Below are positions 1 through 64,000 of a stretch of 64,000 bases of DNA, piece after piece. Numbering within the stretch: position 1 is the first letter of the stretch; each line of letters opens with the position of its first letter. A model generated the notes under the pieces. It saw only the letters and a program-made list of their open reading frames with translations. It was not told the origin of the DNA and searched no databases. The stretch comes from Monocercomonoides exilis PA203 (taxonomy: Eukaryota > Protista > Preaxostyla), in NCBI GenBank assembly GCA_001643675.2, contig LSRY02000003.1:1674001-1738000 (forward strand), in the 5' to 3' direction. The position numbers and the translations under genes are program-made.

Positions 1-767
1 TCAGCATTCTTTTTGCGCCTTAAAAAATGTATAAGGGAGTTTGACTTTTTCAGTGAATTGTTTCTTGCTTCTGAATGTATCTCACGTCTTTTTGCTTTGA
101 GTAATGATTTTCCTGGATTTTCCTGAATTTCTTCGAGTGTCTGCTTTGAAAATATCAGCATTCCAATTGACGGATACCTTTCGATTTTCATATCCACATG
201 TGGAGGAGAAGGAACATAATCCTCAAAAAAGATAAAAAAGACGATGAATTGATTTTCGTCAGAACAATATACAGTCAGCACAACTTCGAGAAAAAATAAT
301 CAATGGCATCGCAAACTTGACTATCCAAAATTAATCTATCAAAATGATCCAGTTCATTTTTTGAAAGGTTCTTACGAAAAATGGCTTTTTCTTCTGAAAA
401 ATAAAGTCTGTTTTGTTTTGCGAGCAACTCTTCGTCAACTCTTGGCAGATCTTGAATAAAATATATCTGCTGGTAAATTTCTATTCCTAATTTGGCTCCA
501 ACGTCATTTCGAGTTGGAGTATAACAACTAGTAATATAAAAACATAATAACATTAAAGAACAAATGTTAAAACCTTCCTTGAGAAATGCGAATCCAGTCC
601 TCGTTATATCGCTTAACGCTCCAAACAATGAATAAATTAGATGAAACAGAAAACCTTTCTAGTGGTTTTGGGATTGATATTTCAACACCTTCAATTGGAT
701 TGTGCGGGAGCGAAAATTTTAATTGATGAAATGCTGTAGAAATTTCCTTTGAAGCATTAGATCCCAT
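1..767 (-). CDS. Intron-containing gene running off the left edge; N-terminal MGSNAS (possible myristoylation) and an Ig-like AIR9/A9-type motif
   Basis: A GT..AG intron at 573-528 joins ORF 567..767 to ORF 275..628 in frame, giving WIRISQGSCYTPTRNDVGAKLGIEI, which resembles the A9 repeat 'W.RI..G..Y.PT..DVG..L'. A second GT..AG intron at ~316-222 leads into an open frame DYVPSPPHVDMKIERYPSIGMLI... Confidence 0.55.
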
Positions 768-1139
768 GTAACACTTCTAAAAGTCCAATTACAGTCAATT
801 GCTCCTGAATACTCAATCGCAAAATGTTAATTCAAATGAAAATGGGAAAATAAAATATTCAAAATATTTTTTGTGACGAATTCAAAAAATATGTTTTTTT
901 CATAGCCATTCAAACTGATTCAAAATATTATTTCAGAAATGAATTTTCGGTTCGACTGAGACAACGAAGATTTATTATCCATCAATAATGATGATTTCGA
1001 TTATCTTATTCATTCAATCACTGTAATTTGCATCATTTATTGTCCAATAATTGTATAACTTATCTTTCAAAATCATTCAAATTCAGCATTTTTTTCATAA
1101 AAATAACTTTGAATGAATTGGTTTTTGGCTGAGTGACAA

Positions 1140-2901
1140 AAAGTGATGAAGATTTATATTCAGTCAACATTTGAAAAAAGGATAAGAAATTGAATCTCTG
1201 TTTAAAATATTTGTCAAATTACATCAAAATATCCACTTTATTTTGAAAAATTTGATCAAGTTTGAAATCAAAATTTTTGTATGAGAAATATGTTGAATTT
1301 CAAATCTATCATAATATGATAGATGGAAAATGTTATTTGCATCAATTCATTTGATGAAAATTTAAATCGATGATTTATTAATATGGATCTATTGATGTTT
1401 ATAAATGATATTAAAATTTTTTTGAAAAGTGACATCAGATCATTATGAAAAAAAAATTTTATTCGAATGAAGAATGATACGCCATTTATTATTCGAAATT
1501 GGTCAACTAATTATTCAAAATTGTTAAACTTTTTATTCGAAATTAATAAACTTCTCACTCAAAATTAATAAAATTCAGTATTTTAAAAAAAATTTTTTTT
1601 GATATAATATGATCACTGGCTAAGTGTCAGAAAGTGATGAAAATGTTTTGTTTTTTCATTATTCTTAAAAAGGATGAAAACTTATACCACAATTTTTATT
1701 ATTAGTGAATAAATATTGAATTTTTTTGATTTTTCAGAAAAAATTCATCACCATGGAAATCGGACAATATTTAAATTATTTCTCCTCACTTTGTTAAATA
1801 GTGAATAATTCAATCATGAAATGTTATTTGAATCAGTTTTCAAACTGAATAAAATATTTTTCACATCGAAGTAAATTTATGAATGCACTTTCAGAATTCT
1901 TCATTTGTTTTTATTGATCTTCTTTGCATATTTAAATATGGGGGAAAATTCGAACTTTCAAGCTTTTTTTGTACAAAGCACAAAAAAATAGTTTCACTCA
2001 TAACTTTATTAAACTGTTTCAAATTTCAATATAAGTTGGATCTTCATATCCGTATTCAGGTATCTTTGAAATCAAAACATAAAGATTTTTAACATTTCAC
2101 GAATGTCAAAAAATGGGCTCATTTATATTGTGTTTTTTGATCAAAAAAAGTCAATAAAAAGTGCATAATTTTTCAATGAAAATGCCTGAAGTGAAATATT
2201 TTTCCCCATATAAATAAAATATTTTGATTGAATGATGTTTTGCCTAGCAATGTGAGGTTTATTCGTTTGAAAATTATTCGATTTCCATGGTGATGAATTT
2301 TTTCTGAAAAATCAAAAAAATTCAATATTTATTCACTAATAATAAAAATTGTGGTATAAGTTTTCATCCTTTTTAAGAATAATGAAAAAACAAAACATTT
2401 TCATCACTTTCTGACACTTAGCCAGTGATCATATTATATCAAAAAAAATTTTTTTTAAAATACTGAATTTTATTAATTTTGAGTGAGAAGTTTATTAATT
2501 TCGAATAAAAAGTTTAACAATTTTGAATAATTAGTTGACCAATTTCGAATAATAAATGGCGTATCATTCTTCATTCGAATAAAATTTTTTTTTCATAATG
2601 ATCTGATGTCACTTTTCAAAAAAATTTTAATATCATTTATAAACATCAATAGATCCATATTAATAAATCATCGATTTAAATTTTCATCAAATGAATTGAT
2701 GCAAATAACATTTTCCATCTATCATATTATGATAGATTTGAAATTCAACATATTTCTCATACAAAAATTTTGATTTCAAACTTGATCAAATTTTTCAAAA
2801 TAAAGTGGATATTTTGATGTAATTTGACAAATATTTTAAACAGAGATTCAATTTCTTATCCTTTTTTCAAATGTTGACTGAATATAAATCTTCATCACTT
2901 T
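1140..2901. repeat. Long inverted repeat: 623-bp arms (1140-1762 / 2279-2901) with a 516-bp spacer and degenerate extensions on both sides
   Basis: 1140 AAAGTGATGAAGATTTATATT is the reverse complement of 2881-2901. 1741-1762 AAATTCATCACCATGGAAATCG is the reverse complement of 2279-2300. The coordinate sum is constant at 4041. Confidence 0.95.
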
Positions 2902-3904
2902 CAAACATTCATCCAAAAACCAATTCATCTCAAAGCAATTTTTATGAAAAAAATGCTGAATTTGAATAATTTTGAAAGATAAGTTCAACAATTTTGAATA
3001 ATAAATAATGCAAAAACAGTTATTGAATTATTAATATGATGAACAATTATTGAAAAAAAAAAGAACTCTCATCGAAAATAGTTATGATTTCAAAAATAAT
3101 CTCCAATAATCTCCAATTATCTCATTCATTTCAGAATTTCATTTGGGATGAAAAAGTGAATGTTTATTGAAAGAAATATTGTTCTCATATCTGTTTTTTA
3201 AATATTTGAAGAAGAAACTCAAAATTTTCATCAATTTCACGAGTATTATCAACACATGAAATCAAACTCCGTTTCTGACATTCAACCAAAATAAAACTGA
3301 TTTTCTCAGAAGATTTATTCATCAAAGAAATTCTGATAAGATTTTTTGAGAAAATATCTTTTGAATAATAATATGTGCGATAGCAGTCTCAACTGTTTCG
3401 AAAGCTCCTCAGATATTTGAAGCTCCACAAATGCATTTCGTTATTCGTTTATTCATAATTCATAATTAATGTTATTTTTTCTCACACACTTGTTTTCCTT
3501 TTTTTTGGTATTCATTAATAACAAAGTTGAATTTTGTATTTCACAGATTAATTTCCAAATTTGTGGATTTCAAAAAAAGAAAAAAAAATGTTTCGGTATG
3601 TTATTGCTTTTTGATTAAAAAACATTTCTTTTCAAATCACCGACTGTTGTTTGTCAGTCATTGGCTGTAATTCCAAACAGTTTGTATTTATTTGAGATGC
3701 TAATATTTTTTTCAGATTTCCCCATTTCCAATAACATACATTTCAACCATTTCTCAAGTTAATAGAGGAGATTGTTGGGGCATTATCTGCAATATCGAAA
3801 TTACATCTTTCATGAAAATAAATCATCAAACTATTCATCAATATGAATTCTTCAGCTGAAAAATAATTGTTTCAAAAAAAATCTATTTAATTTCCGAATA
3901 AAAA

Positions 3905-4103
3905 ATTGAGCGCACACGAGAGAAACGAATGCAAACAAGAAATAAATTGATATCCACATGCACAAAAGCAAGCAATTTAACAGTATTATCAACGATTCAT
4001 AAGATTTCCTCTTCGATTTTCACTTCACGTTGCATCTCTCCCCTTTCCACCAATTAATCCTTCATTCATATTCATTCCAATCAAATTGCATCACAGTTTG
4101 AAA
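3905..4103 (+). promoter_or_regulatory. Conserved 5' flank (putative promoter/5'UTR) shared by A and G (~46189-46400, minus strand)
   Basis: CCACATG...TATTATCAACGAT...AAGATTTCCTCTTC...CCTTCATTCATATTCATTCCAATCAAATTGCATCAC precedes both ATGs. Confidence 0.5.
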
Positions 4104-6077
4104 ATGATTAGGATCACATTATCAGCTCAAATACTCGTCGCATTCCTCACCATAAATCTGGTTCGTGGAGAAGATATCGCAAACAGCATCATCAGAGGCG
4201 CTCGCCCAGACAAGGTGGAACATGCATCGGGAAATCACATCTGTTGTGCTCAAACAAGCTTCGCCCTCATCAACACCTCCTTGTGTGTGACCCGTCTCAA
4301 CATCATCCCTCTCAGCGGTTGCCCACTCCTCACTGCCCAACACCACTCTGCTGCCTCCATCTGCTCCTCCACTTGCACCATCCACCCACCTTCCCTCACC
4401 AACAACAACTACTACCAACAATGCCCCCTCTTCCTCTCTGCCCATGCCTCCCTCGCCCTCACAAACTTCTCCCTCACCACCCACCAACCAGCCATCTTCT
4501 CCTTCCCCCTCTTCTCCACCCCAAACAATCTCCTCCCACATGCCCACTCCCCAATCCCTGCCTCCTTCTCCATCTCCCACTCCTCTTTCTCCTCCTTCAT
4601 CCCCCTCATCCAGCCTTTCCTTTTTTCTCCTTCTTCCCTCTCTTCCCCATCCCCTTCTCCATCTCCATCCCTTTCCCCTTCTCCTTCATCTTCCTCATCC
4701 TCAACCCCATCATCTTCTTTTTCTTCCCCTTCTCCTTCCCCTTCCCCTTCCATTTCCTCTTTCTCTTCCCCTTCCCCCCTCCATATCCATCACCAATCCC
4801 ATCCTCACCTCCAAATCCACCTCAATCTCCATCTCTCAAACACCCTCTTCTCCAACATCTCATCTCCTCAATCCCCTCTATCACTTCCATCCCTTCCCTC
4901 ACACTCACTCAATTCATTCACCTCAACCACTTCTTCCTCTTCTTCCTCTTCCAACAACACCAACACCAATACAATCCCCTCTTTCTCCCTTCATTCATCC
5001 CTCTCCATCTACTCATCCCTCTTCCTCCACACCCACAACCCCATCGATGGAGCCATCCTCCCCAACCTCAACAGTCCATCCACCTCTCTCTCTGCCTTCA
5101 ACGCCTCTTTTCTTCACCAAACACGCTCTTCACCAAATGCTCCTGTTGAACACATTGGAAATGAAACTCACAGAAAATCACCTGGAAGATTGACTTCATT
5201 CGATGTAAACAGCCATCGCTTCGAATGGTGCATATGGGAAGATTCAACTGGTGGATCTTCAGCAGGTGGTGCACTTTTTGTAAACAAAGCAAATGCCAAC
5301 CTCACAATCACTTCTTGTTCGTTCAACAATTGTTCAACAAATGATCATGGTGGAGCGTTATATTGTGGATATTTGTTAAAAATTGATATCACAAAATCCA
5401 ATTTCACGAGTTGTTCAGCTGCTCATGGAGGAGCAAATTGCATCAGGTATCCGCAAACTAATTCTGTTTGGACATTCTCAGAAAACAGAGTGGAAAGTTG
5501 TTCAATCACAAACTGGTGCGGAACTGGCTGGTATTTCTTGCTAAACGACTTGTCTGCATCTGGTCAATTCCTGTTCACCAAATGCAAGTGTATTGCAAAT
5601 TCAGGTGGCGATTCTGCTGGTTCTCTCACATTTAATTATCCTCCACAAAATAAGCCAAATCAATTTTTGATTAATGATTGCCAGTTCATAATCAATAAAT
5701 TGACATCAACTTCAACTTCATGGGGAGGAGCTGCGCTGTGTTGCACAAACACCTTCACTTGGATGAGCGGGTTCAAATTCATCACATTTTGTTTCTTTGA
5801 TGGTAATTCAGCAGAAAATGGTAGAGGAAACGATGTGTTTTTCAATGGCAGCAGCATCACCCAATCCCCATTCAATCAGTGCGGCTCAACAACAGAATCA
5901 AAAAGAGTCTGGAATCAAGGAACTGCTGATAATGTTGAGTTCAACAGATGGCTCCCTCTCATTTTCTCTCTCTCCATTTTCCCCTCTCCTTGTATTCTCT
6001 CTTTTCTCTCGAATTTGATATATTTGATATCTTCTGAATTTCATCATTTTGCTTGCTGTTCCTCTTCTCAAATTTAA
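4104..6077 (+). CDS. Copy A: secreted/surface Pmp-like beta-helix protein (signal peptide + Ser/Pro/His-rich leader + variable Cys-rich beta-helix domain, hydrophobic tail)
   Basis: ATG at 4104 (MIRITLSAQILVAFLTINLVRG, signal-peptide-like). Repeats GGALFV, GGALYC, GGANCI, SFNNC, FFDGNSA...GRGNDVFF. Homology to the other copies ends at WLPLI (~5962). Confidence 0.75.
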   Translation: MIRITLSAQILVAFLTINLVRGEDIANSIIRGARPDKVEHASGNHICCAQTSFALINTSLCVTRLNIIPLSGCPLLTAQHHSAASICSSTCTIHPPSLTNNNYYQQCPLFLSAHASLALTNFSLTTHQPAIFSFPLFSTPNNLLPHAHSPIPASFSISHSSFSSFIPLIQPFLFSPSSLSSPSPSPSPSLSPSPSSSSSSTPSSSFSSPSPSPSPSISSFSSPSPLHIHHQSHPHLQIHLNLHLSNTLFSNISSPQSPLSLPSLPSHSLNSFTSTTSSSSSSSNNTNTNTIPSFSLHSSLSIYSSLFLHTHNPIDGAILPNLNSPSTSLSAFNASFLHQTRSSPNAPVEHIGNETHRKSPGRLTSFDVNSHRFEWCIWEDSTGGSSAGGALFVNKANANLTITSCSFNNCSTNDHGGALYCGYLLKIDITKSNFTSCSAAHGGANCIRYPQTNSVWTFSENRVESCSITNWCGTGWYFLLNDLSASGQFLFTKCKCIANSGGDSAGSLTFNYPPQNKPNQFLINDCQFIINKLTSTSTSWGGAALCCTNTFTWMSGFKFITFCFFDGNSAENGRGNDVFFNGSSITQSPFNQCGSTTESKRVWNQGTADNVEFNRWLPLIFSLSIFPSPCILSFLSNLIYLISSEFHHFACCSSSQI

Positions 6078-6545
6078 CCTCTGCTTACCCAAATATTTAT
6101 CTTCTCAAATTCAACTTCCAACTCAAATTTCGAATCTACACACCTTCTTCCTTTCTTCCAAAAATATCTTCAATCTTCTCAATCTCATTTCCATCTTGCA
6201 TGAACCCTTGATCAAGATTTTCTTTTCTTTCTCTTCATTTTCCAATCTATTTTCTGCTAATTTTAATTTGTAATTTTTTTCCTTCGGCTGAATAATTTCT
6301 TCGTTTCTTAATTTTGATCTTAATCCCTGAAGCTGATGCAATTGATGGAGAATTCAAGACAGATGAAGAATATGTTGAGGAAATTGTTGTGTTATATGTT
6401 GTTAATGTATTTGAAGCAGTAAGAAGAAGAAGAAGAAGAGAAATGAATTAATGAGATTATTGAAGGCAGAGAATTGTGAAGGCAGGGAATTGAGAAGGCA
6501 GGGAATTGAGAAGGCAGGGAATTGAGAAGGCAGATGATAACAAAC
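5962..6545 (+). repeat. Non-coding/degenerate linker shared downstream of copies A, D/D' and G
   Basis: 6101 CTTCTCAAATTCAACTTCCAAC matches 23406 TTCGCAAATTCAACTTCCAAC and the reverse complement of ~44070-44100. 17436 CAATTTTCAACAATTAATCATCTCA matches 43694 CAATTTTCAACAATTAATCATCTCA. Confidence 0.7.
6471..6533 (+). repeat. 17-bp tandem repeat GAATTGAGAAGGCAGGG x~3.7
   Basis: Directly visible in the sequence. Confidence 0.9.
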
Positions 6546-6630
6546 AAAAATGAAAATGTTCGCAAAAGCTGATCTTTTCTTGTCTTTCATCTTTTCTTGT
6601 CTTTCCTCTTTTATTTTTGCGTTCTTCTGA

Positions 6631-8931
6631 CAAATAAAATCCTTCTATTCATCCCTCTTCCTCCACGCCCACAATCCCATCGATGGCGCCATTCTCCCCA
6701 ACCTCAATAGCCCCTCCACTTCTCTCTCTGCCTTCAATGCTTCTTTCCTTCACCAAACTCGATCTTCATCAAATGCTGCTGTTGTATATGAAGGAAATGA
6801 AACTCACAGAAAATCACCTGGAAGATTGACTTCATTCGATGTAAACAGCCATCGCTTTGAGTGGTGCGAATGGAAAGATTCAAATGGAGGAAGTGATTGG
6901 GGTGGAGCTCTTAAAGTTAATTGCACAAATGCCAATCTCGCTATCACTTCTTGTTCGTTCAATAAATGTACATCAAGCAATGGTGAAGGAGGAGCAATAT
7001 TCTGTCAATATTTGTTACAAATCAGCATCACAAAATCGAATTTTACAAATTGCCAGGCGAGACATGGAGGCGCTGTGGAAATATGGAATCCACAATCTTA
7101 TTCTGTTTGGACATTCTCAGAAAACAACGTTGAAAGTAGCTCAATAACATATTGGTGCGGAACTGGCTGGTATTTTTATATTGGTGCTTTTCCATCAAAC
7201 GGCCAATTCCTGTTCACAAAATGCAAGTGCATTGCCAATTCTGGTGGTGATTCTGCTGGTTCTCTCACTTTTCAAAATCCACCAAGCAATAAGCCAAGTC
7301 AATTTATTGTAAATGATTGCCAGTTTATAAATAACAAATTAACTGCCTCTGTCAAATATGGAGGTGCTGCAATTTTCTTCAATTCAACTTATTCCTGGAT
7401 GAGTGGAAATAAATTCATCACATTCTGTTTCTTTGATGGCAACACTGCCAAAAATGGCAGGGGAAATGATGTGTTCTTCAGTGGCAATGCCATTACTCAA
7501 TCTCCGTTTGAGAATTGTGGATCAACAACTCCAACAAAAAGAGTGTATAATAACAATACAGCTGAAAACGCTGAATATAATAGCTGGCTCCCCCTCATTG
7601 CCCAGAACAAAATCGTTTCTAACAGCGGAACTGATGTCGATGTCTGTGGCAGGCCCCAACAGACCCCATGCGCCACCATCGAGTATGCCCTCACTGGCTT
7701 CATTTCCCTCCTCCAAGACGCCTCTCTCACCCTCCTCACCTCAATATTTGTTCCAACTCAAACACTAACCTTCAGCGCGGTTGACACAAAAATCACTGGA
7801 AATGGCACAACTGCCACCATCATCGCCTCCAGTGGCATTCCTCAACCACAAAACTCACATTCACACTCATCACAATCAACATCATCATTTTCTTCATTTT
7901 CATCGTCATATTCATCATATTCATCTGCATCTTCTTCACCAGATCCATCTGCCTCGTCTGCCCTCTTCCAACAGACACAGGGCTCCCTCACAGTCTCTGC
8001 CCTCGCCATCGCCCACAACTCCTCAAATCAAATCACTCCCATCCTCTTCCACCTCTCCGGTAACTCCCCTTCCCTCAATCTCAACACAACCACCATCACC
8101 GGAACAACCTCCATAACAATAAAAACTCCCCTCTTCTTCCTCACTGCTGGCTCCCTCTCCCTCAACCACACAGCAATCACCAGTCTCACCCTCAACAGCC
8201 AGAGCATCTTCCACCTCACCTCCCTCACAACACCCCTCACTCTCAACTCCTCCAACATCACCCACATCACCTCCACAGCCACTCCAGCCAGCTGTGCCCT
8301 CTCCTCTGCCACCTCCCCTGCCCTCTCCCTTTCCCTCGCCAACTGCACCATCACCAACATCGACTCAGCTCCGCAAAACCAACAGACTGCCACCAATGGC
8401 GGATGCATCTCATTCGCCTCATCTGCCCCTGCCAACTCATTTTCTGTGAGTGACACAAATTTCTCCACCTGCTCTGTGAGCGAGGATACAAGTTCTGGAG
8501 GAAGAGGCGGTGCTCTCATGATCGAGTACAACGATGATTCAGAAGTGTCATCCACAACCTTTTCCATCACCAATATCGTGTTTTCAGCCAACAAGGCCAG
8601 TGTCGGAAGAGATATGTATTTTGTGTGTGAATCCCTTGTCGCTTCTGTGAACGAGTCTTCCTTCGCCTTCATGGGAAACATCACTCAGAAAGACAACTCG
8701 GCTGTTGGACATGACAGAACAGAAGCATTCGGTGATTGGAATATCGATTTGTTTATATTTCTCAACGAGCACACAGCTGACAATGAATATGCGAATGATC
8801 ATCTTGGCATCAAAGCAATGAATTGCTGGCTATCAAAGATGCCCTTCAAGAGCACACGCAATGCGATGTGTCTTCTGGAGAAGGTGCAGATCATAAGGCA
8901 GAAATCATTTCATCAGCTGACTTGTCGGTGA
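6631..8931 (+). pseudogene. Copy B: leaderless beta-helix cassette (variable domain + long C-terminal 'constant' region), no in-frame ATG
   Basis: The frame is open from the TGA at 6628-6630 and family homology starts ~6650 (HAHNPIDGAILP). The C-terminal part contains CGRPQQTPCATIEYAL, NGGCISF, GRGGALMI, FSANKASVGRDMYF. The ORF-track start is a TTG. Confidence 0.7.
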
Positions 8932-9713
8932 ATTTATGTGCAAAAGAAGGCAAAGTCGAAGAAAGATGGGGAGATGGCACACAAAATAGAAGAAAATATC
9001 TTATATGTGCATTTGATGAAATCAACATTGCTTGTCGGGCATTTATTCTCTTCTTTCATAGAATTATCCATTAAATTTGCCTTTTCAAATAAATATGTTT
9101 CCCTCATCGTTTCATCTTCTCCGACATATTGAAGGCGTGTGACGTTGTGCAACCTGCCGAACGCTATTTTTGAGCTCATTCATTTCATAAAAGAATTGCT
9201 CTAATACTCTTTCTTTTTAATCTGCGCCTCTTTCAGCTTCCAAATAAAAAAAGGCAAAATCGTCCTCCTTTTTCGATTGCAAGTCTGCTGCTCTGCTTTT
9301 CTTGATTCGAAATCATATCTATTCTTATTTAATTTCGGCTTACCTTCCATCTTAGAATAAATATTAATCTTGGCTTTCTGAAAAAAGGTATAGGCAAGTT
9401 TTGGACTTGAATTTGAGGAAAGTTGAGCAATTTAAAAATTGCAATATTTTTGTTTCTCCTTGAAGAAGGCGTTGAAGAAGAACAGAACAAGAATTAAAAG
9501 ACTGATTTTGGCCCAAATAGACTTTTTATCACAAATAACTTGAATGGAAATATAAATTATACAGTTTTTGATATGTTGAGAGGAGGAAATGCAAATGAAA
9601 CAATTTTTGGCTCATGCGGTATTTCTACTGACAGAAAATGCATAAATGTTTCCGAATGAGGATGCTCTGCCAAAATGTCAAGCGAGAGGGAGCGGCAAAA
9701 TAGTCAAAGATCG

Positions 9714-9788
9714 ATGAACAAGACGAACAAGACGAACAAGACGAATAAGACGAATAAGACGAAGACGAAGACGAAGACGAAGAAGAAA
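9714..9788 (+). repeat. Compound microsatellite (GACGAACAA/GACGAATAA)n-(GACGAA)n; mirrored at ~31432-31506
   Basis: Directly visible in the sequence. Confidence 0.9.
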
Positions 9789-10531
9789 CTATAGGATTTG
9801 AAGAAGATGAAGGAAATAATGAGGAAGAAGAAGAGATAATTGAGAGATGAACAATCAGTCAAATAACATTTCTGAAGAAGATGATGAAAACGACTTGTTT
9901 GATGCTGTCAGTTGGTTAAATGTCACATTTGATAAGTTGACTTAGGAAGTGATAAAAAACCCCAATCACATATAATATTGGCCAATTAGCATTTATTTGC
10001 CAATGAAGATTGATATCCTCAGTTCATTGGCAAACTTTGTGTGGTTTCATTGCCTTTCTCTTCAAAAACAGAAAAATAATGGCGTTTGTTGGTTGGCTCT
10101 GAAAATACAAAAGGCATCAAAAGAAGATGAATACGAAGATGAAGAGGAAAAGGAAGAAGTTGAATAAGGTGAAGAATATGATGCAGAAGAAGATTGTTCT
10201 GCTTGTTTTGATATTGATGGTGATGAATGAGATGACAAAGACGAAGAAGAAGAATGAGAAGAAGGCGAAGAAGGAATGTTTTGCACAGAATTTGTCCGTC
10301 TGAGAAATTGAAGCTTTTGAATTGCATTTCTCCGAATGAGAATGTTCTCATTGGCTTATTTTGGAATTCATGGGAAAACTATGATGGTTGAAGGAATTAA
10401 ACAGCAAGGAAAAGAGGCAGACATTGAAGGAAGATTATGAAGTTGAAAAAATAGTTGAAGGAGTTGAAAAGAAATAATAAGAAAAAGATGATGATGAGGA
10501 GGAAGAAGAAGATAAAAAAGAGGAAAAAAAT

Positions 10532-10532
<1 letters not shown>

Positions 10533-10562
<30 letters not shown>

Positions 10563-10658
10563 AAGAAGACGAAGAAGACGAAGAAGACGAAGAAGACGAA
10601 GAAGACGAAGAAGACGAAGAAGACGAAGAAGACGACGAAGACGACGAAGAAGAAGAAG
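10533..10658 (+). repeat. (GAA)n/(GAAGAAGAC)n microsatellite; mirrored at ~30561-30686
   Basis: Directly visible in the sequence. Confidence 0.9.
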
Positions 10659-10969
10659 CAAAAGTAGTTCAGTTGATGATTGAAGGAGGTGTGGATGGAG
10701 TGGAAGAAAACAAAGGAGTTTCTTTGAGATGCGAAGGAGTTGTAACAAACGACTCTGGGAAAAAGTTGATTGGCGTGTGCTCATCAATCGTTGATTCCGT
10801 TGAAGAAGATGCTGCACAGTTTGGAAAGTCTGTTAATGTGGAAGAAGGCGAAGAAGAAAAGGAAGAAAATGATGATGATCATGATAATGAAAATATGAAA
10901 AAGTCGAATATGCCAAATCATATTCAATCTCATTCTATCACATTCAATCCTGCTCTGTGTGTGTGTGTG

Positions 10970-12900
10970 TGACTGCCACAGCATGTCGAGCAGCTTCAGT
11001 TGCCTCATCTGAAATCCCACAACCAGCAGTCGACAGCAACAAGACACCAAACAGCACAACAAATTGTCCCTCCTCTCCTTTCCTCTCCTGAGTCTGTCAA
11101 CACATTCACCCAGCCACAAGCAGATTGTCTTCCTCATTCCCAGCGTTCAGAAACAGCCTGCTCCTCTCCCACAAAAAAAAAAACTGCACCCAGCCAACCT
11201 GCTGCTCCAATCACATTCAGACAATTCAAATGTTCACAAGAAAATAATATCAATCGCTTCGCGTTCCAATTCCGAGCAGCTCTCCTCAAAAAATGCTTGT
11301 TCCATCATCTCCTGCAGCTCCTGCGCTGAAGACTCGCGCCCAATCCAAAACTCGTCTGAATCCTGCAATTAATTCGCATCTCCTGCTGCTTCAGGCGCTT
11401 CTCCCCGGCTGCCCATCGCTTCCTCTCAGCAGCAGCGTCTTCCCCATTTTTTGAGGCATTTCCCCTTCAGCAAGAAGATTTTTGATGCTATCACCAAAGC
11501 CTGCCTCAGCCACAATCAGCAAATCTCACTCAATCGAGGCCGACTGGCCAAAAGCAGCAAAACAAGCTCCAGAAAACATAGCACAGAACAAAACCAAACT
11601 CTCTCCAGATTGCACTCAAAATGCATCGCTTCTCCAATGACAAGCAAAATCGCCCCAACAAAATTAGCCTTCCTGCCTGAAACGTCCCATCCAGCCTCAA
11701 ACATTCGCTGATCGCCATCCAAAAATAAAAAAAGAAAAGAAAAGAAATTGTTGCATTTCTCCGCTTCTTCCCATCGCACACTCCAAAAAGTTGCTTTTCT
11801 CGCTCATCTGCCCCTCCTTCCCCATTTTGTTTGCTTGCTTGTTTGGCCTCTCAATCCATGCTGCCCCTCTTTCCTCGTATTTTCTTCTTCAACAGCAAAA
11901 TAAAAGCCCTCGCAAATTCGTGCAGAATCGCCATGCATGCGGAGCAAGTGATTCTCCTGCTGCCAGACTTGCCTTCCCAGCACATCCCTTGCCGTGTCCT
12001 AACAAAAGCAGAGCATTCACATTCGAACTGAAATTACCCTGCGACAATCGCTTTGCTGCTGGCACTTGTGCTCCAACAGCATCAGCAGCTCCAAGCACCC
12101 GCTCTATTGCGGTCGCTTTCATCGCCACAACACTCCCCTTCCAACGAAGCGCTTTCAGCAACCGCTGCAGCTGCACCCCGCCGGTTCCAATGACAGAATC
12201 TCCCTGATCCAACATTGCAGGCACAGCCCTCAATTTCGAACTCTTTTGCGGCAGGTCTAATGGCATCATCCACTTGCGCCTTGGCAGTGATCCCATCGTC
12301 CAGATGCATCGCCCTTATGCCTCTCAAATTCGCATGCCCCAAGGGCTCATCCCCCCGAGGTTAAATCGATCCAGAACAACTCTTTCAATCATTTCCTTTG
12401 CGCGCTGCTTGTTCACCAATCACAAAAACGAATCAATTCTTAGAGGGAAATTTTTTCAATAATGATTTTACAGCAGTAATCGAACTATACATTGCATCGT
12501 CATACACGGCTATCTCATTGCCGAGTGCACAAATTAATTCTTCACAAGAACGCAAAGGTAAACCTGATTCGAGGATGGCCCGCTTTGCTTTGCACCCATG
12601 TTAGAGAAAAAGTGGAGCAATATATCTCCAAAGCCAATCCCCTTGCCGGCGATACAAATAGCATCAGTGACGCCATGACAGAGGAAAGAAGACAAAGACA
12701 GCACATTCAATGAGACAGAAGAATTTCAAGCATAAAAGCTTCTTCTCAAGCCCAAAAGTGAAAATGTTCTCATAGAATTCATTCATTGCACGAGTAATGC
12801 AGTTGTAAAATGTAATGATCTCCTTGTTGCGACAAATCAGCATCCGGATCTGCGTTCTCACACAAAAACTATCAAATTAACCGCTCAAACAAATTGAAAC
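10970..12900. other. GC-richer degenerate segment starting after a (TG)n tract; unidentified decayed gene or element (mirrored ~28320-30250)
   Basis: Higher GC/CpG than the surroundings and only short broken ORFs. No domain recognised with confidence. Confidence 0.3.
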
Positions 12901-15900
12901 TCATGCCACAAAAACAGGGCGTCTTCCCCGCATGTAATGATTTATGCTCTTGCAAAAGGAACCTGTTTGCTAGCAGTTCATATTTTCGTTCAGAGACAGC
13001 TCGTTTCGGACAAAACTTGCCCATCTGAACTTCTTAAAAGTTTTCCTTTTACACACTACTTCCGCACACTTGCCTCACACAATACAATTTTGTTCATTCA
13101 ATTCTATCGCAATTCAATGCTGCTGTCTGGTCTGAAGCATCAGCCAGCTGATTTAAATCATTCCGCGCAATGCCCGATTCGTTTCAAGGTTCAGCGCATC
13201 AGCTTTCACGAAAAAATATTGATTCAAATTATGCATTTCCAGATAAACAGAGAAAATCATATTATGCGCGTAAAACGACTCAAAACTCGCATAAAAATTC
13301 AATTAAGTATTTTGTATTTGATTATGGTTATAAATGCATCATTATCGAGCAAAGCTCTGGAGCTATTCGTCGCAAGATTTGTTAATAATTATCTGCAACA
13401 AATGAAAAGCAAATATTGTTTTCAGAATCAATGGAACATTCGTTATGAAGAAAAATGGATTATGATCATCAAAATACTTTTGTATTGTATTTCCGGTGGC
13501 TGTTCGGAATGGGGTCTATTTCGTTGGTTATGTCGAAACAACTCATTTTAAAGCTAAATGAAACATTAACATATGTGCTTGTGAGTTATTTTTCATGCTT
13601 TGTTGCACATGAATGGAAACTATTTTTCTGCAGAATGAATGATGCGTCAGCGCAAAGCACTGCACCTGTACAGCAATAGACGAAAGACAATGATATCCTG
13701 TAATTGTTGCTAAGATCGCATTAAAATGGGCCCAGAAGAAAAATTTGAGGATGGAAAGTCTTTATGAATGGTAATTATTCAGAATATTGGAGAATACGAA
13801 ATAAAAGAGAGGAACGAAAAATATCCATTTGAACATACGAAAATGATACATTTTATGTTGAAGGTTATTTTTGTACGATGATCCAGATGAATATTCTTCG
13901 TTTTGGGATCATATATTTTCAAGCTGGATTGAGCAAAGAGAAAAAGAAAAAGAAAAAGAAAAAAAAGAGAAATGTGGAAAAGAAGAAATTCAAGAGTTGT
14001 GCGAGATAAATGAAATGCTAAAACAGTCAAGCCAATCTGAAACGAATATTGAAAAGGGATAAAGGCCAATTGATAACTGCAAAGAAAAATAGAGGGAGCA
14101 ATGATAACAAAAGGAGAATAAGTTAGAGAAAATGAAAGAAGGGAACTGCTATTTGCGAAGAGCAAAACAAGTGATTAAAAAGGTGATGAATTTGATTAAG
14201 ACAATGAGCAAGGCAAGGGAATGTTTTGTGTTTGCCTGTACCAAACAAAGACAGCAAACAGCAGTATCTGCTAAATTGACTGCTTATTTCATTCATTTGT
14301 TCTTCGACTTGTTTGCCTCAGCTGTAAATCCAATAAAGCAACAGGGCTTGCAAACGCAGTTGTCTGACAAAAACAAAAGGACCTATTTTTGCAGAGCGAA
14401 ACAACGGAACAGGAAGCAAGTTTGAAGGGGTAAAATCCGCCTTCGAGGCAACCACGATTTACAAAGCATGGCAGAGTATTCCAACAGAGAAATGATTCAT
14501 TGCAGCAAATAGACATGAAAATGAAAAAGGGGAGAATTGCAAAAAGAGACGAATGACAGGGCATCATAAGAGAAAGCAAAGAAGAAAATGGAAATGTTGG
14601 CTAACTTTGTGATGCAAATGAGAAAGAAAAATGGAAAAGATGAAGAAAACTTCCGAAAAGTGGAAGACTTGAGATTGATTCTAAATGAGCAGAAAGCAAC
14701 AGAGCAAAATACGATGAAGCGAAATGAATGCAAGCGTGGTGGCAACAAAAAATGAGAAATGAGTAGAAGAGATATTTCAAGCAAACGAAAAACAGCACCA
14801 AAGTGATCAAAAACAAACAAAGAAAGAAAAGAAAAGAAAAAAATGCCAGTTTGGATTTGATTGAAAAGAAAAATGCGGCGGTATCAAACAGGTGGTTCAT
14901 TGCTGCTATCGTCCTTTTCTTGTTCTTCTTCATATCAACTGGGCGTGCTCCAAAGTGTGTCAGATATTTACTACTTGTTGCCGCATGCTGTTCTTTTCAT
15001 CTTCACAGGTTTTTTTTCGTTTTGTCTCATTGCTTTTCACTTTTCTTTTCCAGAAAACGCTCAATCTTGTGTTGCTCTCTCCCCTTCCCTCTTCTGAAGC
15101 ATTGATATTTATCAACGCTTTTTGCCTCAAACTACATTGGCATCGAAAGGTGTTTGCACAACTTAAGCTTCGTGTGACAATCACATGCTAATAATAAGTG
15201 ATGGCAAGGGTTATTCCACTTCCCCCATTCCTTCGTTTTCTGCTTCCTTTTCCTCCTCATTTTTGTCAAACTTCTGCAACATCATCGCAAGGATTCCACC
15301 TCACAAATCACATTTCTGTTCTTTGTGATGTCTTTCATCTTCGTCTTCTTCACTCACTTCAATGGATATCAAAAATATTGTTGCTTTCTTCCCATGCAAA
15401 TCCATCAGATTCAATGATAGACCCTATCTCTCGTGACTACTCAGGAGCACAACACTTATTTTCAATTTGTCATGAGCAGCAGCTGAGTCTGTGCAAGAAT
15501 GGAAGAGATATTATTTTGAGCAAAGAAATGTCGATCAGCAGGCATGCAACAAAAAAAAATGAGGTTGATTCTGACTTTTCGTATAAATATTAAAGGAAGC
15601 ACAGATAAAAAGGAAAGAGAAGAACAGGACGGTGGAGATTATTTGGAATGAATGGTTTCATTGACGACCTTCGACGAAGTTAACAATTCTTTGAGTCTTC
15701 AACGCGCCATCGAAGATGAAATGAGGAGAAGAATAAAATTTGAAAGAAAAACATATCTGAAGAATAATTCAATGAGATACGAGCACAAATTTGTGAAGGA
15801 TTAGATGAAGCGGGCAAAACAAAAGAAATGGATATATTTGAAAAATTATCAAAAATGATTGAAAAAACACTTTTTGAGGAAAGGAAAACGATAATATCTG

Positions 15901-16141
15901 CTTTTCATGAGCTTTATTTGCATCGATGAAGAAGCGAAATCAGATGAAGAAACCTCGAAGAAATATTTTCACCTGGGCTGATTTTAGGCTCTTTGAAAAA
16001 TAAGTAATGATACATTCTTCAGAAGAATGTGATATGAAAGCGCCTGAATTTTGCAATAATATGGAAAATGTCACAATAAGATGAAACGATTGAGGAAAGC
16101 CAAACATTAAAAATGACGAAAATGAAAGGAATAAAAAGAAA

Positions 16142-17362
16142 TCAGAAAAATGCATCTTTTCCTGTGATTTTTGTATTTGGGGCACGGAATGTGAGAGTCT
16201 TTGTTGGAGTGAAAGTTGAGACGAGAAGAGAGAGGGAGGCATCGCTGAAGGGAGCAACGCATCCGAGGGCATACTCCACAGTGGCACATGGGCTTTGCTG
16301 TGTTTTGCCACAGGCATCAGAATTAGTTCCACCATTTGCAACTATTTTGTTCTGGTCGATGATTGGAAGCCAACTGTTGTACACATCACTATCAGCTTTT
16401 CCATTATTCCACACTCTTTTTGATTCTGTTGTTGATCCACATTGCTGGAATGGAGATTGGGTGATGCTGCTTCCACCGAAGAACACGTCGTTTCCTCTGC
16501 CATTTTTGGCAGTGTTGCCATCAAAGAAACAGAAAGTAATGAATTTATTTCCGCTCATCCAGGAATAAGTGACATCCAAATAAATACCTGCCCCACCAAG
16601 AGTTGAAGTTGAACTTGTCAATTTGTTGTTTATGAATTGGCACTCATTAACAAAAAATTGATTTGGCTTATTTACAGGAGGATCATTGAATGTTAAAGAA
16701 CCAGCAGCATCACCACCTGAGTTTGAAATGCACTTGCATTTTGTGAACAGGAATTGACCGTTTGACGGAAAACCTCCAATCGCAAAATACCAACCAGTTC
16801 CACACCAATCAGTTATTGAACAACTTTCCACTCTGTTTTCTGAGAATGAATAAACAGAAATGGATTGCGGCCCAGCTATACAAATTGCTCCTCCATGAGC
16901 AGCTGAACAGCTTGTGAAATTGGATTTTGAGATGTCAATTTTCAGCAGGTTATCGCAACGTATTGCTCCACCATGATTTGTATTTGAACAATTGTTGAAC
17001 GAACAAGAAGTGATTGTGAGATTTGCATTAGTGCAATTAACTTTAAGAGCTCCGCCGTTATTTGATCCACCATTTGAATTATTCCATTCGCACCACTCAA
17101 ATTTATGGCTGTTAACATCAAATGAAGTCAATCTTCCAGGTGATTTTCTGTGAGTTTCATTTCCTTCATATACAACAGCAGCATTTGATGATGATCGAGT
17201 TTGATGGAGGAAAGATGTGTTGAAGGCAGAAAGAGAAGTGGAGGGGCTGTTGAGGGAAGGGAGAATGGCACCATCGATGGGGTTGTGAGTGTGGAGGAAG
17301 ATGGTTGAGTGGAATGCGAAAAATATTTGGAGGATTTTGTTTGCAAGAAGAAGAACACACAA
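16142..17362 (-). pseudogene. Copy C: leaderless beta-helix cassette truncated at 'TKITG'
   Basis: HTHNPIDG...WLPIIDQNKIVANGGTNSDACGKTQQSPCATVEYAL...NTKITGK, followed by T-rich non-homologous sequence. No in-frame ATG at the 5' end. Confidence 0.75.
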
Positions 17363-17832
17363 AAATGAAAGAAGAAAACCAGAAAAAATGATTTCTCCGA
17401 AACTCTCTGTTTTTATTTGTTATCATTTGCCTTCACAATTTTCAACAATTAATCATCTCAATTGATTCACTTTTTCTTCTCCTTCTCCTTCAAACATATC
17501 AACAACATATCACACAATTTCTTCTTTGACTTCATCATTCACTTCCCAATTTTTAATTCTTCATCAATTGCTTCAGCTGCAGAGATGATAAGAGAAACGA
17601 AGAAGAAACGAAATAATTTTGCAGTTGAAGGAAAAACTTACAAATAAAATTTAGAGGAAGAAGAATGAGAGAAGAGGCGAAAAAGAAAGCAAATGAAGAG
17701 TCTATTTTGAAAGAGGATTCAGAAAGAAAATGGAATTGAAGGATTATGCAAATTTTTTGAATGAAAAGACGAAGATGGAAGGAGAGAAGATTCGGGTTGG
17801 AAGTTGAATTTGCGAAGAGAAGGAAACAGCAA

Positions 17833-18972
17833 CTAATTCAGAGAAAAGCATTTGGATAGACAGAGGATAAATTTGAGTAAAGAAACAACAACAAGCAATT
17901 CAGGGTGATGCAATTCAGAAGAAATTAAAAATATGATTAACGAGAGAAAAGAAGGAATATGAGAAGCAGGAGGAAAAAATAATTGGAAAAGAGAAGATAG
18001 TGAAAAAAGCTTTTTGTTGGAAGAATTAGTTAAGAAAAGATGAGAGAGCCAGCCATTGTACTCGGTATTATCAGCTGTTCCTTGATTCCACACTCTTTTT
18101 GATGGAGTCGTTGAGCCACATTGCTGGAATGGAGATTGAGTGATGCTGCTGCCATTGAAAAAGACATCATTCCCTCTGCCATTCGTTGCGGAATTGCCAT
18201 CGAAGAAACAGAAAGTGATGAATTTAACTCCATTCATCCAAGAGTAAGTTCCATCAAAGTATATTCCGGCTCCACCCCAAGAGGATGATGAAGTTAACTT
18301 ATTATTGATGAACTGACACTCAACGATTGAAAACAGGTTGGGCTTGTTATTCGGAGGCCAATGAAACGTGAGAGAGCCAGTTGAATCGTTGCCAGAATTT
18401 GCGATGCACTTGCAGTTTGTGAACAAGAATTGAGCATTTGATGGCATATCATTGAGCCAGAAATACCAGCCAGTTCCACACCAATTTGTGATTGAGCAAC
18501 TTTCCACTTTGTTTTCTGAGAATGTCCAAGCAGAATTTGATTGAGGAGTCCATATCGCTGCTGCTCCTCCATGAAGCGCAGAACAGCTTGTGAAATTAGA
18601 TTTTGTGAGGCTGATTTTCAACAAGTAATCACAACATAACGCTCCACCACTATATCCACCTGTGGTTGAACAATTGTTGAATGAGCAAGAAGTGATCGAT
18701 AAATTTGCGTTTGTGCAATTGACTTTCAGAGCACCTCCTTGATCATTTCCGCTATATGAATCATTCCATTCACACCACTCAAAACGATGGCTGTTAACAT
18801 CAAATGAAGTCAATCTTCCAGGTGATTTTCTGTGAGTTTCATTTCCTTCATATACAACAGCAGCATTTGATGATGATCGAGTTTGGTGAAGAAAAGAGGT
18901 GTTGAAGGCAGAGAGAGAAGTGGAGGGGCTGTTGAGGTTGGGGAGGATGGCACCATCGATGGGGTTGTGAGT
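17833..18972 (-). pseudogene. Copy D: leaderless beta-helix cassette truncated at 'YNGWL'
   Basis: Homology begins at ACTCACAACCCCATCGATGG (~18972). The variable domain is intact and then runs into the shared linker. Confidence 0.75.
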
Positions 18973-21900
18973 CGTGTGAATGGAAACGTCAATAGAAAAA
19001 GAATCGAGCTATTCATATGCAGCATGTTGTTATGATGATACTTTCTAATGTTCAAATTCAAGTTAACGAAAAGAAGAAACCAAAAATCAACAGCCTTGTT
19101 CAAGTTTTCTATGGAATATTATTTTTGAACGAGTGAGCGATGCAGCAGGAGAAGAAGAAAAAGATTTTCATTAGAGTATGAATTGCTTTGTTGAAAGAAT
19201 GAGTGTTATTTGAAATTGGAATAACGCGTTGACTGAGATTATGATATTTGTTGTGAGCATTTTCATTCTGTTTGTATTCTGAACGATTGTGCTTTCTGTG
19301 AAAAAGGCATAAAAAGATTGATAAAAAATATCTGTTCTTATTTTTTAATTCTTTTCAAAAGTCAGTTGCACAAAAAAATAATTTGAAATGGGAATTTTTG
19401 TGCACAAAATGATGAGTTTGCGGTTTGCTATTATCAAAATTTGAAAGAGTTGTAAATTGCTAATTTTCACGAAACGGAGTTATTTGTTTGTTCAGATTTT
19501 TTTTTGAAAATATTTAAAATAAAAAATTTTTCCTGGGAATGTAGATAATTGTGGATATCTTTGTAACAGTTCAAGCCTCACAACAACTATTGATATTTAT
19601 TTGAATTACTGTTTTGATGTGGTTATTTTTTTTTTTTTTAATAAATAAAATAAATTATTGGCAAACCCATACCGCCATTGGTCATTGTGATTTCACTTCT
19701 TCTACAATATCCATATTAAAAGCAAAAAACATTTCTTTTCATTGAAAATATTTTCCAACAACAAAAAACACCATAACAAACTGAAATATTGATTGTTTAT
19801 GAATTCAATTTTTGAATACTCTTTTTTCGTTAAACTATTTTTTTTTAACTCATTTTTGAAATTCTATTTTGTCTGTCAAACATTTCGGTTTGAAAATTTG
19901 TAAGATGTCACGTATTGAGTCCCAATTTTAAGCTGTAAAATAATATGAATAATTCACCATACACCAAAAAATTATTCAAGACCGAAAAACTTTAATTCAA
20001 CATCGAAAATTATTATTCAACATCGATAAAGTTTAATTCAATATCTTAAATTTATTAAAATCAAAAATTTATACTCATATCAGTTTCTTTTTTTTTTTTT
20101 TAATAGGGTCAACTTTTTTATGGGACTTTTTCCTTTATTGGCACTTTTTTTGTTTTTGCATGCCAGTCATTCAATAAAGCTTGATGAACCACAACACTCG
20201 GGCGAGGGTGTTTATAAAACAAATACATTAAATTACCGGTTTGTTTTTTAAATATTGTTTATTTTTCGTAGAGATACAGCAATTTTTTATTGATTTTGAA
20301 GTGACTTTTTTCAGCCGAGGAAGCATTTCACAAAAATAAGAAATCCATTTTTAAAAACTACTAGCATTATCCTTTTTATATTCAAAATCTTAAGTTTAAC
20401 AACTTGTTTTTTCTTCAGTTTTTCACATTTTACTTTTTTTATCAACATGCGAACACAATTTTGAAAATTTCTTTGGTATTAAAATGAAGTGTTAAAAATA
20501 AAAATATGATATGAAAAATACACACTCTTATTAAGAAGTGTGAAAAAGGTTCAACATTAAAATTTTCTATTTGCATCAAACAGGTGAATGGTAACAACAT
20601 TGAATGATCTGAGATCACACTTATTCTATTTTGATGTGTTGAAAGCAATTAGAAAATTTTAATGTTGAACATTTTTCACACTTCTTAATAAGAGTGTGTA
20701 TTTTTCATATCATATTTTTATTTTTAACACTTCATTTTAATACCAAAGAAATTTTCAAAATTGTGTTCGCATGTTGATAAAAAAAGTAAAATGTGAAAAA
20801 CTGAAGAAAAAACAAGTTGTTAAACTTAAGATTTTGAATATAAAAAGGATAATGCTAGTAGTTTTTAAAAATGGATTTCTTATTTTTGTGAAATGCTTCC
20901 TCGGCTGAAAAAAGTCACTTCAAAATCAATAAAAAATTGCTGTATCTCTACGAAAAATAAACAATATTTAAAAAACAAACCGGTAATTTAATGTATTTGT
21001 TTTATAAACACCCTCGCCCGAGTGTTGTGGTTCATCAAGCTTTATTGAATGACTGGCATGCAAAAACAAAAAAAGTGCCAATAAAGGAAAAAGTCCCATA
21101 AAAAAGTTGACCCTATTAAAAAAAAAAAAAAAGAAACTGATATGAGTATAAATTTTTGATTTTAATAAATTTAAGATATTGAATTAAACTTTATCGATGT
21201 TGAATAATAATTTTCGATGTTGAATTAAAGTTTTTCGGTCTTGAATAATTTTTTGGTGTATGGTGAATTATTCATATTATTTTACAGCTTAAAATTGGGA
21301 CTCAATACGTGACATCTTACAAATTTTCAAACCGAAATGTTTGACAGACAAAATAGAATTTCAAAAATGAGTTAAAAAAAAATAGTTTAACGAAAAAAGA
21401 GTATTCAAAAATTGAATTCATAAACAATCAATATTTCAGTTTGTTATGGTGTTTTTTGTTGTTGGAAAATATTTTTCAATGAAAAGAAATGTTTTTTGCT
21501 TTTAATATGGATATTGTAGAAGAAGTGAAATCACAATGACCAATGGCGGTATGGGTTTGCCAATAATTTATTTTATTTATTAAAAAAAAAAAAAATAACC
21601 ACATCAAAACAGTAATTCAAATAAATATCAATAGTTGTTGTGAGGCTTGAACTGTTACAAAGATATCCACAATTATCTACATTCCCAGGAAAAAATTTTT
21701 TATTTTAAATATTTTCAAAAAAAAATCTGAACAAACAAATAACTCCGTTTCGTGAAAATTAGCAATTTACAACTCTTTCAAATTTTGATAATAGCAAACC
21801 GCAAACTCATCATTTTGTGCACAAAAATTCCCATTTCAAATTATTTTTTTGTGCAACTGACTTTTGAAAAGAATTAAAAAATAAGAACAGATATTTTTTA

Positions 21901-22249
21901 TCAATCTTTTTATGCCTTTTTCACAGAAAGCACAATCGTTCAGAATACAAACAGAATGAAAATGCTCACAACAAATATCATAATCTCAGTCAACGCGTTA
22001 TTCCAATTTCAAATAACACTCATTCTTTCAACAAAGCAATTCATACTCTAATGAAAATCTTTTTCTTCTTCTCCTGCTGCATCGCTCACTCGTTCAAAAA
22101 TAATATTCCATAGAAAACTTGAACAAGGCTGTTGATTTTTGGTTTCTTCTTTTCGTTAACTTGAATTTGAACATTAGAAAGTATCATCATAACAACATGC
22201 TGCATATGAATAGCTCGATTCTTTTTCTATTGACGTTTCCATTCACACG

Positions 22250-23389
22250 ACTCACAACCCCATCGATGGTGCCATCCTCCCCAACCTCAACAGCCCCTCC
22301 ACTTCTCTCTCTGCCTTCAACACCTCTTTTCTTCACCAAACTCGATCATCATCAAATGCTGCTGTTGTATATGAAGGAAATGAAACTCACAGAAAATCAC
22401 CTGGAAGATTGACTTCATTTGATGTTAACAGCCATCGTTTTGAGTGGTGTGAATGGAATGATTCATATAGCGGAAATGATCAAGGAGGTGCTCTGAAAGT
22501 CAATTGCACAAACGCAAATTTATCGATCACTTCTTGCTCATTCAACAATTGTTCAACCACAGGTGGATATAGTGGTGGAGCGTTATGTTGTGATTACTTG
22601 TTGAAAATCAGCCTCACAAAATCTAATTTCACAAGCTGTTCTGCGCTTCATGGAGGAGCAGCAGCGATATGGACTCCTCAATCAAATTCTGCTTGGACAT
22701 TCTCAGAAAACAAAGTGGAAAGTTGCTCAATCACAAATTGGTGTGGAACTGGCTGGTATTTCTGGCTCAATGATATGCCATCAAATGCTCAATTCTTGTT
22801 CACAAACTGCAAGTGCATCGCAAATTCTGGCAACGATTCAACTGGCTCTCTCACGTTTCATTGGCCTCCGAATAACAAGCCCAACCTGTTTTCAATCGTT
22901 GAGTGTCAGTTCATCAATAATAAGTTAACTTCATCATCCTCTTGGGGTGGAGCCGGAATATACTTTGATGGAACTTACTCTTGGATGAATGGAGTTAAAT
23001 TCATCACTTTCTGTTTCTTCGATGGCAATTCCGCAACGAATGGCAGAGGGAATGATGTCTTTTTCAATGGCAGCAGCATCACTCAATCTCCATTCCAGCA
23101 ATGTGGCTCAACGACTCCATCAAAAAGAGTGTGGAATCAAGGAACAGCTGATAATACCGAGTACAATGGCTGGCTCTCTCATCTTTTCTTAACTAATTCT
23201 TCCAACAAAAAGCTTTTTTCACTATCTTCTCTTTTCCAATTATTTTTTCCTCCTGCTTCTCATATTCCTTCTTTTCTCTCGTTAATCATATTTTTAATTT
23301 CTTCTGAATTGCATCACCCTGAATTGCTTGTTGTTGTTTCTTTACTCAAATTTATCCTCTGTCTATCCAAATGCTTTTCTCTGAATTAG
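22250..23389 (+). pseudogene. Copy D' (palindromic mirror of D)
   Basis: Translation identical to 17833..18813. Confidence 0.75.
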
Positions 23390-23859
23390 TTGCTGTTTCC
23401 TTCTCTTCGCAAATTCAACTTCCAACCCGAATCTTCTCTCCTTCCATCTTCGTCTTTTCATTCAAAAAATTTGCATAATCCTTCAATTCCATTTTCTTTC
23501 TGAATCCTCTTTCAAAATAGACTCTTCATTTGCTTTCTTTTTCGCCTCTTCTCTCATTCTTCTTCCTCTAAATTTTATTTGTAAGTTTTTCCTTCAACTG
23601 CAAAATTATTTCGTTTCTTCTTCGTTTCTCTTATCATCTCTGCAGCTGAAGCAATTGATGAAGAATTAAAAATTGGGAAGTGAATGATGAAGTCAAAGAA
23701 GAAATTGTGTGATATGTTGTTGATATGTTTGAAGGAGAAGGAGAAGAAAAAGTGAATCAATTGAGATGATTAATTGTTGAAAATTGTGAAGGCAAATGAT
23801 AACAAATAAAAACAGAGAGTTTCGGAGAAATCATTTTTTCTGGTTTTCTTCTTTCATTT

Positions 23860-25284
23860 TTGTGTGTTCTTCTTCTTGCAAACAAAATCCTCCAAATATT
23901 TTTCGCATTCCACTCAACCATCTTCCTCCACACTCACAACCCCATCGATGGTGCCATTCTCCCTTCCCTCAACAGCCCCTCCACTTCTCTTTCTGCCTTC
24001 AACACATCTTTCCTCCATCAAACTCGATCATCATCAAATGCTGCTGTTGTATATGAAGGAAATGAAACTCACAGAAAATCACCTGGAAGATTGACTTCAT
24101 TTGATGTTAACAGCCATAAATTTGAGTGGTGCGAATGGAATAATTCAAATGGTGGATCAAATAACGGCGGAGCTCTTAAAGTTAATTGCACTAATGCAAA
24201 TCTCACAATCACTTCTTGTTCGTTCAACAATTGTTCAAATACAAATCATGGTGGAGCAATACGTTGCGATAACCTGCTGAAAATTGACATCTCAAAATCC
24301 AATTTCACAAGCTGTTCAGCTGCTCATGGAGGAGCAATTTGTATAGCTGGGCCGCAATCCATTTCTGTTTATTCATTCTCAGAAAACAGAGTGGAAAGTT
24401 GTTCAATAACTGATTGGTGTGGAACTGGTTGGTATTTTGCGATTGGAGGTTTTCCGTCAAACGGTCAATTCCTGTTCACAAAATGCAAGTGCATTTCAAA
24501 CTCAGGTGGTGATGCTGCTGGTTCTTTAACATTCAATGATCCTCCTGTAAATAAGCCAAATCAATTTTTTGTTAATGAGTGCCAATTCATAAACAACAAA
24601 TTGACAAGTTCAACTTCAACTCTTGGTGGGGCAGGTATTTATTTGGATGTCACTTATTCCTGGATGAGCGGAAATAAATTCATTACTTTCTGTTTCTTTG
24701 ATGGCAACACTGCCAAAAATGGCAGAGGAAACGACGTGTTCTTCGGTGGAAGCAGCATCACCCAATCTCCATTCCAGCAATGTGGATCAACAACAGAATC
24801 AAAAAGAGTGTGGAATAATGGAAAAGCTGATAGTGATGTGTACAACAGTTGGCTTCCAATCATCGACCAGAACAAAATAGTTGCAAATGGTGGAACTAAT
24901 TCTGATGCCTGTGGCAAAACACAGCAAAGCCCATGTGCCACTGTGGAGTATGCCCTCGGATGCGTTGCTCCCTTCAGCGATGCCTCCCTCTCTCTTCTCG
25001 TCTCAACTTTCACTCCAACAAAGACTCTCACATTCCGTGCCCCAAATACAAAAATCACAGGAAAAGATGCATTTTTTCTGATTTCTTTTTTATTCCTTTC
25101 ATTTTCGTCATTTTTAATGTTTGGCTTTCCTCAATCGTTTCATCTTATTGTGACATTTTCCATATTATTGCAAAATTCAGGCGCTTTCATATCACATTCT
25201 TCTGAAGAATGTATCATTACTTATTTTTCAAAGAGCCTAAAATCAGCCCAGGTGAAAATATTTCTTCGAGGTTTCTTCATCTGA
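23860..25284 (+). pseudogene. Copy C' (palindromic mirror of C)
   Basis: Identical to C except T5 vs T6 at ~25072, which changes only the non-homologous tail. Confidence 0.75.
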
Positions 25285-25920
25285 TTTCGCTTCTTCATCG
25301 ATGCAAATAAAGCTCATGAAAAGCAGATATTATCGTTTTCCTTTCCTCAAAAAGTGTTTTTTCAATCATTTTTGATAATTTTTCAAATATATCCATTTCT
25401 TTTGTTTTGCCCGCTTCATCTAATCCTTCACAAATTTGTGCTCGTATCTCATTGAATTATTCTTCAGATATGTTTTTCTTTCAAATTTTATTCTTCTCCT
25501 CATTTCATCTTCGATGGCGCGTTGAAGACTCAAAGAATTGTTAACTTCGTCGAAGGTCGTCAATGAAACCATTCATTCCAAATAATCTCCACCGTCCTGT
25601 TCTTCTCTTTCCTTTTTATCTGTGCTTCCTTTAATATTTATACGAAAAGTCAGAATCAACCTCATTTTTTTGTTGCATGCCTGCTGATCGACATTTCTTT
25701 GCTCAAAATAATATCTCTTCCATTCTTGCACAGACTCAGCTGCTGCTCATGACAAATTGAAAATAAGTGTTGTGCTCCTGAGTAGTCACGAGAGATAGGG
25801 TCTATCATTGAATCTGATGGATTTGCATGGGAAGAAAGCAACAATATTTTTGATATCCATTGAAGTGAGTGAAGAAGACGAAGATGAAAGACATCACAAA
25901 GAACAGAAATGTGATTTGTG
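25065..25920. repeat. Degenerate segment shared downstream of C/C' and F (~40765-41560); likely a decayed opposite-strand gene
   Basis: 25645 AAAAGTCAGAATCAACCTCATTTTTTTGTTGCATGCCTG vs 41308 AAAAGTCAGAGGCAATCTCTATTTTTTGCTGCATGCCTG. 25549 GTCGAAGGTC vs 41217 GTCGAAGGTC. Confidence 0.65.
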
Positions 25921-28900
25921 AGGTGGAATCCTTGCGATGATGTTGCAGAAGTTTGACAAAAATGAGGAGGAAAAGGAAGCAGAAAACGAAGGAATGGGGG
26001 AAGTGGAATAACCCTTGCCATCACTTATTATTAGCATGTGATTGTCACACGAAGCTTAAGTTGTGCAAACACCTTTCGATGCCAATGTAGTTTGAGGCAA
26101 AAAGCGTTGATAAATATCAATGCTTCAGAAGAGGGAAGGGGAGAGAGCAACACAAGATTGAGCGTTTTCTGGAAAAGAAAAGTGAAAAGCAATGAGACAA
26201 AACGAAAAAAAACCTGTGAAGATGAAAAGAACAGCATGCGGCAACAAGTAGTAAATATCTGACACACTTTGGAGCACGCCCAGTTGATATGAAGAAGAAC
26301 AAGAAAAGGACGATAGCAGCAATGAACCACCTGTTTGATACCGCCGCATTTTTCTTTTCAATCAAATCCAAACTGGCATTTTTTTCTTTTCTTTTCTTTC
26401 TTTGTTTGTTTTTGATCACTTTGGTGCTGTTTTTCGTTTGCTTGAAATATCTCTTCTACTCATTTCTCATTTTTTGTTGCCACCACGCTTGCATTCATTT
26501 CGCTTCATCGTATTTTGCTCTGTTGCTTTCTGCTCATTTAGAATCAATCTCAAGTCTTCCACTTTTCGGAAGTTTTCTTCATCTTTTCCATTTTTCTTTC
26601 TCATTTGCATCACAAAGTTAGCCAACATTTCCATTTTCTTCTTTGCTTTCTCTTATGATGCCCTGTCATTCGTCTCTTTTTGCAATTCTCCCTTTTTCAT
26701 TTTCATGTCTATTTGCTGCAATGAATCATTTCTCTGTTGGAATACTCTGCCATGCTTTGTAAATCGTGGTTGCCTCGAAGGCGGATTTTACCCCTTCAAA
26801 CTTGCTTCCTGTTCCGTTGTTTCGCTCTGCAAAAATAGGTCCTTTTGTTTTTGTCAGACAACTGCGTTTGCAAGCCCTGTTGCTTTATTGGATTTACAGC
26901 TGAGGCAAACAAGTCGAAGAACAAATGAATGAAATAAGCAGTCAATTTAGCAGATACTGCTGTTTGCTGTCTTTGTTTGGTACAGGCAAACACAAAACAT
27001 TCCCTTGCCTTGCTCATTGTCTTAATCAAATTCATCACCTTTTTAATCACTTGTTTTGCTCTTCGCAAATAGCAGTTCCCTTCTTTCATTTTCTCTAACT
27101 TATTCTCCTTTTGTTATCATTGCTCCCTCTATTTTTCTTTGCAGTTATCAATTGGCCTTTATCCCTTTTCAATATTCGTTTCAGATTGGCTTGACTGTTT
27201 TAGCATTTCATTTATCTCGCACAACTCTTGAATTTCTTCTTTTCCACATTTCTCTTTTTTTTCTTTTTCTTTTTCTTTTTCTCTTTGCTCAATCCAGCTT
27301 GAAAATATATGATCCCAAAACGAAGAATATTCATCTGGATCATCGTACAAAAATAACCTTCAACATAAAATGTATCATTTTCGTATGTTCAAATGGATAT
27401 TTTTCGTTCCTCTCTTTTATTTCGTATTCTCCAATATTCTGAATAATTACCATTCATAAAGACTTTCCATCCTCAAATTTTTCTTCTGGGCCCATTTTAA
27501 TGCGATCTTAGCAACAATTACAGGATATCATTGTCTTTCGTCTATTGCTGTACAGGTGCAGTGCTTTGCGCTGACGCATCATTCATTCTGCAGAAAAATA
27601 GTTTCCATTCATGTGCAACAAAGCATGAAAAATAACTCACAAGCACATATGTTAATGTTTCATTTAGCTTTAAAATGAGTTGTTTCGACATAACCAACGA
27701 AATAGACCCCATTCCGAACAGCCACCGGAAATACAATACAAAAGTATTTTGATGATCATAATCCATTTTTCTTCATAACGAATGTTCCATTGATTCTGAA
27801 AACAATATTTGCTTTTCATTTGTTGCAGATAATTATTAACAAATCTTGCGACGAATAGCTCCAGAGCTTTGCTCGATAATGATGCATTTATAACCATAAT
27901 CAAATACAAAATACTTAATTGAATTTTTATGCGAGTTTTGAGTCGTTTTACGCGCATAATATGATTTTCTCTGTTTATCTGGAAATGCATAATTTGAATC
28001 AATATTTTTCGTGAAAGCTGATGCGCTGAACCTTGAAACGAATCGGGCATTGCGCGGAATGATTTAAATCAGCTGGCTGATGCTTCAGACCAGACAGCAG
28101 CATTGAATTGCGATAGAATTGAATGAACAAAATTGTATTGTGTGAGGCAAGTGTGCGGAAGTAGTGTGTAAAAGGAAAACTTTTAAGAAGTTCAGATGGG
28201 CAAGTTTTGTCCGAAACGAGCTGTCTCTGAACGAAAATATGAACTGCTAGCAAACAGGTTCCTTTTGCAAGAGCATAAATCATTACATGCGGGGAAGACG
28301 CCCTGTTTTTGTGGCATGAGTTTCAATTTGTTTGAGCGGTTAATTTGATAGTTTTTGTGTGAGAACGCAGATCCGGATGCTGATTTGTCGCAACAAGGAG
28401 ATCATTACATTTTACAACTGCATTACTCGTGCAATGAATGAATTCTATGAGAACATTTTCACTTTTGGGCTTGAGAAGAAGCTTTTATGCTTGAAATTCT
28501 TCTGTCTCATTGAATGTGCTGTCTTTGTCTTCTTTCCTCTGTCATGGCGTCACTGATGCTATTTGTATCGCCGGCAAGGGGATTGGCTTTGGAGATATAT
28601 TGCTCCACTTTTTTCTCTAACATGGGTGCAAAGCAAAGCGGGCCATCCTCGAATCAGGTTTACCTTTGCGTTCTTGTGAAGAATTAATTTGTGCACTCGG
28701 CAATGAGATAGCCGTGTATGACGATGCAATGTATAGTTCGATTACTGCTGTAAAATCATTATTGAAAAAATTTCCCTCTAAGAATTGATTCGTTTTTGTG
28801 ATTGGTGAACAAGCAGCGCGCAAAGGAAATGATTGAAAGAGTTGTTCTGGATCGATTTAACCTCGGGGGGATGAGCCCTTGGGGCATGCGAATTTGAGAG

Positions 28901-30656
28901 GCATAAGGGCGATGCATCTGGACGATGGGATCACTGCCAAGGCGCAAGTGGATGATGCCATTAGACCTGCCGCAAAAGAGTTCGAAATTGAGGGCTGTGC
29001 CTGCAATGTTGGATCAGGGAGATTCTGTCATTGGAACCGGCGGGGTGCAGCTGCAGCGGTTGCTGAAAGCGCTTCGTTGGAAGGGAGTGTTGTGGCGATG
29101 AAAGCGACCGCAATAGAGCGGGTGCTTGGAGCTGCTGATGCTGTTGGAGCACAAGTGCCAGCAGCAAAGCGATTGTCGCAGGGTAATTTCAGTTCGAATG
29201 TGAATGCTCTGCTTTTGTTAGGACACGGCAAGGGATGTGCTGGGAAGGCAAGTCTGGCAGCAGGAGAATCACTTGCTCCGCATGCATGGCGATTCTGCAC
29301 GAATTTGCGAGGGCTTTTATTTTGCTGTTGAAGAAGAAAATACGAGGAAAGAGGGGCAGCATGGATTGAGAGGCCAAACAAGCAAGCAAACAAAATGGGG
29401 AAGGAGGGGCAGATGAGCGAGAAAAGCAACTTTTTGGAGTGTGCGATGGGAAGAAGCGGAGAAATGCAACAATTTCTTTTCTTTTCTTTTTTTATTTTTG
29501 GATGGCGATCAGCGAATGTTTGAGGCTGGATGGGACGTTTCAGGCAGGAAGGCTAATTTTGTTGGGGCGATTTTGCTTGTCATTGGAGAAGCGATGCATT
29601 TTGAGTGCAATCTGGAGAGAGTTTGGTTTTGTTCTGTGCTATGTTTTCTGGAGCTTGTTTTGCTGCTTTTGGCCAGTCGGCCTCGATTGAGTGAGATTTG
29701 CTGATTGTGGCTGAGGCAGGCTTTGGTGATAGCATCAAAAATCTTCTTGCTGAAGGGGAAATGCCTCAAAAAATGGGGAAGACGCTGCTGCTGAGAGGAA
29801 GCGATGGGCAGCCGGGGAGAAGCGCCTGAAGCAGCAGGAGATGCGAATTAATTGCAGGATTCAGACGAGTTTTGGATTGGGCGCGAGTCTTCAGCGCAGG
29901 AGCTGCAGGAGATGATGGAACAAGCATTTTTTGAGGAGAGCTGCTCGGAATTGGAACGCGAAGCGATTGATATTATTTTCTTGTGAACATTTGAATTGTC
30001 TGAATGTGATTGGAGCAGCAGGTTGGCTGGGTGCAGTTTTTTTTTTGTGGGAGAGGAGCAGGCTGTTTCTGAACGCTGGGAATGAGGAAGACAATCTGCT
30101 TGTGGCTGGGTGAATGTGTTGACAGACTCAGGAGAGGAAAGGAGAGGAGGGACAATTTGTTGTGCTGTTTGGTGTCTTGTTGCTGTCGACTGCTGGTTGT
30201 GGGATTTCAGATGAGGCAACTGAAGCTGCTCGACATGCTGTGGCAGTCACACACACACACACAGAGCAGGATTGAATGTGATAGAATGAGATTGAATATG
30301 ATTTGGCATATTCGACTTTTTCATATTTTCATTATCATGATCATCATCATTTTCTTCCTTTTCTTCTTCGCCTTCTTCCACATTAACAGACTTTCCAAAC
30401 TGTGCAGCATCTTCTTCAACGGAATCAACGATTGATGAGCACACGCCAATCAACTTTTTCCCAGAGTCGTTTGTTACAACTCCTTCGCATCTCAAAGAAA
30501 CTCCTTTGTTTTCTTCCACTCCATCCACACCTCCTTCAATCATCAACTGAACTACTTTTGCTTCTTCTTCTTCGTCGTCTTCGTCGTCTTCTTCGTCTTC
30601 TTCGTCTTCTTCGTCTTCTTCGTCTTCTTCGTCTTCTTCGTCTTCTTCGTCTTCTT

Positions 30657-30687
<31 letters not shown>

Positions 30688-32288
30688 ATTTTTTTCCTCT
30701 TTTTTATCTTCTTCTTCCTCCTCATCATCATCTTTTTCTTATTATTTCTTTTTCAACTCCTTCAACTATTTTTTCAACTTCATAATCTTCCTTCAATGTC
30801 TGCCTCTTTTCCTTGCTGTTTAATTCCTTCAACCATCATAGTTTTCCCATGAATTCCAAAATAAGCCAATGAGAACATTCTCATTCGGAGAAATGCAATT
30901 CAAAAGCTTCAATTTCTCAGACGGACAAATTCTGTGCAAAACATTCCTTCTTCGCCTTCTTCTCATTCTTCTTCTTCGTCTTTGTCATCTCATTCATCAC
31001 CATCAATATCAAAACAAGCAGAACAATCTTCTTCTGCATCATATTCTTCACCTTATTCAACTTCTTCCTTTTCCTCTTCATCTTCGTATTCATCTTCTTT
31101 TGATGCCTTTTGTATTTTCAGAGCCAACCAACAAACGCCATTATTTTTCTGTTTTTGAAGAGAAAGGCAATGAAACCACACAAAGTTTGCCAATGAACTG
31201 AGGATATCAATCTTCATTGGCAAATAAATGCTAATTGGCCAATATTATATGTGATTGGGGTTTTTTATCACTTCCTAAGTCAACTTATCAAATGTGACAT
31301 TTAACCAACTGACAGCATCAAACAAGTCGTTTTCATCATCTTCTTCAGAAATGTTATTTGACTGATTGTTCATCTCTCAATTATCTCTTCTTCTTCCTCA
31401 TTATTTCCTTCATCTTCTTCAAATCCTATAGTTTCTTCTTCGTCTTCGTCTTCGTCTTCGTCTTATTCGTCTTATTCGTCTTGTTCGTCTTGTTCGTCTT
31501 GTTCATCGATCTTTGACTATTTTGCCGCTCCCTCTCGCTTGACATTTTGGCAGAGCATCCTCATTCGGAAACATTTATGCATTTTCTGTCAGTAGAAATA
31601 CCGCATGAGCCAAAAATTGTTTCATTTGCATTTCCTCCTCTCAACATATCAAAAACTGTATAATTTATATTTCCATTCAAGTTATTTGTGATAAAAAGTC
31701 TATTTGGGCCAAAATCAGTCTTTTAATTCTTGTTCTGTTCTTCTTCAACGCCTTCTTCAAGGAGAAACAAAAATATTGCAATTTTTAAATTGCTCAACTT
31801 TCCTCAAATTCAAGTCCAAAACTTGCCTATACCTTTTTTCAGAAAGCCAAGATTAATATTTATTCTAAGATGGAAGGTAAGCCGAAATTAAATAAGAATA
31901 GATATGATTTCGAATCAAGAAAAGCAGAGCAGCAGACTTGCAATCGAAAAAGGAGGACGATTTTGCCTTTTTTTATTTGGAAGCTGAAAGAGGCGCAGAT
32001 TAAAAAGAAAGAGTATTAGAGCAATTCTTTTATGAAATGAATGAGCTCAAAAATAGCGTTCGGCAGGTTGCACAACGTCACACGCCTTCAATATGTCGGA
32101 GAAGATGAAACGATGAGGGAAACATATTTATTTGAAAAGGCAAATTTAATGGATAATTCTATGAAAGAAGAGAATAAATGCCCGACAAGCAATGTTGATT
32201 TCATCAAATGCACATATAAGATATTTTCTTCTATTTTGTGTGCCATCTCCCCATCTTTCTTCGACTTTGCCTTCTTTTGCACATAAAT

Positions 32289-34589
32289 TCACCGACAAGT
32301 CAGCTGATGAAATGATTTCTGCCTTATGATCTGCACCTTCTCCAGAAGACACATCGCATTGCGTGTGCTCTTGAAGGGCATCTTTGATAGCCAGCAATTC
32401 ATTGCTTTGATGCCAAGATGATCATTCGCATATTCATTGTCAGCTGTGTGCTCGTTGAGAAATATAAACAAATCGATATTCCAATCACCGAATGCTTCTG
32501 TTCTGTCATGTCCAACAGCCGAGTTGTCTTTCTGAGTGATGTTTCCCATGAAGGCGAAGGAAGACTCGTTCACAGAAGCGACAAGGGATTCACACACAAA
32601 ATACATATCTCTTCCGACACTGGCCTTGTTGGCTGAAAACACGATATTGGTGATGGAAAAGGTTGTGGATGACACTTCTGAATCATCGTTGTACTCGATC
32701 ATGAGAGCACCGCCTCTTCCTCCAGAACTTGTATCCTCGCTCACAGAGCAGGTGGAGAAATTTGTGTCACTCACAGAAAATGAGTTGGCAGGGGCAGATG
32801 AGGCGAATGAGATGCATCCGCCATTGGTGGCAGTCTGTTGGTTTTGCGGAGCTGAGTCGATGTTGGTGATGGTGCAGTTGGCGAGGGAAAGGGAGAGGGC
32901 AGGGGAGGTGGCAGAGGAGAGGGCACAGCTGGCTGGAGTGGCTGTGGAGGTGATGTGGGTGATGTTGGAGGAGTTGAGAGTGAGGGGTGTTGTGAGGGAG
33001 GTGAGGTGGAAGATGCTCTGGCTGTTGAGGGTGAGACTGGTGATTGCTGTGTGGTTGAGGGAGAGGGAGCCAGCAGTGAGGAAGAAGAGGGGAGTTTTTA
33101 TTGTTATGGAGGTTGTTCCGGTGATGGTGGTTGTGTTGAGATTGAGGGAAGGGGAGTTACCGGAGAGGTGGAAGAGGATGGGAGTGATTTGATTTGAGGA
33201 GTTGTGGGCGATGGCGAGGGCAGAGACTGTGAGGGAGCCCTGTGTCTGTTGGAAGAGGGCAGACGAGGCAGATGGATCTGGTGAAGAAGATGCAGATGAA
33301 TATGATGAATATGACGATGAAAATGAAGAAAATGATGATGTTGATTGTGATGAGTGTGAATGTGAGTTTTGTGGTTGGGGAATGCCACTGGAGGCGATGA
33401 TGGTGGCAGTTGTGCCATTTCCAGTGATTATGGTATCAACCGCGCTGAAAGTGAGTGTTTGAGTTGGAACAAATGTTGAACTGAGGAGGGTGAGGGAGGC
33501 GTCTTGGAGGAGGGAAATGAAGCCAGTGAGGGCATACTCGATGGTGGCACATGGGGTCTGTTGGGGTCTGCCACAGATATCGACATCAGTTCCATTGCTG
33601 GCAACGATTTTGTTCTGGGCAATGAGGGGGAGCCAGCCATTATACACAGCGTTATCATCTTGTCCATTATTATACACTCTTTTTGATGGGGTTGTTGAGC
33701 CACAATTCTCAAATGGAGATTGGGTGATATCACTTCCGTAAAAGAACACATCATTTCCTCTGCCATTAGTTGCAGTGTTGCCATCGAAGAAGCAGAATGT
33801 GATGAATTTAAACCCGCTCATCCAGGAATAAGTTGAATGATAATAAATAGCAGCGCCTCCATAAGAAGAAGAAGCAGTCAAGTTGTTGTTAATAAATTGA
33901 CAATCATTGATCAAAAATTGATTTGGTTTGTTGTTTGGAGGATATGCAAATGTTAGAGAACCAGCAGAATCACCACCTGAGTTTGAGATGCACTTGCATT
34001 TGGAAAACAGGAATTGGCCGTTTGATGGAAAAGCACCAATATAAAAATACCAACCAGTTCCACACCAACCAGATATTGAACAATTTTCGACTTTGTTTTC
34101 TGAATGGTAATAAGCAGAATTTTGCTGTGGATTTGTTGTATGGACTGCTCCTCCATGCAACGCAGAGCAATTTGTAAAATTGGATGTTGAAATATCAATC
34201 TTCAACGAAAGATTACAATACAACGCTCCACCATGATCATCAGTTGAACAATTATTGAATGAGCAAGAAATGATTGTGAGATTGGCATTCGTGCAAGCAA
34301 CATAAAGTGCTCCACCCCAATCGCTTCCACTATTTGAATCATTCCATTCGCACCATTCAAAGCGATGACTGTTAACATCAAAGGAATCCAGTCTTCCAGG
34401 TGTTTCTCGTTGAGATTCATTTCCAATATGAACAACAGCAGCATTTGGTGAAGAGCGTGTTTGGTGAAGAAAAGAGGTGTTGAATGCAGAGAGAGAAGTG
34501 GATGGGCTGTTGAGGTTGGGGAGAATGGCTCCATCGATGGGGTTGTGGGCATGGAGGAAGATGGATGAGTGGATGGAGAAAGAATGCAA
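32289..34589 (-). pseudogene. Copy E: leaderless cassette with the same C-terminal region as B but a different variable domain
   Basis: The protein is identical to B from ITGNGTTATII to the stop. The N-terminal domain differs (GGALYVACT, GGALYCNLS, GGAVHTTN, LTFAYPP). It starts at a TTG right after an in-frame TAA. Confidence 0.75.
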
Positions 34590-35775
34590 TTACAGATACA
34601 TTACAGAAATTTATTTGAGTTGAACAAACTTTTTCGTTCAATATTTCTAATCAGATTGAAAATGAAAAACAAAGAACATGTTTCGACAATGAGTTATTTT
34701 CTTTGAAAAGTTGCATGTGGATGAGCATGCGATGGAATATGAAAAGAAAGAGGGAGAGAGCACGAAATGTACGATGTGTTTTTCAATGTGTAAGTTATTT
34801 GAGGAAGAATTTTTTATTCGACAGAAACCTCAAATATTTTTATGTTAAATATCCATTGGAACAAATCCATGAATTATCATTAAGCATTCTCATTGCCTTT
34901 TTTCCTTACAAAGAACTCCATTGATTATAAGAACAAAACAACTTTGTTTTCTTATCTTCCAATGAATATTTTGTGCCAATGACTTTGAATATGTTTGATG
35001 ATTTCACATTTCAGAGTTTCATGTATATTTTTTTTGTTTGTTTGTTTTTCACTTTCAAAACTTTTTTCTCTGATGTTCTTTAACTTACCATTTCAAAAGA
35101 TAATCAAAAATTATATTTTAGGATAAAAAATGTAATTATTATTGAATAGTTTGTTTCTTTTTTACACAAAAATATTTTTTTGTTATCGACTCATTTTTAA
35201 TCTTTTTGAGCTATTTCTGTCACAAAGTTTTCAACACTGAAACATTCAAGAGTCAAAAATGAATTAATTGAATTTTGAACTGATTTCATTTTTTCATTTA
35301 TTTTTCTGTCACGTCAATGTGTTTTCATTCAAGTTTTTTTTAATAAAAAGTCATTCCATTGTAAAATTGTATTTTTTTATTTTCGTTGAGTCTCTCTGTT
35401 TTCTTGTGTTTTCTGATTGAAAAACATCCAGATGTTATAAATTTTTCAACCTGGCCAAAAACTCATGGAAGATTTATTATTGATCATCAAGATACCAAAA
35501 CTATCAAATCCAGAAAAAATCGTAAATAAAAACATTTCAGTGAATGGAATTCAAAAACATGAAGAAATCTATTTCTGTATTCAACAATATTATTGTACTG
35601 TTCACAACTAATTTTGTATCTTCTTATTGACTTTTTTTATATTTCAATATCATTTGTTCAAATGATTCATAAAAACTTTTTTTTAACTTTGTTCATTGAA
35701 ACTCGTTGAATTAAAAATTCAATCGAGTGTATTATTCAATCTATGAAGTTTGTTATAAATCACAGTTCCCTTCTG

Positions 35776-35812
<37 letters not shown>

Positions 35813-38709
35813 CATGCAAACATTATTCAAAATATTTTCTTTATGACTTTTTTCAATATTCTTTATTTGCAATAGAATGTGGGTGCTAATTCAAACTTTC
35901 AAGCTTTTTTTGCTCAAAGCACAATAAAATTGTTTCACTCATAACTTTATTATTTCGTTTGAGATTTTATATTAAATCAGATTTTCATAGTTGCAAAAAA
36001 TGTATTATCATATAATTACATAATGTTTTGTGACATATCACGCACTTTAATAATTGAAATCAATTTGTCGTATTTTTTAACCTCAAATATTTCTACCACC
36101 GTTCATTATTTTTTCAACAAAAAAGCATGAAGTTGCATGTTTGCACACAAAATGCCCAAACAGTTGTATTTTTCTTGGAAAAGCAACTATTGTTCTTTTT
36201 TCAATTGTTCATGCAATTGTGAAAAGCTTCAATTTGTGCAATCCTGTTGCTTTTTTTTGGATATATTAAATTTTATTCCGTCAAAAAAGTGGTATTATAT
36301 ATTCTGAAGTTCTGTTTAATTGTTTCATCATTGACAAAAATTAAATCTTGTAATTCTTTTGATTTGATTTGCATAATTCATTCTTCAGACACTGTTTTTG
36401 AAAATTTTCGTTCAACCGACAAAAAGTGGAGTCAGAAGTCAGCTCGTCACCAAGGGATAAGAAACGTGGGGTTTTCTTATAAGTCAATTAAAAAAAAAGA
36501 TGAGTTTCTGTTAAAGATTTGTTATTTTTGAAAAATGAATGAAAATAACATTTAAAGGGGAAAACAATTTCGAACAGACAAAAACAAACCTTTGCAAATT
36601 TTGTTTTATATATAACAAATTGTTGGAATCAGATGAAAAAAATCTCTTTTCCAAAGAAATATCTCATATTTTTAAATTGTTATTTATTTTTTTCATCCAA
36701 AATATTCCTCGATTGAGATGAAAAAAACTGTTAAATTTTTTTTCGTTTCTAATTTGTAATTATTCATGAAATAATCCAAATTTTCCTTCAAAAAAATTGT
36801 TCCTCTGTAACATGACAATTTCTAAAAACATTTGTCTGTCACAAAAAAAGAATTTTTTTTTCCAATTGTTTAGAAAAATTAAAATTAAATAATGCAAATG
36901 TTCGTGAAATCTATTGAAAAGCTTTGAAAAGAGCTTTGGGAAAAATCTGTTGATAAAAATTGAAATATCTGTCTTTTTCTCTTTTGTCAGTGACTGTCAG
37001 TGACTATCAATGACAAATTGTGACAAAAAATTCCTCAACTGACATTTCGTGTCGAAAAAAATAAATATTGGGAACTTGATCATATAAATTAAAATTCGAC
37101 TTTATCAGAATAAAAAGAATTGTTGTATTTCGATTATCATATTATTTTTTATTGTTATTAAGAATCGTTCAATCGTTAAAAATAACACTTTTTGACAAAT
37201 CATAAATATCGTGTCAGTCATTTTGTCATTGTTTCAATTTTCTTTTGCCATGTCACAGAGGTATAAAGAAATACAAAAATGATGGGTCCAAAAAATACAC
37301 ACTTTATTTGAAGAGTTTGTAATTGTTATGAAAAAGTTTAACATCAATAATTTTTGAAAATAACAGTGCACAAAAAATAATTCAAAATCGGAAAACTTTC
37401 AAACAGAATCGAAGGACTATTAAGCAAAGTCGAAACGAAGAAAAACTTCATTTTTATTTTAAAGTTGACAAAAATCACTAAAAGTTAAAATAAATTTTGT
37501 TGCGGATATATAATGATATGTGTTATTCCAATCATATTTCATCTTTTTTTCGATATTTTTTAAACTTAATTTTGAACAATTGCGAAATAGGAATGAAAAA
37601 CAAATTAAAAAGAATTATTATCTCATCTCAATCGAAGAACACTAATTCTCAGAAAATTAAAAAATAAAATTTGACCTTTTTTCTTATTTTTGAAGAATGA
37701 ATATTGCATTATTGACTTTCTTCTTTTAAACATCAAAAATGCAAAATTTTCATTTCTATTTTAATAAGATCAAATTTTTCTTTTTCTTTTCTTTTTCTTT
37801 TCTTTTTCTTTTCTTTTCTTTTCGAGTGTATTATTGAGTTTATTTTGGTTTGTGATATATAACATTCGCAGAAAACAACTGCACGAACATGGAGCAAAAC
37901 TTTTGCAATTATGAAAAAATCTGAGAATTGTTCCAAACTTTTTCAACAATCATTTCATTATAAATCAACCGAAACAATGCAAATAATTACTGAATTGTTT
38001 CGGTAATTATTTGCAATATTTGTTAGAGAAGAATGGAACAAAATTCAAATAACAAAAAATTTTGCCTTACATATCGGAAATTGTTTGCAATGATAATGGA
38101 AAAATATTTATCTTTCCCAACATTTTCTTAATTGAACATTTTCTTTTTCAATAGAAAATTTTCAACTTCGATTGAATCTTTTACGGCTAAGAATTATTTT
38201 TGGTGTTCATCTTTTATTTTAAAAAGAATTATCAATCCAAATGATTGAAAGTTTATTATAATCCACATTTCGTTAAATATTCTGATTTTAAAAAAATATC
38301 ACATAAATTTTTTTAAACAAAAAGCAAAAAAAACAGAGTGTTTGAACAAATAGTGATATGTGATGAGAATGTTCCATTTTTTATCAAGAATTCAAAGAGA
38401 AACATTTATATTCCATATTCAACATTTGTGAGTTTTCGGGAAAAAAAAATATGTGTGGACAAATAATTATTGTTGAATGCAAATTGAAAAATGAATCACA
38501 ATATGAAAATTGAGAAAAGAAAAAGACAAAATAATTGACTTATATGCATCAAAGAATAAAAATTTGGTTTTCTCATTTCATAAAAATGAGTCATTCATGT
38601 GTTCTTCAAAGACTTTTCCAAAAAAAAAAAAAAAAAGGAAAGTCAGAAAGAAAGAAAGAAAGAAAAAGAAAGAAAGAAATATTCAGGTTAAAAACAATCA
38701 AATAACTAA

Positions 38710-38928
38710 AGAATGTGGCTGATCCTTTTAGAAATCACACATTCGTTCGAGTTATGAACAAAATATTTATCTAATTTGATTTTGAAAAAATGAACTTTAA
38801 CTGTTTTCACATGTTGTTCATGATGTTGTTATTGCAGAAACAAATTTTTTTCAAAATTCCCATTGAGATGAAAAATTTGATCAAAACTCGAACAAAAGAA
38901 TGATATCAAAAAGGATCAGCCATGTTCT
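38710..38928. repeat. Degenerate inverted repeat (~80-bp arms), fold-back/MITE relic
   Basis: AGAATGTGGCTGATCCTTTTAGAAATCA...GTTCGAGTT vs AACTCGAAC...TGATATCAAAAAGGATCAGCCATGTTCT. Confidence 0.7.
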
Positions 38929-39464
38929 GTTTTGTTTGAAATATGAATTTTTGAAAAATAAAAATATTCTATCAAATGAAAAGTGAATCAGATTTATAAT
39001 ATTTTTTAAAAGAAAATTCTGAGTATAAACAAAATTTTTTTTCACTAAAAAATGAAATCTTTAAAGGAAGTTTCTTTCTCAAAATATAAAAAAAAATTAA
39101 ATAACATATATATATATATAATTCACAAAAAAATAAAATGCTTTGTTTTTAAAAGACAAGCGTTTCAAAAGCATATTTTTCAAAAAAAACATGGTCTTGC
39201 TGTTTTTCAAATGCATAAATGGAAAATAAAAAAACAATGTGTTGAAACAACATTATAATATTGAAATGAGAATTGATAGATTATTTGGAATTATTTTTTA
39301 TGCTTTTATTGAATAAAATACAACCAGATAAAATGTGAAAGTTATTAAAAAAACGCTTTTTCCATGTTCCTAAAAATCTTCATTGTTCAAAGCATAAACA
39401 TAAAAGTTGTTTCAATGAAACGCATCACATTCCTAACTTCTTTTCATTTATTCGACTTCTTTCT

Positions 39465-40867
39465 CTATCCATTCAACCCTTCCATCTCTTCCCTCCCACT
39501 CACTCAATCCTTTCATCTCAACCATTTCTTCCTCCTCTTCCACTTCCACTTTCACCAACACAAACTCCAATGCAATCCCCTCTTTCTCCCTTCATTCATC
39601 CCTCTCCATCCACTCAACCATCTTCATCCACACCCACAACCCCATCGATGGTGCCATCCTCCCCAACCTCAACAGCCCATCCACTTCTTTCTCAACCTTC
39701 AACACTTCTTTTCTTCACCAAACACGTTCTTCATCAAATGCTGCTGTTGTATATGAAGGAAATGAAACTCACAGAAAATCACCTGGAAGATTGACTTCAT
39801 TTGATGTTAACAGCCATCGTTTTGAGTGGTGTGAATGGAATGATTCATATAGCGGAAATGATCAAGGAGGTGCTCTGAAAGTCAATTGCACAAACGCAAA
39901 TTTATCGATCACTTCTTGCTCATTCAACAATTGTTCAACAAGTGATCATGGTGGAGCATTATATTGTAACGGTTTGTTAAATATCAACATTGCTAAATCT
40001 AATTTCACAAGTTGTTTTGCGTTACATGGAGGAGCAAATTGTATTGGTGGGTCACAATCAAATTCTGTTTATTCATTCTCAGAAAACAGAGTGGAAGGTT
40101 GTAATATAAAGGGCATTTATGGAACAGGTTGGTATTTTTGGATTGGCGATTTTCCATCAAATGGTCAATTCTTATTCACCAAATGCAAGTGCATTGCAAA
40201 CTCTGGTGGTGATTCTGCAGGCTCTCTCACATTTCATTGGCCTCCGAATAGCAAGCCCAACCTGTTTTCAATCGTTGAGTGTCAGTTCATCAATAATAAG
40301 TTAACTTCATCATCCACTTATGGCGGAGCAGGAATATACTTTGATGGAACTTACTCTTGGATGAATGGAATAAAATTCATCACTTTCTGTTTCTTCGATG
40401 GAAACACAGCCACAAATGGAAGGGGAAACGATGTGTTCTTCAGTGGCAATGCAATCACCCAATCTCCATTTGAGAATTGTGGCTCAACAACCCCAACTAA
40501 AAGAGTGTATAATAATGGACAAGATGATAACGCTGTGTATAATGGCTGGCTTCCCCTCATTTCCCAGAACAAAATCGTTGCCAACAATGGAACTGATGCT
40601 GATGTCTGTGGCAGACCCCAACAGACCCCATGTGCCACCATCGAGTATGCCCTCACTGGCTTCATTTCCCTCCTCCAAGACGCCTCCCTCACCCTCCTCA
40701 CCTCAACATTTGTTCCTTCTCAAACACTCACTTTCAGCGCGGTTGATACCATAATCACTGGAAATGATAAACTTTTTCTTACGTTCTTTCCTTTCCTTCA
40801 TTTTCTCATTTTCACCAATTCACATGTCATAGAAAAATTCATGAGCTTTCATAGCTTTTTCAACTGA
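39465..40867 (+). pseudogene. Copy F: cassette retaining the 3' part of the leader, truncated at 'TIITGN'
   Basis: The leader remnant ...NTNSNAIPSFSLHSSLSIHSTIFIHTHNPIDG runs in frame into the variable domain. No ATG. The breakpoint is the same as in C. Confidence 0.75.
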
Positions 40868-43800
40868 CGTATATATCATCACTAATTTTTTCAAAATCCT
40901 TAACGTCAGCTCAAATAAAAATATTTCTTCAAAATTTCTTCATTTATTTTATCTTTTTCATCAAATGCAAATTCCGCTTGCTGCTTAAATAAATGTTTTC
41001 TATTATTCTTCTCTTCAAAATGCATTTCTTCAAGCATAGCAACAATCTCTTCAAAACCTTCAATTTCTTTTATCACTTCCATTTCTCCTTTTTTGAGCGC
41101 TGCAGAATCTCTCATTTCATAGAATTATCCTTCGATTATTTGTTTTCTAATCAATTATGTTCTCCTCATTTAATCATCCTCTCGTTCTGTTGAAGGCACA
41201 TGATGCTGTGAAATTTGTCGAAGGTCATCCTCATAATCATTCATCCCAAACATCCTATCCTGTCCTGTTCTTTATGTTTTCGGTGAATTCTTTCATCTTC
41301 CAAACCAAAAAGTCAGAGGCAATCTCTATTTTTTGCTGCATGCCTGATGTTCGGCTATTCTGGATCAAAATTTCACATTTCATTGCCGTGTTAGGTCCGG
41401 CTGAAATTCTGTGAAAGTGTGAATATTTCTTTTGCGTTTCCTATTTGAGCAGATTTTAATGCCTCTTGATGAATTTGATGAAGTTGAACGAAATGATAAA
41501 TTCAATATTATTTTTGATGTTCATCGAAGAAGACATTGAAGAATAAAAGGAGGATCACAATTGTTGAAATGAAGATAGATGCTGTTTCAATGTGCGAATG
41601 AATGAGGAAGAATGAAGTTGAAGCTGAAGAAGAAGAGGAAAGAGACGAAGAAGAGGAATAGGTTGAGTCAAAGAAGAAGAAGAAGAAGAAATGGTTGAGT
41701 GAAGAAGATTTTGTGTGTTTTTGGCTATGCGATTCATAACAGGCGTGCTTGTCGCTGAATGAGCAAGTGAATTGTGAGAAGGCGAATTTTGTGTTTGTAA
41801 ATCGAGAAATGAGGAAGATGGTTGATTGAATGAAAGGGGATTATCTGAAGATGAAGAAGAAGAAGAAGATGAAGAAGAAGATGCAGTTGAGAAATGCGGA
41901 ATCAGTCGAACGATATTTATGATGTTGAGAATAATTTGTATGAAGTCGTTGATTGGCTGAAGCATCTTATTCGATGTGTAAACTTCAGATTGGTTAGAAA
42001 AACATAATCACAATATTTGTGACGAACAGATTGTGGAAATCAATCTTGCTGTATATTCACAACTTCAGTTCACTTTCTTTTTGCGATTTCCCCTCCTTTC
42101 CCCTCAAAAATAGAAAATGTTGATTTTTCTCAATTTCCATTCCTTTCCATTCCCCGCTTCCATTCAACCCCCAAAATTCATCAGAAAATATCAATCCCCT
42201 CCTTTTCTTCATCTTTCCCACTCTCTACCAAAATATCTACTCCTCTCAAAAAAAAAAAAATATCCCTCTTCCATTTGAACACTTCAGAATATTCTTCTTC
42301 TTTCCCGCCTTTGCCCTCTTTTCCTTTTTTTCAAATTCCATTTCTCCAATTTGTCTCAAATATCTTCCTCACCATCCTCAGCCACTTCTCTACATATTTA
42401 CTATATTATCTTCTCAAAATCTCCACCTTCTCTTCCCCATCTTTTTGTCTCAGAATTTCTTTCATTCAAAAACCCCTCTTGAAATATAAACATTCCGTAA
42501 AACTCTCAACTCCCACCCCCTGCCAAAAAAAATATTCTTCCATCTCTTCTCTGCCCCATATCCCTCATGTGCAAGGTGTTGATGAGATAGACATCAAATA
42601 CTTCTTTGTGTGGTTGAGAATATTATTAAAGGAGATGATCATGCCAAAAACAGAAAAAACCCCTTTGGACAGGCATCACAATGTGTACGGGCTGAGAAGA
42701 CCCTCCAGTGAGATATTCAATGTATTTTGTGAAGAAGGATGCAATGCTGTATTCAACCATTCTGAGACTGAAATGAAGAGATTGATTTATTTTTGGAATG
42801 ATGATTGTTGTGGAAATGAGTGTGCTTGGCGAAAAACAGTCGAAGAGCAGTTTGGCATTTATTTATTTTTATTTATATGAATATTTATCTGTTGAATGTT
42901 TTTGTGTTTCTTTCATGGCAGAAGGCGGAAAGGAATGAAAATGAATGAAAGCGGGATATCTCGTTGTGCATGGTGGCTATGGAGTTGGGAGAGCGAATTC
43001 ATATGGAAAGTGCCCAGGATGAAGGGTTTGGGAAGGGAATTGGAGATGATATTTTCAGAGGAAAAACAAGGATATTTTTCAATGATGAGAATGGAATTTG
43101 AGCAGAAAACGTAAATTTCACATTTTTCAGAAGAACAAGAAATAGATGCATTTGATAGAGAAACAACTGATGGAAAGGATGATTTGCGAATCAGATGATG
43201 AAACACTTGAAAAAGGAAGAAATAATGAAATTGAATTGAAGAAAACAGTTGCCAATTCAACATAAAGTAGAAAATTGCTTATAAAAATGTTTATAAGGTT
43301 TGTTGTTATTTTTTTTTTGAAGTAATTATTATTTTGTTTTAAGAATGCTGAAAGAATGAAGGATTAGATGGCTTTGAAGAAGAAGAAAAGTTGGGAAGGA
43401 AGAATAAAGAAGGACAGATGAAATGCGGATATTTCGAAGATGCTTGGTATTGGGCTTTGACAAATAATTATTTTTGAGGAAAGATGATTTATTGTGAAAA
43501 AAGGGAAGCGAAAAATTGAAAGAGATGGAATGAAAAATAGATTGACGCATGCTTATTATTTTTAGATGGAGAGAGAAAGAGAATTGAGCTGAAAGTGAAA
43601 AAGTATTCAGAGATTTCTCCTTTGCAGAAGAAGACACAGAAGAAGAGAAATTCAATGAATTTCTCTGTTGATGTAAATTGACACTCATCTTCTCAATTTT
43701 CAACAATTAATCATCTCATTCAATCCATTCATTCATAATTACCATCATCAACTTCTTCAAATAAATCAACAACATTTCACACAGCTTCTTCTTCATTATC

Positions 43801-44343
43801 ATCATTCACATCATCTGATTGAATTTCTTCACATTCTGCTTTGGCATCAGAGATCAAGAGATAAATGAAGAAGTAAACAGAGAAATTATACATCCGAAGG
43901 AAATATTCACAAATTAAAATGAGAAAAAGAAGAATGAAAGAAGAGGAGAAAGAGAAAGAGAAAGAGAACGAAGAGCGTGTTTTGAGAGGAGAACTGGAAA
44001 GGAAATAGAATAGAGAAAATGAAAGAGGGTTTTTTGAATGAAAGGAAGAAGATGAACGAATTTCAAATATGAGTTGGAAAAAAAATTTGAGAAGAGAAGG
44101 AAGGTTGAACAGCACAAAAGAGATTATTTGGATAAGAAAAGGAAGATGCTTGAGAAGAGAAAAAAATTGAAAAGCAGAACAACAAAGAAGACAATACGAT
44201 GAATTACAAGAGAAATCAAAAGTTATGAAAAAAGAGAGAAAAGAAGGAAAGAGATGAGAGGAGGTGATAGAGAAAGCAAAAATGAGAGATGGAAGCAGGA
44301 AAAGCATTTCATTGGAGAATTTGGAAAGAAAAGCTAGAATCGG

Positions 44344-46188
44344 TCATTTTTTCTCAGCGTTTTCAGTTTGTCCATTATTATACACTCTTTGTGTTGGAGT
44401 TGTTGATCCACAATTCTCAAATGGGGATTGGGCTATAGAAATGCCATTGAAAAACACATCGTTTCCTCTGCCATTTTTGGCAGTGTTGCCATCGAAGAAA
44501 CAGAATGTGATGAATTTATTTCCACTCATCCAAGTGAAGGTGTTTGTGCAACACAGCGCAGCTCCTCCCCATGAAGTTGAAGTTGATGTCAATTTGTTGT
44601 TTATGAATTGGCAATCATTAACTAGAAATTTCTCTGGTTTATTTTGTGGAGGCCAATGAAATGTGAGAGAGCCAGCAGAATCACCACCAGAATTTGCAAT
44701 GCACTTGCATTTGGAAAACAGGAATTGACCGTTTGATGGAAAAGCACCAATATAAAAATACCAACCAGTTCCGCACCAATTTGTGATCGAACAACTTTCC
44801 ACCCTGTTTTCTGAGAATGTCCAAACAGAATTTGATTGTTGTCCACCAATACAATTTGCTCCTCCATGAGCAGCTGAACAACTCGTGAAATTGGATTTTG
44901 TGATATCAATTTTTAACAAATATCCACAATATAACGCTCCACCATGATCATTTGTTGAACAATTGTTGAACGAACAAGAAGTGATTGTGAGGTTGGCATT
45001 TGCTTTGTTTACAAAAAGTGCACCACCTGCTGAAGATCCACCAGTTGAATCTTCCCATTCGCACCATTCAAAGAGATAGCTATTCAAAGTAGTAAAGGAC
45101 AATCTTCCAGGTTTCGCTCTTTGGGTTTCATTTCCAATATATTTTACAGGATCATTTGATGAAGAACGTGTTTGGTGAAGAAAAGAGGTGTTGAAGGCAG
45201 AGAGAGAAGTGGATGGGCTGTTGAGGTTGGGGAGAATGGCACCATCGATGGGGTTGTGGGTGTGGAGGAAGATGGATGAGTGGATGGAAAGGGATGAGTG
45301 AAGAGAGAAGGAGGGAATTGTATTGGTGTTGGTGTTGGTGGAAGAGGAAGAAGAGGAAGAGGTGGTTGAGGTGAATGGATTGAGTGAATGTGAAGAAAGA
45401 GATGGAAGTGATAGAGTGGATTGGGGAGAGGAGATGTTGGAGAAGAGGGTGTTTGAGAGATGGAGGTTGAGGTGGATTTGGAGGTGGGGATGGGATTGGT
45501 GATGGTTATGGAGAGGGGAAGGGAAAGAGGAAATAGAAGGGGAAAGGGAAGGGGAAGGGGAAGAAAAAGAAGATGATGAGGATGAGGATGAGGATGAGGA
45601 AGATGAAGGAGAAGGGGAAAGGGATGGAGATGGAGAAGTGGAAGGGGAAGAGAGGGAAGAAGGAGAAAAAAGGAAGGGCTGGATGAGGGGGATGAAGGAG
45701 GAGAAAGAGGAGTGGGAGATGGAGAAGGAGGCAGGGATTGGGGAGTGGGCATGTGGGAGGAGATTGTTTGGGGTGGAGAAGAGGGGGAAGGAGAAGATGG
45801 CAGGTTGGTGGGTGATGAGGGAGAAGTTTGTGAGGGCGAGGGAGGCATGGGCAGAGAGGAAGAGGGGGCATTGTTGGTAGTAGTTGTTGTTGGTGAGGGA
45901 AGGTGGGTGGATGGTGCAAGTGGAGGAGCAGATGGAGGCAGCAGAGTGGTGTTGGGCAGTGAGGAGTGGGCAACCGCTGAGAGGGATGATGTTGAGACGG
46001 GTCACACACAAGGAGGTGTTGATGAGGGCGAAGCTTGTTTGAGCACAACAGATGTGATTTCCCGATGCATGTTCCACCTTGTCTGTGTGAGCGCCTCTGA
46101 TGATGCTGTTTGCGATATCTTCTCCACGAACCAGATTTATGGTGAGGAATGCGACGAGTATCTGAGCTGATAATGTGATCCTAATCAT
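44344..46188 (-). CDS. Copy G: signal peptide + Ser/Pro-rich leader + variable beta-helix domain (inverted paralog of A)
   Basis: ATG at 46188 (MIRITLSAQILVAFLTINLVRG). The leader is nearly identical to that of A. Stop after RVYNNGQTENAEKK. Confidence 0.75.
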   Translation of the reverse strand: MIRITLSAQILVAFLTINLVRGEDIANSIIRGAHTDKVEHASGNHICCAQTSFALINTSLCVTRLNIIPLSGCPLLTAQHHSAASICSSTCTIHPPSLTNNNYYQQCPLFLSAHASLALTNFSLITHQPAIFSFPLFSTPNNLLPHAHSPIPASFSISHSSFSSFIPLIQPFLFSPSSLSSPSTSPSPSLSPSPSSSSSSSSSSSSSFSSPSPSLSPSISSFPSPLHNHHQSHPHLQIHLNLHLSNTLFSNISSPQSTLSLPSLSSHSLNPFTSTTSSSSSSSTNTNTNTIPSFSLHSSLSIHSSIFLHTHNPIDGAILPNLNSPSTSLSAFNTSFLHQTRSSSNDPVKYIGNETQRAKPGRLSFTTLNSYLFEWCEWEDSTGGSSAGGALFVNKANANLTITSCSFNNCSTNDHGGALYCGYLLKIDITKSNFTSCSAAHGGANCIGGQQSNSVWTFSENRVESCSITNWCGTGWYFYIGAFPSNGQFLFSKCKCIANSGGDSAGSLTFHWPPQNKPEKFLVNDCQFINNKLTSTSTSWGGAALCCTNTFTWMSGNKFITFCFFDGNTAKNGRGNDVFFNGISIAQSPFENCGSTTPTQRVYNNGQTENAEKK

Positions 46189-47197
46189 TTTCAAACCGTG
46201 ATGCAATTTGATTGGAATGAATATGAATGAAGGCTTAATTGGCGGAGAGGGGAGAAATGCAATGTGAAGGGAAAATAGAAGAGGAAATCTTGTGGATCGT
46301 TGATAATATTGTTAAATTACTAACTTTTATACATGTGGATAACAATTTGTTTTTCTGTTGCTTTCACATTTATATTTTTCTTTCACTACTCTTGTGTTCG
46401 ATGGATTCTAATCAAAGGGAATAGTGTTCATGAATTGCGAGTTTTGATGATAAATTGATGATCTGTTTGCACTGTTGAAAACAATTTTTTGTTTGTGATT
46501 AAAAAAATACTCATATTTTGGTGATTTTGCATTCCAAATAATTGATTTTAGCAACAAACTTCACTTCAAACATTCAAATATGAAATCGTTTTCAATAACG
46601 TTGGAAAAAATGAGAAAAGATAATATTATTCAATCAATTTCCAATTGAAATACTAAAAACGTTGTGAGACAAATGGGGACTCTTAAGGAACACCAGAAAT
46701 CGTCTTTTTTTAGAAATTAAAGTGATTGACATTATATTTAAGTATTTGTATTAATAATCAAATGAGTGAAATCATTCGATGTTGAAATAAAAATTTTCCA
46801 AAATATAAATGTTTCCTGAAAAATGAAATTATTAGTCATATTTTTTAATGATAGCCGTGGAAAAATTAGAAACATTTTTACCGAGGAACATCATTCGGTG
46901 AGACTTTCTCCATCTCATTATCCAAATGGATTTGAATCGTGATATTCATTTTCATGAGAATTGTCATTAACATCAAGAGTTTCTTTTACATTTATTTCGA
47001 AAATAATCTCGGAAAAATTGCGTTATATCGGACAAAGCAAAATCTTGTTTTTGTATATATCATACTCAAATTAGTATTTGACACATAAAAAAAATAATTT
47101 TAATGCTCGGAAAACAGTTTCTCATAAATACAAAATTATTTTGAAAATATGAAAATCTGTAGTTATATTAAAAAATAGGGTCTTTGAAAAAAGTGTA

Positions 47198-47486
47198 CAG
47201 TTAGTGTTAATAATGGTGGACACTTTCAATAAATCAGAATTTTGAAAAAACATTTTTAATTTTCGGAGAAAATTTGAGAATTCAATTTCTTTGGGTTTCT
47301 CCGAAAATTGAAAATGTTTTTTTCAAAATTCTGCAGAGCAAATTGTTTCATTTCTGTATGTCTTATAGGTTCATATTCGTTGAGGGAATAATTGGGTTAA
47401 TTGTCAAAAAGCAACTATCAACGGTTGTTGAAATAATACAACAGTCCACAGTTATTGAAAGTGTCCACCATTATTAATACTAACTA
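47198..47486. mobile_element. Tc1/mariner-type MITE (289 bp) with ~35-bp TIRs, TA target duplication and an internal hairpin
   Basis: TA|CAGTTAGTGTTAATAATGGTGGACACTTTCAATAA ... TTATTGAAAGTGTCCACCATTATTAATACTAACTA|TA. Internal IR 47235-47271 / 47296-47333. Confidence 0.75.
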
Positions 47487-47603
47487 TATATCCAACAATG
47501 GCTTTTTAAAAGCAAAAGATAATCTAAGTTAAAAAATAAATATGTGCATATTTTAAAAATGAAAGTTTTATTGAACCGTTCTGGAACCGTTTTCAAACTG
47601 AAT

Positions 47604-47634
<31 letters not shown>

Positions 47635-48617
47635 TTTTAAGATTCTTAACAAATTTCCGTTTCAATAGTGGTTTTAGTGTCAGAGTTTGCGTTCGAATAA
47701 ACTTCATAGGTTTTTGTTAAGTTTTTGGGTTAGGGTTGAAAATAATATAATAACAATATATAGAATCTTTAATCGTGAAGCAACGGTCGTGTTGTTATGA
47801 TTTTTCTTCCATTTATGGAATGGTCAAGTGTTCAAATCCAGCCACATTCTTCTTTGTTTTTCCTTTTTAACACAGTTCATTTGTTTCATTGTTCCTTTTA
47901 GTGATGTCTTGAAATTATCTGATGGAGCATATTCATCAGAATGGGAGGATGAATCAAAACTGTTGACAATTTTTTTTCAATTTCGACTTTTTTCTTTGTC
48001 CCAAAATCAAAATATTTTGAAAGAAAAATTAAAAAACATATTTTGATTAACTTCTGCACATTTTTAACAACGAAGGCATAAAAACATTTGATTAATGAAC
48101 ATTTCTATAAACATCAAAATCAATTTCTCGATATCAGATATAACACGAATTGACTTCTTTTTATTTAATACATTCCAATCCGTTCTACAATATTTTATGT
48201 TTTTGAACCAAACCGACAGAAAGGCATCCTCTCAAGTTTTTTTATTAAAAAAAATCTATCAGCTGAGCTTGAAAATTAAAAATTTTCATTGTTGGAAAAC
48301 TGTTGCAAATGATATCGTTTCATGCAAAGAACCAACAAAACGAATTGGAAATATTGAATTTTTGAAAAAAGATTTTTCATTTTATTCTCAAATTCTATGA
48401 AATTCTTCAATTTTTTTTTCAAATTTCAGTTATCACTAAATAAATATTTATCAATCTGAAACAAAAAAAGACATCAGTTTCTTATTCAATTCATTCATCC
48501 CTAGAAAAAGCAGAAATTATAGATATCGACGACAAACATTTAATTATGAAAGAAAAAAAAATGTATTATTGAAAAAATCAAAATCACTATTTTCCAAATA
48601 TAAACAAACAACAAAAA

Positions 48618-48976
48618 CAGATTATGCAAAAAATAACGGACAAGATCGATTTCACAACTTCCACAAGATGAATGATACTGTTTATTTTCCTCAAAAAAAA
48701 ACTCATCAATGCAAATTCATTTGCCACACAAAACTTTCATTTTCATGTCGACTGATTATTAAAAAATAATTTGTGAAATCTCGGAGAAATAGAAGAATAA
48801 GTTTATTAGAGATTATTAAAATTATTTTTTTTATAAGTGTAAATAAGGAAGTTTTGATTGTTTTAAATAGCAAATGAATTTGTCAAGATGAGATTTTTTT
48901 TGAGGAAAATAAACAGTATCATTCATCTTGTGGAAGTTGTGAAATCGATCTTGTCCGTTATTTTTTGCATAATCTG
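48618..48976. repeat. Fold-back element: perfect 83-bp inverted arms (48618-48700 / 48894-48976) with a degenerate inner extension
   Basis: CAGATTATGCAAAAAATAACGGACAAGATCGATTTCACAACTTCCACAAGATGAATGATACTG... and its exact reverse complement. Confidence 0.9.
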
Positions 48977-49956
48977 AACTGATCAGTCAATCACTTTTAT
49001 CAAATTTTTTCTGCAAAAAAATGGATTCTGGTTAATAACACCATCTTTAATGTGCTGCTCTTGCAACATAAACACACTTTAAAGAATAAAAAAGTTAGTT
49101 AGATTGGAAATCTCAATGTTTTGATGATTTTCTTCACAATGAAAGAACTTCATTGAAAAAAGTACATTAATTTTAATAATGAGAGCAATAATTTGCAAGT
49201 TTGAAATGAAAAAGCAAGAATAAGAATAATTACAATAAATAAAAAATTTAATTGAAGTTATTCTAATTTATTGTTCCCAAATTTTTCAAAAAAGATAAAA
49301 TTGTCATAGGCAGGAAAACTTTTTATTTTTATTTAATCTTTAGAGAAAGAGCTGAAAGAAGATAAATGTCTGAAAAATTCATTCGTAATATTTTTTGCAA
49401 AAGTGGTTTTCACATAAGAAAAACTAATATCATGATCCACAACGAGAATAAAGTAGTGATTTTAAAAAAAATCACATAATTTTCATAAATTTGCTCTATT
49501 TATTTGATGATAATGCGAATATTTTTTAAAAACAAATCCAAGAACAATTCAAAATTTAATTTTAATTGTCATGTTTTTAAAATTGAAGTGATGATTAGTA
49601 TCGAAGATTTAAATATTTGAACAACAAAAATGACTTTTTTAATCATTATTAAAAGTTGTTGATATTTGGAAAATCACTTATCGAAAATATGGGACGATAC
49701 ATCTTGCTTTATGAAATTTGTTCAATTTTATTTATTCAAACATTTTTTCATTTTCCATAAGTTTTCATCCTTTTTTTGACATGGGGACGAAAGACTTATC
49801 GTGATTAGGTTATGGAAAAAGTATGGAACAAATCGTTGTTTTTTTTAATTAATGCAAAAATTTTGCCCCACATTATTCTTGACACCCATAAATTAAATCA
49901 TCAACTGCAAAAGGGGAATTCTAATTGGTGTTTATTATTTTCAAACAGCTTGAAAG

Positions 49957-51204
49957 ATGGAAAAGGATATTTTTGAACCACTTAACGGACATGTTCCTGC
50001 TAGTATTTTAGAATTTGCAGCACAATTACCAAAAGCACAAAGAGAAAAATGTCATAGTTTATTTTCGAGGAGCGCACCAAATTTACCTATGCCAACTGAA
50101 TTAGATCGATTTTCAGAATCTCTTGATGTTTTGGAAAAAGCGGATTTTTGGAAGGCTGTGTCTCAAGTTCGAGCTCAATCGACAAATCTTGTTCCATTGC
50201 CAAGTTTACCCACTTCTGATAACATTTGCGCATATCCTGCTGCTCCACCGAATCTCGAGGGAGTTAACAGTTCAGTGCCAGTTGCAGATGAAGTTCGTTG
50301 TGATCCTCCCACCAATTTAGGAGCTGCTGCACCGAAGAATAAATGGGAATTAAGCTTTGTTGCGCCAATTATTGACGAAGAAGGTGTTCCTTCTCGGCAA
50401 TTCTTTTCTCAGCTAATGAAAGGAGAAAAAGCGGTAAAAGAGCCAGAGAAAGAAAAAACTCCATTTTTACGTTCGACAGACGTTCAACGCGAAGTTGCCA
50501 GGAAATCAATAGAGAATGAAAGTTTTCAAAACGATAAATGCCTTGATGAAGATCAAAAGTTTGTGATAACAGAATTTAAGCGAGTTTGGGGAAAAGAGAA
50601 AAAAAGAGTTGCATGCAATAAAAGATTCTGCCTCGGTAATTTGTGTTTTTTGCTATGTTCAGTTTACACATTAATGGCAGGATATGTTCTCGTAATGGTT
50701 GGAGGATTGTTAATGGAAGATAAAGATATGCCCATTGGAGCAAATATTGCTATGATTGTAGTTGGTGCTATTATTGCAATTGTATGTACTGTTTTACTGA
50801 TTTGTACATGCTGCCCAACAGGATTAAGCTCATTGGGAGTGGAGAGAGATTTGGCGTCACAAGGGTTTTGGGACGATTTAAGAGAATCGATGAAGCCATG
50901 TGTGAGACAGAGAGTGAAAAACTGGAGGAGGAAAAAGGAGTGGAGATGGCTTTTGTCAAAGGACGAAAGAAGAAATGAAGAGAAGATTGACAAAGTTGAG
51001 GATGCAAGAAAGAAAAAAGAGGAAAACGAAAAATTAAGTCGTGAAGCTGCAATTGAAATGGAGAAGCTTCAAATGAAACAAGTTATAACAGCTGGTACAA
51101 GTGGAACAGGAAATGTAGAGTTCTCCAATCAAGCTTACAGCGCTTCGGTGGCTGTGGAAGTGGAACCAAGAACAATTCTGAAAGAAGAAGAATATCATTA
51201 TTAG
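49957..51204 (+). CDS. Hypothetical membrane protein, two predicted TM helices and a charged C-terminal coiled coil
   Basis: 415-aa ATG ORF with hydrophobic stretches LCFLLCSVYTLMAGYVLVMVGGLL and IAMIVVGAIIAIVCTVLLICTCC. Confidence 0.8.
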   Translation: MEKDIFEPLNGHVPASILEFAAQLPKAQREKCHSLFSRSAPNLPMPTELDRFSESLDVLEKADFWKAVSQVRAQSTNLVPLPSLPTSDNICAYPAAPPNLEGVNSSVPVADEVRCDPPTNLGAAAPKNKWELSFVAPIIDEEGVPSRQFFSQLMKGEKAVKEPEKEKTPFLRSTDVQREVARKSIENESFQNDKCLDEDQKFVITEFKRVWGKEKKRVACNKRFCLGNLCFLLCSVYTLMAGYVLVMVGGLLMEDKDMPIGANIAMIVVGAIIAIVCTVLLICTCCPTGLSSLGVERDLASQGFWDDLRESMKPCVRQRVKNWRRKKEWRWLLSKDERRNEEKIDKVEDARKKKEENEKLSREAAIEMEKLQMKQVITAGTSGTGNVEFSNQAYSASVAVEVEPRTILKEEEYHY

Positions 51205-51630
51205 ATAGCTTTTGAAATGTTTAGTGTTTATTTCTTAATTTTAAAAGTTCAACTTTGTTTTGCGATTATATATTTTATATAAATCATTTTTTTTATGTTT
51301 TCATTTTCTTTTTCTTCTTGTGAAATATGGATTTATGAGTTTCTTTTGGAATTATTTTTCTTGTTTTGTGATAGTCACAAACACGTGAAGATTTATAAGA
51401 TTTTTTTCAATTCAAAAAAAAAAAAAATAAAAAAGAATTTTATTATTATTTTTTTAAACGTGTTTCGTTAGAAATTTCTCTGATCATTTTTGAGCGTGTT
51501 TTAACAAGAGTATTGTGAAAACTTAAAATATTTCGAACAACTTCGAATTAAATGGTTATGAATACACAACTAATACGGAATTTGAACTAAGAATTCAACA
51601 AAAGATGCACACAGACAAATGAAAATGAAT

Positions 51631-54015
51631 TTACTCATATTGACATCCTTCTCTATTGCAAGCGATAATCTGCTGTCTTCTATCGATGTCATTAGGATCC
51701 CACTCAATCTTGGTCATTCCTTCAATCAAAGAATGAATCGGATCTGATTTCACATCCACTTTAGGCGATGCTTTTGAAGACGTAGTCTCTTCAGATATAC
51801 TCTTTTCTTCTGATTTTCCACTTTCTGAATGAGATGACATTTGACTCCTGATAGCAGCCTCTCCCAATTTCCTCCAAGTGTCCATCCATCTTTCGTACTC
51901 TTTCTCCGTTATCTCTTCAAATGGAAGCTGAAGATGCTGCTCAAGCCCACTGGCCAGGTCAGGAAACAGCGCAATTCCAGAATACCCATCCGTATTACGC
52001 ACCAGCCAGTCCAATATTTCTTCCTCTTCCCCTTTCACTTTTATACCATGCTCTCCTCCTTCCTTCTTCTCTCCCCTTTCAATTTCTTTATCACATGGGC
52101 TATTCAATTGCGTCTGCTTGTAATTCACGGTGACTGATACGTTGTGGTAATTAGGTCCGGATCTGTGTGAAGGCTGAATGAAATGCTTGTGGATGAATGC
52201 AACTCGATCAAGCAGCTCAAGCGCGGTTTCGTTGGATCTGATGATTGAGTTCGACATGTTGATTGGCATTGTGACGACAAGAGAAATAGGAACATCGGTT
52301 ATTTTGTGCACTTTCAATGGCTTGTCTTCCGAAGATGCTGCAGAAGAGGAAAGCAAATGCGATTCATCACTTGCTTCATTCACTTCTGAAGATTGTTTTG
52401 CTTCTTTTAATTTCTCCTCTTGCTGCAATTTTTCTTCATTGAGTTTTTGCCTCGAATACACGTCTGTTTCGATAAGAGGCAAACCAATTATAGACTCGCA
52501 TTCATCAGCAAGTTTTGAGACGGCGTAAGCCGGAGTAGATGCTGGAGAAAGAACAAATCGAGGATGTGATGGAGAAGCTGTTGAGCTGTTTGGATGAGGT
52601 GGAGAAGCTAAATAATCCAAATCTGCTTTCTCATTTTTGATTTCGTTGAGTATGCGGAGGAGATACGCTGCAAGAGGAGAATTAGATTCGATTCGTACTC
52701 TTCTCAAATAGAAAGAAGCATGCGCTGCATGAATTCCAGATGTCGTTCCTAGCAATGCTGACGTTGTTCCACTTGGCTTTATGCATCCAATTCTTGCTGC
52801 CTCTTTAATTCCAAGCATCTTCGCCCACTCAGAATTCACCTCTTTTGCTTTTTTCGCTGCCTCTTCCAGCAAAGCACCTCCGTCTGACGATACAAGTGCC
52901 CAGTTCTGTGCGAGCCCTGTCAGCGAAACTCCCAACAAAGCCTCTTCTTCGCAGTTCTTTTTCCACTCTGGCTGAAGAAAATCAAAATTTGTGTAAGCAG
53001 CTTGTAGGGTGCCAATAGCAGTGGCAGCTTCGACAGCCGCAAGAAAATCCTCCTTTGAACGACATGCAGCAACATTCACTTCGCTCAGATTGCACATTTG
53101 CTTTGACTTCAATGAAATCTCAGCACATGGATTCGTTCCGTAGTCGAGATCGTTCGTGAGGAAGATGCCTGGCTCGCCAGTACCGTTTTCAAAGCACTTT
53201 TTCACGCACTTTTGCAGATCTGCAAGGAATGTTGGAGAACTCCGAAGCAAAACAGCAGAGTTGTTCGCTCTTGCTCGCTGAGGGTGCTTGTTGAACCATT
53301 CCCAACCAGCTTTGCAGTCCATCATTTCTTCATCATCAACATCGAATAACGACAACAGCGCACTTCTACGAGAGCCCCCTGAAATTATAAGATCGCCCAG
53401 ATAGCACAGAATATCGTGGATCTCCAACGGTTTCATCTGACGACCAACTGCTTTGCTGATGATGCTTCGTACTGATTCGTGAAGCAACTCTAATGTTTCA
53501 GGCCCGCTTGCAGTTCCTCCAGCTGAAAGCGGAGAGCCTTTGGGACGGATTAAGGAATAATCGAATCTAATTTTTGGGTTTTCAAGCAACTTCACGATGG
53601 ATTCAGCCCAACCTTCTTTTGAATCGCTGATTTGGTAAAATTCGTCCTTTCCTTCATTTATAACAGGTAATTTTGCAACATGTCTCTTTTGAACGCTATA
53701 TCCGCATCCGCAACCGCAACACAACAAATACAAGATATCCGCAAAATCCCTAAAGCTCTCTATGTGAGTAAAACTGCAGTTGTACATCCTTGCGTTCGAG
53801 ACAACAAGCGGTCTTCCAGCGAATTGCATCGATCTCATTGAAGGAACAACTTTTCTTTCTCTCACAAAATTCATAACATTATGTATTTTCGTTGCAAGGT
53901 TTGGAAATTGTTCAATATGCATGTTTTCAACACGTTGCACAGTTTCTGCATATGTTTCTTTCCTTCTTGAAGGAAGAGATTGGGCATATGTGCGATAAAA
54001 GACAATTTCGGACAT
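51631..54015 (-). CDS. nrdJ: Class II (adenosylcobalamin-dependent) ribonucleotide reductase, monomeric RTPR-like
   Basis: Motifs FYRTYA, ETYAETVQRV, PSMRSMQFAG, YNCSF, GCGYSVQ, GGTASGP, RRSALLSL, GEPGIF, catalytic GTNPCAEI, CNLSEVN, LLGVSLTG, KPSGTTS, and a C-terminal CxxxxC (CNREGC). Confidence 0.9.
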   Translation of the reverse strand: MSEIVFYRTYAQSLPSRRKETYAETVQRVENMHIEQFPNLATKIHNVMNFVRERKVVPSMRSMQFAGRPLVVSNARMYNCSFTHIESFRDFADILYLLCCGCGCGYSVQKRHVAKLPVINEGKDEFYQISDSKEGWAESIVKLLENPKIRFDYSLIRPKGSPLSAGGTASGPETLELLHESVRSIISKAVGRQMKPLEIHDILCYLGDLIISGGSRRSALLSLFDVDDEEMMDCKAGWEWFNKHPQRARANNSAVLLRSSPTFLADLQKCVKKCFENGTGEPGIFLTNDLDYGTNPCAEISLKSKQMCNLSEVNVAACRSKEDFLAAVEAATAIGTLQAAYTNFDFLQPEWKKNCEEEALLGVSLTGLAQNWALVSSDGGALLEEAAKKAKEVNSEWAKMLGIKEAARIGCIKPSGTTSALLGTTSGIHAAHASFYLRRVRIESNSPLAAYLLRILNEIKNEKADLDYLASPPHPNSSTASPSHPRFVLSPASTPAYAVSKLADECESIIGLPLIETDVYSRQKLNEEKLQQEEKLKEAKQSSEVNEASDESHLLSSSAASSEDKPLKVHKITDVPISLVVTMPINMSNSIIRSNETALELLDRVAFIHKHFIQPSHRSGPNYHNVSVTVNYKQTQLNSPCDKEIERGEKKEGGEHGIKVKGEEEEILDWLVRNTDGYSGIALFPDLASGLEQHLQLPFEEITEKEYERWMDTWRKLGEAAIRSQMSSHSESGKSEEKSISEETTSSKASPKVDVKSDPIHSLIEGMTKIEWDPNDIDRRQQIIACNREGCQYE

Positions 54016-54473
54016 CTAAAAATGTTTTAATTGCATTATTGGATCGATTATTTCCAAAAAAAGTTGAATGAATCACACGATCTGTGAACCAGACGCATCG
54101 TTTTTGAAATTATCATTCTCCAAAGATTCAATCATTAATAAATTTTTATGTCTTCAAGACAATGTATACAATTGTTAAGAAAGAACTTCAACAATTTAAG
54201 TTTATCAAAAATATTGTTAAATATTATCAAAACACACTTTTAATTAGAAAGTTAACCCAACATAAAATTATTTTTTTTCTGTTTTCGATGATTATTGAAT
54301 TGTTTCATAAAGTTATATATTTTATAGGAGCTTATCAATAACATTTGAATTAACAATCGGAAAACAAGATTCAAAAAAATGTTATTCAGAAATTTGTTGA
54401 TGGGTATTCAATGGAAAAGAAAGCTTTTATTTTTTGAAAAAAAGTTCAAAATTAATTATTTTTTATAAAGGCG
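54016..54473. promoter_or_regulatory. Putative bidirectional promoter between the divergent nrdJ and DTWD1-like genes
   Basis: 458-bp AT-rich head-to-head spacer. The call is inferred from gene orientation only. Confidence 0.45.
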
Positions 54474-55382
54474 ATGCAAATTAATGACAATGCTGAAGAT
54501 GAACAACTCAAACCATCATCTTCTTCAATTCCTTCTTCATCTTCCTGGAAAAGAATTTCTTCTATTCCTGAAGAATCAGAGTTATCATCCCTGAAAATAG
54601 CATCATTTCCTTTTTCAGATAGACAAATATGCCATGTTTGTAAACGAAGTTCACTTGCCTATTGCCCATATTGTAGAATTCCTCATGAGAAATATCCACC
54701 TCCTCAAGTTGTTTTACCAATAAAGTTAGACATTGTTAAACATCCAAAAGAAAGAGTAAAAAAGAGTACGGCTATCCATGCAAAAATTATATCGCCAGAC
54801 CAGACAAATATTTGGGATTTCCCAGATATTCCAACGTTTGATCCATCTGTCACTCTTTGCTTATTTCCTTCAGCAGATGCAAAATCATTAGATGAATTGG
54901 ATTTGACAAAGTATGATAGAGCCGTTTTTATTGATTGCACATGGAACCAAACTGGAACAATTTGCCAGGATCCAAGAATTACAGCACTTCAAAAAGTAAA
55001 GATAAAAGATCACAGAACTCTTTTTTGGAGATATCAACACGAAGGCCCCGAGTTTTTAGCTACAATCGAGGCAATATATTATTTTTTCAAAGAATTTTGG
55101 ATGACAACACACAAAGGGGAATATAATGGAGAACTGGATAATCTGTTGTACTATTATGCTTTTCAATATGAACAAATACAATCGGTGTACGTTGAAGATA
55201 AAGAGAAAAGATTGTCAAGGCATTTTTCTGAACAATACATACGAGCACGCAGAAGTCAAGAGCAAATGAAATCATCTTTACACAAAACAGATGAAACAAA
55301 ACATGAAACGAAAGAAGTTGGAACAGAAAAAATGGAACCAAGTGATTGCATTAAAGACAATCATAATCCAAACACTAAATAA
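54474..55382 (+). CDS. DTWD1: DTW-domain tRNA-uridine aminocarboxypropyltransferase, DTWD1-like
   Basis: CxxC...YCxxC, DIVKHPKE...KSTAIHAKII, LFPS, VFIDCTWNQT, TLFWRYQ, LATIEAIYYF, DNLLYYY. Confidence 0.88.
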   Translation: MQINDNAEDEQLKPSSSSIPSSSSWKRISSIPEESELSSLKIASFPFSDRQICHVCKRSSLAYCPYCRIPHEKYPPPQVVLPIKLDIVKHPKERVKKSTAIHAKIISPDQTNIWDFPDIPTFDPSVTLCLFPSADAKSLDELDLTKYDRAVFIDCTWNQTGTICQDPRITALQKVKIKDHRTLFWRYQHEGPEFLATIEAIYYFFKEFWMTTHKGEYNGELDNLLYYYAFQYEQIQSVYVEDKEKRLSRHFSEQYIRARRSQEQMKSSLHKTDETKHETKEVGTEKMEPSDCIKDNHNPNTK

Positions 55383-55462
55383 CTGTTCATTTTTAAAGAA
55401 TTAATAATGATCATATTTAACCAATATATTATATTTTGTTATTTTGAAAGTTTTACAAATAA

Positions 55463-58400
55463 ATGTCACAGTCGTCAACTCCTGCTTTAGATCTACAAGA
55501 TTATCAGCAAAAAAAGAAGGAGCTTCATTTAACACTTGGAAAGACGAAGTTGACATTCGATAATGGCTTTTGGCTTAAAGGTTGTTTTTGTTCTTTAATA
55601 ATTGACCTTTATTTTGCAGATGAATTTTCAGAAAATGAAACAATTGAAAGTATGACAAAAAATGATAGAAAGCTTCAAAAACTCAAAGAAAAATTCAGTT
55701 ATCTTTCAAAACAATACGAAATCGTACTAATGAAAGTTTTGATTTATTTTTTATTCTTTCTTTGATATATTTTCTTTTTGTAGTTATCCATTGTTGAAAA
55801 CAAAAGAGATGAGCTTATTGCTGATTTTGAAATGCTGTATAATGAAGAACAAAAAAAGGATTTCGATGAAACGCATCAAGAATTATTCACACAAACAAAA
55901 TCAAATGAAAAACAATCCACATCCTCTGTATATGATCCAATATCTGAACGAGCATCACCGCAAATTCATTCGGTGACTCGTAATTCTCAACAAGAAGCAG
56001 ATAATTCAAATTTGAGAAATTCTTTTGAATCCATCCCAAGGTACAAACAGAACATTACACCTTTATCAACACCAAACAATCAACAACAACATTTCAAGGA
56101 AAACCAAAACTTATTATCCACAACAGAATCTTTTACTGCGGATCCAACACAAACCTTGAGCTCAATAATTCCTCCTCGAAAATCACAAACTATTATTCAG
56201 TTTTCTTCATCATCTCCTTTTTCTCAAGTGTCCAACGAACCTTCCCAAAATATTCCGCTCCTTTCATCTGAGTTGAAACCGAAAGCAACAAATGAAGAAG
56301 CACTTTCAAGAACAGACACTCAGCTTACACGCAGTGCAGCATTTCCTCCTCGTGAGCCATCAATCGAACTAAAGCCGATGGCACATACAATCATGCCGCA
56401 ACAAAAGGCCAGAGATGCGTCTCCACAACAGACGCTTGACTCGCCAATCTTTTCTTCTTCTTCTTCATCTCCTTCTTTTCCTTCTTCACAGTTATCATCA
56501 TCACCTCCTCCGCTTCTGGTTGCTCCGTCACCTCAATCTGTTTCAACTTCACAAAGGACACAAAATGTTCCGAGTGGTAATTCAATCCGCCAGCTGAATT
56601 CGTTTGAGCCTACACCTCGGCGCAAGACACCCCCCAAAACCATTTGGAACAGCGAAAAAGAGAGCGATTTTGAAAAAGTTGGGCTGAACAGCTCAAAAGC
56701 AGCCAGGTTTGGAGCGATGCAGCCGGCAATCGAGATTACAGAGCATCCGAAGCTGAATTCCCGCACACAAAGATCATTTGTGACCTTCTCAGGCGGCGAC
56801 AGATTAGATTCCAGCCAGCCGATCGTTGAATGTCAGAATCCTTCCACTTCTGCTTCTTTTGACCAGCCATATGCGATGAGCAATTCGCCAAAGACGATTA
56901 GCCCTGATTTGCTTCCTCTCCAATTCCAACCGCTGAACCCTTCTGTTTCTCAATCACAACCTCAATTTCAACCTCAATCACAACCTCAATTTCAGCCGCA
57001 GACTCAGCCCCAGCCTCAAAAGCAGTATTTCCCCTTGAAAGAGCAGCCATCTTCAGACTCGTCCATTCAGAAGGTGCCTCGTGCTACACCTGATGTGATA
57101 CAGCAGAGTCCACCGATTGTTGTCAGTCGGCCAATTTATGTGAATGCAAAGGCAGCAGACGGCTCAAACTGCACAACAGCAACAGTCCATTCGCCTTCGA
57201 TGGCGAATTTGGCAGGCAGCGCGATGGTTCCAGAGAATGACAGCAGACCATTCAGCTTTGTGACGGCCAGCGCTGACAGCAGGCCAAAGAATCGGAGAGA
57301 ACAGAGAGGCATCAGTGAATTTACCACACAGCCACAATCCGCGCCGCTTATGATATCTTCTTCTTCCTCTCTTAATTCATCATCATCATCATCATCTTCT
57401 TCTTCTTCCTCTTCTTCTCCAACAAGAACCGTAATTTTCTCATCTCCCCTGACACCCGCGCCGACTGTGCCGTATGTGTCACCAATGAGAGACGCAGCAT
57501 CGCCACAGCAGTTTTACGAGCAGAATGAAGATAAAGAGCAACCACATCAGCTGGAGCCATTGGATATTCAAAGGCAAATTCAACCTGAAACATCACTTAG
57601 AAGTCCAAATGATACAGAAGAAACACAAAAGACAGGGCAGTTCAATCAACAAAGCTCGCTTTTCCCTCCTCCTCTTCAACAAAACCAGCAACAGCCAACA
57701 GAACAACCGCAACATCCTCCTCCTCCGATGACTCGTTCGTTGTCATTCACCCATTCTCCTCCACGCAGAGCAAGCAGCCTCAACCAGCAGGCCATTCACC
57801 ACTCGGCTTCGCCTTCACCGCCTCGAAGAGCTCTTCCGCTTCTTCCTCAAACAGACGCTGGGCAGATATCTTCTTCTTCTTCTTCTTCTTCTTCTTCTTC
57901 TTTATATCCCTCTTCTATTCCTCCTCAACCTGATCATCTTCATTCCACTCGAAATTTGACATTTGATTCGCAGCTCACTCCGATTCCACAGCAAACTCAG
58001 CAAACTTCCTCAAGACTGCCTCCATCGCTGATGCAGACACAGCCAAGAAGAAGTGTGTCACCTTTCTTATCATCATCATCATCTTCTTCTTCTTTGCGTT
58101 CTTCTTCTTCCCCTTCTTCTTCTTATCCTGCTTCTCTTTCATCATCATCTTCTCCAGTCAATCAACCAACTTCCACTCAATTTTCACCTTATCCACAAAG
58201 TTCTGATGTTGCTCCATTATCATCTGCTCCACTGGGAATGTATTCCTCTTCTCAAATGAATCTGAAGCCATCGCAGGCACGAAGAGTTGTGAAACAGCAC
58301 GTGTCTTTCACTTCTCCTTCTCCTTCTCCATCATCATCATCATCATCATCTTCTTCTGATTCATTAACCTCATATCCAACAGATATGCAATCTTCAAATA

Positions 58401-58807
58401 GAAATCCTTTGAGCTATTCAAATTCCTCTTTGAATGACCCCTCAGATCTTTCTGTTGCAAAGCCACAGGATGAACCGGCACGTTCAAACGATACTTTTCG
58501 CTCTGTCGGAGTGAGAGGCGATTCCTTCTCGAATCAGCCTCATCAAACAGGAACACCTTATCAATCATCTTCTGTCCCATTATCTGCTCAAACAATGACC
58601 CGATCTGTCTCCCCAAGCTCGTCTCTTTCACTTTCCACTTCTGCAAATGCACCTTCCACATCAACTACTCAGCCAAAATTCACTTCAACTGCTCCTTCTT
58701 CTCTGCTGTTCCCACAAGAAACTGTTCGTCCAATGGATATTGGATCGACTCAACCGAAAATAAGGATTCATCCTCCAACTTTTGCTCAACCGAAAAGGAA
58801 AAGATGA
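55463..58807 (+). CDS. Chibby-like N-terminal motif + coiled coil + long S/P/Q-rich disordered tail; exons 55463-55580, 55620-55735, 55784-58807 (1085 aa)
   Basis: GT..AG introns 55581-55619 (39 nt) and 55736-55783 (48 nt) join the ORFs in frame. LHLTLGKTKLTFDNGFW resembles the Chibby motif 'L.L..Q.L.FENGQW'. Confidence 0.7.
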
Positions 58808-58969
58808 ACACCATATACCATTTTGTTTTTTCACGTTATCAAATTATAAATTTCATTTTCTTTTGTTTATTTTTAAATTGTAAATTTTGATCTTGATTAC
58901 CATGATACAATTTTTGAAAATTTTTATCACGGAAAATTTCAAAAAATATCCGAAGATTTGCTTTATAAC

Positions 58970-61900
58970 ATGTATGATTTTTTGCTGAACAATAAAGCAA
59001 GTGATTTTTATCTGCATTTTCTTTAAAGGATATCAGAAGAACTTACAAGTGATTCTGAACATCAGGAATCTGAAGAAGAAAAGCAATCAATCAGGATAAA
59101 AACATCTATTGCAACTAATCCGTTAATAAACTTGGAATTTATAAACCCTGTTTCTGCTGCAGATTACGCCGAGTCCAAAGCAAGAACAGATGATTCAGTT
59201 TGACAAAAATTTTAATATCATATTTATCTATCTTCATATGTGAAAAAAGGAGCATGAATATGATGTAAACGATCCATTTATTGACAACGAAGATCAACAG
59301 CCAATAGTATTCATTTAATTTTATTTTTGAAGAATTTCTTCCTTTTTTTTGTGAAATATCTTAATTTTTTAAATTTAACTTAAAGCCGTTGTATGGGCAA
59401 AAAGTGGAAGCTTTATTTGAACAAAGATTTATAAGATTTTACCGTGGTCCTTTTAGGTGTGAAATATCTTTATATTTTATTCAAGTCGATAATGATATAT
59501 TTTTCCAAAAGAATACCAACTTTGGAAGAAATGAATCAAATAAGAAAAGAGGAAGCTGAGATTAAAGCATTGTTCAAAAAAAGACGTGAAAGAGTTAAAG
59601 CGCGCAGGATGGAATTCCGTAAATTGTTGAGACAGAAGGAAATTAAACGAAGTGAACAAGCCAAACATCGTAGAATAATCAATGAAGATGAAATACTAAA
59701 ACTAATCAAGGAAAAACGAGAAAAAACAGACACAAGGAAAATTATTGAATATTTGGAACAGGAACAAATTTGCGAAAAACCAAAGATTGAGGAGAAAGAC
59801 ACAACAATTAACAGAGCAGATCCAGAGAAGGAAAAATCAGGAAGTATAGAAATAATTGAAAAGGAGAATAACAACTTGAAAAAGAAAAAGAAGAAAAAGA
59901 AGAAAAAGAAACCATTGTGGGAAGAGATTTTGGATAAACTTTTTTCTTTCGATGAAAAGAAAAAGGAGTTTGATTACAAAAAAGGAAGAACCTCAAGAAA
60001 TGAAGGAAATAATCAATATTCAAATTCAATTTTAAAAGAAGAAGAAGAAGAAGAAGAAGAAGAAGAAGAAGAAGAAATAGAAGAGGAAGAGGAGGAGGAG
60101 GAAGAAGTGGAGGAAGAGGAAGAGGAGGAAGAAGTTGAAGAAAGTGAAGAAGCGGAAACAGGAGAAATTTTAACAACAGAAGATGCGAGTGAAATATCTG
60201 ATTCTTCTTCTTCTTCTTCTTCTTCAGAAGAAGAAGAGAAAAGCAAAGAAGAAAGCGATCAGCAATTTGCATTAAAAAAGAAAATGAAAGAGAAATCAAA
60301 AGAAACCGAAGCATCGAAAATCAATCCAAAAAGAGAAGAAAAACCAAGAAATATGAACAAAACCATTTCAAGTCATCCAACCTCTCCTTCTCACAAAGAG
60401 AGCAAAACAAACAAGAAAAGACACGAGGTTGCTGTGGATGACGAGATTGAAGAGCTTTCTGACTCGATTTCTGAATTGGAACCCGCACCCACACAAATTG
60501 TGGTGAATTCTCCTCAATTGAAGAGCCATTCGACCAGAAATGAGTCAAATTTCAATGAAAAAGGGAAGATTTCATTGAATAAGCACAAAAAAGGAGGAGG
60601 AGGAAGAGGAGGAGGTGAAGAAGAAGAAGAAGAAAAGAAGAAGAAGAAGAAATGGAAGAAGATAGAGAGAAGTTATGAAGTGTTGTCTGAATCTGAGTCT
60701 GACTCAGAGACAGAGACAGAAAAAGAAAAAGAGAAAGAGAAAGAAGGGGAGAGCGAAGAAGACAGAGGGCAGTTGATGGAAGAGAGGCTGTTGCAATTGG
60801 CAGCGTCTCAGCCGAATTTGATGCTCAGCCAGACATTTCAGAAGGAGAACAGAGGAAATTCTTCTTCTTCTTCTTCTTCTTCTTCTTCTTCTGCTTCTGC
60901 TTCTGCTTCTGCTTCTGCTTCTGCTTCTGCTTCTGCTTCTTATTCTTCAAGTCAAACATCATATTGGAATCATTCATCACAAACTTCAATGCAAACAAAA
61001 GAGAAGAAGAAGAATGAGAAGAAGAAGAATGAGAAGATAGAGAAGAAAGACACTCATTCTGATAATGACAGCAAAATGGCAACAAAAAGGCAGTTTCTGT
61101 TTTTGAGAGATGACAGCGACGAAGAGGAAGAAGGAGAAGGAGAAGGAGAAGGAGAAAGAGAAAGAGAAAGAGATGAAGAACATTCTTCTTCTTCTGCTTG
61201 TGTTTCTGATAAAAACAGAAATGGAAGCAGAAAGAAGAGATTTTCAAATAGCCGCAAAGGAAAAGAGAATCACAAGAAATGGCACAAACACATTCACAGC
61301 CAAATCATAGACGATGAGTCAGCTTCTTCTTCTTCTTCCTCTTTGTCATCTTCTGAACAGGAAAAAGAAACAGAAGCAGCAGAAAGGAAGAAAAAGCTAC
61401 ATAAGTTGAAAGAAAATTTGACAGGAAATTTGACAGGAAAGTCGAAATATGAGAGTCTGCAAGTGGTGTTTGAGCAAGACGACGAGATAGCGCTAGACGA
61501 GGAAGGGGAAAGCACCGAGACGATGGAGCAGGAAGAGAAGAAGGAAGAGAAAAAGGATGAATTTCCATTCACACAGCAATTGAATGCAAAAGAGCAGCAG
61601 ACAAGAAGAGAAGGAAATTGCGATTCGGTTATTGTGGAGGAAGGAAATGGCTCTAATTTCAATGCAAATTGCTTTGGCAGTGGAAGAGAACAAGCAGAAG
61701 TGACGCTGTCTCAGAAGATATTGGAAGGAGGAGGAGGAGGAGGAGGAGGAAGTGGTAGCGGAGGAGGAGTAATTCGAAGTGCAATTCCAATGAAATACAA
61801 CAGATTTGAACACATTTCCAGGTTTAAATCGCATAGCGATCTTTCGAGCGATAACTGGCGCGCTTTAGAATTCCGGAATGAATTGCTGTTCTCTCAGCAG

Positions 61901-61993
61901 AGCCAGCAGAGCCAACAGAGTCAGCAAAGCAGCGAAAGAGAGAAAGAAAAAGTGTATGAAATTATCGATGACAATCAAGACGAGTTTCGTTAA
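58970..61993 (+). CDS. Acidic/basic low-complexity nuclear-type protein with an N-terminal HUN/HRD-like motif (Hpc2/ubinuclein-like); 5 exons
   Basis: Introns 58972-59028, 59198-59249, 59307-59385 and 59457-59511 (all GT..AG) give one frame, with EHEYDVNDPFIDNEDQ...RFYRGPF, joining ORF 59444..61993. Confidence 0.6.
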
Positions 61994-62495
61994 TATGAAT
62001 ATTTTTTCATGAAATAAATGGAACGAAGCTTTATTTCGACTAAAGTTCTTTTTGAGAAAGATATTGTACACAAAGATTTTATCACCGCATATGCTTGTTA
62101 AAGAAGGACCGATATTATTAATTCTCCTTTTAAACCTTTGATTCAAATTAAAAGAAAATTCAAATTCTATTTCTTTATGTTTTCAACAAAAATTCATGTT
62201 CAATGACGAATATTTAAAACAATGATTATTCCATACAACAAGGATAGAAAATGATATCATTGTTTTTTCTATTACTGAAAAAAAGAAAAGAAATAATTTT
62301 TTCTGCAATCGGATTTGCAGGAATTTAAACAGAAATGAAAAATGGTATGATAATAAAAAGAAAAATCTTCTTAATTTTTCCGAATTCTCAAATATTTTCT
62401 CCGAAACATTTGAATATCCTCCGTCAGGTTTAATTTTCTCCGTTTTATGCTGAATAATACAGTTAATGGTTGTTGATCTATATACATTGAACTTA

Positions 62496-63475
62496 ATGAA
62501 CTCTGACTGCTCTGCAAACAACGAATGCCCCACTCGTGCTATGATCCATAAATGCAATCTTGAATCTTACATTCATTATATTTACCGATCTCTTATCTGG
62601 GAGAATTGGATCGGCTTTGGGATACTAGCTGTTATTGTGTTGATTGATTTCATGTTTGGGCAATATATTAATTCATCTTTATGATGCATTTTTTCAATTC
62701 TTACACAATACTTGGAAATGCAAACGTTTATTTTCCTTTCAATTTTGTTTTTCTTAAATATAGCTTCATCCGCAAAACAAATTTGGCAACCCTTTCATAT
62801 TTGTGCTTGCTGGCTCTTGAACTTTATTGGATTGATTACGTCATGAAGATGTTGAAACTTGTTGGCCCAGAAGGACAAGGAAAAGATGATGTGGAAGCTA
62901 TTGACAAAATGCTTGAACCAGCCCAAAAAGTTAAATGCTTGGTTCAAAAATCATTGGAGAATGAATACGTCAAAAAGGTTATGAGCACCCCAATTTACGT
63001 TCCTTTGTGCATCTCTGCTATTGCTTTGGTTTTCGTTTTGTTTGCTGAAATCTTCTGTGGACCTTTCCTCTCCATTGTTGCAATTTTGTGCATCTTCACT
63101 ATTCCCGGAATTGTTCATAGAAATTATCACAAGATGGCAGCTGAACAATTCAAGACTCAAGTCTGGCCCAAAATCCAACCATTATATGAGGCCCACATCC
63201 AACCTCAAATTGAGAAAGTTTTCAAAAAGAAGGGAAGTGAATCTGCTTCGTCTTCAGCTGCATCAGAATCTCCAGCACCCGAAACAAAAGCACCAGAAAC
63301 ACAAACTCCACAACAGGAAGAAGCAGCTCCTGCACCAGCTCCAGAGAAGACTGAAGAGACAAAACCTGAAGAGACAAAACCTGAAGAGACAAAACCTGAA
63401 GAAACAGCAGCCCCAGCCGAGGCACCAAAGGAGGAAACTCCAGCTGCTGAAGAAGAGAAGCCAAAGGAAGAGTAA
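62496..63475 (+). CDS. Reticulon/ARL6IP1-like ER-shaping membrane protein with an E/P/A-rich tail; intron 62654-62763 (start 62466 or 62496)
   Basis: The spliced frame gives LIWENWIGFGILAVIVLIDFIFIRK...; a second long hydrophobic hairpin VPLCISAIALVFVLFAEIFCGPFLSIVAILCIFTIPG follows. Confidence 0.65.
63351..63402 (+). repeat. Coding 15-bp tandem repeat (EETKP x3)
   Basis: CTGAAGAGACAAAAC x3. Confidence 0.9.
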
Positions 63476-64000
63476 ATAACAATACTTTTCAATTATTATG
63501 TTGTTCTCGCGTTTATACACAATTATTTGATGAAATTACGTATTTTGGATTTATTTATCATTATTTTACCCAAATTCTGTTCTTTCTGAGCATTCTTTTT
63601 GTAAGCATCTGATATTTCTCATTTTATTTATATTATGTGATCGCATTGTGCATTAAAAGGGATTCTTTCCTCTTGCTAGTTGAAATTTTCTTTTTAAGCT
63701 TCTGCTTTTTTGGATTGTTTTTGAAGCACATCGATTTTGTAACACCAATATTTATCAAGGTTTCTTTTTTTGCCATTTTTTGTTTTTGAAGAGGGAAAAA
63801 TCATAACAAAAATGAAAATGAAGATAAATACCACAAAAAAGTGATTGTCACTGAAACTTAATCAACTGCAAAATCTTCAAATTACAAATTAGGCATCATT
63901 CAAAATGATTCTCAACTTAAATACCAAAGTTTGATATTCTTAAAAACTCAATAAGAATATACAAGAATGAAAAGAGACATAACTGTGCAACAAAAACCAA

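Follow-up and report, generated by a model that had tools for sequence, protein, structure and literature searches.

The leaderless copies of a repeated surface-receptor domain in Monocercomonoides exilis (assembly GCA_001643675.2) are kept open far beyond neutral expectation and exchange segments with one another. Given the evidence set out below, we incline to the view that these cassettes are a reservoir of variants of the domain that acts over evolutionary time, in one gene-conversion pool with dispersed complete genes, with many possible recipient genes in place of one or two expression sites. The window analysed (the whole stretch of DNA, 64 kb) holds nine copies of the domain, here called V, with anchors between 5037 and 45255. 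A preliminary description had counted nine copies of a ~250-aa domain; nine were found, and seven are independent sequences, given that C' and D' are palindrome twins of C and D, and the conserved unit is of ~300 codons, cap included. All nine, A and G among them, are modules of a large receptor-(pseudo)kinase family cut short ahead of the membrane anchor, each keeping the hypervariable V tip, and they probably form one stretch of a wider cassette array. Its features are as follows.

3927–4103, plus strand: 5' flank common to A and G.
4104–6077, plus strand: copy A (V anchor 5037), with an ATG, signal-like N-terminus, leader (4104–5036), V (5037–5963) and ~38 codons of unrelated T-rich read-through; truncated receptor gene.
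5964–6640, plus strand: non-coding spacer 3' of an A/D/G-type cassette end, homologous to the D–C spacer (79%) and the G 3' flank (74%).
6641–9032, plus strand: copy B (V anchor 6673), leaderless V and ~450 stalk codons, open to 8931; decayed gene remnant from ~8760 to 9032.
6640–34577, no strand: 28-kb palindrome; arms near-identical inward of ~7842/33375, imperfect centre at ~20550–20670, outer ends within the differing V of B and E.
16156–17313, minus strand: copy C (V anchor 17284), leaderless V and ~65 codons; C/F-type end.
18038–18982, minus strand: copy D (V anchor 18966), V alone, leaderless; A/D/G-type end.
22240–23184, plus strand: copy D' (V anchor 22256), palindrome twin of D.
23909–25066, plus strand: copy C' (V anchor 23938), palindrome twin of C.
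32188–34583, minus strand: copy E (V anchor 34544), leaderless V and a stalk piece as in B.
39462–40769, plus strand: copy F (V anchor 39638), the last ~55 leader codons, V and ~65 stalk codons; a mosaic sharing 218 nt exactly with D.
44344–46188, minus strand: copy G (V anchor 45255), with an ATG, leader ~96% identical to that of A, V and a stop directly after V; truncated receptor gene.
46189–46365, minus strand: 5' flank of G, common with A.

As had been noted earlier, A and G alone have an upstream in-frame methionine (ATG at 4104 and at 46188), a hydrophobic N-terminus and a leader. They share ~180 bp of 5' flank and bracket the array in inverted orientation. Their ORFs (657 aa in A, 614 aa in G) consist of signal, leader and V, and that of A terminates in a hydrophobic stretch. 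Every V domain in the window is open, free of stops and frameshifts at 73–83% pairwise amino acid identity to A, in agreement with the first reading. The ends of the copies fall into three classes, an A/D/G type, a C/F type and a B/E type.

V is predicted to be a right-handed beta-helix. An AlphaFold model (pLDDT 61; 80–90 in the core) gave no significant match in a Foldseek search, and an exhaustive structural aligner placed it against right-handed parallel beta-helices with Z ~15 over ~240 residues. GGA(I/L/V) and FxxN repeats are present in the V alignment. Homology searches with the repeated domain found close relatives only among M. exilis proteins, and the distant profile matches are Pmp-repeat proteins. 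No Pfam family reached threshold for V, including PF02415 (Chlam_PMP), for which the gathering threshold was missed (best E 4.3). The Pmp-like beta-helix proposed from the sequence is in keeping with fold, motifs and distant relatives alike. Variable positions cluster directly behind the GGA-type motifs and in the loops preceding them, with entropy profiles along V that correlate between cassettes and complete genes (r=0.83). In beta-helix enzymes, ligand is bound on the face that corresponds to these variable positions. Judging from the fold, V may bind variable ligands, likely microbial or host surface molecules. Trichomonad and chlamydial Pmp proteins share with V the GGA(I/L) and FxxN-type repeats and the right-handed beta-helix, with a transmembrane anchor in the trichomonad type (PMC6701047), but V lies under the Chlam_PMP threshold and the complete genes here end in a degenerate TKL-type kinase domain.

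Homology of the V, leader and stalk of the window copies to complete genes with a transmembrane helix and a PF07714 match indicates that V is the N-terminal tip of a single-pass receptor-(pseudo)kinase. At all nine loci read as DNA (nine of at least 45 complete genes, three of the nine picked for similarity), the complete form is an uninterrupted single ORF of ~2,200–3,100 codons, in the order signal, leader, V, long stalk, one transmembrane helix and, in most, a degenerate kinase C-lobe. The PF07714 match covers the C-lobe only, and neither HRD nor DFG motifs were visible in the three complete genes inspected. The stalk is more homogeneous than V (dS 0.2–0.3 within the subfamily). The family to which the complete genes belong is the expanded tyrosine-kinase-like (TKL) family of M. 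exilis (PMC6759080, PMC8767320). At least 45 long proteins of the V subfamily are annotated, most with the N-terminus missing. The annotation splits one intact 2933-codon ORF (L002, 10001–18802) into separate genes, MONOS_9448 and a kinase gene; the gene models of most family members begin at an internal methionine, and small antisense ORFs are called across their leaders. Public annotation lacks the cassettes and shortens the N-termini of most complete genes.

The constraint on the cassettes is that of coding sequence. Over the V of B–F, dS is 0.74 (~0.75) and dN/dS is 0.21, falling to 0.04 at the columns invariant in complete genes. At framework columns, 14 leaderless copies show a pN of 0.03 against a pS of 0.50, and private framework changes are no commoner in cassettes than in complete genes. 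At 0.1 substitutions per site, the chance that a copy of V stays stop-free is 1–2%. The dN/dS and ORF-survival comparisons, suggested earlier as checks on the leaderless copies, are both far from neutral evolution. The adjacent sequence had been called decayed, and the flanks are indeed non-coding and indel-ridden: flanks of the same modules are mutually homologous (71–79%, z 13–23) with 18–28 indels per 700 bp whose length is not a multiple of three. Gene decay as such is demonstrable only in the B/E 3' flank (z=9 against triplet shuffles; nhmmer match to 9032). That all flanks are remains of decayed genes was plausible by eye but failed against triplet shuffles for A, C, D, F and G. Beyond V, the tails show no in-frame conservation, and in the copies at L005 they contain stops.

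The same architecture recurs outside the window, where a search for further cassettes had been proposed. Modules and flanks of the window recur at L005 and L008, both on contig LSRY02000003.1. Loci L005, L008 and L010 hold 11 further truncated copies, all centred on V with an open core and erosion confined to the edges. V is retained in all 20 of the truncated copies sampled across four loci, and ~107 kb of array DNA yielded no remnant of stalk, transmembrane helix or kinase only. At L010 (20175–21392, minus strand), an isolated leaderless cassette lies near a complete gene and is open, with substitutions at normally invariant residues; it is perhaps a copy in early decay.

The copies were described as mosaics of each other with common breakpoints, and this is borne out by the three classes of ends and by exact tracts of 222 nt (A–G), 218 nt (D–F) and 99 nt (C–D) amid copies that are ~78% identical. 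None of 2000 permutations reached this in a tract test that is liberal, conservation varying along V. Median longest tracts are 71 nt among B–F, 44 nt between A or G and B–F, and 30 nt between the window and distant cassettes. Exact tracts shared by cassettes and complete genes have a median of 32 nt and a maximum of 56 nt, values inflated by the three genes picked for similarity, and those between complete genes have a median of 28.5 nt and a maximum of 59 nt. From these medians we conclude that exchange declines with distance and that cassettes and complete genes belong to one pool. The patchwork exchange is real and is strongest between neighbours. The long exact tracts are local and run from cassette to cassette, not between cassette and gene, and the nine complete genes read gave no instance of transfer into them from a cassette.

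Cassettes are also recipients. At L005 (14496–21235), a 6.7-kb palindrome carries two cassettes head to head, and their identity breaks off within V, as it does in the window palindrome, where arm identity stops at ~7842, with the stalk of B and E common and V differing at 15–38 per 100 nt. The L005 twins show no differences as far as position 217 of V, and are 20–40% different within V and 4–8% different in the adjoining non-coding 3' flank, so the V of cassettes has been rewritten in place; stops at the V 3' edge are common to both twins. This is not the one-way transfer with unchanged cassettes of the classical systems, and the longest tracts are mutual. A and G receive no more from B–F than B–F from each other. 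The proposed archive of leaderless donors keeps its open frames and segmental exchange and loses its preferred recipients.

In the reservoir that we favour, segmental gene conversion over tens to ~200 nt, commonest between neighbours and inverted copies, would account for the shuffling of V patches seen among cassettes. The patches common to cassettes and complete genes suggest occasional exchange between the two, whichever its direction. Where cassette patches reach working receptors, an open and framework-correct V would be favoured, and back-conversion from complete genes may also repair cassettes. Palindromes and inverted copies may promote such exchange.

The main rival, unlikely in our estimation yet to be taken seriously, is that the cassettes arose as side products of segmental duplication where palindromes abound, have no role, and stay open only because frequent conversion, from the many complete genes and among themselves, overwrites damage. 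Modules recur at other loci with 72–81% identical flanks, as old segmental duplicates would, most exchange is local, and with a few hundred family members a dS of ~0.75 implies that conversion is frequent relative to mutation. The eroding edges (the V 3' stops at L005) and the isolated L010 cassette also fit passive persistence. However, in a passive-refresh model the probability that 15 of 15 copies are intact is ≤0.01 for most plausible settings, reaching 0.1–0.6 at most when the family is large, V indels are rare and flow is mainly from gene to cassette, and the dominance of local exchange between cassettes weakens repair of this kind. Passive refreshment also leaves the V-centring of every remnant unexplained, given that the more homogeneous stalk should refresh more easily.

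It is considerably less probable that the truncated copies are themselves expressed, with A and G secreted as V-only proteins (decoys or opsonins) and the leaderless copies translated after leader-exon splicing or from non-ATG starts, so that ordinary purifying selection would hold the frames open. The clean ORFs of A and G, the hydrophobic end of A and a constraint pattern like that of coding genes are in its favour. Against it, no GT donor lies near the leader–V junction of A, and the contigs, which are insensitive, showed no GT-AG joint between A and B that was confined to RNA; the RNA joints occur in DNA as well, and those between A and B are explained by mosaic paralogues. Mutually exclusive exons as in Dscam would likewise be without a splice donor after the leader and without spliced leader–cassette transcripts among these insensitive contigs. 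V and spacer have equal ratios of RNA to DNA, with the lowest ratio at the start of A, A-specific RNA contigs have a depth of 4–6, as does the spacer, and the RNA signal of the family tracks DNA copy number. Since these are assembled contigs from two culture RNA runs, which cannot give RNA levels, the finding of no A or G signal above non-coding spacer is an absence of support and not a proof of silence. Condition-specific expression of A or G is possible.

The single RNA contig over the start of A comes from a third paralogue, with a G at 4119, a base found in neither A nor G. This ~98% identical A/G-type 5' end (window 4060–4264) lies elsewhere in the genome and has a depth of 37 in one RNA run. 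It may belong to a complete gene ancestral to A and G; a protein database search found no complete gene with an A-type leader, though the reads show the third close copy.

Programmed antigenic variation, in which A and G are expressed and receive tracts from B–F in one direction, on the model of vlsE or pilE, was the original proposal and is now largely refuted; we regard it as very improbable. In its favour, A and G have an ATG, a signal-like start and an open leader (A–G leader dN/dS 0.22), they differ block-wise within V, and they bracket the array in inverted orientation. However, exact matches of at least 30 nt to B–F cover 21% of the V of A and 29% of that of G, compared with 44–52% for D and F, and most blocks of difference between A and G have no exact donor in B–F. 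The donors are ~78% and not ~90% identical, and the RNA evidence is as given above. Relative to a complete gene of 2933 residues, A and G cover ~20–650, while copies of the C/F type end at ~712 and those of the B/E type at ~1082; the module made up by the 3' junction and flank in A, D and G is also present on leaderless cassettes in L005 and L008. No part of the window encodes a transmembrane helix or a kinase, so no local deletion or splice can yield a receptor. A deletion joining A to B (or G to E) was rejected as a way of building a gene, as its product would still be without ~1,800 codons, the helix and the kinase. The many complete genes elsewhere are a further objection. Truncated after V at the breakpoint type of leaderless cassettes, not favoured as recipients and with RNA no higher than the spacer, A and G are truncated receptor-gene modules and are not supported as expression sites.

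That the palindrome and some copies arose in assembly, from long-read fold-back or collapsed haplotypes, is hardly credible: the differences between the arms (1 mismatch and 12 gap openings in 12,728 aligned columns, C' and D' mirroring C and D) are almost all homopolymer indels, as an artefact would predict, but for A, the spacer and B the DNA runs contain contigs free of mismatches and at single-copy depth, so that these three are real, the centre as assembled is an imperfect, graded inverted repeat, both outer ends run on into different sequence, the architecture recurs at L005, and seven distinct copies are left even if C' and D' are false.

Among known systems, the cassettes have the anatomy of vls, msp2 and Ig pseudogenes. 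Silent open variable-region cassettes and segmental conversion are both present, but neither a single expression site nor one-way transfer was found, and for this reason we do not classify the locus as antigenic variation. Borrelia vls cassettes likewise are without promoter and ATG, comprise the variable domain only and have open frames with in-frame indels; they vary in variable regions on a conserved framework, undergo segmental conversion and have inverted repeats nearby (PMC11499132). Unlike vls, with its one expression site, contiguous ~90% array and unidirectional transfer, M. exilis has at least 45 dispersed complete genes and spaced cassettes, ~78% identical, that are also recipients. 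The functional pseudogenes of Anaplasma msp2/p44 (PMC2789410) and the mosaic VSG archive of Trypanosoma brucei (PMC3708902) are large clustered archives whose incomplete copies have conserved ends around a variable core, as here. Those archives supply a defined expression site exposed to antibody pressure, whereas in M. exilis, a commensal, no such site was found and the protein is a receptor of signalling type. Pseudogenes of VSG frequently carry frameshifts.

Chicken and rabbit Ig V pseudogenes and lamprey VLR cassettes are, like the leaderless copies here, variable-domain fragments without leaders, kept open as templates for recognition receptors; their conversion is somatic, deaminase-driven and aimed at one rearranged locus. 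Plant RLK/NLR and animal MHC clusters undergo gene conversion with truncated paralogues, and resemble M. exilis in their many functional receptor genes, shuffling of ectodomains over evolutionary time and bias to local exchange. Truncated copies in those clusters usually decay, whereas those in M. exilis are uniformly V-centred and open.

We found no literature specific to the V family or to a cassette architecture in oxymonads. Archives of silent cassettes have been described in pathogens exposed to antibody attack and in the immune genes of vertebrates. If the reservoir is real, an archive for multigene signalling receptors in a mitochondrion-free protist described as commensal (PMC6759080) extends the principle from evasion to recognition, and offers a testable case of selection acting on untranslated reading frames. 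It would also explain part of the 35% of the M. exilis genome that is 'unclassified repeat' content overlapping kinase genes (PMC8767320). A bolder form, to which we give little credence, is an active anticipatory system in which palindrome V cassettes rewrite the tips of dozens of receptor pseudokinases, varying between clones, as a unicellular analogue of Ig/VLR gene conversion that tracks gut bacteria, phages or host factors. From the window itself, the result is that the leader-bearing copies were tested and rejected as expression sites.

Several other features of the window were recorded. Two AT-rich inverted-repeat elements, at 982–3053 (arms of ~850 bp at 94%) and at 48618–48976 (a ~350-bp hairpin), are likely MITE-like repeats, and relatives of both adjoin complete receptor genes in L001, L002, L004, L008 and L009. 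On the minus strand at 51631–54015 is an intronless ORF of 794 aa resembling class II (B12-dependent type) ribonucleotide reductase, with weak Pfam matches, and on the plus strand at 54474–55382 is a DTW-domain gene (tRNA aminocarboxypropyl-transferase family). The downstream flank of G (42900–43872) matches, at 81% identity, the DNA immediately 5' of the complete gene in L010.
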